A stretch of DNA of 63,005 bases, counting the filler, from Chrysochromulina tobinii (lineage: Eukaryota): the NCBI GenBank assembly GCA_001275005.1. It is 3 parts of 3 records of this genome, joined end to end, with 100 filler letters (N's around TTAATTAATTAA, not from the genome) between each part and the next. Parts side by side here need not be neighbours in the genome. Positions count along the whole stretch, not along the records: positions 59,230 to 63,005 come from JWZX01001426.1; 2 more parts are not named here. One strand, 5' to 3'. This document shows, one piece after another, positions 1 to 63,005 of the stretch. The translations under genes were made by a program, and so were the position numbers. The first letter of the stretch is position 1, and each line of letters begins with the position of its first letter. Under the pieces are notes generated by a model that worked only from the letters and a program-made list of their open reading frames with translations, did no database searches and was not told the DNA's origin.

Positions 1-2130
1 CCCTCCTCCTCCTCCTCCTCCTCCTCCTCCTCCTCCCCGCCACTCTCGCCGCATGAGGATCCGCCGCCCCAGTCGATGCAAAGGCCATTCGGCGTATGCT
101 TCTTCTTCTTCGCCGGCGCCCGCTCTCCTGCCCATTCAGAGGGCAGCGCGCGCTTCAGAGCCGCACGCGCCAAGGGCTCACCGACCGCCGCGGACGCCCC
201 ATCAACCTCGTGCTCCGCGAGGAGGCCGAGGGCGAGCTTCACAGCCTTGACGCTCTGGTACTTGGTACCGTCCGGCCCGATGACAGTCAGCGTCGGAATG
301 GGCTGCCCCGCCTTCCGGGACGTCGGCTTCGCCACATGCACCGTGAGCTTGGCCGCCCAGCCGTTCGGGAGCTGCTCAAAGGCAGGCACGCCGGCCTTGC
401 GCAGCCGTGCGCAGGCCTCGAGAAGCTCCAACTCAGCATCGTCGGGCACGCGCAGCTCCGCAAGCCCGCCGCCGCCGCCGCTTGCTCGTCCGCCGCCGAT
501 GGGGCCAGGGTCAGCAGTGGGCAGATGCGCCGGGCGGCCGTCATGCGCGGTCTTGCGGACCAGATTGGCGGACGAGCTGTAGAGAGCGTGAATTGCCTTC
601 CTGCGCATCGCCGCGGCGCCGCCGTCCATGCGCACTGCTCCGCATGCGGAGGCGTGTGCGGGTTCGATTCCAGCCAGGCCACCCTTCATCTCCACCCGCT
701 GCACATCGCCGCAGCCAGGGAAGGCGGAGGCGTCCTCTGGTGCGTAGCGGGTGAGAATATCGGCGAGGAGCGCCATACGCCCAGCCATAGGCTTGGCCAG
801 CTGGGCAGCGCGCCGCTCGTGCACGCCCAGCGCAGCGCTCGCGGGCGGGCGGAGTACACCGTGCGCGTGCACCATCACATGGCGGAGCTTTGCACCTGCC
901 ACCTCACGCTCCTCCCATGAGGCCAAGTGCGCCTCCCAGCCGCCCTGGCAGAGGAAGGGCGCTGGCCGAAAGGAAAAGGCACCGCCGCCATCGTCGCCGC
1001 CGCTGCCGACGCTGGGCGCGCGACGAGCGGCGGTGGTGCCAGGCGCGGCAGTGACACTCTCCTCAGCCTCCATCCCAAACTTATCGTCCTCGTCGTTGGT
1101 CTCGTCCTCGTCCGTGTCGTCGTCGTCGAGCGCGATCGCTTTGTCAGGCGATGCGCCGTCGTGGGCACGGTCGGCGGCACCCACCTGGCCCTCGACCTTC
1201 TTCTCATGGATGCAGCGACCGCCGCCGCCACCGCCGCTGCCACCGCCGCCACCGCCGCCACCGCCGCCGCCGCTGTTGCTGCCGCCGCCGCCACCGCCCT
1301 TGTCGCCGCTGCCGCTGCCGCCGCCAGCAGCCGCCATTGTCGGCGCTGCCGCTGCCGCTGTCGCCGCCGCCGCCGCTCGAGCCGCCCGCGCCGTTTGAGC
1401 CGCCTATGGGTCTTCCGGCGGGCGGCTTCTCCATGCTCTCGAGCAAACTCTGAATGAGTGTCTTCTTGTGGCGAGCCGGTGGCCGCCATCCACCTTGGGG
1501 CAGCTTAGCGGTTGGTGCGTCGAGGGCCGTCTGCACGACGGCGAGCGCGCCGCTCAGCGTGAATGGCACTTCCTCGGCCATCGGGGCAGAGGGCGCGAGC
1601 ACCATCTCACCCACCAGGAGCGACAGTTTGACGGACATGCGAGTCGCGTGACCCGCCGCCTTCTGCTGCGCCCGCATCGTGTTGAACTCGATGCGCAGAT
1701 GGCCGCCCACCGTCTCGGCATTGGCGGCGCGGCTTTCACGGGCAAGGGCTAGACCCTTCAGGAGTGCATTCGTCGAAGCCTGCCCCGAAGGCGGTGGCGC
1801 CGGAGCTGAAGCTGGCGGCAGAGGTGCTGGATTTGCTGGAGCTGCTGGTGCCGGCGAAGGCGGTGGCGCTGGTGAGTGCGTGGCGCCGTGGCTGTGCACC
1901 TCGCGTTTGACAGCGCGCCAGCGGCCAGGTTCCCCTTTGACGTGCTGCACGAGCCCTTTGCGGGTCTTCGTCACAACGCGGCCCCCGCCAACGTCACATT
2001 CGAAGCGCTCAGGCCCCATGCGCACGTAGCACTCTTCAATCTTCTTGGAGATCTCGACGGCGTAGGGACAGTAGTCGTTCACGCTCGCGGAAGCAGATCC
2101 CTTGTCCCAGTACCACGTCGTAGGAAGCAT
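1..2130 (-). CDS. WWE-domain protein with Gly-rich linker, acidic tracts and an MBD-like module; runs off the window start; one apparent +1 frameshift near 1326
   Basis: ATG at 2130 gives TWYWDKG..YCPYAVEISKKIEECY..DVGGGRVV..RAVKR (WWE-like). A second minus frame, open from about 1553 to base 1, continues the Gly-rich linker. It encodes LPNGWAAK..RKAG..IGPDGTKYQSVKAVKLAL (about 225-375) and ends in poly-Glu from the (CCT)n at 1-35. Confidence 0.6.
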
Positions 2131-2444
2131 GCTGTGGAGATCCTGCACAAGAGAGAGGCAGCTTGGGTCGATCGCTTCCCTCACAGAGAGGGAGTCCGAA
2201 GATTACTGGAAGAATCACTCGCGTTCTAACGGATCGTGCATGCATCGACATAACGACTCCAGCGCGAGACAAAGAGCTAGTCCACTCCCCCAAAACAAAG
2301 ATTGCACGCGAAGGTTTACGGTAGCAGGCAAGTTCCTTCCCCGGGCCGTTGTCTTCCTGAAACTTGCGAGCTTGTCCAGGCTTGTCGCGTTGCAGGGCGT
2401 CGTCAACTTCGCTGTAAAGCGGCGGCTGATCCAGCTGCTCCCAC

Positions 2445-3950
2445 ATGCCACCTCGCATGCAGTTCTCGGCCCGTGGCTCGCCGCGGTACCCTAACCACAA
2501 GCCTTTCGTCGAAGCCGTCGGCGGCGTGCTCCCGGGCTACGCGGGCCACCTTCCAGGTGCCATCAACACGTCGGGCGAGTCTACGTATGTCGGCGTGCCG
2601 CAGACCTTGGAGCCCGGGCTGGCACCCGGCCAGGGCACGCTGAACACGCTCCAACATCGCGGCACCACCGCGTGGCAGGAGATTGGCGAGCCGTACAAGC
2701 CCGCCGCCAGAGCGGACCTCACGGACCAGTTCAAAGGCCGCGTCGGCGGCGTCAAGGTCGGCTACGGCGGACACGTGCCTGGCGCGCAGGCGCACTACGG
2801 CTCAATGCACCAGGGCGGCGTGCCGTTGCACGACTACGCATACACGCCGAGCCAGCCCTCGCCGCCGCACACGCCGAACGCCGCCGAGCTCCGCCGGCAC
2901 ACGTTCGTGAACGCGCGAGAGCTCGCTCAGTCGGACGGCACGCGCCGCCAGTACAACAGCGTGGACAATGCGTCGCGCAGCGCACCCTTTGGCGTGGACG
3001 AGCATGTATACTACGCCACCGAGTCCTCGCGCATGGGGGCACGCTCGCAGGTCGGCGCGTCGGACGGCAGCAGGCCTGGCACGCCGCCGCGCGAGCCGCG
3101 CGCTTTCGAGGCGACGGCAGTGTACGACCGCGACGTGCATCACGGCTCGGCCGTGCGCGACATGGAGAAGTTTGAGGTCCTGAAGCACGCGAGCGTGCCC
3201 ACGCCGGCGTACAAGTCCGTCACCGGTCAGCCGCTCGCGCCCTTTACGTTTGGCCAAGGCCAGCTCGACCCGCCGATCTCCTCTCACGAACGCTGGGCTC
3301 CTCGCGCGAGCGAGCCGGTCGAGTACCCGCACACGTACGAGCTGCCGACGACGCCCTCGCCGCATGAGCGCTACAAGCCAGCCTCGTACGAGCAGGCGTG
3401 GGCTTCGGGCGTCCAGCCCTCGTACTCGTCGCCGCCGTCGTCGTACTCGTCGTCTCGGCATGCCGGTGTCCAGCAAGGCATGTCGGAGCAGCAGGCGCGA
3501 TCGGGCAGCCGCCCATCCATGTACGAGGCACGCCAGAGCTATGGCAGCAGCGGCAGCGACAGCGGCTACGGGTCACCGGCCACTCCGCCGGCCGAGGGCA
3601 AATACCGGTCGCGCTTCGGCGACACGACGCCGCCCGGCTCACGGAGGGAGTTCGAGCAGCTCCGCGATGAGCGCTCATACGAGTTCCGCACGCCGCCTGA
3701 CTCCATGCGCCCCTCGTATGACAAGACGGCGCCGTCTGAGAAGGTCGAGGACTTCCGCAGAGCAGTCGGCGGCGTCATCCCCGGCTACAAGGGCTTCATC
3801 CCTCAAACGCCGGCCAATGTGGGCAAGTCCGACTTCGGCACGCACGACGTGGCTGGCTATCAGCAGATGCAGCACATGCGCGGCCACGGCTACCAGGGCT
3901 ATTCCGACCTGGGCGCGGGCATCTCGCGCCGCAGCTCGCGGGCCGCGTGA
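2445..3950 (+). CDS. Putative ciliary microtubule inner protein (FAM166/CIMIP2-like GYxGxxP repeats)
   Basis: 501 aa ORF with three repeats, VGGVLPGYAGHLPG, VGGVKVGYGGHVPG and VGGVIPGYKGFIP, in a disordered background. Confidence 0.6.
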   Translation: MPPRMQFSARGSPRYPNHKPFVEAVGGVLPGYAGHLPGAINTSGESTYVGVPQTLEPGLAPGQGTLNTLQHRGTTAWQEIGEPYKPAARADLTDQFKGRVGGVKVGYGGHVPGAQAHYGSMHQGGVPLHDYAYTPSQPSPPHTPNAAELRRHTFVNARELAQSDGTRRQYNSVDNASRSAPFGVDEHVYYATESSRMGARSQVGASDGSRPGTPPREPRAFEATAVYDRDVHHGSAVRDMEKFEVLKHASVPTPAYKSVTGQPLAPFTFGQGQLDPPISSHERWAPRASEPVEYPHTYELPTTPSPHERYKPASYEQAWASGVQPSYSSPPSSYSSSRHAGVQQGMSEQQARSGSRPSMYEARQSYGSSGSDSGYGSPATPPAEGKYRSRFGDTTPPGSRREFEQLRDERSYEFRTPPDSMRPSYDKTAPSEKVEDFRRAVGGVIPGYKGFIPQTPANVGKSDFGTHDVAGYQQMQHMRGHGYQGYSDLGAGISRRSSRAA

Positions 3951-5188
3951 GGGGACCGTGCGGGTCCCACTGACCACAGATGGGCGTGACACACGGTGTG
4001 GCCGAGGCGGACACAGGCTCGCTCTTTGCCGCACGAAATGTGACGAGGATCCGAATGCGACGACGCTGGCGGCTTCGAGGAGGCTGGCGACATCCCATCG
4101 AGACGGGCACCTGGCAAGCGCGCGAGCACGGGCGGCCAGTGCGTATGTGGCGTGCAGGGTTGCCCGGAGCGGCTGGCCGTGACGTGTGACGGACGAGAGT
4201 GAGAGTGTGCAAGCGAAACCGCGCCGTCCTCACATCACAGCAATTGGGACACACGGGGGAAATCAAGGATATGTCCATGTGCCGTCATGAAAAGTGTGCT
4301 TTCAGACGCCATAGAGAATGATTTCGTGGACGCTGTGAAAGATTAATCTTCAAGATCAAACTTGTTGTGGACCGGGAGAGTGGACTGTCACACGGCGTTC
4401 GGTCCGCGATAACGAAACACATGATTCGAGCATTCGACACCGCGCGATCGTGCGTGATCTCGCTTCTCGGGCGAGATCATCTCCCGGGACTGGAGATCAT
4501 CTCAAGCACGCGCGCGGCAGGCGCCCCAGGCTGGGGCCGGCACAAAGTCAGCCGCGGCCGATACAGCATACACACGACACCGTAACCCGGCGGGGTCGCG
4601 CACACGTACCTCGATCCTCGCGCGCCCCGGTGGATCCGCGAATCCCAATCCGTATCCGCGTCCGCGCCGCGCCGGGCAGGCCAATTGGGGCACAGGCGCG
4701 GCCGGTCCTCTCGGTTCTCGGATACTATGGGAAAAATCTGTAATCTCTCTATCCCCGGGCGTCAGAGTATCATGCACCATTTCAACTATTACCATCTAAA
4801 GACAAATGCTATGATGAGCCATGAACTCTTGACGTCACAACATATCGAAGAAATTGTGTCGCATGATCTTGAGGTGCGACGAGTCCCCAAAAATACGAAC
4901 GTGCAAGCCATCACGATCGAACTCAAGATCGGACTCTTGGATGAGGCTCTCAACCGTCACGAGCACCACCTCAATATCGAGCAGCTTGTAGCTCCGCTGC
5001 TGCTGATCTGCAAGGTCGATTTAAAGAAGTTGCGTCACACCTTGAGAATGTTCGGCGCCTTCGGTGCTGATGAAAAGCTTGATGCACCAGAGCAGCCAGG
5101 ACGGCCGATCACCCAACTCCTTGTAGCTGCCAAAGACAGCGTTCAGATGCTCAAGCTGCATGCGATTGGCAAACTTTGTGCGACATCA

Positions 5189-5572
5189 TCATGAGCTCTT
5201 GGTCTCGCTCGGCTTTGCTCCCCGCCGCCTCTTGTCAACGGCCTTAGTCGTCTGCTCGTGGATGACGTAGTTCTGCAGGCCGATGATCGCGAGCATTTTC
5301 AACCGGTCGATCTCCTTGGGGTCCTCAACGTGTATCTGCGCCCTGAACTGGCTCCTGATCATCTGCCGCATGGCGTCGCCCTTGGCACTCGCCGCGGCTA
5401 TGTGGTACGTGAGGCGCATGCAATCGCGGTAAAGTTTGAGCGTGGGGATGTCGGTGGGTTTGGCCACCGCACCGAGACCGCCCGGACCCACCGCAGAGCG
5501 GGTGCAGAGCGGGCGCGCCGAGCGTGGAGGCGAGAGCACGAGCGAGCGTGCCACCGCCGCGACGGTCTTCAT
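5189..5572 (-). CDS. Mitochondrial LYR-motif protein (Complex1_LYR family)
   Basis: LKLYRDCMR..MIRSQFR..VEDPKEIDRL motif. The N-terminus from ATG 5572 is Arg/Ser/Ala-rich, like a presequence. Confidence 0.8.
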   Translation of the reverse strand: MKTVAAVARSLVLSPPRSARPLCTRSAVGPGGLGAVAKPTDIPTLKLYRDCMRLTYHIAAASAKGDAMRQMIRSQFRAQIHVEDPKEIDRLKMLAIIGLQNYVIHEQTTKAVDKRRRGAKPSETKSS

Positions 5573-6196
5573 AAAAAGTTGCTCCGTGGCAGAACTAAGG
5601 GCCCAGAGGGCGCCAAGTTCCAAAGTCGGAAACTAAATTGCACACGCACCTGATTGATGACGGAAGTTGTGTCGTCGCCTGGTCGTCCGCCAAAATTTTG
5701 TTCTGTGTGGAATGGCGCGAATTCTTTCCCGCGAAGTGATCCCGCCAAAAAGGGCTACCGGTCAAAGCGCCAAGTCCACACTCGAAGTCGGCAAAGCGCC
5801 CAAGACCGTGGCGCCAAGTCGTCGGCGCGAACATGCGCCGGAGCGCTCGAAACCAACAGGCAGCCATGGATGCGCCAGACTCCGAGTCGGCGACCGAGTC
5901 GCCGCACACGATCATGTACGCCGCCGTGCCCAGCGTCCCGCTCGAGCGACCCTCTGCTGCCTCCACATTGCTGCGTCTGGCCTGCCTTTCCTCAAAGGCC
6001 CGAATACGCTCACCGCGTTTGCCCCGACCGCGCCGCGCTCGACGTCCAGGGCGCCAAACTTTTTGTCCGGTGCTTTCGACGATCAGCCGTCCCCGTATGT
6101 GCCCCCTCTCGAACCTTGATTTCGCCCGCCCAGCCCTATCCCATGCATTGGCATCGGTGCCGATGACGCGTCCGCGCCTCACCTGGCCTATTCAAA

Positions 6197-9100
6197 ATGT
6201 TGTCCAGGATCGGAACGACCAAGCTCGACACGTTGACCATGCCCTCCCGGAACGGCCTGAAGCGTTCACTGCCCAGCCAGTCGGCCGATCTGACCCTCCA
6301 AGCTGGCTCGGAGCTCCAAAGTGTGCGTGAGGCCAACCAGCCCAAGCAACCCAAGCAGCAGCGCAAGCCTCGCGACCGCAAGCAGGCAGGCAAGAGTGAC
6401 CCCGGCGAGCCCGACGACGACGCGCTCGTGATCCCGGCCGCTGCCTCGGCCCCGACTGGTTCCGCTGGCCTGCCGACCGCCGCCACCACTCCGCATCCCG
6501 CCGCGGGCGCGGCTGACCTCGAGATGGCCGTGGCGGCGATGAGCGACGCCAACGCGGCGGGCCTCATCGGCGGGGGCGATGAGGACGGGCTGAAGACGGA
6601 CAACATCGAGGGGCGCAAGGGCGCGTGGGATGTCGAGGAGGACGCCATGCTCATCTCGCTCGTGCAGGAGCTGGGTGCGAAGCGATGGTCCCTCATCGCC
6701 GCGCGCATGCCCGGACGCATTGGCAAGCAGGTGCGTGCGGACTTTCGTGCCCGTTGCTATGAGGCGGTTCCGAGCCCGCGAGCGCTCGTGGCATTCGGCT
6801 TGATCCCCTTGAGGCCTCGTGACCTGACGGTCCACCGCCTCTCACCTCCTCGTCCCCTCCTTTCCCCCCTCACCCCCCTCTTGTCACGACCCGCTTCGCA
6901 GTGCCGCGAGCGCTGGCACAACCACCTCAACCCCTCGATCTGCAAGGAGGCGTGGTCGGCGGAGGAGGATGAGATCATTCTGCGCGCGCACCGCCTCCTC
7001 GGCAACCGCTGGGCCGAGATTGCCAAGCTCCTGCCCGGGCGAACTGACAATTCGATCAAGGTGCGTTGGCCAATTTGGTTTTTTGAGTTCCCCCCACCTC
7101 GGTGGCGCTGCACGCCATGGCTGCACGCCATGGCTCGGCACCAAGCGTCGCGCGCGCGCGCGCCTGGTGGCCTGTTCGCATGGGCCTCTTACCTTGCCCC
7201 CCTCCTGGCCGCCCTCCGGCCCTTGCGCCCCCACCGGATCCTCTCCCCCCTCGCCGACGACCTCAACCCCTCCGTCCCGGTCTCACCTCGCACAACCTCC
7301 TCGCTTGCCGTGGCAGAACCATTGGAACTCGTCGGTGAAGCGCAAGGCGGAGGCGCGCGGGCATGCCGACGGGCCCGCGTCTCACGAGAGCCTCATGAGC
7401 CTCGGAGTGGGCGCTGACTGCAGCGCGGATGATCAGCACCTGCTCGATGTGCTTCGAGGGCTGCCCGCAAAGTCTTTCTCGGCGGGTCTGCTCGTGTCGC
7501 CCCTGAAGCTCGGCGAGCACGCCGACTCGCGCAAGGCGGCGCGGCGCTCCGCCGAACCCGAGGGGAGCGCTCGCCTCTTTATAGCCCGAGGGGAGCGCTC
7601 CCCCGAAGGGAGCCCAGGAGGCCTCTTCCTAGAGTACGACGCCGCGAGCGCGAGCCTGGACGACGAGCTGCTCCAGCAACTGCTCGACAAGAGCCAGAGC
7701 GGCGCGACGGCCGATCGATCGCGGCCGGCCAGTATGGGCACCGATCCGTCCAAGACGCTGCAGCGTGCCTTCGAGTCCGCGTGCGCCTCGCCGCCCACCC
7801 CCACCTCCGGCCCGCGCCCCGCCGTCGGCCGCTCGCCCCTCGGGGGCAGCGGCCTGGTGCCTAGGAGCCCGCGCTCGCGCTACGTGGACGCGGACTCACT
7901 CGCGGCAGAGATGCTCATGTCGCCCACCTCGGAGCAATTGGCAAGCGCCATCATGGCGAGCGCCATGGGCGGCCTCGGCCTCTCGCCCCATTATTCCGTG
8001 CGCGGCACGCGCTCCGCGGGCGCGAGCGGCGCGGGCGCGGGCGCGAGCACCTCGCGCGAGTCGACCGACGGGGGCGCCGGGAATGGGCGCCGACCGCGCA
8101 GACGGTACTGTGGCGCCCTCCTCGCCGCTCGCGAGCCGCCGTCGCACGAGCATCAGCGTCCTCCGAAGCATGGTCTGCTCACCCGCGGCTGACGCGCTCC
8201 TGGAGCTGGCGTGCTCCCCCGACCGCGTGGGCGCCTCGGCCTTTGCATCGGCGCTCCGGACCTCGGAGCTCGCCAGCGCGCCCAAAGGCAGCGGCGGCAG
8301 GGGCGGCTCGCTCCTCGACGGCATGCGCCTAGGCAGCGACGATTCCGGCGTCGAGCGCTCCGTGTCGCGCCGCATGAGCGGCCGCATGAGTGACCTCGCC
8401 ATGGGCAGCTTCGCCCCGAAACGGTCGCGCACCGATGACAGCTCGCGCCTTCACAGCGGCGACGAGGCGGACTCGCGCTCGCCCAACGTGGCGCCCAACG
8501 TGGACTCTCGCTCGCCGCGCGGCGGGCACCCGGGTAGCGCAAGCGGTGGCTCGCGCGCCAACGCCGCCTCTCTGCTCGCCGCTCGCGATGCCAACCATCG
8601 CCAGCTCAAGGCGGCGGCCGCCGCGGCCGCCGCAGCGGCCGCCGTCACGGCCGCGGTCGACGGGCGCGACGGCGGCTTCTATGCGAAGACGTCGCCGGTG
8701 GGCTCGCTGCCGCGGCCGAGCGATGCGTCGCCCACCTCTCGCGTGCTCCTCCTCTCGCCGGGCGGCTTCTGTGCCAAGACGCCCACACCCTCCGGGACCA
8801 CCGTCCCCACCAAGCTGTTCGCGGATACGGCCGCGCAGGCGCTCGCGGTGCAGGCAGCGGCGCAGGCGGCGGCGGCGGCTGTAGCAGGGGGCGCTGCGGC
8901 GCAGGCTTCGATGATGGCGGCGGGTGCGGCAGCAGCCGCGGCAGCAGCCGCGGCAGCGGCCGCCGCGGCGGCCGCAGCGGACGCGCGCGGACTCAAGCTG
9001 ATCAAGCTGGGCGAGGGCGCGGGCGCTCCGGGCGCCCCGGCGGTCGTCACCTCGCTAGCGTCTCACGTGACCCCAGTAGGCAAGGAGGGCGAGGACGGCG

Positions 9101-9828
9101 AGGGCGAGCTGCCCGGCAGTCCGCCGTCGCCGCCGCCCGTGCCGCCGCCGCTCACCATCGAGCAGCAGCTGCATGCCATCAACCGCAAGATCAACGTCGT
9201 CCCTCTGCCAGGCGAGCTCGCACGGCGCCAACGCGCAGCCGCCGCCATAGCAGCTGAGCGCGAAGCAGCTGAGAGGGAGGCGGAAGGCTCAGCCGATTCC
9301 GACCCTGGCACGAGCACGAAGCCGCGCGGCACTGCCGCTCGAGGGGCCCAGGCTGGTCGCGGGCGTGGGCGTGGGCGCGGCACGCGCGGCGGCAGCGGCC
9401 TGCTGAACTCCTCTTCGGCGGCGGCACTGCTGCTCGGCAAACGGCCTGAACGCGAAGGCGACGAGTCGCACTTTGACGAGGGACAGTTGTCCGAGCTCTT
9501 TAGCTGGGACGGGCTCTCGAGTGATGATCCTCTCGGGCTCCTGTACCTAGAGCCCGGCGCCATTGTGGGCCATCCTGAGGGCGGCATGCGGCGCATCGCA
9601 TCGCCCAACAGCTCCGCCGCGGCTGTCGCTGCGTCCGCGTCCGCCGCACGAGCTCGCCCGCCTGCCTCGCCGCGCGCTGCGGCGGTGGCTCGGCTTGGGG
9701 AGCTTGCGATGCTCTGCGGCGAGGATCCGGACGACCTGCTTGCCGAGGGCAACGCCTCTTCAAACACGGCGCGCGCGACGACGACGCCGCAGGCAGCTGC
9801 GACAGGCACTGGCTCGGCGGGCGCGTGA
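6197..9828 (+). CDS. R2R3-MYB transcription factor, 2 introns, apparent frameshift at the G-run 8070-8074
   Basis: [73 protein letters not shown] is restored by GT-AG introns 6731-6901 and 7061-7316. The exact start is uncertain. Confidence 0.9.
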
Positions 9829-10552
9829 GCAGCATGCGGCGCGGCGACACGTCGAGAACGCACGTTCGCAGCGATACACGCGTGCGGGCGTGCGCCACTC
9901 CTGAGTCACTCACGAGTCAGGATGGAAGCACGATACATTCGCACCTATGACCATGACAACAGCGGGCGACGACGAGAGGAAACTCGTGGGCAGGGCAGGC
10001 GCGTGGCCGCATGGCGGCGTGTTCTCCGTGCGTCAACAGGAGCGTGCAGCGGGGGGGCAGGACGAATCGAGAGGCCGAGACGGGCACACGTCGCGACAGC
10101 ATGGGAGGCGTCCGGGTGAGACGTTGTCGTGGGCGCTCGCCAGGGCGCGCGGGGGGTGGACGGGAACCGAGGGGTGGGACCGCACTGTGTGGGATTCAGG
10201 GCAGGGAAGTCACCGGGAGGAAACTCAAGCACCACCGCGCCGGAAGGGGGTGGGCTGTGCGCTTCAAAGGTTGGAGCGCACCTACGAGTAGTGCACACCT
10301 CCGGCACTCTGCCGTGCATATCGGTACACTCCCGCCCGTGCTGAGTGGTCGGTGTGTCGACACGATAGGACAATTCTGTCGGACCGACCCCAGGCCAGCA
10401 CCCACGCGCAGTTTACACATTATGCGCGTGACTGCTTTTGGGCACTCTCGTCTGCTGAGGCGTGAGGGGGAGGTGATGTGCAATGGCAAGGGCTCGCGCC
10501 GTTAAACTCACACCGCACACCGCACATACAGCGCACGTCAGCAGCCGCCGAG

Positions 10553-11491
10553 TCACGGCACCATTCGCGCTCGCACGGCCTCCGACAGCCGAGCGTTCGC
10601 CTCGCAGACCTGCAGGCCGAGTTGCGCAGCTCGACGCACGACCCACCCGTTGAGCTCCTCGATCTCGGTACGCCTGCCCGCGCGCACGTCCATGCACATC
10701 GATGAGTAGTTCTGAGCGTTGTCGCGAGCACACGCATGCACGAAGCCCAGGAGCTCGTCGGCCGACGGCGCACGACCCTCGGTCATCGCTGAGGCGAGCA
10801 GCGCCAGCTCGTCGCACACAGCTCGCGCGGTGGCGATGCCCTCCGGTCTGGCGAGTACCACGCCATTCTGGACGTCCCATAATGCGGTGAGGGGATTGAG
10901 AACTGCATTCGCGGCGAGCTTCAGCCAGAGCCGCCGCTCCGTTTGCTCGCGCGTCTCCACGATGGCAGCGCCGAGCGTTCCGCCGCCAGCGATGAGCGCG
11001 AGCTCCTCGGAGATCGGCTGCCCACGCGCCAAGCACCCCAACCAAGTACTGCCAAGGCCAGCGTGATGGACGTCGCGGCGCGCTCGTGACCATGCACCGT
11101 GCGTCGTCGTTGCTATCAAAGGAGAATCCACGCTGTCGGCGATGGCCTCCGACACAGCCAATGCACCGTTGCACAAGAGGATGATGGTCGCGTCCGCGGC
11201 AAGCCGTGGCTTGACTTCGCGGATGGCGTCGGCGACGGAAAATGCCTTCACCGAAATGATCAGCGTTTGGAATTCTGTGTCGGCATTGTCTACGGCCTCG
11301 CACGCTACAAAATCATGGCGTGCTTCTTCGTCCGAAGCATTGGCCTCAGTTACGCGCACAGCACATCGTCGCCCTGATGATGCAGCATCGGCTGCCCGCA
11401 GCAGCAGGGTGGGCTCTGCCTTGCGCAGTCCGTACGCCCAGAGAGTGCCGAGCGCGCCTGATCCGAGGATGTGGATTTTGCGTTTTGCCAT
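10553..11491 (-). CDS. panE: 2-dehydropantoate 2-reductase (ketopantoate reductase, PanE/ApbA)
   Basis: IHILGSGALG Rossmann motif, SVKAF, LLCNG, WLKLAANAVLNPLTAL and NYSSMCMDVRAGRRTEIEELNG. Confidence 0.93.
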   Translation of the reverse strand: MAKRKIHILGSGALGTLWAYGLRKAEPTLLLRAADAASSGRRCAVRVTEANASDEEARHDFVACEAVDNADTEFQTLIISVKAFSVADAIREVKPRLAADATIILLCNGALAVSEAIADSVDSPLIATTTHGAWSRARRDVHHAGLGSTWLGCLARGQPISEELALIAGGGTLGAAIVETREQTERRLWLKLAANAVLNPLTALWDVQNGVVLARPEGIATARAVCDELALLASAMTEGRAPSADELLGFVHACARDNAQNYSSMCMDVRAGRRTEIEELNGWVVRRAAQLGLQVCEANARLSEAVRARMVP

Positions 11492-11509
11492 GCGATAGAC
11501 CGTGAAGCG

Positions 11510-11512
11510 ACA

Positions 11513-11543
<31 letters not shown>

Positions 11544-11570
11544 GCGCACGCACGCACGCACGCACGCACG
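11510..11570. repeat. (GCAC)n microsatellite just upstream of panE
   Basis: Tandem cacgcacgcacg... visible directly. Confidence 0.9.
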
Positions 11571-11793
11571 CTCGTGCACTCTGGAACCGAGAGTGTCGGG
11601 AGAGAGCCGGCCCGTGTGAGCATAGTGTGAACGTGTGTGTGAATGTGAAGGTGAACGTTTATGTGTTAACAAACACTTAACTGTGCGACCGAGCACACGG
11701 GGGAACCAACAACAAGATCGGTGGATCATTAACTAATAGTCTTTTACGGTGCTGGTGCGTAACACTCAACTTTGCATCCTTTAGTACGCTACG

Positions 11794-13281
11794 CTACACA
11801 CTGGCGCGGATAAAGCCGTTGGGATCGAGGTCGTCCACGTAGGCCCAGATGTTTTTCGATGCCCAGGAGCTCTGAATGTATCGCTCCTCGGACGACAGCT
11901 TAGGCCGCGGCCCGTAGCCCGGCTGCCGCCACCATGTAATGACGCGCAGCGCGCGCAGCAGTGCACGCCATGGGAGCGTGCACGTTGTAGCGTAGGTGGC
12001 CGTCTGGATGGTGATGGGTGGGTGTGATGGGTGGCAGAGCTCGGGGGAGCCCATGGCGAGGATCATGTGGTAGATCTTTGGCGTGGGCGCGAGCTTCAAG
12101 ATGTTGCGGAAATTGGAGTCGGGCAATGCTCCGCCGAAGCCGTACGGTCGCACTTCGATCACGGTGGAGCGGCGGCGCATGAAGAATGCGTGCGTTAGTC
12201 CCGCGCCGTGCATCCCCACGAGGACGTCGGCGGCGCGCACACGCCGCAGGTCCTCTGCGAGGCCCGCCTCACCAAATTCGTGAGGGGTGCACTCGAGCTT
12301 GACCCCGGGCTCGAGGGGGTGGCGCTGCTGCTCCTTACTGAGGCGGATGTACTCGTGGCGCCGCGCAAAGTCCTCACACTGCTCAAGCAGGCTGTCCGCG
12401 TTGGCCAACCAGCGCCCCGAGATGCCCTTGCCCACGCGCCGTCCGAAGAGCACGCGGAGGAGGTGCCGCCGCCGACCAGTGCCGTCCGGGTCAGTGATGG
12501 TGGCAAGCGCTTCGCCCGCCTCGTCGCCAGCAACGTCTGTGATCGCCGAGGCCGTGGCCGCTGCCGCAAAGGATGCGGCGTAGTCATGCCGTGAAAGCAC
12601 GCGGGCGGCGAGCTTCTGTGCCAAGCTCCAGGCGTCGAGCGTCGACGGCTGCCGGTCGAAAATCGAGCGGAGGTTGCAGTAACGGACGTGCGTAAAGCAC
12701 TGCGGCATGCACGGCGTCGTCGAGAATGTGCCGCCGCCGCAGGCCGGCGCCAGCTCATGCATGAAGGTGACGGGAGACACGTGCTCAACGAGGGCGCGCA
12801 ACCAGCCAGGCGTGTGGCAGGAGGTGTTCAAGTTGGAGCGGCAGCCTGCGTGCATGTGCTTGCGCATGACGTCCAAGATCAGCTGGGTCGCACGATTAGG
12901 GGCGATGAGGCCGTTCTGCTCGAGCTCCATGAGTGGCACGACTGTGCTCGAGAATGTGTCTGCGTAATTGAGCGACCCAACGGGCACGAAGGCGATCGGC
13001 GGCGCACACGAAGTATGCCGCATCCTGAGCGCCCCAAGATCGTTCGGTAGCTCGGGATGGCTTTCGGCGTTGAGCTTGTCCAATCGCAGGATCTGGTGTG
13101 AGTTCCAGGGCACCCTCGCTGACGCCTTGAGCAGCGTCCATGAGCCACCACGCTGCGGCCGGTGGTGAATGGTCTCATTCACGATGCACACGTCGGTCAG
13201 CAGCTGGCAGCGTGTCGAGTTGCACGGGCGCGCGCTGCACACGTCGGCGGGTGGAGAGCAGGACGGCGCGGGCTGAGACAT
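11794..13281 (-). CDS. Glycosyltransferase family 61 protein
   Basis: VRAADVLVGMHGAGLTHAFFMRRRSTVIEVRPY is the GT61 signature. Confidence 0.88.
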   Translation of the reverse strand: MSQPAPSCSPPADVCSARPCNSTRCQLLTDVCIVNETIHHRPQRGGSWTLLKASARVPWNSHQILRLDKLNAESHPELPNDLGALRMRHTSCAPPIAFVPVGSLNYADTFSSTVVPLMELEQNGLIAPNRATQLILDVMRKHMHAGCRSNLNTSCHTPGWLRALVEHVSPVTFMHELAPACGGGTFSTTPCMPQCFTHVRYCNLRSIFDRQPSTLDAWSLAQKLAARVLSRHDYAASFAAAATASAITDVAGDEAGEALATITDPDGTGRRRHLLRVLFGRRVGKGISGRWLANADSLLEQCEDFARRHEYIRLSKEQQRHPLEPGVKLECTPHEFGEAGLAEDLRRVRAADVLVGMHGAGLTHAFFMRRRSTVIEVRPYGFGGALPDSNFRNILKLAPTPKIYHMILAMGSPELCHPSHPPITIQTATYATTCTLPWRALLRALRVITWWRQPGYGPRPKLSSEERYIQSSWASKNIWAYVDDLDPNGFIRASV

Positions 13282-13542
13282 TGCGATGCTCACGCATGCA
13301 CGCACGCACTGATGCCGACCGACCTCTCATAGGCCCGACATTTTCCGGCGCCCACCTCGGCGCAAAAATAAAACCGAACATAAACCGAGCCGATCAGCAA
13401 GATTCAAGACGTCTCTTCCGTTCTACTTCAGAATCCAACGTTTCCCCTTCGCCACACGCACAGCGCAGCCCTTTGTTTGGCGCCGCGTTTTCACCGGTAC
13501 GCGGTCGACCGTCGACAGGATGGGTGTGACGGGTGCAAGGCG

Positions 13543-16500
13543 ATGAGCCTTCTGGGACCCACGGCATCGCTATTCAAGGGGCGCGGTGGGGCTCCGCCAG
13601 CACCAGTGCGTGCGCACGCCCTGAACATGAGCCCTCGAACGATCCTTGATGCAGTCTGATGCGTCTCGCTCGCACAAACGACCGCAGGCGGCAGAGAAGA
13701 AGCCGAAGCCGACAGAGAAGAAGAAGCCGTCTTTCGCGGCAGAACTCGACGACGACGACGATGACATCGAGATCAGCGCGGCTCCGAAGAAGAAGCCCGC
13801 GGGGAAAAAGGCCGAGGGCGCTGCTGATAAGAAGCCGAAGCCCGTTTCGTCCGCAGCGGCCGCGACCTCATCTTCAGCGGCTGGCAAGAAGCCAGGACAG
13901 GCGGCCCCGACCACCACGCGCCAAGCGCCCAAGCCAGGCGCTGGTGGCTCCGCAGCTGCTGGGGGCTTCAAGCCTGGCAACCCTTTGAAGAACCCGATGA
14001 ACATCAACTTTGGTGACTCGGACATCTCGATGTCAGACGTGGATGGCGACATTGAGATTGATCCGTCCGCGCAGTCTGAGGACGATTCTTCGCCGGTCGC
14101 AACGCCCATGGCCTCCACTGCAGGCGCTGGCCCGCGGTGCGGCGGTGCCTCCAGCCTGGCTGCTGCCAAGTCGCTCCTCGGTGGCAGCAGTGGAGTTAGC
14201 AGCGGAGTGGCGGCCGGTGGATCGCGGCCACCCGGTGCTACCGCCACTGCCTACAGCGCCGCCAAGCCGCCTGCGGCGGCGAGCACCGTTGGAAGCCGCC
14301 CTCTCTCGGGCGCCAAGCTCGACGACTCCTTCGAGCGCGAGCTCGAAGCTGAGCTGGGGCAAGATCCCGCGGAGTACTCGATGGGCTTTGAAAAGGAGGA
14401 GGACTCGCCCAAGCCGGCGAGCAGACCCACCGCCGCCGCGCAGCCCGTCGCCGCCAAGGCGCCCGCGCCCGCGGCGCCGGCGCCAGTAGCAGCCACAAGG
14501 GCGCCGCCGCCGCAGCCTTCGGCCGCGCCCGCCGCGGCTTACGGCTCGGGCAGGGCAGGCCTCATGTCTGCGGCTATGCTTGACTCTCCGCCGACATCGC
14601 CTCCACAGTCGAGTCAACCCCCGGCTCCGCAGGCTGCTCCCGCCCCCGCGCCCCCGCCGTCGGCGATGGCACAGCCGGGGTTCACCCCGGCAGCCTCCCT
14701 GCCCCGCGACGCGCGGCCGACCACCACGTACGTGCCTTCCGCGTTAGCGATGGCGTATGCCTCGCTACCGCCAACGCTCGAGATGGCGAGTGCTCGAGAC
14801 GGCGCTGCCGGCGGGGCGGCCAGTGCGGTCCTTTCGGGAGCAGCGAGTGCAGCGAATGCAGCGAATGCAGCGAGTGCAGCGCAGCAGCAGCAGCAGCTGG
14901 CAGCGGCGTTGGCGCGCGCCGAGCGGGCTGAGGCGTTGATGAATGCCAAGGGATCCTTGAACGAGCATGAGCTGGCCGCGAAGCTCGCGCACGTACGCCC
15001 GCCGCAGCTCCCTTCAGCTCCCTTTTCTCCTTTCAGCTCCCTTCAGCTCCCTTCAGCTCCCTTCGGCTCCCTTCAGCTCCTGCCAACTGCACCTCTCTTC
15101 CCATCCCCTTTCCCGCTGCCCCTCGCCCTATTCCCCAGCCCGCTGCCCCTCGCCTCCCGACCTCCGTGAAGGCTTCGTCATACCACTGATGACCTCTGAT
15201 GACCTCTGATGACCTCTGATGACCACTGATGACCTCTGATTGCCTCCGTGCAGGCTTCGTCATACCACGAGGTGGAGGTTGCGCGGGTGCAGGCGGAGGC
15301 GCAGCGGCAGATCGCGACGGCGCGGCTCGACGCGCAGCGCCAAGTGGTCGCGGCAGAAGCTCGCGCAGCCGCGGCGGAGGCGACCGCGGCCGAGGCGAGC
15401 GCGAGGCTCAACTTGGCCCAGACAAGGCTGACAGCGCTCGAGGCGATGCAACGGTCGAGCGCGGCGCAACACGAGGAGCGCGAGATCGTCGTCAAGCAGA
15501 CCGAGAGCTCTCGGGCCGAGGCGGCCGAGGCGCAGCTACGCGCGCTCAAGGAGGAGCTGGGCGGCCTGCAGAGAGCGCATGCATTCGAAGTGTCCTCGCT
15601 CAGGAGCGCCCACCAAGACGAGGTCGCCTCTCTCAAGCGCGCGCACGCGGCCGAGCTCACTGCGCTCGACCGCTCGGGCACGCACTCGAAGCAGATCTCG
15701 GGCCTGGCCGCACAGGTGGGCTCGGCGGTGGACGCGTTGTCGCGCCTGCAGCTGAACCAGACCAGCGCGCATTCGACTTCGCTCGAGACGCTCGCGGCTT
15801 ATCACGAGAAGCGGGCTGCAGCACTGACCGACCAAGAGGCTCGTGTGGCCGAGGCGCAGCAGCTCGTGGCACAGGAGCGCTCGAGCCTGCAGGCGCTCGC
15901 CGCGTCGCTCAAGAATTCGATGGATGAGCTCTCGAACTCCCAAGGGTCCGAGAAGGCGAGACTCGCGGCAGAGGCGCAGCGGCTCGCGGTGCAGCAGGTG
16001 GCCCTCGAGAGCCAGCGTGCGGCGCTCGCGGCGGAGGTACAGACCGAACGGCAGCGCCTGGACGAGTGGCGCGAGCAGCGCGCGCGGGAGGAGCAGCAGG
16101 CGGGCATTGAGCGCGAAGGGCGGCGCGCCGAGGTACGCGCCGAGGAGGCGGCGATGGCACGCGAGCGCGAGCGCTTTGCGCGCGAGCGCGCCGCTGCTGT
16201 CCTGGAGGCAGCGACGCGCGAGGCCCAGGCCACGTCCGAGGTGCAGAGACATGAAATGGAGCGCGAGTTGATGGCGGAGACGCGTAAGCGGCTCGCGGCC
16301 GAGCGCGCGGCGGTCGAGGCCCAGATGGCCGAGTTGGAGGAGGCAAAGGCCGCGTTTGAGAGCGACGTGGAGGCTCTCAAGGCCCTCGGGCTGCAGGTGC
16401 AAGCCGAGTCGTTCTCAGTGCGCCAGACCATGGAGCAAGCGCACGCCAAGATGGCGGAGGCCAGCCGCCTCCGCGAAGAGGCGAATGCGGCCCTGGAGGC

Positions 16501-17824
16501 GGTTGAGGCGGAGAAGCAGATGGCGGAGGCGGCGATGGCCAAAGTTCACGAGGGGCGCAAGGCGTTTGAGCTCGAGCGGCTCGAGACGGCCAAGGAGCGC
16601 AAGCAGCTCGCCAGTGAAAAGGTGGCCCTTTCGCGCTCGACGGAGGCGACGCGCCTGCTGCAGCTGCAGCTGGTGACCTCGATGACCTCCCCACTTAAAG
16701 ATTCGGCGCACACTGGTGCCGATGCGGCCAGTCCCGAGGGTACGGCAGCCACCGTAGCTGCTGCTGCGCCCGCCGCCGCCGCCGCCCCCGCCCCCGCCCC
16801 TGCCGCCGCACGGTACGACTCCGATGAGGGCGAGCGGAGGCCAACCCCCGAGCGGACGTGGCGGCAGTGGATCAAGCCGAACGCACGGCCGCAGCGAATC
16901 GCCTCGACGGTCCCCGTGCCTGCCGCGCGCAGCCACCCTGCCACAGGCACCGCTCCAGCTCCAGCTCCAGCATCCCTACCGCCGGTGGCAGAGGTGGAGC
17001 CGCCTTCCGTGCCGCCCCAGGTAGACGGCGCGACGTCGGGGCAGTGGCAGCAGGCTTGGCGTGAAGATTACGCGAAGGCGGCGGCCTTGCTGCGCGAGCA
17101 ATCGGGCTTCATCAGGGCGCTGCAGTCAGGCAGTAACGCTCCCCCTTCAGGTGGCAGCGCCTCCCTCGCAGCCACTGCCCCGAGTGTGGCGTTCGCTCCA
17201 GGCCCCGGCGCGAGCGTGCCTCCCGCCCGCATGCCTCCCCCCGCGTCCTCTGGCCGCCCATCACTCGCCTCCGCTGGCACGGCGCCTCAGACGCCATACA
17301 GCGGCGCCAGCGGCTGGTCGCCTGCGTCCATGTCGCAGCCCACGGCGGGGGGGCTCTATGTGGGCACGGACGGGCGCAGCGCCTCTATCGGCGCCTCGAC
17401 CACGACGTCCTCGAGACTCTCGTACCAGTTCCCCACAGCCCTCTCGTTGGGCACGCCCCTCTTCTCCGACTCGAACGCCTCCACGCCCTCCCGCCAAAAG
17501 TCCAACCAGTTCCCCACAGCCCTCGCCGGCGGCCTGCGCGGCTCTCAGGCGTCTCTGTATGCGGCGGGTGCCCATGCGGCTTCGAATGCGTGGCCTCGAA
17601 CCTTCGGCGCTATGGGAGGGGTCGGCCTCGAGTCGAGCTCAAGCAGCACGGTCAGCCTACACAACGTGCGCCTCTCGTCGTGGGGCTCGTTGCCGTCGCG
17701 CTCGTCCGACTCGCCCGCTCATCCTCCGTCCTACACGGCCGCTGCGGATGCGGCCACGGATGCGGCCACGGATGTCGCGACCTCCGTGGCTGCCGTGAGC
17801 ACGATCGATGAGGCCACCAATTGA
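13543..17824 (+). CDS. Large coiled-coil protein, FBF1-like (ciliary transition fibre/distal appendage), 2 introns
   Basis: Introns 13606-13654 and 14993-15253 join the ORFs in frame. The architecture is a disordered N-terminus, then a long coiled coil. AHQDEVASLKRAHAAEL..THSKQISGLAAQV..QERSSLQ..EKARLAAE resembles the FBF1 core as recalled. Confidence 0.6.
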
Positions 17825-17919
17825 GGCAGCCTGATCGCGCCCAGTCGAGGATCTTCAGATCGACGGGAGATGTGGCTGCGAGAGATGCTGATGTGCTTCT
17901 AGAGGCCTTGGGTAGAGAG

Positions 17920-18044
17920 ATAGATCTCCCTTGGTTGGAGATCTCATCTCCCTTGGTTGGAGATCTCATCTCCCTTGGTCGGAGATCTCATCTCCCTTGG
18001 TTGGAGATCTCATCTCCCTTGGTTGGAGATCTCATCTCCCTTGG
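17920..18044. repeat. 22-nt minisatellite (ATCTCCCTTGGTTGGAGATCTC), about 5.5 copies
   Basis: Intergenic tandem copies visible directly. Confidence 0.9.
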
Positions 18045-18364
18045 GGTGCCATGGGTGCTCGGGTCCATGCTCGTCAGTGGAAGAGAGGCGCGCCGGCGTG
18101 TGCGCTGGGTCGGGGACTTAGTGTGGACAGAGAGTGGTGTGACCACTGCGGTATGGTAGTGACTGTCCGCCGGGGCCGGGGCCTACATGGGCGATGGGGC
18201 ATTGCTTTTGTTGTTGGAGGGGGGGAGGACCGAAAAGTCGACGAAATCCGATCCAAACTTGCTCGTTTCGGGTGGCGGCATGCCGTCTGTTGCGGCGTGC
18301 ATTGCGACGGGCACCATCCAAACACCATCCAAAAAAGAGCCGCACTCAGCAGTGACCCTCATCG

Positions 18365-21300
18365 ATGTCGAGCGTCTCTACGCTCGTCGATCAGCTCAAG
18401 AGAGCAGATGGCGAGGCGCTACAGAATCTGCTTTACGAATTGGCCGTGCAACTGGCATCGGGCGACTCTGCCATCTCGCTGTGTGCAGAGCTTCGTGCGA
18501 ACGGCGCAGTGGCCGTCATCAGCAACCTGCTCACGCACGATGCCCAGCAGGTCCACCAGCTGGCCATCAACCTCGTGGGCAGTCTGGCCTCGACGGCTCT
18601 TGATCCGCAAGCAGGCTTGAGCAGCGGCTTGCTCAAGCAAGCCGGCGCGTTTGACCACCTGCTCCGTCACCTCATGACAACCAAGGATGACACCACGCTT
18701 CTGTACGCGCTCATCGCGATCCAGAACATGTGCACGGACATCGAGTCTGTCGACAAGCTGAAGGAAGCAGGGGGCGCAGCAAGGCTACAGCACATCATCG
18801 GCCTAGCCGACCCTCGACTCCTTGAGTTTGCGCAAGGCTGCCTCGCCAACGTGCGCATCGTCAAAGTGCTCGACACGATGCAGCAGAGAGTCTCAAGGAC
18901 GAAGGCGAATAGCACAAAGGTACTGGAGGCCTTTGTGCGCAACTGGCGGACTCGTCGAGGCACTGCGCGCGCCCTCGTCGCTCGACTTCAAACAGCGGAC
19001 GGCGAGGTGCTGTCGAGTCTGCTCTTGGATGTGGCAGGACGGCTGGAGAACGCATTTGGCTACTCTGCCATCGCGCTGTGTGCGGAGCTTCGTGCGAGCG
19101 GCGCAGTGGCCGTTATCAGCAGCCTGCTATCGAACAAGGACCCACGGATCCAAAAGATGGCCATGAGTCTCGTGGGTAATATGGCTTCAGAGGCTGTTGA
19201 TCCGCGTGCAGACCTGAGCAGGCGCGAGCTCAAGCAGGCAGGTGCGTTTGATCGCCTTCTTCCCTACCTCTTCTTGACGGATAAGGTGACGCTGCTCTAC
19301 GCGCTCATCGCGATCCAGAACATGTGCACGGACATCGAGTCTGTCGACAAGCTGAAGGAAGCAGGGGGCGCAGCAAGGCTACAGCACATCATCGGCCTAG
19401 CCGACCCTCAGCTTCTTGAGTTTGCGCAAGGCTGCCTCGCCAACGTGCGCATCGTCAAAGTGCTCGACACGATGCAGCAGAGAGTCTCAAGGACGAAGGC
19501 GAATAGCACAAAGGTACTGGAGGCCTTTGTGCGCAACTGGCGGACTCGTCGAGCAGCGCGTGCGGACGGGAATGACGCACATCCCGCAGTAGAGAAAGCG
19601 GAGGCAGAGAGAGCGGCGGCGGCGGAGAAGGACGAGGCCGAGCTCATTGCTGCGCAACAAGTCGAGGCCAAGCGGCAGGCGGCTGCCGTGATGGAGGCGG
19701 AGAGCTTGGCGGCGCAGAATGCGGAGGCCGAGAAAGCGGCGGCCGAGAAGGCGACAGAAGAGGCGGCGGCAAAGGCGGCGGCCGAGGCGTCAGCGACCGA
19801 GGCGGCGGCAGCTGACGCGGCGGCAGCTGAGGCTGAGGCGGCTCAGAAAGCGGCGGCCGAGAAGGCGACGGCAGAGAAGGCTGCTGTCGAGGCTGCGGCG
19901 GCAAAGGCGGCGGCCGAGGCGGCAGCGACCGAGGCGGCGGCGGCCGATACGGCCGAGAAGGCGACGGCAGAAAAAGCTGCCGCCGAGGCGGCGGCGGCAG
20001 AGGCGGCGGCGACCGAGGCGGCGGCGGCTGAGGCGGCGGCGACTGAGGCATCGGCGGCCGAGGCGGCGGCGGCTGATGCGGCGGCAGCTGAGGCCGAGGC
20101 GGCTCAGAAAGCGGCGGCCGAGAAGGTGGCGGCAGAAAAGGCTGCTGTCGAGGCTGCGGCGGCAGAGGCGGCAGCGACCGAGGCGGCCGCGGCTGAAAAG
20201 GCGGCGGCTGAAAAGGCGGCAACCGAGGCGGCGGCGGCTGATGCGGTGGCAACTGAGGCAGCGGCGGCCGAGGCGACAGCGACCGAAGCGGTGGCGGCTG
20301 ATGTGGCGGCAGCTGAGGCGGCGGCGGCCGAGAAAGCGGCGGCCGAAAAGGCGGCGGCCGAGAAGGCTGCCGTCGAGGCGGCGGCGACCGAGGCGGCGAC
20401 CGAGGCGGCAGCGGCTGAGGCGGCGGCGGCCGAAAAGGCGGCGGCCGAGGCAGCGGCGACCGAGTCGGCGGCGGCTGAAAAGGCGGCGGCCGAGGCGGCA
20501 ACGACCGAGGCAGCGGCGGCTGATGCGGCGGCTGATGCGGCGGCTGATGCGGCGGCAACTGAGGCAGCGGCGGCCGAGGCGACAGCGACCGAAGCGGTGG
20601 CGGCTGATGCGGCGGCAGCTGAGGCGGCGGCGGCCGAGAAAGCGGCGGCCGAGAAAGGGGCGGCCGAGAAGGCGGCGTCCGTCAAGGCGGCGGCCGACGA
20701 AGAGGCGGCGGCCGAGGCGGCCGCGGCTGAGAAGGCTGCAGCCGAGACGGCGGCGGCCGAGAAGGCGACGGTTGAGCAGGCGGAGGCCGAGAATGCATCT
20801 GCGGCCGTGAATGTGAATGCGTCTACGGCCGAGGCCGGGGCGGCGGGTGTGGAGGAGACGGTGGCCGAGGCGGAGGTCGAGAAGGCGGCGGCCGAGGCGA
20901 CAGCGTTGGAGACGGCGTCGACCGGGATGTTGGCGGCCGATGAGGCGGCGACTGAAGCTTCGGCAGCCGAGACGGCGGCCACCAAAGCGGAAGCGGTGGC
21001 GGTGAATGCGGCTGACAAGCCGGCGGCGAGAGCGGCGGCAGCGGCGGACGCCGAAGCGGCAGTGGCCGAGAAGGACACGACGGTGGCGGTTGCGGCCGAG
21101 AAGGCGGCGGCGGTGACAGCGGCGGTGGCAGCGGCTGAGAGGACAGCAGTTGAGACGTCTGTGGTGGACGCGGCTGTGTCTGAGAAGGCAGCGGCCGAGA
21201 CGGCGGTTGCCGAGGCTGCGGTTGCCGAGATAGTGACAGCCGAGGCAAAGCCGCTGGCGGCTGAGGCCTCCTCAACTGTGGTGGTGGAGCAGCTGGCGGA

Positions 21301-22882
21301 GGAGGCGGAGGCAGAGGGCTTTACGGTAGAAAAGGTGGAGTCGGAGCGATTGAAGGCAGAGAAGGCGGAGGCAGAGGGGGTTGCAGTGCAGAAGGCGGAG
21401 GCTGAGCAGATGATAGCATCAGCGCCAATCCCTGCACGGATGGCAGCACCTTCCGCTACAGCAACAGGGTCAGTGCCAATAACAAAGTCCCCATCGCCTG
21501 CACCTCTGGCACCGCCAGCGCCGGCGCCAGCGTCAGCACCTGCATCAGCTCCAGCGCCATCGGCGCCGGTGCCAGCATCAGTGCCAGCGCCAGCATTGCC
21601 CTCATCCCCTTCGCCAGCACTCCCAGCGTCTCAACCCGCGGCACCTTCGCGGCCTGCACTCGCGGAACCTCCGCTACCTCCACCCAAAGCGCCTCCGCGG
21701 CCTGCACTCGCGGAACCTCCGCCGCTTCCACCCAAAGCGCCTCCGCGGCCTGCACTCGCGGAACCTCCGCCGCTTCCACCCAAAGCGCCTCTACCGACGG
21801 CATTGCGCGGCGCTTCTGCCTCTGAAAGCGGACAGCCACCGAAGCGACCGAAGCGATCTCAAATTGCTCTGGACAGTACAGCGCCAAAGCCCGCCCCCGC
21901 TGCTGCTGTACCGTCCAAAGCCAACCTGCGTGGCAGGAGCCGTGCCAAGAGCCAAGACGCCGTCACGAGTACCGGCGCGCATGCTCGTGACGGCGCGCAT
22001 GCTCCAGCCTCCAAACGCTCCTTGCTCGCTAATGAACCGACGGCGGAGTGGCTGGCGATGGAGAGGGCAAGGGCTGTTGCAAGGGCCGAGCGGTCGGCGG
22101 CCGCCAAGGGGTTCGAGCCCTTTGCGGCTGCATCGACGGGGGCGGAGCTCCGGCTGACAGCAAAGAACTTGTCCAAGAAGGCGGAGATCGAGGCGGAGAT
22201 CGAGGGCGCCAAGGCTGCGGGCGGGCACCTCGACGAGGCTGCGCGTGCTCGAGACGAGGCAGCGCGCGCCCGACGTGCGCAAAGGGAGGCGGAGAGCGCT
22301 CGGGCCTGCGCACGACGAGCGAAGCTGGCGCAGGAATCGGCTGCCGAGCGCGTGGGGAGCCTACCAAGCATCAAGCGCGAGCCGTTTATCCCGATCGATC
22401 AGGCGAGGCCATGGCGCCGAGCTGTGCTTCAGACTCCTCGATATCCAAAGCCTAGGGATGGAAGTGAGCCATGGCGGGAGCCGCCGCGGACGCCGCTGTA
22501 CGTGCCGATGGCCAGATCAGCATCGGCGGGGCTGCTTCCACCACTCGGGATCTCGACCAACAAATTGCCACCACAGTTTGGAGGTGGCCCTCGCGCCACC
22601 TCGATCTTAATGATGCACTGGCAGCCCGGGAACGGGTGGGATCAGGCTACGACGAAGGAAGGGCCCAGGAACGTCGGCTGGCTCATGGGCACGCATCTGG
22701 TGCCTGTTAATCACGACGTACTGCCCAGCACGGCCCAGATTCACTGGGGCGATCGCAGTGAATTCCTGGTCGGTAGAGCCGATGCATGGCTTCTATCACC
22801 GCGTCAGTCAGACAATCAACCCGGTCCGACATCACCGCGTCTACATTCAAGTGATGCTGTTCGTCCTGTTGACGTCGACTAA
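18365..22882 (+). CDS. Protein with a duplicated ARM-like + IQ-like module, a long Ala/Glu/Lys repeat stalk and a Pro-rich tail
   Basis: 1505 aa uninterrupted ORF. It has two ~198 aa helical units ending in LEAFVRNWRTRR, AEKAAAE repeats and three PRPALAEPPPLPPKA repeats. Confidence 0.75.
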   Translation: MSSVSTLVDQLKRADGEALQNLLYELAVQLASGDSAISLCAELRANGAVAVISNLLTHDAQQVHQLAINLVGSLASTALDPQAGLSSGLLKQAGAFDHLLRHLMTTKDDTTLLYALIAIQNMCTDIESVDKLKEAGGAARLQHIIGLADPRLLEFAQGCLANVRIVKVLDTMQQRVSRTKANSTKVLEAFVRNWRTRRGTARALVARLQTADGEVLSSLLLDVAGRLENAFGYSAIALCAELRASGAVAVISSLLSNKDPRIQKMAMSLVGNMASEAVDPRADLSRRELKQAGAFDRLLPYLFLTDKVTLLYALIAIQNMCTDIESVDKLKEAGGAARLQHIIGLADPQLLEFAQGCLANVRIVKVLDTMQQRVSRTKANSTKVLEAFVRNWRTRRAARADGNDAHPAVEKAEAERAAAAEKDEAELIAAQQVEAKRQAAAVMEAESLAAQNAEAEKAAAEKATEEAAAKAAAEASATEAAAADAAAAEAEAAQKAAAEKATAEKAAVEAAAAKAAAEAAATEAAAADTAEKATAEKAAAEAAAAEAAATEAAAAEAAATEASAAEAAAADAAAAEAEAAQKAAAEKVAAEKAAVEAAAAEAAATEAAAAEKAAAEKAATEAAAADAVATEAAAAEATATEAVAADVAAAEAAAAEKAAAEKAAAEKAAVEAAATEAATEAAAAEAAAAEKAAAEAAATESAAAEKAAAEAATTEAAAADAAADAAADAAATEAAAAEATATEAVAADAAAAEAAAAEKAAAEKGAAEKAASVKAAADEEAAAEAAAAEKAAAETAAAEKATVEQAEAENASAAVNVNASTAEAGAAGVEETVAEAEVEKAAAEATALETASTGMLAADEAATEASAAETAATKAEAVAVNAADKPAARAAAAADAEAAVAEKDTTVAVAAEKAAAVTAAVAAAERTAVETSVVDAAVSEKAAAETAVAEAAVAEIVTAEAKPLAAEASSTVVVEQLAEEAEAEGFTVEKVESERLKAEKAEAEGVAVQKAEAEQMIASAPIPARMAAPSATATGSVPITKSPSPAPLAPPAPAPASAPASAPAPSAPVPASVPAPALPSSPSPALPASQPAAPSRPALAEPPLPPPKAPPRPALAEPPPLPPKAPPRPALAEPPPLPPKAPLPTALRGASASESGQPPKRPKRSQIALDSTAPKPAPAAAVPSKANLRGRSRAKSQDAVTSTGAHARDGAHAPASKRSLLANEPTAEWLAMERARAVARAERSAAAKGFEPFAAASTGAELRLTAKNLSKKAEIEAEIEGAKAAGGHLDEAARARDEAARARRAQREAESARACARRAKLAQESAAERVGSLPSIKREPFIPIDQARPWRRAVLQTPRYPKPRDGSEPWREPPRTPLYVPMARSASAGLLPPLGISTNKLPPQFGGGPRATSILMMHWQPGNGWDQATTKEGPRNVGWLMGTHLVPVNHDVLPSTAQIHWGDRSEFLVGRADAWLLSPRQSDNQPGPTSPRLHSSDAVRPVDVD

Positions 22883-23394
22883 TCGATGTGTAGCCGAGTA
22901 TGTTGCGATGTATGAATCCGTGTAGTGCAGTACACACACAGAACAACATGTAAATTCAAAAATTGATTTTTCTATTCACTATTGTCATCAGGCACTCCAG
23001 GCCAGTCGCGGTGCGGTGCGTCATGCCCGGCTCGCAGGGCCGATGATACCCCGATGCGCCCCCGCCCCGGCGCGGGCTGGCGCGCGCGTGCCCGTGCGAC
23101 GCGGGGAGATGCGCGACGTGCGGGTGCGCGCGCCGCTGCGCAGCCCAGGCCGCAGCTGCACCTCGCCTGGAGTGGCCGGACGCTTATCCACGATCGTGGT
23201 TGACTTTTGGTTGACTGCAGACCGACCTGCGTCGTCGTGTCGATGAGTTGAACGTACAATCGTATCTATGATTAAATGAATGATAGTCCAAGGTAAGCGG
23301 GCGGAACAGTTACAGTACGGGGTCCGGAAGCGTCGCCGTGTCCTGTCGGCTCGAGCCTCGCAGGGCTTACACACACAGTCAAGCGCATTACGTC

Positions 23395-24933
23395 TCAACC
23401 CTTTTTCCAGAGCCGCAGCGTCGGCTCGTCCGCCCACGTCGCCACGAGGTTGCGATGCGGATGGATTGCGAGCCCGATGACGTCCTTGTCGTGTGCGCGC
23501 AGCGCGTGTGCGAGCTTGGCCGAGGCAAGATCGAAGCTGTACAGGCGCGAGTCCTCGCCTACACAGTGCACCCAGCCACCCTGCGAGGAGATGGCGCACA
23601 TGACAAAGTCGCTCGCCTCGCGCTCTGTCCCGCTCAACGTATTCACCACCTCGCCGCCGAGGCTCATGATGTATAAGGTGGGCGAGCGGTTGCACACGAC
23701 GAGGTGGTCGGGGTTGGTGGGCAGGAAGGCGAGCGAGTTGATGCTGAGCTCGACGCCCGAGGCGGGCGTGGGCGGCCGGAAGCTCGTCAGACAATCGCAC
23801 GACTTGGCGTCCCAAACGCGCACCGAGCCGTCGCTCGATCCTGTGACGAGTCGTGCGCCGTCGGGAGCGTAGACGAGCGCGTTGATGTAGGAGGTGTGCC
23901 CTCGAAGCTCTTTGAGAGTCTTGCCCGACTTGAGCCCATGCACGCGCCCGACGGCGTCGAAAGAGCCCGACGCGAGCTGCGTGCCGTCCTTGGCGAAGGC
24001 TAGGCACGTGACGCCCTGCGCGTGCGCCTGTGGAAACCGTCGCACGCACTGGCCAGTGCGCACACGCCACACCTTGACGTGACCGTCCTGCGAGCCGCTC
24101 GCAAGGAGCTCCGAGTCGCGCGAGAAGGCGAGCGCGAGCACTGGCTCGTCGTGCATCATGTAGTCGTCCTTCTCCTGGTACGCGAGGTCGGTGCGGACCT
24201 TGCCTCGCTCGTAGTCCCACACCTCGAGGAAGCCGTCCATCGAGCCGGAGACGAAGAACTGGCCGTCGGGCGAGAAGGCGGCGCACTCGGCATGCGACTT
24301 CTTGCCAAACTTGATGACCGGCCCGGGCGCGTCCACATGGCTCTCCTGCTCGACTACCCGCTGCGCCGCGCCGCCGCGGAAGAGGTCAAACTTTTGGTCT
24401 GCCGGCAGAAGCCCGTAGTGCTGTTGCCACTTGAGCGCCTGGCCGAGCAGCGCGAGGAGTCGCGACGGCGGCACGACCTCCACCTCCGCGCGCAATGCCT
24501 CCGCGATCTGGCTGCGCCGCCGCTCTTTGCTGCTGCCTTCAGCGTATGCGTCGCGCGGGTCAAAGAATGGTCGGCCGGCAAGCGACTCGAGCTTCGCGTA
24601 CCGGTCGGGCTGCTTTTCCCGCAGCTTTGCCATCGCTGGTGTCGCACGCAGCACCTGCCGCGCAGTATCGAGCTCGCGCATCTCGATCATCTCAAGGACG
24701 AGCTGCTCGTACAGGTCGTCGAGAAGTGGCGCCGGAAGCTTGAGCGTCGCAGCTACCGACATCACCGCGTCCCACCTTCCGGCCTGCACGTCGGCCACGA
24801 AGGCGTCGACGTTGTCGACGGTGTTGAGCGTAATGTGCGTCTCCTCCTGCAGCACCTGCATCGAGCGCGTGAGCGAGTTCTCCTTGAGGAATTGCAGCAC
24901 GATCTTGACGACATCGGCGGCCTCGACTTGCAT
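23395..24933 (-). CDS. SMU1: WD40-repeat spliceosomal protein SMU1
   Basis: LisH/CTLH N-terminus (VEAADVVKIVLQFLKENSL), LYEQLVLEMIEMRELDTAR, VPPSRLLALLGQALKWQQHYGLLP, IKFGKKSHAECAAFSPDGQ and HPHRNLVATW. Confidence 0.95.
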   Translation of the reverse strand: MQVEAADVVKIVLQFLKENSLTRSMQVLQEETHITLNTVDNVDAFVADVQAGRWDAVMSVAATLKLPAPLLDDLYEQLVLEMIEMRELDTARQVLRATPAMAKLREKQPDRYAKLESLAGRPFFDPRDAYAEGSSKERRRSQIAEALRAEVEVVPPSRLLALLGQALKWQQHYGLLPADQKFDLFRGGAAQRVVEQESHVDAPGPVIKFGKKSHAECAAFSPDGQFFVSGSMDGFLEVWDYERGKVRTDLAYQEKDDYMMHDEPVLALAFSRDSELLASGSQDGHVKVWRVRTGQCVRRFPQAHAQGVTCLAFAKDGTQLASGSFDAVGRVHGLKSGKTLKELRGHTSYINALVYAPDGARLVTGSSDGSVRVWDAKSCDCLTSFRPPTPASGVELSINSLAFLPTNPDHLVVCNRSPTLYIMSLGGEVVNTLSGTEREASDFVMCAISSQGGWVHCVGEDSRLYSFDLASAKLAHALRAHDKDVIGLAIHPHRNLVATWADEPTLRLWKKG

Positions 24934-25198
24934 GGAAAAGAGCCCGGGACGAGGAAAACAAGGTGTGAACACGTTTTTTCACACCCACAGAACACAATGC
25001 AACCCACACCGCAAGTCCCTCCCGACCATTGCCCGCTGCCGTACCGCTCGAGGTCCTGTGTGATCGATCGACGCGCTCGCGATTGTCCCCCTGTGCATCC
25101 CAGCTCTACACCCTCACTTGGTTGTCTGCTGGTTGTCTGACGCTCACTGACACTGTTAACCCTTGGCTTGGCCGTTGGCCGTCCCCTTGCGCATTCTC

Positions 25199-28015
25199 TC
25201 ACTCGGTGTCGTCAGTGTGCATCGAGTAGCTCAGCCCTGGGGTAGTGCTCGAGTGCGCCTCTGTGCGAGAGAAGCACGAGGCCGAGCCCACCTGCGTCGT
25301 GTCGCACCCCGTGGACAGGAGGAGCGTGGGGGTGTCGACCTCCTCGGTATCCCCACCCAGGAGAGGCGCGCGCCGATACTCGTTGTACGGCGCGCACAGC
25401 TCCGCATAGACAAGGCTGATGGCGGCGAGGGCGGCTCCGATGGCGACGAGTGCGGCCGCGGCCCAAAGTGCAATCCGTAACGGCAGCGACCCGAGCGCAG
25501 CGCAGAGGGGCGGATGCAAGAGCACCGCGCCGAGCAGCCGCAGCGCGTCCACAGCCTCACGCCAGTCCGCCGTTTTGGCGTTCGGGTTGCGCATCGCGTC
25601 CATGCGGGAGAGCTTGGCGCGCATGGCGCCCGAGGCCGCGCTCAGCCCGATCCCGATCAGCACGGCTGCCACACCAATGCACACGTGCAGCTGCGCAGGC
25701 ACGAGGGGCGGCAGCACGCTGGACACCTCGAAGGCCAGCGGCAGCGCGCAAGCGCCGAGTGAGATGGCGAGCGCCGCGCCGATGCCACCGATCACGCTCG
25801 CAACCTTACCGGTACCGCTCACGCCCTCGATGCGCGCCACTGGGATGGGAGCCGTCTGGGCGAACTGCGTCGAGCCGTTCTCAAACGCTACGGGCGACCG
25901 AACAGCCGGATGGCACACGACGGGCCCGGCACCCGCGGCTGCGGCGGCGGCGGACGGAGCGGCGACGAGCTTGCCGGCAGCCACACATGTCATCTCGGGC
26001 TGCTGGATGTTGGCAACGGAGCCCCGGGAGAGCCCAGGAGCTGCCATATGAGGAGCTGCCATATCGAGCCGCTGCGGAGTCAGGCGGATCTCGCGGAGCG
26101 GCGCGCGCCCACCGTAGCGCTCCTGCGGCGGCGTCATCGGCATCGGTGCCACCGGAGCGGGCTGCAGGGGACGGAGCGGGCTGCCCCGGGCTGCAGGAGC
26201 GTGTCCATGGGCCCCGGGCTGCTGGTCGAGACGCATGGCCGCTCGTGCGACTTGGACCTCAGGCCGTCTCGGGAGCGGCGTCATGCAACCATCGGCGCCA
26301 GCGCTGTGGCCGGCACGCGAGCCCACGCGTAGTCCAGAGCCCTCGCGTGGCCCGCGGGGGCGCCGCGCAGCGACAGCGGCGCAATCCTCGGCGCAGTCCA
26401 CGGCGCAGTCCGCATCGGCCGGCTTGGCCGCCTCGCGCTCCAACCGAATCTGCTCCGCGCAGCAGTCGACGAGGCGTACTCCGATGCGTAACGCACTCAC
26501 AGCGAGTGTGGTACACAGCGCGGCCCACAGGGGCGGCGGCGCGGACGAGGGCATCGCGAGGCGCAGGCATACCATCGGGAGGACCACGGACACGAGGGCG
26601 TCCTCCACGACGCACGCGAGCGCGAGGAGGGTAGTGCGAGAGAGCCACCCCTTGAGACGCCATCCGCGCCGCAGGTTGGCGGCCAGGGCACGCGCGGGAT
26701 GAGTGTCGTAGATACGCGTGAGCTTCGTAGATGCCGCGTCGAGCCTGCCGGCCGCCAACTCGGCCACGCTCGCCTGGAGCGCCTCGTTGAGTGCGAGCTC
26801 GGACGTGGAGATCGGCAGCCGGCGCTCGGGCGTCAGATTCGGCGAGATACACACGCCGGGGGAGCCGGGCGAGAAGGAGACGACCTCCCGGAGATCTCCC
26901 CTGAGATCACCATCTCGCCGAGAGCCGACGTTGCCCCGCCGGCGGCGGTCCCGTGCCAAGGGCGAGCGCGCGCCCGCGGGCACCTCGGGCAGCGGCGGGA
27001 AACCGGGCAGGGTGGTGATGGCGCGTGCGGAGGAGCCGGCGGGCATGATGCACCGTGCCGGGCGCCCGCCAGCAGTCAGCACCACCGCCGCGGCGCACGC
27101 GAGCGTCGCAACTGTGGCAGCGACGGCGGCGGGCAGCACGAACGGCGAGGGCCGTGTGCACACGTCACCGCAGTGCATGCTCGCGACGAGCGCTGCGACA
27201 GCAAGAGCGGGAGCTAGAACGAGGGTTCCGAAGTCACCAGCCATCGTCAGCCGCCGTCGTAGCACCATCAGCAGCGCCGGGGGCACGGACACGGAGAACT
27301 CGCTGAGGAGCTGCTGCTCGAGGCGAAAGCCATCATGAGTACCCACGGCGGCAGGCACGGCCGCCGCCGCCGCGTCGACGAGTAACGCGACGAACGTCGC
27401 GGCTGCGAACAGAAGCCACGCCGTGTTCTCGGCCATCTCATGTTGCTCGTGGGTGAAGGGTTTGATGTGCGAGCGGAAGACGAGGTACAGCGCCGGAATG
27501 GTGGCGATGAGCAGCAGCACGCGAAGTAGGAGTGAAGCCCGCAGGTACAAGCGCACCGAACGGAACAGCGAAGGCGGTGGCAGCAGTGCGCCAACGCCGA
27601 GGCAAAGCCGAGCGATGGCGAACAACCGCCAATCTGGACCCATCAACGCGAAGAATGCGGGCGCTTTGATGCCCCACTCGCACCCAGCGGCGCACGCCGC
27701 AATGACGAGCGCAACGCAGTAGCAACCTGCCGAGCGCTGTGTCGCCGCCGGTGCGATGATCGGCGTCTCCGCATCCTCGTGCACGTCGCCTTGAAGATGC
27801 GCATTCCTGTACGGTGTGAAAAGCACAGAGGACCACGAGCCCTCGCGGCTGAGGACGCTGCGGTCGGATGGCGTCATGGGCGTGACATAGGAGCGTGCGC
27901 CGGGCGTCTGCGCCCACGCCGGCAACGCCGGGTGCGCAGCCATTGTGGTCGGTCGCACCGAAGTGCCCGAAACGCGGGAGAAAAACTGTTCGTCCGGCTG
28001 TACAGTCGATCGCAT
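25199..28015 (-). CDS. Multi-pass membrane protein of unknown function
   Basis: 938 aa ORF with about 10-12 hydrophobic segments in two clusters separated by low-complexity loops. Confidence 0.55.
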   Translation of the reverse strand: MRSTVQPDEQFFSRVSGTSVRPTTMAAHPALPAWAQTPGARSYVTPMTPSDRSVLSREGSWSSVLFTPYRNAHLQGDVHEDAETPIIAPAATQRSAGCYCVALVIAACAAGCEWGIKAPAFFALMGPDWRLFAIARLCLGVGALLPPPSLFRSVRLYLRASLLLRVLLLIATIPALYLVFRSHIKPFTHEQHEMAENTAWLLFAAATFVALLVDAAAAAVPAAVGTHDGFRLEQQLLSEFSVSVPPALLMVLRRRLTMAGDFGTLVLAPALAVAALVASMHCGDVCTRPSPFVLPAAVAATVATLACAAAVVLTAGGRPARCIMPAGSSARAITTLPGFPPLPEVPAGARSPLARDRRRRGNVGSRRDGDLRGDLREVVSFSPGSPGVCISPNLTPERRLPISTSELALNEALQASVAELAAGRLDAASTKLTRIYDTHPARALAANLRRGWRLKGWLSRTTLLALACVVEDALVSVVLPMVCLRLAMPSSAPPPLWAALCTTLAVSALRIGVRLVDCCAEQIRLEREAAKPADADCAVDCAEDCAAVAARRPRGPREGSGLRVGSRAGHSAGADGCMTPLPRRPEVQVARAAMRLDQQPGAHGHAPAARGSPLRPLQPAPVAPMPMTPPQERYGGRAPLREIRLTPQRLDMAAPHMAAPGLSRGSVANIQQPEMTCVAAGKLVAAPSAAAAAAGAGPVVCHPAVRSPVAFENGSTQFAQTAPIPVARIEGVSGTGKVASVIGGIGAALAISLGACALPLAFEVSSVLPPLVPAQLHVCIGVAAVLIGIGLSAASGAMRAKLSRMDAMRNPNAKTADWREAVDALRLLGAVLLHPPLCAALGSLPLRIALWAAAALVAIGAALAAISLVYAELCAPYNEYRRAPLLGGDTEEVDTPTLLLSTGCDTTQVGSASCFSRTEAHSSTTPGLSYSMHTDDTE

Positions 28016-28054
28016 TCATTCTGAGATGGGGGGGGGGGGGGGGGGGGGGGGGGC

Positions 28055-28154
28055 NNNNNNNNNNNNNNNNNNNNNNNNNNNNNNNNNNNNNNNNNNNNTT
28101 AATTAATTAANNNNNNNNNNNNNNNNNNNNNNNNNNNNNNNNNNNNNNNNNNNN
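28055..28154. other. Artificial contig spacer (N-run / TTAATTAATTAA / N-run)
   Basis: 100-nt spacer with a six-frame stop linker. Confidence 0.98.
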
Positions 28155-29122
28155 TGGGCTCGCGCGAAAAGATCGAAGGCGCCAAAGTCGACTCGCAGCC
28201 GCACAATATCCCCTTCGTCGCGCTCGGCACGGCGCTCCTTTGGTTCGGCTGGTTCGGCTTCAACGGCGGCTCGGCCCTCGCGTCGACAGGCAGCGCCGCC
28301 ATTGCCGCGGTCAACTCGGAGATCACCGCCTCGACTGCTCTCACCGTTTGGGTCGCGATCGAGTGGCTGCGTAACGGCAAGCCCTCGCTCGTCGGCCTGT
28401 GCATTGGCGCGGTCGCCGGCCTCGCCACGATCACGCCGTGTGCGGGCTTTGTGCGCCCGTGGGCAGCCTTTGTCATCGGCATCCTTGCCTCCGTCTTCTG
28501 TTACGGCTGTTGCATGCTCAAGAACCACGCAGGCTGGGACGACGCGCTCGACGTCTGGGGTGTGCATGGGATGGGCGGCGCGCTGGGTTCGGTGCTTACC
28601 GGCGTATTCGCCGACTCCACAATCAGCGGCAGCCCTGCGCGGAGTGGTCTGCTCTTCGGCAAACAGCTTGCCGCAACGTCACTCGCAGCATTGTACAGCT
28701 ACGTTGTCTCGATCGTCCTTCTCCGCCTGATTGGCTTGTTCCTGCGGCTCAAGCCCACCAAGGAAGAGATGGCTAACATCGACAAATCGTTCCATAACGA
28801 GCTTGCCTACACCGTGACCCCGGGCAACTCCTTTTACCAGGGTAACAACTTCTCCGGCACTAACACCGGGCAACTCTTTCACCTGGGCAACAACTTCTCC
28901 GGCGCCGTAATCCCGGGCAACTCCTTTTCCCAGGGCACCAACTTCTCCGCCGACTCCGACATGAGCTGGGTGGCAGACCCGGGCAAGAGATCTCCCGAGC
29001 CCACGACGATTGATTGGGTTGCAGACCCGGGCAAGAGATCTCCCGAGCCCACGACGCAGCCAAGTAAGGAGAAGGACAAGTCCGCCCGGCACGTACAGAT
29101 CGAAATCCACTCGGCGTCGTGA
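28155..29122 (+). CDS. AMT: Ammonium transporter (Amt family), 5'-truncated by the contig edge
   Basis: PHNIPFVALGTALLWFGWFGFNGGS, GAVAGLATITPCAGFV and DDALDVWGVHG. Confidence 0.95.
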
Positions 29123-29265
29123 GACGTGACGAGCAAAGTGACAAGCACCCGGCAGGAGTGGTGGCAAGGACGGAAGACTGTCGTGTATCTCTCTCCGCGA
29201 CAAAGACCGTTGAGTACTTGGGTAACCAGTGGCCGCGGGCGGGGTCGCGGGGACTGCTAAATCGG

Positions 29266-30651
29266 CTACACATTCGCGACCGTACGGTACATGTAAGATG
29301 TATGCGCATGGGTTGACGCTGTGTGACAGAGGCGGTCCGATATCCACCTCGCGCGTGCATGCGACGCGCTGGTTGGTGTCCATTGTCCGCGTTCATCGTG
29401 GGGGTCCCGGATATCGACCTCGCACTGTGAGGGAGTGGAAGACCCCATCAATGCACAATGGCCCATGACAATGGCCACGCATTGAATTAGAACTTTAGAC
29501 GCGCCACGCAACATATGATCAGATTGCGCATACTCCTCGTACTTCGCATCGAAGTCAGCGCGCTTCGGTAGCTTTTCAATTTTCAAGGAGCTCTTCGACT
29601 CGCGCAGCAGCCGCGCAGCATGCAGCGGGCCCCGGGCGTCTTGGCCCTGCACTGACATGATACGCTCACCGACAAACAGCTTGCCGACGGCCGGGCCAGT
29701 GGCGCCGAGCCGGCTGATGATGGCCGGCCGCTTCCGGCGCGCCGCCCTCCTGCGGATCGCGTCGGTAGAATGTCACGCCCAGCTTACTGTCCTTGGACTC
29801 CTTGTACAGGATGACCTCCTGGGCCTGCGGGCGGCGGCCCCAAGCGGCGGCCGCGCGCTCCGTCGACGCAAGCCAAGCCTCGAAGTACCTCCTTAGGAAA
29901 TGAGGCAATTAGAGCAGCAAATTGTTGCCGTCCACCCACGTTGCAAGCCGAGATCCCGCGGCGGCGTGCTGAGATGTCGCTGCTGTAGCAGCTGCTCCTG
30001 CTGAAGCTGCTCCTGCTCCTGCTCGTGCATCGAGAGGGAGAGGGCGAGCGCGAGCTGCAGCTCGGGATCATAGTCCGCGCGGCTCGAGTCTTGACTGTCT
30101 TCGAAGTTAGTCCAGATAAAACTGAACACGCGACTCGAAGCCATGCCGCTGGCAAGCTGCCGCATCAGAAGGTCCGGCCGTGCCATGTCGCTGCCCGTGA
30201 TGATGGCGAGCCAGACAGCCTCCTGCGGATACAGAAAAAATTGTCGGTAGAATGTCGTGCGCTGCTTTCTGCTGGACTCCTTGTACAGAATGACGCAACG
30301 ATGTTTCAGCTGCCAGTCCTTGCTGTTGATGACCCTTGGCACATCTCGCATGAACGTGGAGCAGAGCTGCCGCATGACGGCGAGCGATTCCACTTCGCAG
30401 TTGTGCAGCAGGCACCAGCGCAAATCAGGGCTCTGCACGAAGATGTCACCAAAGGCCAAGTGGTGCACCACCTCGGCGGAGCTCATGTGGGGCATCGAGA
30501 CATCTTGGTGGAGCTCATGTTGGGTTTTGAGATAAGTTCTACAGAGGTGACCGGGCTGTCTTCTTGGAGCACGCATTGAAGTCTTCATACGCGGGCTTCT
30601 CTCTGGCCAGGCTCGAGGCAAAGTGGTCGCATTTGGTTCGAGATTCGTCAA
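29266..30651 (-). CDS. UIM- and PDZ-containing protein, fragmented (probable intron at about 29892-29936 plus a frameshift at 29745-29747); possibly a pseudogene
   Basis: DPELQLALALSL is UIM-like. EVILYKESKDSKLGVTF / AIISRLGATGPAVGKLFVGERIMSVQGQ..AARLLRES forms a PDZ domain split over two frames. Confidence 0.5.
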
Positions 30652-30798
30652 AACTCTTCAACTTCTTCGCTGAAGGGTTGCGTTAAGGGGGTATAGGAGG
30701 TCACACATCGCCCTAAGCGGCGGCGGTTGCCGTTACCGTTTCACAACTTCATCCAAACCCCACGGGTTTTCGATGCGCATCGAGGGTCCTTCGTGGTC

Positions 30799-32110
30799 AT
30801 GCGCGTTGTCAGCTTTCACCACGACGGTGATTGGTCAACGCCATTGACGTTGACCGTGAGCATTACGCCGCACGCCCTCGTGCTGCTGCTGTTGGCAACC
30901 AGCGTCGCACTCAACTTGTGGCTACTTTGCAGACGACCTGTGTCGAGGCGACCTCCATCCAAGGCGCGGTTCCACGGCAGCAGCAACCAACGAATCACCA
31001 CCGCCTCCTCCTGTTCCATTACCGGCTCCCCGAAGATCTCTTCACTTATGGGCGCGGTCGAGCAGCTGCGGTGTCTCAAAGACGATCGTCGCTTTCTCGA
31101 GGCGGGCGTGCTGCTCGATGCACTGCGCGCTGAACTCTCGAAGCGAAGCGGCTCGGCCGTCTCGTTGTGGGACGCTTGGGACGCTCCGGGCGAGGCGCAG
31201 GCGGCGCTCAGTCGACTGCTCTCCGATGGGGGCGAGCTCGAAGCTCGCATCCATCAGTTCCGGCGGGCGCAGGCCGATCTCAGAAGCGAGGAGGGCGAGT
31301 GCGCGGAGAGCAGCGACTGGGAGGTGATTCGGGACGAGGCAGGCCTCTCCGTCCTGCTGCGTCGCCAGAGCGCCACCCACTCGCGCACTGCCGGCAAGGT
31401 CGTGGCGACGCTCGACGGCGTGCGCGCGGCCGACTGCATGCTCATGTGGCGAGAGGCGTCGCTGTACCCCAACTGGTTCCCCTTCGTCTCGGGCGGCAAG
31501 ATGCTGGGTGAGGTGGACCCGGGCGAGGTGTACCTGATGGCCGCTGATGGCCGCTGATGACCGCTGATTGCCCCCCTCATCAGGTGAGGTGGACCCTGGC
31601 GAGGTGTACCTTCAGCTCTTCATTGAGACGTCGTTTATCAACGTCGACATGCCTCTGCGGGGGGTGGCATGCGACGACATGGCGCGTGCCGGCGACGACG
31701 GACAGCGTTCGGGCTGCATGCTGCTCTCGTGCCGCCCGCCGCCCGACTGGCCTCACCCGCTGCCCACCGGCGTGTTACCGCCGACCAATACCAGCGAGTC
31801 TGGCGCCTTCAAGTTGCTAGGGTCATGGAGCTCCGCTACACACATCGACGTAATGATCCAACCTGTCGGTGAGGGCAGCGTGCGCATGGTCTTCCAAATG
31901 GCGGACGCCATCCCCGCCGCCACTCCATCATGGGTGCTCAAGCAGATCGTGGAGAATGCGCTCGGGTCCGTCTTTGGTCAAATGGAGAAGGTGGCCAGGC
32001 GCATGGCCGTCAACGACCCCGCGTGCGCACATACGGTGCATGTCAACTCCAAGGAAATGGTCACCACGAAGCGCTGGTATGAAAAGGCCATGCAGGATCC
32101 ACTACGCTAG
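30799..32110 (+). CDS. Membrane-anchored START-like lipid-binding domain protein, 1 intron (31508-31583)
   Basis: N-terminal TM segment, then WEVIRDEAGLSVLLR..REASLYPNWFPFV..TPSWVLKQIVENALGSVF. The intron restores the frame. Confidence 0.7.
31508..31583 (+). mobile_element. Repeat-built intron with flanking exon duplication (introner-like; cleanest example)
   Basis: 29-nt direct repeat (31507-31535 and 31583-31611, 1 mismatch) around a CTGAT-repeat insert ending CCCTCATCAG. Confidence 0.7.
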
Positions 32111-32272
32111 TCTCACAAAATTCCATATGTTTGCGATCACGCCCCCGAGTGTGTCTTGTGAGTGTGCCTCCAGCTAGGTCCTCTTTTTACATGACGGACA
32201 CGATCTCGCCCGGGAGAACGCGGTCTAAACTTTGTGAACGCGGCTTCGTATATGAAAACGCGGCCGAAGGCA

Positions 32273-33923
32273 ATGCATAAAGTGACGGCCGTCCTCCTTC
32301 TTCTGTCTGCCGATCCGAGTCGCTCGGCGTTTGGTCCAGCGTTGATCTCGTCGCGCATCCTCGCCAATGCACGACGGACGTCGCCGCCGAGCATGGCTGT
32401 GACGTCGCCTCGTCGCGTCGCCGTCGTGGGCGCCGGCATCGGCGGGCTGGCGCTCGCGCGGGCTCTGGGCGAGCTCGATACGGGCGTGGAGGAGATTGTG
32501 GTCTTCGACCGCCGTGCCGAGCTCAAGCCTGGGACTGGCGGCGGCATCCAGATCAACGGCGGTGCCGCCGTGCTGGCGAGGCTGGGGCTTGGCGAGCAGG
32601 TGAAGCGCGCAGCGCTGCCTGTGCGCAGGATCCTGAGCCGAAAGAGCGGCGGCTTCGAGCTGCTGGACATTGACGTCGCATCGCTGGTGAGTGCCGAGCC
32701 CGCCCTCGTCGCAGCCGACGGCACGCCGCAGGCCTTCTCCATCATGCGAGACGCGCTTCAGCGCATGCTTGTCGATGCGCTCCCGGAGTCGGCGTCGTTG
32801 CAGCTGGGACGCCGGCTGGAGTCGATGAGCGAGGATGCCTCGGGCGTCGAGCTGGTCTTCGAGGACGGCACGGCCGAGCGGTTCGACCTCGTCGTTGGGG
32901 CGGACGGCCTCTCGTCGCGTGTGCGGCAGCACGTCGAAGCAAGCCATGCGGATGCGGACGGTCGAGCGGGAGCGTCGCCACCGACATACAGCGGCATTCG
33001 CGTGCAGTTCGGTGTCGTGCCGGGCGGCGGCTCGCGGCCACGAGGCTCTGAAGGCGAGTTCCATCAGTGGTTTGGTGAGGGGGTGTACGCGCTCACCGGC
33101 TCCTATGGCACCGGCTCGGCCGACGGCACGACCTCTGACATGCTCGCCGTCGTGTTCGCAGGTGACGAAGCATGATGACGCGTGCTTGCACCCGATGGCC
33201 TCTGATTGCATCATCGGACCTGTGATTACCACCTGACCGTCCAACACGCTCGCCGTCGCGTTTGCAGACCCGGCCGCTGCTGCTGGCACTGGCCGCCCAG
33301 GCGGCGGGCGCGCCCCTGATGAGAACTCCAACTGGGATGTGAGCGACGTGCGGGAGGAGTGCTTGCGCCGGCTCGAGCGCGCGGGGCTGCCCGAGGAGGT
33401 GCGCTCCGTCGCGCGCCGTTGTGAGCGCTGCTTCGAGCTCGGCGTGTACGAGCACGACGCCACGGCGCCATGGGTCTCGCGCGGAGGGCGCGCAGTGCTC
33501 ATAGGGGACGCGGCCCACGCGATGGCACCGTTTTTGGGCCAGGGCGCCAACCAGGCGATCCAAGACGGGTACTGCCTCGCCGCGCGCCTCGCCGCCGCCC
33601 GCGGGAGGAGCGACCGAGGTTCGTCAGCTTCGTCAGCTTCGTCAGCTTCGTCGGCTTCGTCGGCTTCGTCGGGCTCGTCGGGTTCGTCAGGGATCGTCGA
33701 CTGGCTCGCGAGGTTCGTCAGCCCGCTCCAGAGCTACGCGCTGCTACGGCGCGCGCCCGTCGTGGCGCTCCAGATCGAGTCGAGATTGCTGGGGGCGATG
33801 GAGACGGCGGGCGGCGGCGCGGGCACGCTTCCACAGCTCGTGAGAGACGCCTTCTTCCTGATCAACGGCAAGCTGGGCGTCGCGGCGCAGGTGTTCGTCA
33901 AGGGCGCGCGCCCGTGGGTCTGA
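32273..33923 (+). CDS. FAD-dependent monooxygenase (zeaxanthin epoxidase/salicylate hydroxylase-like), probably plastid-targeted, 1 intron (33162-33267)
   Basis: VAVVGAGIGGL, DLVVGADGLSSRVR and LIGDAAHAMAPFLGQGANQAIQD. Signal-like N-terminus followed by SAF. Confidence 0.88.
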
Positions 33924-34435
33924 CCGCTCCGCGCAAGCACCCCGTGGATGCGTTCAGCTGGAACCTGGATGCTGGTCGGTGGTTGGTCGGCACGTTGATC
34001 GTAGTCGAGTATACTAGAGTACTCCTTCGTCCTTGTGCCGGCAGCGAGAGTAAGCGCGTGTGACATCGGTGGCTCAGGTGTGAGGCGCATGACGCATGTG
34101 TGAGTATATACGTTTACCGCGCCGCGACGGTCGGTGCGGACGGATAGAGGAGGTAAGAGGCCAGAGGAACGAGAATTTTTTTTACAGACTGCTTCGTGCG
34201 GGCTGTACCGGTATACCGTCGATTCCGCGATAGCGTCTATGGCGTCCGATCGGGTCGGGGTCGTGTCGACGAGCTCATCTAATGCCCTAAATCGACGCTC
34301 CTGTGTGCTGTGATGTGTGAACCGACAACCTTCCTCGCAACGCTTCCGACGTCGTGGTGACTGGACATTCCGTTCATGACAATCATAAGCATGGATAACG
34401 AGATACATTTGAGATCAGCTCAGCTGTACACAAGA

Positions 34436-37231
34436 TTACACCAATCGTGCCATCAGCCAAAACTGGACGGGCGTGCGACAGTACGGGCAAATCTTCATGT
34501 TGGTCGTGCAGCGCTCGCACGCGAGCTGATGGCCGCACGGCACCGCAAGGTGCGACTTGGGCCCCACCATGCACACGATGCACGTGGTCTGCCCACCGAT
34601 GGTCGATTCGGGTGCCTCGTCGTGCACACGGCCGGTGAAGTTGCCCACGTCGGCGAGCGTCAGAGGCCTCTCCGCTGGCATACAACCTTCAGCCGGTGCT
34701 GGGGCCGATGGTGGCGCAGGGGCAGGGGGCGAGGAATGGGCGATCATCGGAACGCGCCCTTCACGCCCCGCTTGCCGGCCGCGGCCAGCGCTCTCTGCCG
34801 TCGCCCTCTCCACCTCCGCCCACTCCACATCCGCCGCCTCCACCCTCTCCGCCTCCGCCCTCTCTGCCTCCGCTGCTTGCCTGATCGCCTCAGCCTCCTT
34901 GGCCTCCGCCTGAGCCCTGGCTGCCCGCGTGGCCTCCGCCTTGGCGGCCTTGAGCGCTGCTACCGGTACCGCCGCTTCCTTGGCCTCCTTTGACGTCTGC
35001 ACAGCCGCCGCGGCTGCGGCCGCCGCGGCCATCTCCGCCTCCGCCGCCTCCGCTACGGCCGCCTCTGCCGCAGCGATCGCCTCCACGCCCTCCTCAGCCT
35101 CAACGGCCTCCGATGCTGACGCCGCTTCTGCGGATGCTGAGCCTGCGTTCGTTGTCTGCGCCCCCTGGCCGCAAATTTCGCACTCGGTGAGCGCGCCGTT
35201 GTTGAGAAAGGTGCACCGGCGGCATTCCCACTTGTGTGTGAATCGCCGGTGTGGATCGCCGGTGGCGGGGCCCTGACTCACCTGGGACGTGCCCGCGCCG
35301 CTCGACCTGTGCAGGGCCATCGGAACACTGCGCAGCGTGTGCGCAGATGGTGGCAGTTGCGCAAGGATGGCCGGCGGCGGCTGTGTGACCTCGAGCAATG
35401 ACAGCTTCGACAGGCTGGCTTGCATCTCCATCTCCGCCGCGTGCTTGCCACGCAGCTTCTGGCTCTCCTGCTTGCGCATCGTGTGCAAGCGCTCGCACAT
35501 CGCCCTTGCCTCCGCCAACACACCCTCGCTCGCTAGCGCGTGGTGCTCCTCGATCGCACCGACCAGGCCCTCGTACTGCGCGGCCGCCATGGCCACACGT
35601 AGCGCCTCGTCGGCGGCGGCAGAAGGAGCGGGACCCACGCCGTCCTCGTCGCCAGCCGCCGCCAAAACCTCGTTGTCCGCCTCGGCGCGGACACTCGCGG
35701 CCGCTGACGCGTTCGCTACCGGCACTCTCGCCTCGCCCGCCCCTGCCTGCTTGGCTCTGGCTTTCTTGCTCGCTTTCTTCTTCTGCGCCTGCTGCTTGTG
35801 CGCCGCCTCCGCCTCCTCCTCAGCCAGCAGAGCCGCAGCGGCAAGCTCGGCTGCCCGCTCGGCTGCCGCACGCTCCGCAATCGACACCGGAGCGACCGCA
35901 GCAGGTGCGCGGCGCCTGCTGCGAAGGAATCTTGCCAAGGCGGTGTGGCCCTTTGACTCTGCAACATCGAGGAGTGTGCCCCCTTTGGTTCGCACGTCGG
36001 TGCGTGCGCCAGCATGCACGAGCAGCTTGACAATGTCGATCGAGCCCGCGAGACAAGCGGCGTACAGAGGCGTGATACCGTCGATGCTTTGCTGATCGAC
36101 GGCGGCGTGGGCGGTGAGCAGCAGCCGCACGCAGTCGCTGTGGCCTTCGATGCAGGCGGCGAACAGAGCCGTGATGTTGTCGTTGGATCCGTGGTCGACG
36201 GCGGCGTTGGCGGCGAGCAGCTGCCGCACGCAGTCACTGTCGCCTCTGGTGCAGGCGGCGATCAGAGGCGTTTGGCTGGTGTTGGCTGCGTGGTCGACGG
36301 CGGCGTGGGCCGCGAGCAGCAGCTGCACGCAGCCGCCGTCGCCTTTGTTGCAGGCGGCGATCAGAGGCGTGGCGCCGTTGCTGCCTGCGTGGTCGACGGC
36401 GGCGTGGGCGGCGAGCATCAGCCGCACGCAGTCACCGTGGCCTTCGATGCAGGCGGCGTACAGAGGCGTGGCGCCGTCGCTGTCTGGATGGTCGACGGCA
36501 GCGTGTGCGGCGAGCAGCTGCTGCACGCAGTCGACGTGGCCCTTGTAGCAGGCGGCGTGCAGAGGTGTGCGGCCGTCGCTGGCTACCGGGCTGACGACGG
36601 CGTGGGCGGCGAGCAGCAGCTGCACGCAGCCGCCGTCGCCTTTGCAGCAGGCGGCGTGCAGAGGCGTTGCGCCGTTGCAGGCTGCGTGGTTGATGGCGGC
36701 GAGGGCCGCGAGCAGCAGCTGCGCGCTGTCGCCGTGGCCTGTGCCGCAGGCGGCGATCAGAGGCGTGAAGCCGTCGCTGCCTGCCTGGTCAACGACGGCG
36801 TGGGCGGCGAGCAGCAGCTGCACGCAGTTCAAGTTGCCCTTGTTGCAGGCGGCGTGCAGAGGCGTGGTACCCTTGCTGTCTCCCTTGTCGATGGAGGCGT
36901 GGGCGGCGATCAGCAGCCGCGCGCAGCCGCCGTGGCCTTCGATGCAGGCGCAGAAGAGAGGCGAGTAGCCGTAGCTGTCTGCCTCGTCGACGGCGGCGTG
37001 GGCGGCGAGAAGCAGCTGCACGCAGTCGTCGTCGCCTTTGTAGCACGCGGCGTGCAGAGGCGCGGCGCCGTGGCCGCTTGCCTTGTCGACGGCGGCGTGG
37101 GCGGCGAGCAGCTCAATCCTGCACTCAGGGTGCTCGCTGTCGATGAGGACCACAGACTTGTCGCCGCGACGGAACGCTTCGACGATCGCGGCGTCGGCCG
37201 CAACAAAGCTGCAACCACTCGACGCGGCCAT
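34436..37231 (-). CDS. Ankyrin-repeat protein with a RanBP2-type zinc finger and C-terminal RING (putative E3 ligase)
   Basis: About 12 TPLxAACxxG ankyrin repeats, WECRRCTFLNNGALTECEICG and CIVCMVGPKSHLAVPCGHQLACERC..CPYCR. Confidence 0.92.
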   Translation of the reverse strand: MAASSGCSFVAADAAIVEAFRRGDKSVVLIDSEHPECRIELLAAHAAVDKASGHGAAPLHAACYKGDDDCVQLLLAAHAAVDEADSYGYSPLFCACIEGHGGCARLLIAAHASIDKGDSKGTTPLHAACNKGNLNCVQLLLAAHAVVDQAGSDGFTPLIAACGTGHGDSAQLLLAALAAINHAACNGATPLHAACCKGDGGCVQLLLAAHAVVSPVASDGRTPLHAACYKGHVDCVQQLLAAHAAVDHPDSDGATPLYAACIEGHGDCVRLMLAAHAAVDHAGSNGATPLIAACNKGDGGCVQLLLAAHAAVDHAANTSQTPLIAACTRGDSDCVRQLLAANAAVDHGSNDNITALFAACIEGHSDCVRLLLTAHAAVDQQSIDGITPLYAACLAGSIDIVKLLVHAGARTDVRTKGGTLLDVAESKGHTALARFLRSRRRAPAAVAPVSIAERAAAERAAELAAAALLAEEEAEAAHKQQAQKKKASKKARAKQAGAGEARVPVANASAAASVRAEADNEVLAAAGDEDGVGPAPSAAADEALRVAMAAAQYEGLVGAIEEHHALASEGVLAEARAMCERLHTMRKQESQKLRGKHAAEMEMQASLSKLSLLEVTQPPPAILAQLPPSAHTLRSVPMALHRSSGAGTSQVSQGPATGDPHRRFTHKWECRRCTFLNNGALTECEICGQGAQTTNAGSASAEAASASEAVEAEEGVEAIAAAEAAVAEAAEAEMAAAAAAAAAVQTSKEAKEAAVPVAALKAAKAEATRAARAQAEAKEAEAIRQAAEAERAEAERVEAADVEWAEVERATAESAGRGRQAGREGRVPMIAHSSPPAPAPPSAPAPAEGCMPAERPLTLADVGNFTGRVHDEAPESTIGGQTTCIVCMVGPKSHLAVPCGHQLACERCTTNMKICPYCRTPVQFWLMARLV

Positions 37232-37553
37232 GGCTTCCGATTACCCCCCGTGAATTCACAAGTACATTTAGTCAGTTTCGTCGCGGTCCACCCGCCCTCA
37301 CCACAAAGTCTCAAAGGACGGTCAGGGTCAGTAACAATTAATTCACATACCGTACGCACCGCCTCGGCCACATCCACACGAAACACTGCCACGCAGCGGT
37401 CGAGTCGCAAGGTGCTGGACTAGCACGGACCTTGACCCCACAAAATTCGCCCCCGCACAGAGAGTGAGAGAACCGTACGACTCTTGGTCAACTTCCCGCC
37501 ACTTCAGCTGATCAGGGGCGCCGTTGGTGAGCACTTGCATGCTACCTGCCTCT

Positions 37554-38282
37554 TCAGCTGATCTGGAGCGGCTCATCGACGGTGGACGCCTTGGCAGGCG
37601 CATTGGCGGGCGGAAGTGCACCGGCCGCTGCCGCCTGATCGAGGAGTGCGGTCAACTCGGCCTGCGAGAAGCGATTCGGCTTCGCGAGCTCCGCCTCGTA
37701 CTCGATCAGCTGGAACGTGAACCGGTCGCAGGGCCAGACGGCGTCCCATTTGGGCTTCATCACGTGCGCCGCCTCGAGGAGCGTCAGGTTACGGGTGCGC
37801 ATGATGTGGGAGAGGACGAAGGCGGGGGAGCGCGAGAGCGAGGCCATGCAGTGGATGAGGACGTGTCCACCCGATGCAAGCACCGCTTCGATCGCCACGG
37901 ATACCGGTGTGAAGTCTTTCTTTGCATCACCCGCGCAGCGGAGCTTGAGCGGCACCGACTTGTCCGCGACCGTGCTCGTCGACGGTTTGCCTTGGTCGAA
38001 GTATTTGCGCTCGTTCGGATCGTCCTCCAAATCGACCTCCATGACAATCACGTCCGGCCCGTAGAAGCCAGTGCGGCATGCGCACTGGGACAAAGCGGAG
38101 TTCACCACCATCTTGATGGGTGCACCTTTCGTTGCGGCGAAGAGCTTCTCCTGCGTGTCGATGTCGTGATAGTGCGCCGTCCACACGCCGGGCACGACCT
38201 CCACTGGAGGGCAGCCGTGGTCGTGTCCCGGGCGTTGCCAGCCAGTGTACTCCCGGAATGCCTCAAAAGTTGTGGGAGCCAT
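37554..38282 (-). CDS. Dual-specificity protein phosphatase
   Basis: GHVLIHCMASLSRSPAFVLSHIM (HCx5R) followed by VWPCDRFTFQLIEYE. Confidence 0.88.
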   Translation of the reverse strand: MAPTTFEAFREYTGWQRPGHDHGCPPVEVVPGVWTAHYHDIDTQEKLFAATKGAPIKMVVNSALSQCACRTGFYGPDVIVMEVDLEDDPNERKYFDQGKPSTSTVADKSVPLKLRCAGDAKKDFTPVSVAIEAVLASGGHVLIHCMASLSRSPAFVLSHIMRTRNLTLLEAAHVMKPKWDAVWPCDRFTFQLIEYEAELAKPNRFSQAELTALLDQAAAAGALPPANAPAKASTVDEPLQIS

Positions 38283-38515
38283 GACAAACACGGGACGTGC
38301 GTATGAATACCAAAATTGGGGGAAAATTCCGAAATGGGAAATTTTTGTTAAATAGGGCAGGCACCCACTGCACACCCCAACCCACTCTCCTATTGCGCTC
38401 TGCCTCCGCCGCTGCCCCTGCTCACCGCGACGCGATGGTCCCGGGCGCAGCGTCGAGGCTGCCATCGAGGGCCAGCCGCCACGTTCGTAAACGTATTTGT
38501 CGTCGCAAGGCCGTC

Positions 38516-39073
38516 TCACTCATTCTCAAACTCGTTCCTTAGATCCCCAATGGTGTCCTTCAGTTTGTCCAGCTTCGTTGCCAGGTCTCTGTATATGCAT
38601 CGGTAACAGGATTTGTCCAGCTTTTCTGCCCGTGTTTCGAGAAAGCCCTCGAAATCAGTCGCTGCATCTATTAGGCTCTTCCGGAGAATAGCCGCGAGGC
38701 ATTTCACCTCTTCTGGCAAAATCTCGCCGTTCTTCAGTGCTGTGCACTTGTCGAACGCATCCTGCAGGTCGACCCGGACGTTGTGAGGGAGAGGCTTGCC
38801 CTCGCTCCACTTTTGGCGGGACTCGATCCACCTAGTTATGGCTTTCCCCTTGGTGATGTTCAGAGATTTGGACATCAGCCTCAAGTTGAAGCAATTATAC
38901 TCGTCGCCGTCGCAGTTCTGGATCTCCTTGATGGGCCTCAGCGCGTTCTGCACGACGACGGCACTGTTCCCGTCGATATGCTTGCATCTTGAGGAGTCGT
39001 CCATATATTGAGCTGTTTCAACACATCGTGAAACTCTTGTGTCTGAAGGATCGCGTGCCCCACTAGCTAGCAC
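38516..39073 (-). CDS. Hypothetical protein in a lower-GC patch; start uncertain
   Basis: 185 aa ORF with protein-like composition and no recognised motif. Confidence 0.35.
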   Translation of the reverse strand: MLASGARDPSDTRVSRCVETAQYMDDSSRCKHIDGNSAVVVQNALRPIKEIQNCDGDEYNCFNLRLMSKSLNITKGKAITRWIESRQKWSEGKPLPHNVRVDLQDAFDKCTALKNGEILPEEVKCLAAILRKSLIDAATDFEGFLETRAEKLDKSCYRCIYRDLATKLDKLKDTIGDLRNEFENE

Positions 39074-39352
39074 TCGATGAAGTCGACTTCAGGGACGTAC
39101 ACGTGCCCCTTGGCGTTCGCGACAGCGGGCTTCAGGTTGTTTCCACTGCCGGTGTCGTCGCATCCGATGCCGGTACATGTATCCACATTCGGGACGCGAA
39201 GAACAATCACAAATCCTCAAATTTCCCGATTTTGGAAACTAGATCTCAAGTCAAGGCAAGTCAAGTCAGATCTCGCCAGTCCTGCAGCTCCGTCCAAAAT
39301 CTTTTATTGTCACCGTTATGCATGGGTTTGCTGGATGAGCCGGCAACGGCAC

Positions 39353-41488
39353 TCAGCCGTCTCGTCCATTTTTGGGAGGCTCAAGCTGCCGAAACCACTC
39401 AAAAGTGGCCGAGGTGCCGCGCCGCACCTCGAGCTCGTACTGCTTCTGTCGACGGCGGCGCTCCTGATGAGCCTCGCCATCAGGGCGGCCCGAGTTGTGA
39501 ATCGCGTCCAGGAATGCAGATGCGGCGCGGCTGTGCTCGTCAAAGCGGCCCTCGACGGCGAGATACGATCCTCCGGTGGCCGCAGCGAGGGCCGCGTACC
39601 TGTGATGAGGGGTGCAATCAGAGGTCATTAGTGGCCATTAGAGATACGATCCTCCGGTGGCCGCAGCGAGGGCCGCGTACCTGTGATGAGGGGTGCAATC
39701 AGAGGTCATTAGTAGCCATTAGAGATACGATCCTCCGGTGGCCGCAGCGAGGGCCGCGTACCTGTGATGAGGGGTGCAATCAGAGGTCATTAGTAGCCAT
39801 TAGAGATACGATCCTCCGGTGGCCGCAGCGAGGGCCGCGTACCGCTCGCGCTGCGAGACCTATGTGGGGAGAGGCGCAGGTGGTGAGCGGTTGCATGCAG
39901 AGGGCCGCGTGGCGCTCGCGTGGCTCGACCTAGGGCCATCAGAGGGCCATTAGAGGGCCATTAGGGGGTACTCAGAGGGTCCTCATGGGGACATCAGAGG
40001 GCCATCAGGGGTCTGCGCACTTGGCCGAGGACGACAACGTGCCACTCGACATCATACCCAGCGGCGTGCAGGTCGTTCATCAGAGGATCCATCCCACGCA
40101 ACCCAGCGTACTGTGCAGGCGAGAGGGTATCGTGTCCGTCGGTGATGACGATGCAATCAAGTCGCACTCAAGTCGCATTCAAGTCGCAATCAGTACTTGT
40201 GCAGGCGAGAGGGTATCGTGTCCGTCGGTGATGACGATGAGACGGAGCTTGCCGCCCGCTGGCCGGTAGCGGCCAAGCACGTCCTGCTGAATCATGTGCC
40301 ATAGGTACGTGCCACCTGATGAGCCATCCCATCCGAGCGAGATGAGTTCCGTCATCATCGGAGGTGACTCCTCTCTCGGAGCGAGAACCTGATGAGGGAT
40401 GCAATCAGAGGCCATTAGAGCGCCATCGGGTGCGCCTCGAAGAGAAATTTACCGATGAGGGATGCAATCAGAGGCCATTAGAGCGCCATCGGATGCGCCT
40501 CGAAGAGAAATTTACCGATGAGGGATGCAATCAGAGGTCATTAGAGCGCCATCGGGTGCGCCTCGAAGAGAAATGTACCGTAGGCGCGGCGCCAAACTTG
40601 AGTACGGTATGCAATCAGATGCAATCAGAGGTCATGCAATCAGAGGTCATTAGAGCAATGTACCGTAGGCGTGGCGCCAAATTTGAGTACGCGCGTAGGG
40701 CCGCGCAGCAACGGTCCCATCGTAGAGAGCACGCGCTTGCCTTCGTCGAGCAGCGTGCTGCCCCAGCTGCCGCCCCATCCACTGCCACCGCCGTCGCCGT
40801 CGCCGCCGCTGCCGCTGCCGCTGCCGCTGCCGCTGCCGCTGCTGCTGATGCTGATGCTGCCGCGCATGGAGCCGGAGTCGTCGAGGTAGAGGACCGTCTC
40901 GATGCCGCACACGTCCACCGGCGACGCCACCGCATCGAGCACCGATGGTACCGACTGGAGCAAATGGCCGGCGAGCATGAAGCCCGGGTGGCGAGCCTTG
41001 GCGAGAGCGCTGCCGGCGACCGGCGCGACGGTCTTGGCGACGCCCCACGCTGCGCGTGCAAACGCTCCGACCACGCTCGCACCGCCGCCGCTCGGCAGTT
41101 GGGCGGGAGGCATGGCGTCGTCGGATGGCGAGGTGAGGACGATGGCCGAGGCGTCGCGCTGGGCATTCCACAGCTCCTCAGTGTAGCCGAGGCCGTGCTG
41201 CGCGGCACCCCGCTGCGAGGCCGTCAGCTCATCCCAATTCTGCAATGTCGACATCGGCGCGTGGCGCGAGCCATCCCAGCTCTCGGCCGACCAGCCGAGC
41301 GCTGACCAAGCTGCGCGCTCGTCGGTTGGCAGAGCGCCCCAGGATGTGCGCCGGCTGACTTCGAGGTGTGGATGACGTACGAGGCTGGAGAGCGTTTGGC
41401 GGTGGGCGTATAAATAATTGTGACGAGGAAGGCGATGCCCGAGCCGTGGGCGTGCGAGAAGGCCGAGGCGTGCGAGCAAAGCGGCCAT
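39353..41488 (-). CDS. von Willebrand factor A (VWA) domain protein, 5 exons
   Basis: Exons 41488-40664, 40388-40197, 40110-40021, 39859-39843 and 39599-39353 join in frame. They give the MIDAS motifs LYLDDSGSM..GGTYL..LIVITDG..HVVVLG..YAALAAATGGSY. Confidence 0.85.
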
Positions 41489-41657
41489 TTCACGGCGTCC
41501 CTCGGAAAAACTGTTCCTTGGTTTCTTACCGGTATTTTGGGAATGTGTTCTTCGCCCACCTGTTTACGACGGTGGGGGTATTTGCAGTTTTTTGTCTTCG
41601 TGTTCCGATTACCGGGTAGAAGTGAGTCCGGAGAGGCCGCTGCCCAACGCAGCACCG

Positions 41658-42889
41658 ATGGCGGACATCCGACGCGAGCGATCGGTGCGTGAGCCTCAGG
41701 AGACCCAATTCGTCGGGCTGACAGGCGCCATACTCCGCGCGGTCGAGATCTGCGGCGCAGTCCTTGTGCGAGCTTGGGACGCAATCCTGCGCCTCGGGAC
41801 CAAGTTTCCGTCAGCAATGTGGGCTGGAACTGATGCAATCCTGCGCTTCGGGTTCGAGTTCGAGGTCGGCTTTATCGCGCTGTTCGCGCTCGTGATCTTC
41901 ATCGGATCTCGCTACGAGACGGTTTTTCTCCTCTTCAAATCGAAGCCTGGAGAGGCGATCGAGTGGGAGCTCGTCCTGTGCGTCACGCTGCTCATCGTCT
42001 TCATCGGCCTTCCGCTGCTGCCGCTGGAGACGCACATACGTGAGCAGAAGTTGCCCGCATATCTCCTGTACGCGATGGTGCTCGTCCTCATCTTCTCGTT
42101 CATCATCTTCGACACGTCCGTGGGCCTCGTCGATCTGCTCGACGACGGCAACTTCACCAAGTACGACATCGAAGAGCGCAAGGAGAACTTGCTCGTAAGC
42201 GTCCTCAATATCGTCCTCATCATGAGCATCGCCCAGATCTTCTACCTTCGCACCCGCCTCCAGTGCGTCACAGCGCCCGTCACAGCGCCCTCTCTTCAAC
42301 CCAGCCACACCCACAGCATGGGGGCACCTCTAGTCCCTGCCTTCTCAGCACTGCCTCTAGACCCTACCCTCTCAGCACCGCCTCCGCACCCACACTTCCC
42401 ACGAAGCCCCTTCCCCCCACCACACGTGGCAGGATCACTCCTCAGATGGACCTTGCCATAGAACAGGCCTTCGGCCTCAAACGCATCGAGGAGCTCCACG
42501 CGAGGTGGTCCGGCAAATCGAGTAGCATCGAGGAGAAAGAGGTGCTCATCGAACGTGAGGCGTCCAGCCGTCGGCTCGGCTTCGGTCTGGACCAGACGAG
42601 CAACTCGCTCGACCACAACCCAAATATGGTCGTCGAGGTGGACCCCACAGGACCGGCCGCCTCCGAGCTGCAGGCGGGTGACATCATCATCGCTGTCGAC
42701 GGCGAACTGCTCAACGGCCGCAAGTTCATCGAGCACTCGTCCATCAAACCCGTCCAGTTTTCCATCCCGAACCCTTCCATTCGGCTGCAAATCAAGCGGC
42801 TGCGTGCGGCAAGCGGGCCTGCCTCAGGCACGACTCCTCAGGCACCAAGCGTCAGGCGATCTCAGAGCCCGAAGGTGAAGCGGCTATGA
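41658..42889 (+). CDS. Four-TM membrane protein with a C-terminal PDZ domain, 1 intron (42263-42432)
   Basis: Four hydrophobic helices, then RRLGFGL..VVEVDPTGPAASELQAGDIIIAVDG. Confidence 0.75.
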
Positions 42890-43268
42890 TCACCCATGTG
42901 TGGGAGAATCGGCATGAGCCCGCGTGTGGGAACATGGGGGCAGAGCCACAGAGGGCAGCCAACTTGCTGATTCGCCGTTCGAGTTTGCGCGCATGGTGCT
43001 TGCACGGAGCAGCGTTGGCGGCCTTGAAGCGGCCTTATGGCGTTTGAAGGAGTTGCAGTTGCGATGTGGGCTCGCGGCTGGAGGCCTGGCATAAGGCCAC
43101 TCTGAAACCTGTCTCTTTTACGACGAATTCGATCTGTTCCAAAAACTGTTGACGTCCCCGCCCTTAATTTGTTTGTTCCGAGTTGCGTCGGTGTCAGCGG
43201 TGCGAGTTAGTGTGCCGCAATTCACATGAACAATCTCCCCCGCGTGTGACAATCGTGAGACGCGCTTC

Positions 43269-44265
43269 ATGAAGGCCACCTCGTGCCTCGTGCTTCTCCT
43301 TCATTGTGCGGCTGCTGCGGCGCTGGCCAGCACATCGGTCTTGGCAAAGGCTCTGTCGAAGCCCCGACCTGTGATCGTGCACGTGTACGATGCGCGCCCT
43401 TCCGAGCTCCTGCCGTATGCCATCGAGGACGTTTCGATGGCCTGCCGAGAGTCGGGCGCGACCGCCGTGCTGGTCGGGCCGGAGCTCGTGGAGTGCTTTG
43501 CAAAGGAGCAGGAGTCCGCGCGCGGCAATTTCCCCGGGCCCCTACCGGTGATTGTCGACACCGCTCTCCGAGACATGGGCACCTCTCCCGAGGAGCTCTG
43601 CGAGGGTGCCAAGACCCTCGGTGCGTCCGCCATCGGCCTCCGGTACTACACGGGCGACTACCCGGACGCGACTGAGCTGGAGGCGGCGCTCCAGAGGGCC
43701 GTCGCCGCCGCCGAGGCGTCCAGCCTCACCACCATCCTGCTCGGAGAGTTTGGGGCCGATGGCGACGAGGGCGTGGCGGGTGCATCTGCGATGGCCTCGA
43801 GTGTCGGCGCGGCAGCGGCGCTGACTAAAGGGAACGAGCAGGGCGGCGCGCCGGCGTTCGGCTGCTGGCGCGGGAGCGAGGACGAGCTGCAGCGCCTACG
43901 TGCCTGCGGCGTGGACGGCCTCATCATCAAGAATGCGTGCCGCGGCGATGTGGGGCGTGGAGCTCACCTGAAGCTCCCCTCACCCGCAGCTGTCCTGGTG
44001 ACGAAACAGGTGATTGCGATTGATGACGATGGACGTTCGCGATGGATGAGTGAGTGTGATTGAGGAATGTGTCTGATCACGGCTGAGTCTGACTGAAGGC
44101 ACGCCCCTGTGGCGCGCTTCACACCTGGCTTCACAGGTCAAGGCAGCCCTTAGCAAGGGTAGCAAGAGTGTCTGGGCAGGCGCGGGTGGCGTCGGCTTGG
44201 CGAGCGACGGCGGTGATGTGACGCGCCGAGCCGATGACTATTTCAATAAGCGTGGACCGAAGTAA
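43269..44265 (+). CDS. Signal-peptide-bearing TIM-barrel protein, indole-3-glycerol-phosphate-synthase-like, 1 intron (44010-44136)
   Basis: Alternating beta/alpha pattern (CRESGATAVLV, EQESARGNFPGPLPVI, AKTLGASAIGL, RACGVDGLII). The second exon ends at TAA 44265. Confidence 0.55.
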
Positions 44266-44372
44266 AACGCGTAGCGCGCCTATTTACGTTGTGGGGGACT
44301 TAGTGGACGAGAACCGCCCAACGACACCGTTAAGAATATAAGATATATTAAGACACCAATCTTCCAAACCTG

Positions 44373-47290
44373 TTAAGTACTAGGGGGCGTTGCGGGCTTC
44401 GGCTTGCCTGACTTGGGTTTGCTCGGCGGCGGCGCACCCTTCGGCTTCGCCGGCCGTTGGCTGACCTTGCGACGTGCGCCGCCGCTGCGGCTGTTGCGGC
44501 CGTTGCGGCCGTTACTTGAGCCTCGGCCCGCCTGCGCGTCAGCCGTGTTCGTCAGCGCCCGCCACCACCCCCACCAACGGCCGCTCTCCTCCCCTGAGCT
44601 TGGTGCCCCGCGCCTGCCACCGGTGGGCTGCTTCGGCCGCTTGGGTTTGCCTAATTTGGGTTTGCTCGGCGGCGGCGCACCCTTCGGCGTCAACGGCCGT
44701 AGGCTGACCTTGCGACGTGCGCCGCCGCCGCGGCTGTTGCGGCCATTGCGGCCGTTACTTGAGCCTCGGCTCGCTTTCGCAGCCTGCGCGTCAGCCGTGT
44801 TCGTCAGCGCCCGCGCCTGCGCGAGCCGGGTCGTTCCACCAGAGGCCATCAGAGGTCATCAGAGGTCATCAGAGGCCATCATAGGTCATCAGAGGCAATC
44901 AGAGGTCATCAGGGGCCATAAGGCAGCACCTGAGCGAGCCGGAGCGTTTGCACCAAAAGAAGGACGAGGGCCACAGGAGGCGCGAGCTCAATCGAGATGC
45001 GCCCGAGCTCATTCGAGATGCGCCCCAAGCTTGCGCCAAAGCCCTGCAGCGGCGCGCCGAGTTGGGCGGCGGCCTCGGCTCCCCCGGCGGCCATCACGTC
45101 CGAGAGCAACACCCTATTATGGTAATATGGACGGAGAAAAGACCGGAGGAGGTCAGAAGGCACTCAGAAGGCACTCAGAAGGCACTCAGAAGGCACTCAA
45201 TATGCAATGAACACCTTGAGAACGCGAAGACGAAGAGAAGGCCAGCGAGGGCGTCGGCGATCTCCTTCGCGCCAGAAGGCAGCGGGCGACGCAGCAGCCC
45301 CTCAGCGCCCAGCAGCAGCATCTGCCATCCGTCGAGGCCGGGTACCGGTAGGCTGGGCACCAAACAGCGAGGGAGAGAGAGGGTGAGAAGCGACCCGACC
45401 CAAACTCGAGTTTAGTCAGTGTGGTCGATGAGAAAGGAGGGCAATCAGCATGCACTCCGAGAGCACTCCGAGAGCAATCAGCCGCAATCAGAGCGCAATC
45501 AGCATGCACTCCGAGAGCACTCCGAGAGCAATCAGCCGCAATCAGAGCGCAATCAGCATGCACTCCGAGAGCACTCCGCACCTATTGACCACAGCGAGGT
45601 TGAGGGAGAGGATGGCGCCGAATTCGAGTAAGTTGAGGACGTCGAGCGTCGCGAGGTCTGCGCCTGATGAGGGAGGCCCTCGGATGCAATCAGCATGCAC
45701 TCCGTATGCAATTCGAGGCAATCAGCATGCACTCCGAGGCGCACGCACCCATCCGAGCGATGCCCAACGGACCCTTAATGAGGGAGGCAATCAGCATGCA
45801 ATCAGAGCGCAATCAGCACGCAATCAGAGCGCAATCAGCACGCACCCATCCGAGCGATGCCCAACGGACCCTGCAGCTGCGCCGGCGGAGATGCAGATCT
45901 CGCGCCGGGAGATCTCGTGCCGGGGCGCATACCGCTCAGAAGGCTCTCGAAGGCGGAGCTCAGCCCAGATAGAATCTCGCGCGCATCTCGCCAGACGGCG
46001 CGCGCCGCCCTGCTGCACCGCAGGTAGCGGCGCGAGTGGTACGCGACGCACGGAGATGCCGTTACGCGACGACAACTCGACTCCAAGCGTCCTCTGTGGG
46101 GAAGCAGAGGGTGGCAGCCTCACTGTCATCAGCGGCAATCAGAGGTCATCAAGCAGCACCTGAGCGAGGCCGAGGGTTGGCACCCTCAATGTCATCTCCC
46201 GTCCGTCTCGCTCGATGAGGGTGTCAAAGGGGGCGCGAGCGCCCACTGCGGCGCGAATGGCTTCGACCGACGCCTCAATTGACGAAATCGGGGCCACCTC
46301 GAGTGACGAAACCGGAGCCGCTTCGAGTGACGAAATCGGAGCCGCCGCTGCCGCCGCCGTGCCGCCGCGAGCGCTCACGGGAGAGCCTGCCGTACCGGTA
46401 CGTGTGCGCGCTGTCGTGGGCGGCGCTGTCGTGATCGGCGCTGTCGTGGGCGGCAAGGCGCCTGCCGTACCGGTACCCGCCACCGTACCCGCCATAGCGC
46501 GCCTGACGGTGGGCGCTGCGGGACTGTGCGCTGGGATGGGCACCGCGGGAGCGCTGTTTCGGGCACCGAGGGGCATGCCGGGCCGTTGGAGCTTCACATT
46601 CACATTCACAGACCCGATGCTCAGAAGACGATCGCCTGGATGGAATCCGGCAGCCTCGGCTGCGGAGGAGGGGAGCACGCGGCTCACCACGACCGGCTGC
46701 TCGACGGGTAGGGGCACCCCGAGTGTCCCGGCCGCGGCCACGAGCAGTGTGAACGAGAGGATGACGTTCGCAACCACGCCTGCGCCGACGACGAGAGCTC
46801 GCTCGCGCAGCGGTCGGTTCTCTAGCAGATCGGGCCCGTCCTCGACCTGTAGCGCCGGATCGAGTGGCTCGCCCGGCTCGAGCAGCTTGCGCTCCTCGAG
46901 CTGCGTGCGGTTCAGCAGCCGCGGGAAGCTCACGTAGCCGCCAATGGGCAGCGCGCGCAGGGTGTACGAGATGCCGTTGGCCGCGGTCTTCTTGAGCAGC
47001 GGCGGGCCGAAGCCGATGGAGAACTCGGACACGCGGATGCCCTGCCAGCGTGCGGCCGCAAAGTGCCCTAGCTCGTGGATCACCACGACGGCCGTCAGCG
47101 TGGCCAGCCCGGCGATGGGCGCGAACTGAGCGGGCAGGCCGATGGCGAGTGGAGGGCGGCTGCGCCGCGGCAGCCGCGAGGGTGGGCGGTGGTGCGGCAG
47201 CGGCGGCTGGAGCGATTGTCTCAACAACGGCTGAAGTGGAGAGTGAAAGGAAAGAACGGCGATGAGGACTGCGGAACTGGCTGCCGACAT
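44373..47290 (-). CDS. M50 intramembrane zinc metalloprotease with PDZ (RseP/ARASP-like, probably plastid-targeted), 5 introns, apparent frameshift at 46008-46010
   Basis: IHELGHF, FSIGFGP, LRALPIGGYV, GPLGIARMG and LSLNLAVVN|SLPVPGLDG. Introns lie at 46159-46094, 45845-45664, about 45582-45353, about 45215-45114 and 44929-44817. Confidence 0.9.
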
Positions 47291-47476
47291 GATCGTGAAT
47301 GGGTGGTTACGCATCTGAAACTTGATCAGGTAAATTATCTGATCGTGGAAGAAGCCATGTGCTAGAAATCGCAGCGAGAGCAGGTTTTGATCGCCGCTGA
47401 CGTGTCGACGAGTGGGGATTCTCTTGCCCAGAATGGAGACCATCTTTTCCTCTCTCCTCCCCTCTCTGAGAGCAGT

Positions 47477-49876
47477 ATGTGCAGGCGGAGCTCAAGACGA
47501 CCTCGAGACCCTTCGCCGGTCGCTCGTACCGGAGTCGTCTTGAGCAAGACGCCCTCGATGGGGACGCACGTTCTGGTAGGTCGCACACAGAGCACGGTGA
47601 ACCCCGCCGACCCCAAGGTGCTTCAGGACGGCGAGCAGTTTGGCAGCCCATCTGGCTCCCCTCCATCGGTGAGGGTGCGCGTGTGCGTGCTGAATATCTA
47701 CGAGGTCAACGCGCAAGAACGTACGTGGCAAGGCAAGATTCATCTGGAAGCGTCCTGGCACGACCCGACACTGTGGCGTGACAAGCGAGAGCACGAGGAG
47801 TGGCCGGACCCGGACGCGGATCTCTGGCCGCAGCAGTGCCCGTTTGTTGCGGGCCAAAATAAGCGCTGGACGCCGCGGCTGGAGATTGAGAACTGTCGTC
47901 GGGATTTTTCACGAGAGACGTGGTTTAAGGTTTACTACAAGGGCAAGCAAGTCGACGAGGAGGGTCGCGAGAGGATCATTCATCTCGACTGGCCGGTGGT
48001 CGAATACAATCTGGTGATCCGCGGCATGTTCACGTTCGAGTTCCAGCCCCACAGATTCCCCTTTGATGTGCAAGAGCTGCCCGTGAGGGTCCGTAGCAAT
48101 CGAAGTATCCCCTCGAAAGACGCATCGAGCACGAGCGAGTCGGTCCGGCACTTTGCTCACATTTGCCTCGACGAGCGCAAAGGTCATCCTTCCAAGGTTC
48201 TGAGCCACTGATGGCACTGCTGGCCATTGATGGGCATTTCCCCTTGTTTGCCTCCTTCATGCCCTCTCTCTCTCTCTCTCTCTCTTGAAGCACGGCAACC
48301 TGCTCGCGGGCGCATGGGATCGAATGGCACCTTATGTCGCCTGATTGCACTCCCTCATTAGGTACTGAAGCACGGCAACCTGCTCGCGGACGAATGGGAT
48401 CTCGACGGTACACTTTGGCTGAGTGAGGGGAGGACGTTGCAGCGCTCGCACTTCGAGTACCCAGTCGTTGAGTTCAAGGTGAACTCGAAGGCAACGAATT
48501 GCCGCTAGTGCAACGGATTGCCATTGACGAATTGCCGCTAGTGCAACGGATTGCCATTGACGAATTGCCGCCAGTGCAACGGATGGCCATTGACGAATTG
48601 CCGCTAGTGCAACGGATTGCCATTGACGAATTGCCGCTAGTGCAACGAATTGTCGCGAGTGCAACGGATTGCCGCTGAGCAGGCGTCCAGTTTGATTGCC
48701 GCTGATAGTAACGCCTCCCTCCTCAGGTTCGGCTCCACTGAAGATGATTGGCACTGATGAGCTTCTGATGAGCCTCTGATGACGTCTGATGGCCTCCCTC
48801 CTCAGGTTCGGCTCCACCGGCGCGCCGGCTTCTACGTGTACTCAATCTGGCTGCCCAACTTTCTGCTCGTGACGCTCGCCTTCCTTGTGCTCAAGCTCGA
48901 GCCTGAGGAAGTTCAAGATTACGACCGTGAGATGATCGATCATCCTAACTTCCGCTTTGATCGTCAACCGCTCGTCAATGAGCGCGTGACGCTCGTCACC
49001 ACGCTGCTCCTCGCGTCGGCCGGTTACCGTGCCAACATCGATCTCCCGCGCACCCCGACGTTCTCCTGGCTCGAAGCCTACCTGCTCGTGTGCATCGGCG
49101 CACTCTTCTTGCTAGCCCTCTTCTCCTATGGTCCGCTGATGACCTCTGATGACCTCTGATGGCCTCTGATGGCCTCTGATGACCTCTGATGACTTCTTAC
49201 GAGTACAACCTGTGATGACCTCTGATGAGCAGAAATCTTCGGCAAAGCCAAGCTCGAAACCGACAACATCCTGAAAATTTCGGCGCCCTTCCTCGTCGTT
49301 CTGGGTATCTGGGGCATCTGCAGAGATCAGCTTGTGTACCAATGCAGACTCTCCTTTGCCGGCACGAATACTCTCTTATTTACGTGCGTCTTCTGGCTGA
49401 TCGCTATCATCGGTCTTGCGCTCTGGCACCAAACAACCGACACCATCCTGAGCATGGCGGGGCCCTTTCTCGTCGTCCAGGGTATCTGGTGCATCTGCCG
49501 GGCTCAGCTTGTGTCGAAAAGGTTTACTGCGATCTTCTGGTCGATCGCTCTCTTCGGTCTTTGGGCCTGGCACCGTCAGTCCGATTTCTTGGTCTCGACG
49601 GTGCGGAAGAGTATCGACAGCCCGGCCGAATTCTGCTTCTTTCTTTGGATCGTGCTCAACATCGTCTTCTTCCTCCTCTACTGCGAGCGCTGCAGCTGGC
49701 TGCAGCCGCAGCCTCACAGCACACCCGAGGATGGGTGTTTCCTCGAGCCGCCGAGGCCGATCACGTCAGCCCTCGAGATCGCAAACGGGCCGATGGTAGC
49801 CGGGGCGCTCGCACTGTCGCCAGCCCCGCAAGCACGAGCGGCGACCTCGCCAGCGCGCGGGGGGGTCAGCCGGTGA
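47477..49876 (+). CDS. Cys-less pentameric ligand-gated ion channel subunit with extra C-terminal TM helices, 3 introns
   Basis: HLEASWHDP, WTPRLEIEN, HRFPFDVQEL, LHRRAGFYVYSIWLP, ERVTLVTTLLL and LPRTPTFSWLEAY. Introns 48197-48361, 48479-48805 and 49131-49232 restore the frame. Confidence 0.85.
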
Positions 49877-50549
49877 CACGCCCAACGGGGACACGCCCAT
49901 TACGGCGCCACGTGTGCCCAAGACGGCGCCATCTGTGTCGCCGGTGACACGTCCAACGCCACGTGCGCCGCGAGATCCGTGCGGTCCACCAAGGGAACAC
50001 CAACACGATGGCATGTGCACACGTGCTTCTCTTACACTGTAGTGTACCATGCACGTCGCGCTTCGGGGGTCTGTCATGTTTTGCTTCGTGGGCTGACGGC
50101 GGTGTGCGCCTATCGGCGAATCGGCCGGCGCGGGGTTCTTCTTCTTGCGATTGGGGACTCGGCGTCGGGTGTGGACTGAGTGAGCGGGCAGAACAGTCCG
50201 GCGCAGCGCTCGGTGCGGGTCGGAAGTTCCGTCTTCCGAGCTTCCGTGTTCCGACCGTCGGAGGTCCCGTTCGGTTCGCATATCCGCTTTATTTAACATC
50301 GTATCGTATTTAATTTTGTTATCCGGATACGACCCAACACCTTCACGAACATGAGTGGCTGAGAAGCGAGCTGCCTGTCCCGTCTGGAAACGGCTTCAAA
50401 CGTTAACGTGTAAACTGAGTCGCAGGTCGTTCTTGGTGGCGTACTTGGTGGCGCCTTTAACGACTCGACATGTATTGTGGAATCTGCCGTGGCGGGCTTG
50501 GATGACTGGATGCCGCGGCTGCGCATAGTATTCACACAACAGTCTTGTT

Positions 50550-50668
50550 CTCAGCTCGGCGCCAGTCCGAGCCCTCCTCCTCCCACGTGCTCAGCTCGGC
50601 GCCAGTCCGAGCCCTCCTCCTCCCACGTGCTCAGCTCGGCGCCAGTCCGAGCCCTCCTCCTCCCACGT
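50550..50668. repeat. 40-nt tandem repeat x3 spanning the stop of the Agenet gene
   Basis: tcagctcggcgccagtccgagccctcctcctcccacgtg(c) occurs three times. Confidence 0.9.
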
Positions 50669-52846
50669 GAACCAGTCAAGCCACTCGTCGGAGCCATCAG
50701 GGAGCACGATGCGTGCCTGGAACATGCCGTCGACGAGCATCACGACCACCTGCGACGCGATCCAGCTTGGAGGACTCTCCTCCTTGACAGCCACCTCCAC
50801 TTCGATCCAGTCGCCCTCTCGAGGCCAGACCCACCCCGCGGGCGGCCGAGGCCGTGCAGGCGGCTGCGGCTCGGCAGCCTTCTGCTTCTTGGCTGTCGTT
50901 GTCTCTCCCGTGATCGCCCCTCCTGCCGCCCTCGCCACATCGCGCCCCTCGGCGGTCAGGCTGTACTTTGCGCCCTCCTGAGTCCAGAGCGGCACCGCAA
51001 AGTTCTTCTCCTTACCGAGAACGGTCACCACGTCAGAGCGCTTCCACTCTCGCACCCTAGCAACCCGTGTGAAAAGATCGTCGCGATCTTCCACCCCAGC
51101 GCACAGCGCGCTGAAGATGTCACGCCGCAGAGAGCCTTCCCGTGGAAGGGCCGCCGCGTCGTCGTCCCCCCGCGTCCGCTTGGCCGCCTTGGACTCCTTG
51201 GCCTTCTCGGCCTCTCTCGCGGTGGCAGCTGCGACCTTTGCGGCCTTCTCGGCCGCCTTGGCCGCCTTAGCCTCCGCCTTGGCCGCCGCCTCCGCCGCCG
51301 CCAGCTCGGCCGCCGCAAGGAGCTCCTCCTCGTCCACCGCGAGCTCCTCCTCGTCCCCCTCTCCGCCCAATTGATAGGACGTCTCGCCTACCTTGCACTT
51401 GAACCCGAAGGGCGCGAGCGCGAGCCAGTTCGTATTGTCGACGAGCACGAGCTTCGGGCGCAGCTTCGCGGCGCCCACTCGCACCGCGATCTCGCTGTAG
51501 ATCTCGCTGTAGACCTCGTACGTGACGATCGGCATCGTCTTGCTCTTGGCATGCCGATCAAGGACGGTCACATCCCACCAGCCGTCATTGTGCCACAGCT
51601 CGCAGGCGACGCCGCGCCTGAGCCGGTTCGCGAAGCCAGTGACCTTGGGAGGCACAGGGCGCACCCACGTGGCCGCGAGGCCTTCTTCGACCAGCGGCTG
51701 CCCAGCGTCGTCAAGGAGCTCATCGTAGCGCACGCTCAGTTTCGTCAAGGAGCTCGCACGCTCGCGAGCTGCGACGGAGATCTCGCGAGCTGCGGCGGAG
51801 ATCGCTTCGGACGCCTTCGCGGCCGCGGGGGACTCTTGTGACGCGGGCGCATCGGCGCTCGGCCGACTGGATGGGATCACAGGCTCGAGCGTCGTATCGG
51901 GCACTGGCTCGGCCTCCGCGAGCGTCGTATCGAGCACTGGCTCGGCCTCCGCGAGCGTTGTATCGGGCGCCCTCACGGTCGCCGTGTCGGTCGAGGGGGC
52001 CGAGGCGGAGGCCGCCCCACCGCTCACGCGCCGCGAGCGTTTCGAGGGAGAGAGCGACTCGCAGTGCGGTGCCTCGGCCATCGCCGCCTCGCTCCCCAAT
52101 CCAGCTTTGCTACCGGTAACAGTGCCCCCCTCTTCCCCCTCGTCCCCCTCCACAGTGTCGACCGAGACGACGGTCGCCGTGTAGCGCGATCCGTGCAGGC
52201 CGTCATCGTGCATGAGGACCTCGACGCGGGCGCCCTGGTGGAGCCACGCAGGCCTCGCCGACGGTGCGTCGGGGCTCTCGAGACTCGCGAGACCCCCATC
52301 CGAGACCCCCACCGACGACGAGAACAAGTACTGCTGAAAGAGGATGAGCTTGCCGATGGGGTGGTTGAGGTGCCAGCCGCCCTTGTCGGCGCCATTGCCG
52401 CGGGACACGCCAAACTTCGAGGCCGCCTCGTCTTTGAGCGCGACGAGATCGTCCGCGATCGATACGGCGCGGCCCTCAAACGCCAGGCCGTAGCCATGCA
52501 AGTACACGCCTCGGCCGCTTGCAAGCTCCTCAACGCGCTTCATGGTCGTGTCGGCGTTCAGCTGGGAGACCTGGCCACGCAGCCACACCTCGAACCGCTC
52601 CATCCACTGGTGCGCACGCGACAGCGCCGCGCGCTGCGCTTCGGTGAGCCGCTCGGGCTCTGCCTTTTGCTTCTTTGCTGCATTCTGCTTCATTGAGGCC
52701 GCTGAAGCGCTTGCCTGCTTGGTGCTCTTCGGGGCAAACCGCATCTGCTCCGCCTCGGTTTCCAAGCCCAACGCGACGAGCATGCGCTTGTTCTCGGCGA
52801 TTTTCTTCAGGCGCTCCAGCTCATAATCTGACAAGTCCATAAGCAT
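50591..52846 (-). CDS. Chromatin protein with Agenet/Tudor-like domains
   Basis: LSDYELERLKKIAENKRML N-terminal motif. GARVEVLMHDDGLHGSRYTATVV..VRYDEL..VRPVPP..CELWHNDGWW is a tandem Agenet pattern, and there is a C-terminal Tudor-like EGDWIEVEV. Confidence 0.75.
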   Translation of the reverse strand: MLMDLSDYELERLKKIAENKRMLVALGLETEAEQMRFAPKSTKQASASAASMKQNAAKKQKAEPERLTEAQRAALSRAHQWMERFEVWLRGQVSQLNADTTMKRVEELASGRGVYLHGYGLAFEGRAVSIADDLVALKDEAASKFGVSRGNGADKGGWHLNHPIGKLILFQQYLFSSSVGVSDGGLASLESPDAPSARPAWLHQGARVEVLMHDDGLHGSRYTATVVSVDTVEGDEGEEGGTVTGSKAGLGSEAAMAEAPHCESLSPSKRSRRVSGGAASASAPSTDTATVRAPDTTLAEAEPVLDTTLAEAEPVPDTTLEPVIPSSRPSADAPASQESPAAAKASEAISAAAREISVAARERASSLTKLSVRYDELLDDAGQPLVEEGLAATWVRPVPPKVTGFANRLRRGVACELWHNDGWWDVTVLDRHAKSKTMPIVTYEVYSEIYSEIAVRVGAAKLRPKLVLVDNTNWLALAPFGFKCKVGETSYQLGGEGDEEELAVDEEELLAAAELAAAEAAAKAEAKAAKAAEKAAKVAAATAREAEKAKESKAAKRTRGDDDAAALPREGSLRRDIFSALCAGVEDRDDLFTRVARVREWKRSDVVTVLGKEKNFAVPLWTQEGAKYSLTAEGRDVARAAGGAITGETTTAKKQKAAEPQPPARPRPPAGWVWPREGDWIEVEVAVKEESPPSWIASQVVVMLVDGMFQARIVLPDGSDEWLDWFTWEEEGSDWRRAEHVGGGGLGLAPS

Positions 52847-53119
52847 TCCGGAAGGTGTGGCCCGCTTTCTTTTGCCGTTGGAGGGCGATCGAAGCTTTTT
52901 CGCGGGCCTCTCTTTCACATCTCTAAAGTCAGCTCAAAGATGTTTTTTTAACGGTGCTTATCCAGAGCTTAAAGGTAGTTTCTAAACTACCCATAAACTA
53001 CGGTCGGTACCTTGTGTGTCGATTCAACTGACCCTTTCTCAAACTACCTAAGATGAGCCTGCACGTTCAGTCTAATCTTCCTTCTCAAAAGAAGAAGCTA
53101 GGAAATAGTGATAGAGGTC

Positions 53120-56100
53120 TCAGCTGATCTGCCCGAGCGCGCCCAGGAGCACGCGCGTGAACTCGCCGTAGCTCACGCGCTCATGCGTGAGCCGGCCGAG
53201 GGAGGCAAGCAGCGCGTTCACCTCCGCGTCGCTCCGATGCAAGCCGAGGCTCAGGAGTACCAGCTCGATCTCGGCACTCGAGATCGAGTCGGTCGAACTA
53301 TCCGCGAAGAGCTCAAAGGCGGCGCGCGCCTCGCCCGAGAGATTCGCCGAGATATTGCCCGGGATCAGAGCCCCCGTTCCGGCGAGGTTCGTCACTGCGG
53401 CGTGCGCGGTCGCGGGGACGCCATCAGTGCTGGCGAGGACGCCATCGGTGCTGGCGAGGACGCCATCAGTGCTGGCGAGGACGCCATCGGTGCTGGCGAG
53501 GACGCCATCGGTGCTGGCGAGGACGCCATCGGTGCTGGCGAGGACGCCATCAGTGCTGGCGAGGACGCCATCAGTGCTGGCGAGGACGCCATCGGTGCTG
53601 GCGAGGACGCCATCGGTGCTGGCGAGGACGCCATCAGTGCTGGCGAGGACGCCATCAGTGCTGGCGAGGACGCCATCGGTGCTGGCGAGGACGGCACAGA
53701 GGCGGCTGAGTGTCTCCGAGCTCACGATGACCTCCGCCAAGGGCTCTGCTTCGGAACTTGAGGCGCCGCCGATTGTACCAGCAGCGGGGAAACCACCAGT
53801 GGGGAAACCACCAGTGGGGAAACCACCAGTGGGGAAACCACCAGTGGGGAAACCACCAGTGGGGAAACCACCAGTGGGGAAACCACCAGTGGGATAGCCG
53901 TCTGTGGGGAAACCGTTTGGAGGGCGAGCAGCGAGGCCGAGGGCGGCCAGCAGGGGCTTCAGCTGGCTAATGGGGGGGCTCATTAGGCCGAGAGTGGCCT
54001 GGATGACGTGTGGAACGTCCGCCACTGGGACACCGGCGCAGCTGAAGCCGCCACCGAAGCCCCTGTTCACACCGAAGCCCCTGTTCACACCGAAGCCCCT
54101 GTTCACACCGAAGCCCCTGGCGCCGCTGCCGCCATTGGACACCAGATTCGCCAGAGCGACGGCTGCGTAAGCCTTGGCTTGAGCGTCGCCGTCGCGAGCC
54201 AGCGCCGCGAGCGCCTCGATGCCACCCGCCGCCGCGATGGCCTCCAGGTGAGTAGACTTGCCGTGTGAAAGGTACGCGAGCGCCGCGGCTGCGTACGCCC
54301 TCCCTTGCGCGTCGCCCTCGCCAGACAGCGCCGTGGTGAGCGTCTCTATGCCGCCTGCCGCCACAATCGCCGGATGGTGGGCCTGCGCGCACGCCAGGCT
54401 CGCCAGCGCGCCGGCCGCGTTGACCCTCCCTTGAGCATCGCCATTTCGAGCGAGCACCACCAGCGTCTCGATGCCGCCTGCCGCCGCGATCGCCTCCCGA
54501 AAGGCATCATCGGTCGCCAGGTTGATCAACGCTCCAGCGGCGTACGCTTGCCCTTGGGGCTCACCGTGGCGAGCCAGCGCTACCAGCGCCTCAATCCCGC
54601 CCGCCGCTGCAATCGCCGTCCGGTTCGCCTCGTCGAGCGCGAGGTTCGTCAAAGCCCCACCGCTGTTCGAGGCGCCCTGCGCGTTGGCGCCGTCGCACGC
54701 GAGCGTGACGAGCGCCTCGATGGCGCCTGCCGCCACGATGACCTGACGGTTCGCCTGCACGCACGCCAGGCTGCCCAGCGCGCCAGCCGCGTTGGATTTG
54801 CCTTCCGCGTCGCCGTCACGAGCGAGCTCGACGAGCGCCTCGATGCCGCCCGCCGCACCGATCGCTTCCCGAAGGGCATCCTCCTGTGCCAAGTTGAGCA
54901 GCGCCCCAGCGGCATTCGTCTTGCAGAGGGTGTCGCCTTCCAAATTGGGGAGATCCGGTTGCCTAATTAGGAGCGCCACGAGTGCCTCGATGCCGCCCGC
55001 CGACGCGATCGCGGAGCGACCCTCACCTGATGAAGGAGGCAATCAGCACGCACTCAGAGAGGCACGCAGCATGCAATCAGGCCGCCGCAATTGCGGAGCG
55101 ACCCTCACCATCGAGGGCCTGATGAAAGAGGCAATCAGCATGCAATCGCGGGAGCGACCCTCACCATCGAGGGCCTGATGAAAGAGGCAATCAGCATGCA
55201 CTCGCGGGAGCGACCCTCACCATCAAGGGCCTGATGAAAGAGGCAATCAGCATGCAATCGCGGGAGCGACCCTCACCATCGAGGGCCAGAGTCGCCAATG
55301 CGTGCGCCGCCCTCGCCTGACCCTCCACGTCGCCCCCTCGAGTGAGCGCGACGAGGCCAGAGGCCACCGCAGAGGCCGTGCCGGCGTCGAGGCCGTCGGC
55401 GGAGGCCAGGGCTGAGGGGGAGAGCGCTCGGGACGGCGCTGAGGTGGGGAGCGACGGCCATTCAAAGCGCCGTCCCGAGCGCTGGCCTCTGGCAGAGGTG
55501 GAGGTGGAGGTGGAGAGCGACCTCTGCCAGCCCTGCCGCGCCAGATTAGGATTGTCAGACAGAGTTTCCATATTAGGATTGTCAGAATTAGTTGCCAGAT
55601 TAGGATCGGTAAGCCTTCGCCTCGATCGAACCAACAACATGCTTGTCATCGCCTCAAGCTCTTCGCTGGCGCGTTGGGCGCCGTCAGGACTAGCTCTGCC
55701 GTCACCTCCGGCGCCATCGGAAGGAGAGCTCGCCTCAAAGGCGCGCATGGCGAGCTCCAATCGAGCCACAGCCGCGGGCGGAAGCGGACGCGCACACGCG
55801 AGCGCCGTGCGCGCCGTAATGAGCGCATCGATCTCCGAGTCGGCATGCGGGGGCGGTGGCAGCGGCGGCGCGGCGCACAGCTGCAAGAAGTGCGAAAAGG
55901 AGAGCAGCGCGGCGGGAGGAGCGGTTGCGGCGGCGCTAGCGCTGCTGCCGACAACCACGGCGGCGGTCTCTAAGGGGCTCGCGTCGTGATGGGCGGTCTC
56001 AAAGGGGCCCGCGTCGTGATGGGCGGTCTCAAAGGGGCCCGCGTCGTGATGGGCGGTCTCAAAGGGGCTCGCGTCGTGATGGGCGAGGGCCGCCGCATGC

Positions 56101-59100
56101 CGCTGCGCGTGGGCGAGCACGCGGCTCCACTCTGCATGCGGCAGGTGACGAATCTCTAAAGCTCCGAAGACGAGATCGAGCTCCGAAGGCCGCACGTACC
56201 CCTCGCGCGCGCCGTCGTGGGCGCCGTCGAAGAGGGCGAACGCGGTGTGCAGCGCCGCGAGCGGCGCCGTGCCGAGCGGCGCACACAGCGTTTCGGCGAG
56301 GACCGCGAGGGGCGCGCCGTCGTGGCGCTTCGTCACTCGCTTCGTCACTCGCGTCGTCGTGGCGGCAAGGCCGAGGAAGTCAGGCGAAGGCACGGGCGCT
56401 GTGGTGGCGCTCGGGGCGGCGCTCGGGGCGGCGCTCGAGGCGGCGCTCGGGGCGGCGCTCGGAGCGGCGCTGTGAATGGAGGGGGCAAGCACGTCCGCCG
56501 CCTCGGCTGCCGCGGCGGACATCTCATCCCATAGCAGCGCCGTCCCGAGCGCCATCTCATCCCATCGCGGCGCACCCTTGCCTGCGTCTGCGCCTGTGCC
56601 TGTGCCTGTGCCTGTGCCTTTGCCGCCTCCTTCGCCGCCGCCAGAGGCCACCTCGGCGCCCAACTCGGCGCCCAACTCGGCGCCCACCTCGGCGCCCACC
56701 TCGGCGCCCATCCCTGCGCCCACCTCGGCGCCCATCCCGGCGCCCAGCGTCTCGGCGCGCTTGGCTGCAGCGTACGGGCGCACCATGTGATAGAGGAGGA
56801 GCCCGACCAAATTAGGAAAGGGCACGCACTCGTACGCGCGCAGCGCCGTCTCGAGCGCCGCGCGGCTCGCCGCCGTCAGGTAGCCCGCCCCGAAGGCGCC
56901 TAGGAAGAGCTCGAGCGCCGTCGTGGGCATCACGCCCCCGCCGCGGAGCTCGCCAGTGACGACATCGAGGCTGTACAAAGGGGGGGGCGCGTGCGGCGCC
57001 GTCCCGAGCGCCACAACCGGCGCGTGCAGCGCCTGCGCGGAGGCGGCGCCGAAGAGGGCGAAGGCATCGTGGATGAGGGCGACGAGGGTGAGGAGAGCGG
57101 GTGGCGGCGGAGCAGGCAGCAAGAGGATCACCGCCTCAAGAGGCAGCGCTGGTCTGCTCGGGTGGAGCGGGGGAACGCCGGCGTCGGTGGCGACGGGCGG
57201 CGGGAGGCGCGATGCCGTCGAGATCGCAATCTGGGCCAATGAGGTGCCGAGCTCGCGATCTCGACGCGAGCTCGCAATCTGGGCCAATGGGATGCGATGG
57301 ATCGCGAGAGCGACGCCGGCGCTCCCCCCGCCCGGTGACGTGGACGGCACTCGAAACGGACGGAGATTGAGCGAGATCGTGCAGCTCCGACGCTCCTTTG
57401 ACGACACTGGCGGTTCGCCCATCTCGGCGCGCGCGCGCGCGCGCGCCGTGCTGAGCAGCGCGCGCTGCGCCGCCGCCTCCTCTTGCGCCTTGGCCGCGAG
57501 GTACCTGATGAGGGAGGCAATCGGACTGATGAGGGAGGCAATCGGAGGGGTCTGTCGAGGGACTGCTCAGAGGGCAATCTCGCTGATCTCGCTGAGTAGA
57601 GGGTTCATCAAGGGTTCATCAAGAGGTCATCAATTGCTCATCAAGGAGTCATCAATGGGTCATCAATGAGTCAGTAAGGGGCCATCAAGGCGTCAATAAG
57701 GGGTCATCAACGGGGCATCAAGGGTGCATAAAGGGTGCATCAGACGTACTTTGCATTCTCGCGCCGGAGCGAGTCTTCGCGCGCGAGGAGCTCTCGCAGC
57801 CACACCTGATGAGGCCAGCAATCAGTCGCAATCAGCATGCACTCAGTCGCAATCAGCATGCAATCGCGCGCGAGGAGCTCTCGCAGCCACACCTGATGAG
57901 GCAAGCAATCAGTCGCAATCAGCATGCACTCAGTCGCACTCAGCATGCAATCGCGCGCGAGGAGCTCTCGCAGCCACACCTCGCGGCGGAAGTGTTCGTG
58001 ACGGCCTGATGAGGCTCGCAATCAGTCGCAATCAGTCGCAATCAGCCACACCTCGCGCCGGAAGTGTTCGTGACGGACCACCTCGGCCTCGTGCTCGGCA
58101 CGGCGCGCCGCCGCCTTCGCCTCCTCCTCCGCATCGCGCAAGGCGGCTGGTTGGACGGCTTGGTCGGCGCTCGGGGCGGCGCTGTGAATGGAGGGGGCGA
58201 GCACGGCTGGTTGGAGGGCTTGGTCGGCGTCCTGTGCCGCCCACGCGCGCGCGCAGGCGTAACGTGCCATCGAGGCCGCGCGTCGCTCCTGATGAGGGAC
58301 GCAATCACGCGGATGAGAAACGCAATCACGCTGATGAGGATCGCAATCACGCGGATGAGGAACGCAATCAAGCTGATGAGGAACGCAATCAGTGCATGCA
58401 ATTCGACGCACCTCTTCTTGTCGTTCCCGCTCGGCACGCGCCGTGGCGGCGGCCTCCTCCACCTGATGAGGCAAGCAATCAGTCGCAATCAGCATGCAAT
58501 CAGCATGCACTCCGCATGCACTCCGCATGCAATCAGCGCTCATCCACCTGCCGGCGCATCTCGCGACTCGACGCCTGATGAGGCCAGCAGTCATTCGCAA
58601 TCAGTCGCAATCAGTCGCAATCAGCGCTCATCACCTGCCGGCGCATCTCGCGACTCGACGCCTCTGCCGCAGCCGCCGCCTCGTGCCGCGCGCTGTCTTG
58701 GGCGGGCGAGGCGGCCGTTACGCTTCGTTGGGTTTCGAGGACGAGCACGCTGGCGCCGTCGCGGGCGGCCGGTCTCGTACCGCCCACGACGGCGCCTGCG
58801 CCCGCGAAGGAGGTGGCCGCTTCGTCCACGTATGACGAGGCCGGTGGCGGTGGCGCCCGCGACGGCGCGGGCTCGTGGTGCACCAGCAGCTGTGCAAAGG
58901 GGACCATCGCTGCGAGCGCCGCCTCGGTCGCCTCCTTGGCGAGCGCGTGCCCGAGACGGCGCTCGAGCGCCGCGGCACGCTCGACGGTGGCGACGGGTAG
59001 TTGGGCGGAGTCGACGGGTAGCGAGACGAAGCCACGCCGCTGGCCGCCCGTGGGGGAAAGGGGGGAGAAAGGGGGAGGAGGCGGGGGAAGCGGGGGAGGC

Positions 59101-59129
59101 GGGGGAGGCGGGAGAGGTGCGAGCGTCGC
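53120..59129 (-). CDS. Large armadillo-repeat protein with EF-hand-like motifs; at least 6 exons, 5' end at or beyond the contig edge
   Basis: Introns 58634-58463, 58411-58289, 58051-57806, 57749-57505 and 55276-55027 join the ORFs in frame. About 8 ARM repeats (AIAAAGGIEALVALARDG..AAGAL) and a calmodulin-like C-terminal pair. Confidence 0.8.
53417..54118. repeat. In-frame coding minisatellites: 21-nt x13 (VLASTDG), 15-nt x about 8 (GGFPT), 18-nt x3 (RGFGVN)
   Basis: Tandem units visible directly; all unit lengths are multiples of 3. Confidence 0.9.
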
Positions 59130-59229
59130 NNNNNNNNNNNNNNNNNNNNNNNNNNNNNNNNNNNNNNNNNNNNTTAATTAATTAANNNNNNNNNNNNNNN
59201 NNNNNNNNNNNNNNNNNNNNNNNNNNNNN
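59130..59229. other. Artificial contig spacer (N-run / TTAATTAATTAA / N-run)
   Basis: Same 100-nt spacer as at 28055. Confidence 0.98.
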
Positions 59230-59317
59230 TCTCCTGCCGACGAGAGGACGAGAGGATGAACGCTCGCGGAGCGTGTCGAAGTTTTCCACGTGTCGAAGTT
59301 CCCTCGAACGCTTCATA

Positions 59318-59905
59318 CTTCGTTTGTGAGACGATTTGTTCATGGACTTTTATTTGTGAGACGATGGAACTCATGGTTTCGGTTGTGAGACGATTTAGTT
59401 GCGTTTGAGAGACGATAGTTGGTCGGTTGCGTTTGTGAGACGTTCTCATTCTTACTGTTACAAGTCGAACCGCATCGTCTCACAACATCGTCTCACAACC
59501 GTCAGTTCGTCGAACTCCATCGTCTCACAAATGCAACTACATCGTCTCACAAACGCAACTAAATCGTCTCACAAACGCAAGTTCGTCGAACCGCATCGTC
59601 TCACAACATCGTCTCACAGCCGTCAGTTCGTCGAACTGCATCGTCTCACAAACGCAACTAAATCGTCTCACAAACGCAAGTTGTATCGTCTCACAAACGA
59701 AAGTTCAACATCGTCTCACAAATGCAAGTTGCATCATCTCACAAACGCAACTTCGTCGAACTGCATCGTCTCACAAACGAAAGTTCGAACTGCATCGTCT
59801 CACAAAAATCGTCTCTCAAACGGAAGTTCGTCGAACTGCATCGTCTCACAAACGCAACTTGATGCATCGTCTCACAAACGCAAGTTCATATCGTCTCACA
59901 AACGC
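59318..59905. repeat. Bidirectional array of the 11-nt motif ATCGTCTCACA (5 reverse copies, then about 18 forward copies)
   Basis: TGTGAGACGAT-type copies at 59325-59445 and ATCGTCTCACA copies at 59475-59900, with short AT-rich spacers. Confidence 0.9.
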
Positions 59906-60469
59906 TATAGTCGTCGAACTGTGTTGCACAATCGCTAGAACTGTGTTGCGAAGGTCGAGGGGAGGTCGACCGTGTGGTCAGATGACCGGCGGGGTGGCTC
60001 GAGTGGGGGTTAAGCGGGGGTATAGGGCGAGAGATGGGGGATGGCGTGGGCACGCGCCTTCATGTCGCCCAGGGCACTCATTTGGCGTTCCAGAGGCCGC
60101 GGTGATGTCGTCAGACTTTCTCCGAAGGTCTTCCACGGACAACGCACTGTGTTGTGGCCTCAATGTTGAACCGCTCTTCTTTCGCTCAGAAGAGCACACC
60201 ACATCAAGCGAGCCGCCTTTCTGGGAGTACATAGGCCACTGCCCCCCCTGAGCACAGTCGACCCACTCTTGCACTCTCGTGCAAGGGAGCCTTGCCATCC
60301 GAAGATGACTTGGCCCAACCGCGACCACCATGGGATCACCATGGAGGCTCGCTTCAGGCCAAGAGCCGAGGCGGGCTGGACCTGGGGAAGTACCCCCCCC
60401 TCATGACCTCCGGTTCGAGCTCGGTGAGGGTAGGCAGACCCGTCTCCTGAGTCACCCCTCACACCTGCA

Positions 60470-62272
60470 TTATCGACGTTCCGCAGGACCTCTTGCCCCT
60501 GTGTTGCGTTTCGCCGCCCTCGCCTCACGTGCTTCCACGGCCTCTCGTTCCCTCTTGAGCTTCTCGACCACGGGAATTGCAGCCAGGACAGTCTTGCGCG
60601 CCAAGTCCGCGTATTGTTGCGGGTCACCCTCAGCAGGGGTTGACGAGTTCTTGAGATAAAAAGAAGGGACACGCAGCGACGGGGGTTGCGGTTGGGGCGG
60701 GGGCTTGGGCACAGGTGGCGGCGGCGACGGTTCGGAAGGGTCTGCCCATTCCGAGAGTCCTTCAGCGACGAGCAGAGGCTCGCCACCCGCATCCAAGAAG
60801 ACCTTATTGAGCGCCCGGCACGCGTGGCAGCGCACTGCAAACTCGTGCACCTCCTCGCTCAGTGGCACGCCAACCTCATTGTTTGACCTGCATGAAGCGC
60901 ATCTCATCAGCCAGTACGCAACTGCCCTGCCCCGACTGTGCGTGCCTATCACGGAAGCCGGCACAGCGTCGCTCGACGAAGAAGCCGCTGCTTCTCCAGA
61001 GTTTGACGCCGGCGGTGTCGGCAGCAGTGAGGGCACTTCATGGTTTTCTTCTTCGGCTACGTTCCGGCGCCTCATCCACGCACGAGCGCGAGCTCGTAAG
61101 CGTTCGTCCAGGTATTTTGATACGACCTTGGCCTGTCTCTCGGCACTTTCCCTAGACATGCGATTCACGAATCCTTCGATCATGCGCAGGTTGTAGGAGA
61201 CCACATGCAAGCCTTCAACCCTCCGACATGGCGCCGCCTTGGTCAGCGCGTCACCTTCGAGCTGTTCCAGTAGGACCGTGCCGTGCAAATGCCTCTGATA
61301 CTGGCAACTTAGCACGCAGATACAGTCACTGTGCATCACCGGAATCGACACACCGCGCCCTCCCTTGGCGCCTTCGAAAATTGCAAAATTGCGCCATTGA
61401 CCGGGGTGAGACTCGTGCCCACCGAGGAACATGATGGTGCCGCCATAGAGTCCGCCACCGTCCATTTTATCAATGTGTAGATCGGCCGCTGAAGCCTCCG
61501 GGAGGTCGTCCGAACAGTGTCCCCTCACCACCACCTGCTGTGAGGGAAACGTAAATCCGCCCGGAGGTGCAGACGGGTATTGGCATACCTGCGTCCACAA
61601 CTCTTGGTCGCTCTTCGCTCCGTCGGTAACACACCAGGACTTCATGTCCGGGAATACTGACGTCATGCACTTGGCAACATGTCCATTCAATGATCTCAGT
61701 GTAGGCTCGACGCTATCGCTTCTTCCAGCCGGAGCGCGTGTAAATGGGATGTTGGTAGAAGCGCCGTCCAGCATTAAGGACTCACGTCGTCTTCCGGGCA
61801 GTATCCCGTGTCCAAGGCTGATGTATTGGCCAGCGGCTGGCTGGATTGTGGTAGTATTCTTATCAACCTCTTGCTCCATTGCCCACGCACGCAGCTCCTC
61901 CACTAACTTCCGAGTCGACCCTTCTGGAAGATTGCTCAACTTGTCAACTGTGGTGGGTAGCATCCATGCCACTCGTGCCACAGTCACACCTTCTTTTGAA
62001 GTTACGTTTACGCCATGCATCACGTCGTCACTCAACACAGGTAAACTCAGCTCGTCTAAAACGAGTTCGCTTTGCGTGTGCCTCAAAATTGGGTTCCCAA
62101 TCGAACCTGTCGACGCGTGACCAGGATGCGGATGATGACTCAGCCACTCAATCACTTGACCATCCAATTGCAAACTGCCGCTTGCACGTAGCTGAACGCC
62201 CTCACTACTGATCACGTGATCCTTGACGCTCACAGTTACAGAGCAACCAGCACCACGTGATGGGGCCGATAG
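60470..62272 (-). CDS. TET/JBP-like 2OG-Fe(II) dioxygenase domain plus C4 zinc ribbon; no nearby ATG, in frame with the upstream OTU ORF
   Basis: LHIDKMD (HxD, His about 61476), GVSIPVMHSDCICVLSCQYQRHLHGT (distal His about 61284) and LHVVSY, then CASC-x17-CHAC. Confidence 0.6.
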   Translation of the reverse strand, partial: LSAPSRGAGCSVTVSVKDHVISSEGVQLRASGSLQLDGQVIEWLSHHPHPGHASTGSIGNPILRHTQSELVLDELSLPVLSDDVMHGVNVTSKEGVTVARVAWMLPTTVDKLSNLPEGSTRKLVEELRAWAMEQEVDKNTTTIQPAAGQYISLGHGILPGRRRESLMLDGASTNIPFTRAPAGRSDSVEPTLRSLNGHVAKCMTSVFPDMKSWCVTDGAKSDQELWTQVCQYPSAPPGGFTFPSQQVVVRGHCSDDLPEASAADLHIDKMDGGGLYGGTIMFLGGHESHPGQWRNFAIFEGAKGGRGVSIPVMHSDCICVLSCQYQRHLHGTVLLEQLEGDALTKAAPCRRVEGLHVVSYNLRMIEGFVNRMSRESAERQAKVVSKYLDERLRARARAWMRRRNVAEEENHEVPSLLPTPPASNSGEAAASSSSDAVPASVIGTHSRGRAVAYWLMRCASCRSNNEVGVPLSEEVHEFAVRCHACRALNKVFLDAGGEPLLVAEGLSEWADPSEPSPPPPVPKPPPQPQPPSLRVPSFYLKNSSTPAEGDPQQYADLARKTVLAAIPVVEKLKREREAVEAREARAAKRNTGARGPAERR

Positions 62273-63004
62273 TCAGGAATCGAAAAATCCGAGGAAGTTC
62301 ATAATGTCGAGGCTCAAACGCATGGGGCGTCGTGGCAAGTATCCTGCGAAGTGTCCAGTCCCATCATATTCCACGACAACGAACTTGAGGTTTGCCGCAA
62401 CCAAACCATCAATAGTCGTCTTCAGGGCATTCATGGAAACTCTCTTCTGGTTGCCTTTCAAACCCCCAGGGAACAAGATGAAGCTCTTCGGCGTGGTCAA
62501 ATTCAGCCAGACGATTTGAATTCCAAGCATGTTCGACAGCACACCATAGGTGTCCACTCCGCCCCCCCAGGTACCACTCCGTGATGCGGAGGCGGCTTCT
62601 AGGCTTGAGATTTCTTGAATGAGCACATCCTTGGCCATCACCGTCATGTCCCACTTCGTCGTTGTCGCATAGCGTTTCATCTTTTGAATCACCATAGCTG
62701 ATACTTTGAAGTCTCGGGACGTTGGGGAATGCTCGCCTTGGGATTTTGAAGTAATCTTGCACTTCCTCGCGTGTTCCATGAGGCCCACGCCTGCAAGGAC
62801 AGCGTACAACCAGCAGCTTCCATTCCCCTTGACAGTGACGCGCTCTCCGAGGTAATCCAACTTGGAGATCAACGACACAGATTCCTTGATATTATCCGCT
62901 CGTGTGGACGACGCCGGCGTGGCACCGGCGTTCGGGTCTGCCAATAACATCCGGTACTCAGGATCCTTTTCTTGCCAGGTCTTCATGTGCTCTGCTGACC
63001 AGAT
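62273..63004 (-). CDS. OTU-like cysteine protease; frame open to the window edge
   Basis: VTVKGNGSCWLYAV (Cys about 62814), GTWGGGVD and YDGTGHF (His about 62352). Confidence 0.75.
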   Translation of the reverse strand: MWSAEHMKTWQEKDPEYRMLLADPNAGATPASSTRADNIKESVSLISKLDYLGERVTVKGNGSCWLYAVLAGVGLMEHARKCKITSKSQGEHSPTSRDFKVSAMVIQKMKRYATTTKWDMTVMAKDVLIQEISSLEAASASRSGTWGGGVDTYGVLSNMLGIQIVWLNLTTPKSFILFPGGLKGNQKRVSMNALKTTIDGLVAANLKFVVVEYDGTGHFAGYLPRRPMRLSLDIMNFLGFFDS

Positions 63005-63005
63005 T

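What the first reader, a model, noticed from the sequence alone, without database searches (positions are those of the whole stretch)
14993..58634. Candidate intron-generating system: CTGAT-repeat inserts plus variable-length exon duplications that splice out cleanly
Seen: at least 15 introns in 7 unrelated genes (FBF1-like, START, FAD monooxygenase, VWA, RseP, ion channel, ARM) consist of short degenerate repeats such as TGATGACCTC, CTGATTGC and GAGTGCATG. All are in the sense orientation of the host gene, and many end in TGATTGCn(1-4)CCTCATCAG. Most carry a direct copy (about 4-45 nt) of adjacent exon sequence, and GT-AG removal restores the reading frame. Established: some algal introner transposons co-opt one splice site from their target-site duplication, but they have fixed short TSDs, terminal inverted repeats and near-constant length. 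Inference: the variable duplication length, variable repeat number and lack of TIRs point to another mechanism. One option is templated repeat synthesis (telomerase/RT-like, or polymerase template switching) at a staggered break, with CTGAT acting as a multimerised branch point. I cannot tell whether this has already been described for the organism.
Basis: partly seen in the sequence, partly recalled or inferred. Interest (0 to 1): 0.9.

Follow-up and report, generated by a model that had tools for sequence, protein, structure and literature searches.

The report
Alga mass-produces introns from splice-signal repeats
In the freshwater alga Chrysochromulina tobinii, many introns consist of a short copy of the gene's own neighbouring sequence plus a run of splice-signal-like repeats, and they likely arose recently when broken genes were patched with pieces copied from existing introns, a route to new introns that published transposon-based surveys scored as absent in this species.

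Summary
Real. The window's middle contig is Chrysochromulina tobinii. I define 20 GT-AG introns in 7 genes, all sense; 15 of 20 carry a 12-42-nt copy of adjacent exon. One junction is shown spliced in three RNA runs and absent from DNA. Orthologs read uninterrupted across the RseP, FAD and channel sites, and a sister lineage has an extra intron of this type that the window lacks. In 129 metagenome loci the architecture recurs: target X (11-55 nt), insert, X again, with 1-7-nt microhomology at both joints. Inserts are pieces of a few intron families: 10-11-nt CTGAT units with a branch-point/acceptor tail, a second fixed tail, a donor-bearing master copy, and in one gene telomere repeats. Neighbouring introns of one gene share tails far above chance. 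No element body or true TIR was found. Best reading: templated repair of staggered breaks copying existing intron sequence, likely from RNA; the enzyme is unidentified. Introners have fixed 0-8-nt duplications, and a 2025 survey lists zero families for this genome. This scan already noted the same footprint once in this genome (e1-2577349), and telomere-repeat versions in other microbes.

The parts
14993..15253 (+). FBF1-like intron: older pyrimidine-rich body, extended at its 3' end by six CTGAT units between two copies of a 26-nt stretch (acceptor plus first 15 exon bases)
   Evidence: Pfam FBF1 on the next exon; no RNA test
31508..31583 (+). 76-nt intron in the START-like gene, simplest class A case: 28-nt exon copy gives the GT donor, 48-nt insert gives branch-like units and AG; second copy 31584-31611 is exon, one mismatch between copies
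   Evidence: START label not confirmed by Pfam
33162..33267 (+). 106-nt intron in the FAD monooxygenase, class B: insert carries GT, acceptor AG comes from a 20-nt copy (33248-33267) of the exon end (33142-33161)
   Evidence: NCBI model P0123 splices here and 21 relatives read through; one DNA contig spans it with no difference
39600..39842 (-). VWA-like intron 4: three tandem 81-nt units, each a 40-nt exon copy starting GT plus a repeat tail ending AG
   Evidence: copy number not verified by long reads
39860..40020 (-). VWA-like intron 3: repeat array, then a decayed exon copy and a copy of the second tail family
40111..40196 (-). VWA-like intron 2: 42-nt duplication; donor and acceptor overlap in the target, and one extra A in the first copy keeps the frame
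40389..40663 (-). VWA-like intron 1: duplication of exon end plus donor, then three 63-nt units
44817..44929 (-). RseP intron (last): repeat array plus decayed copy of the exon end
   Evidence: NCBI model P0172 splices here
45114..45214 (-). RseP intron with CTGAGTGCCTT-type repeats, no exon copy
   Evidence: P0172 splices here; orthologs read through
45353..45581 (-). RseP intron with GAGTGCATG/CTGATTGC array, no exon copy
   Evidence: orthologs support this acceptor, P0172 uses another
45664..45845 (-). RseP intron with a perfect 35-nt duplication of exon end plus donor
   Evidence: P0172 splices here
46094..46159 (-). RseP first intron, 66 nt, decayed class B; shared with close relatives
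48197..48361 (+). Channel intron 1, holds a 36-nt copy (48286-48321) of the next exon; spliced
   Evidence: joint 48194-48360, GT..AG, 165 nt, in 3 of 3 RNA runs and 0 of 1 DNA run
48479..48805 (+). Channel intron 2: 33-nt array, duplicated acceptor plus 12 exon bases
   Evidence: orthologs P0167, P0168 read across
49131..49232 (+). Channel intron 3: CTGATGACCT array, no exon copy
55027..55276 (-). ARM gene intron 5: three 56-nt units plus a further class A insertion
   Evidence: no RNA or ortholog test
57505..57749 (-). ARM gene intron 4: decayed array ending in the standard tail, only a 4-nt GTAC repeat
57806..58051 (-). ARM gene intron 3: nested 34-nt and 29-nt duplications with three tails
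58289..58411 (-). ARM gene intron 2: five 21-nt tail-like units, no exon copy
58463..58634 (-). ARM gene intron 1: perfect 32-nt duplication of exon end plus donor, two tails

Best explanation
These are spliceosomal introns made of a duplicated 11-55-nt stretch of the host gene around a piece of sequence matching other introns, and they likely arise when a staggered break in a transcribed gene is patched by microhomology-primed copying of an existing intron, likely from its RNA. Steps: (1) inferred: nicks 11-55 nt apart leave overhangs whose fill-in duplicates the target X; (2) shown as sequence: both joints carry 1-7-nt microhomology and the filler is a fragment of one of a few intron families; (3) shown as sequence: in class A the filler ends at an AG and X starts GT or GC, in class B an AG|GT inside X or a donor carried by the filler is used, so splicing removes filler plus one X exactly; (4) inferred: events without such a solution are purged from exons; (5) inferred: later slippage multiplies 10-11-nt units and whole X-plus-tail units, and every new intron becomes a further template, which homogenises the genome's introns. 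The RNA template is inferred from the gene-restricted, sense-only placement; the copying enzyme is not identified.
For: Copy of the post-AG sequence upstream at 54% of 247 anchors against 10.5% of 400 random AGs. 64 primary events: X 11-55 nt, starts GT in 47 and GC in 5, G at -1 in 50, 27 perfect copies, 72 mismatches in 1606 nt. Unbiased scan, 136 events: exact GT/GC-AG removal in 39 of 45 class A (11.6 expected) and 46 of 86 class B (20.4 expected); microhomology of 2 nt or more at 55% of 40 scorable class B 3' joints and 50% of 34 scorable 5' joints against 7-8% null. Sense coding downstream 63 against 2 among 148 anchors, control 46 against 42 of 300. Tail sharing of 15 nt or more: 27% of 51 same-strand pairs under 300 nt, 8% of 104 at 0.3-1.5 kb, 0 of 57 beyond 5 kb, 3% of 75 opposite-strand, 2% of 27,540 unlinked; best match local for 29 of 140, 1.8 expected. 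Second tail: 94 copies, 50 with a duplication, 37 of those exactly removable. Donor-bearing master copy, 10 hits in 8 loci. Gain: 16 of 42 close RseP relatives carry one extra insert that the window and outgroups lack. In-cis RNA-templated repair is described in yeast (PMC11390984, passages).
Against: No enzyme or whole genome was available. 111 of 140 anchors have no strictly best local match, some close pairs are partial tandem copies, and candidate templates lie both upstream and downstream. 40 of 86 class B events have no exact removal; by eye many duplicate an existing donor, but I did not count them. Both flanks gave the same coding frame in only 16 of 31 scorable events. The gene-restriction test is noisy: 231 sense, 31 antisense, 37 mixed, 33 non-coding, 10 edge of 342 clusters (random 561/570/212/243/12); 9 of the 64 antisense or non-coding calls are window clusters that are sense in my models. 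Exact AG and GT ends can come from selection alone. Only one junction has direct RNA support; 195 joints of that table were not shown.
Confidence: 0.45

Rival explanations
1. A family of very short non-autonomous retroposons (SINE-like introners) is inserted by target-primed reverse transcription of a LINE-type enzyme, which gives variable duplications, exact 3' ends and 5' truncation.
For: Variable X, exact AG end and variable 5' joint in class A; a near-fixed 57-nt donor-bearing copy in unlinked loci; fixed second tail. About 5% of classified introners are non-LTR derived (PMC12130899, passages). TPRT hallmarks are from my own knowledge.
Against: No shared body upstream of the tails: 12 locus pairs among 287 masked upstream regions share sequence, 7 of them the second tail and the rest low-complexity or short. 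Class B inserts end inside a unit. Distance-dependent, same-strand sharing and near absence of antisense or intergenic copies are not expected of a free retroposon. At least three unrelated fillers use one architecture.
Confidence: 0.22
2. DNA-only template switching (polymerase-theta-type end joining or fork slippage) copies nearby or ectopic intron DNA into staggered breaks; selection alone yields the sense bias and exact splice ends.
For: Microhomology at both joints; local sharing; frequent plain tandem duplication of tail plus exon start; the precedent in Daphnia of staggered-break introns with repeated later events (PMC4202315, passages).
Against: Neutral intergenic and inverted inserts should outnumber the few exonic survivors; none of the 23 window clusters is intergenic, and only 3 of 136 events hold units in both orientations.
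Confidence: 0.22
3. Telomerase or a paralogous telomerase RNA with a 10-11-nt template adds the repeats de novo at breaks.
For: Two inserts in one gene have CCCTAA arrays followed by the standard 10-nt end, between copies of X, with the G-rich strand on the template strand (L070). FAD relatives read into LTLTLT/PNPNP runs that fit sense CCCTAA arrays. Telomerase-linked inserts with microhomology are described in mammals (PMC2246262, section 14).
Against: One locus of 129; 384 unit types with locus-specific variants; a non-repetitive family uses the same architecture. No telomerase RNA was examined.
Confidence: 0.07
4. Old introns were later filled by satellites and the duplications are assembly artefacts or chance.
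For: FBF1, VWA1 and RseP3 are insertions into existing introns; near-identical tandem units are hard to assemble.
Against: Uninterrupted orthologs on 10-42-kb contigs; a lineage-specific insert; mismatches between copies; DNA contigs spanning the FAD, RseP1 and channel-1 introns without other letters.
Confidence: 0.03

Closest known systems
Introners (Gozashti et al. 2022, 10.1101/2022.06.06.494994 and PMC9860276; Roy et al. 2020, 10.1101/2020.10.14.339549; Gozashti et al. 2025, PMC12130899)
   Same: Many similar young introns in unrelated genes; one or both splice sites co-opted from the duplicated target; several frames of co-option (Polarella classes 4/5, 12, 14). A marine Chrysochromulina MAG has a no-TIR family that carries the donor and co-opts the acceptor; one 5-copy Emiliania family is annotated with 10-bp terminal direct repeats.
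   Different: Duplications in the passages read are fixed per class at 3-8 nt; here 11-55 nt and continuous, half the intron can be exon copy, length and sequence vary, and tails resemble neighbours. C. tobinii is listed with 0 families; the 2022 method removed low-complexity families and required similarity up to both intron ends.
Intron gain by staggered double-strand-break repair in Daphnia pulex (PMC4202315, passages)
   Same: New introns with a direct repeat of the adjacent exon and repeated later events inside young introns.
   Different: Repeats there are 4-12 bp, about 90 introns, filler mostly of unknown source; here longer duplications, identifiable intron-derived filler, and a rough estimate of thousands of introns.
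Tandem genomic duplication of AGGT, and intron transposition by reverse splicing or RT template switching (review PMC3443670, passages)
   Same: Class B takes donor and acceptor from two copies of one AG|GT; the filler is copied from other introns.
   Different: Plain duplication has no foreign filler; intron transposition as described moves whole introns and no long target duplication is mentioned in the passages read.
Interstitial telomeric insertions at breaks in mammals (PMC2246262, abstract and section 14)
   Same: Telomere repeats inserted at a break with microhomology, sometimes with RNA-derived sequence.
   Different: Not intron-forming; here only one locus shows telomere repeats.

Membership tests
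Introner (broad: repeated intron-generating insertion) | Similar introns at unrelated positions in non-paralogous genes | tested here: met
   258 unique tail anchors in 129 loci plus window; 109 locus groups
Introner (broad: repeated intron-generating insertion) | Recent gain shown by empty orthologous sites | tested here: met
   protein level only: 16 of 42 close relatives with an extra insert; uninterrupted outgroups
Introner (broad: repeated intron-generating insertion) | Similarity extends to both intron ends | tested here: not met
   one end is locus-specific exon copy in both classes; insert 28-254 nt; the donor-bearing master is fixed over about 57 nt only
Introner (broad: repeated intron-generating insertion) | Spliced from mRNA | tested here: inconclusive
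   1 of the 14 introns inside the laid stretch appears in the cut joint table; others rest on orthologs and annotation
MITE/DNA-transposon introner | Fixed short target-site duplication | tested here: not met
   11-55 nt, continuous; lower bound set by my cut-off
MITE/DNA-transposon introner | Terminal inverted repeats | tested here: not met
   only the 5-8-nt unit/end complementarity; inserts often end inside a unit; no folding excess
SINE/LINE retroposon | Variable duplication, exact 3' end, 5' truncation | tested here: inconclusive
   met in class A (45 events), not in class B (91 events)
SINE/LINE retroposon | Shared element body or partner RT element | tested here: inconclusive
   no shared upstream body in 287 regions; no genome to search; no Rfam match in the window
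Break-repair intron gain (Daphnia type) | Direct repeat of adjacent exon with filler and microhomology | tested here: met
Telomerase-healed insertion | Filler is the telomere repeat in register with the break | tested here: not met
   true for L070 only among 129 loci; the C. tobinii telomere repeat itself was not determined
RNA-templated repair | Dependence on transcript and reverse-transcriptase activity | not testable with these tools
   needs a reporter experiment

The most novel reading that the evidence does not exclude
Spliceosomal introns in this alga propagate themselves without a transposase: intron RNA serves as the patch for breaks in transcribed genes, copied by a host reverse transcriptase (possibly telomerase, which left its own repeats at one locus), and this loop has built a large share of the genome's introns and is shared, with different fillers, across haptophytes.
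Probability: 0.3. Interest if true: 0.93.

Novelty: new variant of a known kind. Interest (0 to 1): 0.78.

Why it matters
Mass intron gain is currently attributed to introner transposons (PMC12130899, passages). Here a cultured alga scored as having none shows a rough 290 repeat clusters per Mb (69 in 240,591 nt away from the search seeds; about 17,000 if scaled to 59 Mb, against about one intron per gene for 16,777 genes in PMC4580454), with each event recording its target, joints and filler. That makes the long-open question of where new intron sequence comes from directly testable, offers natural zero-length-exon arrays for studying recursive splicing, and warns that introner screens that drop low-complexity introns miss a whole mode of gain.

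Tried and rejected
No whole genome was held, so nothing is a genome-wide count. RNA junction evidence covers 30700-49400 only, and its table showed 15 of 210 joints; the ARM and FBF1 introns have no RNA test. Two RNA contig pieces stop at the START and FAD introns, a weak hint not used. Summed DNA depth in repeat bins (over 70,000 against about 120-140) shows many look-alike contigs but is no copy number. Viral contigs: 0 matches for three patterns. Prokaryote genomes: 5 matches of a 19-mer, about 4 expected by chance. Rfam: 0. Folding: no signal in 6 introns. Strain-pair alignment of overlapping loci gave no presence/absence case, only an 80-nt unit-number difference; long pairs were skipped. 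A suspected extra RseP intron near 45870-45930 was rejected: the frame runs through once base 46008 is dropped. The negative link between X and insert length (rho -0.47, n 43) is inflated by my 130-nt cap and was not relied on. Direction of copying between neighbours could not be set. The classifier merged its one-side and both-side classes and mis-stranded 5 clusters. Literature: ten full-text searches listed no description of this system; the C. tobin genome paper has one mention of introns (PMC4580454, passages); two Phaeocystis papers showed nothing on it (PMC11347835, PMC12480563, passages); a review had no haptophyte mention (PMC11282704, passages). I recall that the Emiliania genome paper reports 10-11-bp tandem repeats enriched in introns; it is not held, so the repeats themselves may be partly anticipated there. 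Unseen material that may bear on novelty: the cut part of the 2022 supplement, files 13-14 of the 2025 supplement, parts 3-4 and supplements of the dinoflagellate preprint, all figures, and subscription papers on C. parva.


Full report
Identity. The window is three contigs joined by N-flanked linkers. The FAD exon is 100% identical to an NCBI protein of Chrysochromulina tobinii on a 30,975-nt contig, the length of the segment between the linkers, and RseP clusters with KOO33796 of the same species. The first contig (FBF1) was not identified separately. No whole genome was held.

Observation. The window has 23 repeat clusters against 0-1 in 30 simulations. I placed 20 GT-AG introns in 7 genes; six models are open after removal, and RseP is open once base 46008, absent from contigs of all four laid runs, is dropped. 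15 of 20 introns carry a 12-42-nt exon copy. The predicted 165-nt channel intron matches a GT..AG joint present in three RNA runs of three studies and absent from the DNA run; only 15 of 210 joints were displayed. NCBI models splice the FAD intron and four of five RseP introns at the same junctions; these are annotations, not per-junction proof. Channel orthologs read across all three sites.

Age. RseP orthologs at 50-63% identity, some on contigs of 10-42 kb, are uninterrupted across all five sites; 21 of 46 FAD hits read through the FAD site, one on a 17-kb contig, one other is interrupted at about the same place. That long-contig ORFs are intronless genes is my inference, and no tree was built. 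Among 42 close RseP relatives covering the site near 46680, 16 carry one extra frame-shifting insert whose translation fits CTGAT units plus the second tail and a short exon copy; 26, the window and outgroups lack it. Duplicated copies differ at 72 of 1606 nt and 27 of 64 are perfect.

Anatomy in a larger sample. A pattern scan of metagenomes returned 136 stretches, stored as 129 loci and 796,603 nt, from cultures and other metagenomes; these loci were chosen for the tail and are not a random sample. Of 258 unique tail anchors, 247 could be scored; 54% have an upstream copy of the sequence that begins right after the AG, against 10.5% of 400 random AGs. After dropping tandem and nested cases, 64 primary events remain: X is 11-55 nt, starts GT in 47 and GC in 5, is preceded by G in 50, and the insert is 28-254 nt. 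A scan that did not use the tail found 406 direct repeats, 136 with CTGAT filler: 45 class A (filler ends at the tail AG; 39 exactly removable, 11.6 expected) and 91 class B (filler ends inside a unit; of 86 not nested, 46 removable, 20.4 expected, 40 not). Microhomology of 2 nt or more to the repeat register occurs at about half of the scorable joints against 7-8% (fewer than half of joints were scorable). Units are mostly 10 nt (1477) or 11 nt (420) of 2184, in 384 types, redundant loci included.

Placement. Confidently coding sequence downstream of a tail is sense in 63 cases and antisense in 2 among 148 anchors; control 46 and 42 of 300. A cluster-level test gave 231 sense and 31 antisense of 342, with a noisy classifier. 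All 23 window clusters lie in the seven genes. Because only about a quarter of random targets allow exact removal and half would be inverted, untargeted insertion should leave several neutral intergenic inserts per surviving exonic one; that excess is not seen. This is the main argument for coupling to transcription, and it needs a genome-wide count.

Source of the filler. Tails of same-strand neighbours share 15 nt or more upstream of the core in 27% of 51 pairs under 300 nt, falling to background beyond about 1.5-5 kb and absent across strands; 29 of 140 anchors have their best match locally, 1.8 expected, so 111 do not. A second, non-repetitive tail has 94 copies, 50 with a duplication. A near-fixed 57-nt copy that begins at its own GT, holds CTGAT units and the second core, and borrows the acceptor from X occurs 10 times in 8 loci, tying the families together. 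In L070 two inserts consist of CCCTAA arrays plus the standard end between copies of X; CCCTAA is the telomere motif reported for Phaeocystis globosa. No shared element body was found upstream of 287 tails.

Mechanism. Shown: duplication, filler identity, microhomology, splice-site co-option, orientation, local sharing. Inferred: staggered break, templated fill-in, purge of unspliceable events, later slippage, feedback from new introns. I favour an intron or pre-mRNA template (0.45) over a LINE-mobilised short retroposon (0.22), DNA template switching with selection (0.22) and telomerase-type synthesis (0.07). That these are young insertion-derived introns I put near 0.85.

Comparison. Introners co-opt splice sites the same way but with class-fixed 3-8-nt duplications in the text read (parts 1-2 of 4 of 10.1101/2020.10.14.339549; passages of 10.1101/2022.06.06.494994). 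C. tobinii was screened in 2022 and appears only in the input table of the stored supplement, and is listed with 0 families in 2025. Daphnia break-repair introns have 4-12-bp repeats. The system works like an introner but fails end-to-end similarity, fixed duplication and TIR tests, so I do not file it as one. Ten searches listed no description (see Tried and rejected); the Emiliania genome paper, recalled to mention intronic 10-11-bp repeats, could not be read.

Earlier notes of this scan. One note on another piece of this genome reports a 66-nt intron with a 15-nt duplication and over a hundred relatives, and two report telomere-repeat introns with duplications in marine microbes. They are unchecked AI notes and not independent evidence; the first led me to the dinoflagellate paper.

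Verdict. Real, apparently undescribed in the papers I could search, a new variant of intron-generating insertion with an open mechanism. Interest 0.78.

Noticed in passing
window 28055-28155 and 59131-59230: N-flanked linkers join three contigs; the middle one is 30,975 nt.
   Followed up: yes
window 46008: One extra base relative to contigs of all four laid runs; it breaks the RseP frame and is likely an assembly error.
   Followed up: yes
window 37508-37570, minus strand: Second-family core between two copies of a 16-nt stretch near the end of a phosphatase-like gene, with no exact splice solution.
   Followed up: partly
window 6731-6900 and 7061-7316: Two introns of a MYB-like gene are pyrimidine-rich and lack the repeats: a contrast set of ordinary introns (read by eye).
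   Followed up: no
window 17924-18044, 4441-4500, 57260-57300: Another repeat vocabulary built on GAGATC; 8 direct-repeat events with such filler occur in the loci.
   Followed up: partly
window 53418-53690, minus strand: In-frame 21-nt coding repeat in the ARM gene that contains CTGATGG, resembling the intron unit.
   Followed up: no
window 59340-59900: Degenerate non-coding satellite built on CATCGTCTCACAAA at a contig start.
   Followed up: no
L070:5455-5689: Two introns-like inserts of CCCTAA arrays with the standard tail and target duplication in one gene.
   Followed up: partly
proteins P0131, P0144, P0149-P0151, P0153, P0155 and P0010: Unspliced ORFs of relatives run into LTLTLT/PNPNP or PSDSF runs, suggesting repeat-built introns with other units in related lineages.
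   Followed up: no
window 44376-44855, minus strand: The RseP C-terminal tail holds an in-frame internal duplication; P0004 and P0006 carry a further in-frame duplication in exon 1.
   Followed up: no
window 37800-38150: Many shared substitutions in RNA and DNA contigs at about half DNA depth, suggesting a second allele or paralog of the phosphatase-like gene.
   Followed up: no
L103, L023:1485, L080: Differences between the two copies at positions +1 to +4 sometimes give the intronic copy a better-looking donor, hinting at tuning after insertion; not tested.
   Followed up: no

Follow-up and report, generated by a model that had tools for sequence, protein, structure and literature searches.

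The window, i.e., the whole stretch of 63,005 nucleotides of Chrysochromulina tobinii DNA that was analysed, holds the 3′ end of a Mutator-like (MULE) DNA transposon, and the reading frame under study (ORF2) is not a separate gene. Our overall reading, held with somewhat more confidence than doubt, is that the first reading frame of the element (ORF1) runs through a conserved TGA-CTA into a TET-type dioxygenase, and that a minor readthrough fusion would alter the element's own 5-methylcytosine.

The last 3.8 kb of the window, which follows a gap at about positions 59130–59229, had a GC content of 54–59%, in a window of 65% GC that is eukaryote-like. ORF2 comprises 600 codons from stop to stop (60470–62272, minus strand) and, as a candidate readthrough extension, encodes a TET/JBP-like dioxygenase, a zinc ribbon, a Pro-rich linker, and a basic helical tail before ending in TAA. 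Its first ATG is codon 85, within the folded domain. The earlier note on this DNA had overlooked this position of the first ATG as well as the frame that ORF2 shares, across one TGA, with an OTU-like sequence.

A Mutator-Like Element with a Long First Reading Frame

Eighteen related loci were obtained from metagenome contigs, and two of these contigs (L002 and L007) hold the whole element, bounded by 143-bp inverted ends that are 87% identical. The L007 element spans positions 1434–13028 (~11.6 kb), with the ends GAGAATAC...GTATTCTC. Three different flanks were found next to right ends of the element and two next to left ends, and near-identical copies with differing flanks were observed, which bears out the earlier proposal that ORF2 is carried on a mobile element. 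In the window, the right terminal inverted repeat (repeat family D13, about 140 bp in full copies) occupies positions 59315–59446 on the minus strand; the sequence matches the other copies as far as 59315, and its last four bases differ from their TCTC end. Subterminal arrays of CpG-containing repeats lie inside both ends of full copies, and the window has the right-hand one, composed of 18 copies of a 16-nt unit with the core ATCGTCTCACAAA (repeat family D3; 59474–59905, unstranded). These subterminal repeats are likely candidates for transposase-binding sites. Elements of the MULE/MuDR type generate target-site duplications of 8–11 bp; none was found in the two contigs with both ends (2/2). 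When a repeat present in many copies is assembled, flanking sequences from separate copies can be joined. An Rfam scan of positions 59200–63005 gave a single hit attributable to chance, MIR807 (E 1.6), which lay on the terminal repeats.

In the three families with a complete ORF1, this frame was 2,278–2,996 codons long. The order of domains in the related loci was MULE transposase, SWIM, CCHC knuckle, OTU, GNAT-like, and a second OTU, and the transposase motifs DAIDG, TDGG, CxxH, and NNFAE (DDE-type) were present in three families together with the SWIM-like finger and the CCHC knuckle. Pfam matched the OTU domains with E values of 2.5e-5 to 0.023 and the GNAT-like domain with an E value of only 0.18. 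The 3′ end of ORF1 is located at positions 62276–63004 of the window (minus strand), encodes the second OTU-like protease domain (GNGSC, GHFAG), and runs off the window end; this is the adjoining deubiquitinase frame that had been described before. A direct MULE match for ORF1 was found neither in Pfam nor in NCBIfam, and the AlphaFold model of the transposase, built from 3 sequences, was unusable (pLDDT 36.9). In the ESM Atlas, the ORF1 core fell into MULE/SWIM clusters (0.94, with 178 shared features), the 10 best matches out of 10 belonging to one family/clan. DNA transposons of fungi that carry TET/JBP genes were reportedly described by Iyer et al. in 2014, and the earlier note had cited KDZ-type transposons of fungi as carriers of such genes and had proposed a look for viral genes. 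The Atlas points instead to a MULE/Mutator-like carrier, no KDZ family appeared among the Pfam or Atlas matches listed, and viral contigs held no relatives of ORF2, so that a viral origin is not supported. A transposase, which the earlier note had also proposed to look for, is encoded upstream in the related loci and is MULE-like.

A Conserved In-Frame Stop between ORF1 and ORF2

ORF2 is in frame with the upstream OTU-like ORF1, and the sole separator is one TGA (62273–62275); this TGA, followed in frame by CTA-T, constitutes a candidate programmed readthrough site (62269–62275, minus strand). Among the 18 related loci, two fall short of the junction and L016 has lost it, leaving 15 junction loci, which belong to four families whose TET domains are 46–68% identical; several of these loci may share one culture. 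All 15 carried a single in-frame TGA-C, with TGACTAT in nine, TGACTAG in five, and TGACAAC (TGA-CAA-CTA) in one. As the four families are related, this common context does not represent four independent events. When 30 nt on either side were compared without gaps, only C at +4 and A at +6 were common to the four families besides the TGA, and TGA-CTA accounted for 0.13–0.23% of the stop triplets in this DNA. Readthrough is documented at both UGA-CUA(G) and CARYYA according to the available part of PMC4132726, and TGA-CT separates Gag and Pol in retrotransposons of fission yeast (bioRxiv 10.1101/2022.12.06.519325, partial text). Taken together with the selection described below, the sequence context makes readthrough at the conserved TGA-CTA likely.

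Purifying selection was detected on both sides of the TGA. The position of the first ATG beyond the stop differs among the four families (codon 85, 110, 83, or 32), and the stretch from the TGA to this ATG showed dN/dS values of 0.27–0.41 (6 computable pairs). In the window, about 84 codons preceding the ATG are thus under purifying selection and are folded as part of the domain in the predicted model. It is scarcely credible, given these data, that the TGA arose as an inactivating nonsense mutation or encodes selenocysteine. The distant homologue P0029 speaks for such a reading insofar as its OTU-like His motif is joined to the domain seemingly with no stop at the junction, a weak match (E 0.012 among 153 proteins). 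P0029 also counts in favour of the fusion proposed here. However, the identical stop and context in four families down to 46% identity, together with the purifying selection downstream, largely refute a nonsense mutation, while against selenocysteine the TGA sits in a linker that varies, and the Rfam scan of positions 59200–63005 revealed nothing resembling a SECIS. Reassignment of TGA was also considered as a candidate and was rejected, with 0 TGA against 30–34 TGG codons in three ORF1s.

The other way of obtaining the domain would be to make it separately, from its own short transcript with a non-ATG start or by splicing past the TGA, with the product acting in trans like the fungal cargo. 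This is improbable, even though the core of a splice branch point likewise reads TGAC, an AG is located 4 nt past the stop in L011 and L013, and known transposons carry their TET cargo as separate genes according to the available text of PMC12730594. The frame is kept at 15 of the 15 junctions, and the first AG is situated 44 nt (window) or 56 nt (L017) past the stop, behind protein-conserved residues. For example, the residues T-R-A-G directly after the stop are common to L013 and L017 despite three synonymous changes, and in L017 they precede any AG. Four RNA libraries were inspected, and contigs from two of them crossed the TGA ungapped and unspliced, with 16 and 14 differences that were all located elsewhere; no splice joints were found in the RNA-library contigs at the junction. 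These crossing contigs had a depth of 3–5 and may be DNA. As a DNA control, three RNA libraries were compared with L007 and its host flanks, and the flanks were uncovered except for one 31-nt match, a weak control that neither proves transcription nor ranks the parts of the element, the element being multicopy and the runs having been chosen with this stretch.

We retain readthrough as the preferred origin of the TET-containing product. A search for long fused proteins (1053–3005 aa) found none, a weak search because gene callers stop at TGA. A stem-loop was predicted from about 11 nt past the TGA (62212–62261, minus strand; z −2.77 in the window copy), and its conservation is not established, with one of five folded junctions significant and the others at z +0.68, +0.01, −1.33, and −1.47.

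A Predicted, Divergent TET/JBP-Type Dioxygenase

The TET/JBP-like double-stranded beta-helix domain corresponds to ORF residues 17–400 (61073–62224, minus strand), as delimited by a predicted model and its structural matches. The AlphaFold model of these residues had a pLDDT of 81.5, and Foldseek ranked TET2 first, CMD1 second, and CcTet third. A wide structural search gave a Z score of 15.3 for TET2 (rmsd 3.8, 258 aligned), followed by NgTET1 (12.1), CMD1 (11.4), and CcTet (11.3), with other oxygenases at or below 9.6, and the best named match in a viral structure library was a phage JBP1/TET oxygenase. The TET-type helix of the predicted model thus resembles TET/JBP enzymes more than it does AlkB or prolyl hydroxylases, in agreement with the fold that had been proposed from motifs alone. 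Those motifs were all found again in ORF2. The HID motif comprises residues 266–268 (61477–61469) and forms part of H266-x-D268-x-x-D271 (61460–61477, minus strand), which provides two iron ligands and an Asp at the cytosine-N4-reading position of NgTET1/CMD1. The motif GVSIPV..C...RHLHGT contains H330, the distal iron ligand (61283–61285, minus strand), and the strand LHVVSY ends in Y360 (61195–61193).

Sequence searches returned 18 homologues of ORF2 at E ≤ 1e-90 and relatives in 139 cluster representatives at E ≤ 0.001. For the conservation analysis, 50 sequences were picked among the near-full-length matches (12 near and 38 distant members). R250, H266, D268, and H330 were invariant in 50/50, and D271 and Y360 were each present in 49/50. 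The core of the TET domain showed dN/dS values of 0.09–0.24 (5 computable pairs among 7). With the iron triad and R250 invariant and the core under this selection, ORF2 is not a dead gene, and the domain is a maintained and probably catalytic member of the TET/JBP type; the inactivity suggested earlier is not supported. Databases missed this relationship: Pfam Tet_JBP (PF12851) matched neither ORF2 nor 4 near or 43 distant homologues, and NCBIfam and Pfam name neither the dioxygenase nor the transposase. PDB sequence searches with ORF2, two profiles, and the transposase, OTU, and second-oxygenase portions gave nothing meaningful. In the ESM Atlas, scores for the dioxygenase domain remained below 0.9, and a PF12851 cluster at 0.86 served as a lead only. 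In two distant relatives the protein also carried a SET or PHD domain (E 0.0005 and 0.008).

The C-terminal tail after the TET domain is variable. In the window, and only in its sub-family, it contains a zinc ribbon CxxC..CxxC (C458, C461, C482, and C485; 60818–60901, minus strand), for which the Pfam matches, obtained on P0001, were weak (E 0.07–0.2). Its two CxxC pairs are at 458 and 482. The earlier note had counted a zinc ribbon in a possible anti-silencing module; the ribbon is not a core part, being missing in L011, and in L013, L017, P0011, and P0228 it is replaced by a second HxD..H domain resembling a 2OG-Fe oxygenase.

A Probably Rebuilt Cosubstrate Pocket

Residue equivalences were mapped by the spacings given in the available part of PMC7854593, not by superposition. 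In TET2, R1896, which like R289 of NgTET1 holds the C5 carboxylate of 2-oxoglutarate, is situated six residues before Y1902 (same partial source). The corresponding position of ORF2, 354, holds Gly in the window and Arg in 0/50 of the aligned sequences, in line with the earlier claim of a Gly at the 2-oxoglutarate-binding Arg position. Position 356, four residues before Y360, carries Arg in 32/38 and Lys in 5/38 of the distant members, and the near members have G354 in 12/12 and H356 in 12/12. Whichever register is true, the sub-family of the window is devoid of Arg or Lys on the last core strand, G354-L-H356-V-V-S-Y360 (61193–61213, minus strand). ORF2 belongs to TET/JBP by its fold and iron site and lacks the canonical 2-oxoglutarate-binding Arg.

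This pattern suggests that the cosubstrate site is a rebuilt pocket rather than a dead one. Since 37/38 distant members have Arg or Lys at position 356, presumably facing the same pocket, binding of 2-oxoglutarate is probable for the family, and His may take the place of the basic residue. The remodelled pocket (H356, T332, and Y325) thus probably still holds 2-oxoglutarate, and another cosubstrate is possible. Position 325 is occupied by Tyr in 12/50 rows, and the remaining 38 have Thr, Ser, or Ala there. That readthrough is real and yet the cosubstrate is not 2-oxoglutarate (e.g., ascorbate, like CMD1), with a modification other than 5hmC, 5fC, or 5caC, is unlikely, although it deserves more weight than any other rival considered here. 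It would agree with a last strand devoid of Arg or Lys in both registers (G354 and H356 in 12/12 near members), with Tyr325 in 12/50, and with the precedent of CMD1, in which, according to the available text of PMC7854593, the use of 2-oxoglutarate was lost with the loss of the basic residue for the C5 carboxylate; CMD1 is itself transposon-borne (bioRxiv 10.64898/2026.10.09.758095, seen in part). The basic residue at 356 in 37/38 distant members, read as a sign of 2-oxoglutarate binding, argues against this alternative, as does the greater similarity of the model to TET2 (Z 15.3) compared with CMD1 (Z 11.4).

Regarding recognition of the base, D271 matches the cytosine-N4 reader by the spacing in the portion of PMC7854593 consulted, which also states that an Asp at HxD+3 in CMD1 favours cytosine over thymine. 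Y360 is likely the base-stacking aromatic residue, and the invariant R250 is a candidate, assigned by sequence only, for the base-stacking Arg that binds the C1 carboxylate (R1261/R224). L362 occupies the position at which known TETs carry the His or Arg that reads N3/O2, and as a predicted equivalence it speaks against ORF2 simply reproducing the chemistry of TET enzymes. On the basis of D271 and Y360, which fall at the cytosine-reading and stacking positions, an iron-dependent activity on flipped-out 5mC or C appears likely. A non-catalytic reader of methyl-cytosine, or an enzyme acting on thymine, 6mA, or RNA, would account for the absence of both the Arg for the C5 carboxylate and the residue that reads N3/O2, and CcTet, among the top structural matches, also acts on 6mA (available text of PMC12730594). 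These possibilities are nevertheless very unlikely, as the three iron ligands are all invariant and the Asp at HxD+3 favours cytosine over thymine in CMD1 (PMC7854593, in part).

Proposed Function in the Element

In the mechanism that we propose, most ribosomes would stop at the TGA and yield a transposase-OTU-GNAT-OTU protein, and a few would read through and add the TET domain to the transposase chain. The transposase part would guide this domain to the subterminal repeats with their CpG sites, and oxidation or another modification of 5mC there would counter methylation and silencing of the element DNA. The leaky stop would hold the dose of the enzyme low and limit damage to host methylation. 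For the targeting and dosage part, i.e., transposase guidance to the subterminal repeats and a stop that limits both the enzyme dose and host-methylation damage, the balance of evidence tips slightly in favour. Circumstantial support for methylation pressure on the element comes from transitions between copies, which were enriched 1.4- to 3.7-fold at YpG in 9/9 pairs, these pairs being non-independent and confounded by codon position; against it, CpG was not depleted in the elements (o/e 0.97–0.99). Haptophytes have DNMT5 and DNMT1-like enzymes, as reported in the part of PMC9998398 available.

It is widely proposed that transposons use TET cargo against silencing. How the TET cargo of a transposon finds its own element is an open problem, raised for viral TET in the punuivirus preprint (partial text). 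A readthrough fusion would answer this question, the transposase providing the target and the leaky stop the dose. If true, it would be an instance of recoding in a DNA transposon of the cut-and-paste type, and the chromatin editor would combine a deubiquitinase, an acetyltransferase, and a TET enzyme in one chain. The domain would also add a TET sub-family of at least 139 clusters missed by Pfam, in which the cosubstrate pocket switches naturally between Arg and His, a difference that may yield new base chemistry. The most far-reaching version, in which a DNA transposon hangs a dose-limited, self-targeted chromatin editor on its transposase and the Arg-to-His pocket uses a different cosubstrate to produce an undescribed base modification, is speculative and rather doubtful.

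Comparison with Known Systems

Compared with human TET2 (9hxv, 4nm6), Naegleria NgTET1 (5cg8), and Coprinopsis CcTet (7vpn), ORF2 exhibits the same fold and iron triad, an Asp/Asn at H+5, and an aromatic residue ending the last strand. It differs from them in its 8–15% identity, in the lack of equivalents of R1896/R289 and H1904/H297, and in not being recognised by Pfam Tet_JBP. The CMD1 of Chlamydomonas reinhardtii (PMC7854593, partial text) resembles ORF2 as an algal, mobile-element-borne TET homologue with an HxDxxD motif, and in both there is no basic residue placed for the C5 carboxylate of 2-oxoglutarate. CMD1 retains Arg410 in a turned-away orientation, whereas ORF2 has Gly at that position, and its sequence matched no PDB chain.

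That DNA transposons of fungi carry TET cargo is established (PMC12730594, Kojima 2025, available text), and preprints seen in part, including bioRxiv 10.64898/2026.10.09.758095, report such cargo for transposons of Chlamydomonas, for a giant virus, and for Polinton-like viruses. The fungal TET/JBP transposons, as presented in the accessible text of PMC12730594, share with our element a cut-and-paste carrier, a divergent dioxygenase, and a proposed anti-methylation role, and the best structural matches of ORF2 were TET2, NgTET, CMD1, and CcTET. The carriers named in that text are Dileera, Kyakuja, Zisupton, hAT, Harbinger, IS3EU, EnSpm, ESTA, Plavaka, and Helitron, and not MuDR/MULE. In contrast to the fungal cargo, the dioxygenase described here is in frame with the transposase ORF; within the available text of PMC12730594, the word "fused" is absent and "readthrough" occurs only in the title of a reference.

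Regarding the carrier, MULE/MuDR elements and our element have in common a MULE transposase with SWIM and CCHC motifs and long inverted ends. OTU domains are known in Helentrons (PMC6431247, in part), and a term search of the accessible text of the MULE survey PMC6446971 found no OTU or oxygenase. The VANDAL MULEs of Arabidopsis likewise encode their own anti-silencing protein (summarised in the available portion of PMC12730594); the VANDAL factor is a regulator, whereas here the candidate is an enzyme in a polyprotein with two OTU-like domains and one GNAT-like domain. Regarding the stop codon, Gag-Pol readthrough in the LTR retrotransposons Tj1, Tosmo, and Tcry1 (bioRxiv 10.1101/2022.12.06.519325) and UGA-CUA(G) readthrough in alphaviruses and mammalian genes (PMC4132726), both sources being available in part, resemble our junction in the conserved in-frame TGA followed by CTA and in the low ratio of long product. 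The known cases in these partial sources are retroelements, RNA viruses, and host genes, in contrast to a DNA transposon whose extension is a DNA-modifying enzyme and not a polymerase. A full-text literature search, in which few subscription papers were covered, found no MULE-borne TET and no readthrough or fusion in a DNA transposon. The element probably works like the known TET-carrying transposons, and its new part is the architecture of a MULE polyprotein with probable readthrough into an enzyme.

Organization and state of individual copies

DNA comparison of the 3′ blocks of the window copy, at 60150-60310 and 60309-60711, gave an identity of 95% to the related elements of the L013/L014 family and 88% to the L011 locus, whereas the TET cores of the window and these same families share just 65-69% DNA identity. 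Since the blocks are far more alike than the cores, the 3′ modules seem to have been exchanged among the element families through recombination.

In locus L007, a segment of approximately 730 bp of ORF1 (8896-9624) lies in reversed orientation compared to the window and the lake contigs, and the same was observed in L005; both copies therefore carry a broken ORF1. At the end of the window copy (59230-59314), the inverted repeat is devoid of its terminal TCTC, which could mean an immobile or a variant end.

To the left of the assembly gap, the minus strand carries two host genes, at 50591-52933 and 53120-55042, in which Agenet domains (E 9e-7) as well as armadillo repeats (E 2e-33) were recognized. 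Intron-like stretches at 57589-58629 are made up of repeats of 10-11 nt, GCAATCAGCAT and GGGTCATCAA among them.

Domain variation among families

In L013 (11015-11593), L017 (2970-3500), and the homologous proteins P0011 and P0228, the TET domain continues into a fused second HxD..H 2OG-Fe-oxygenase-like domain instead of the zinc ribbon; searches of Pfam, NCBIfam, and PDB gave no name for this domain. In the window's family, ORF1 (L001, 1526-9781; L002, 1010-9997) bears a WW domain (E 6e-8), together with a weak GDSL/SGNH-like match at its N terminus (E 0.017), whereas the other families show SAP- or DEK_C-like matches in their place. In the distant family members P0143, P0137, and P0048, the fusion partner is a SET domain, a PHD finger, or part of the N-terminal region of the MULE transposase.
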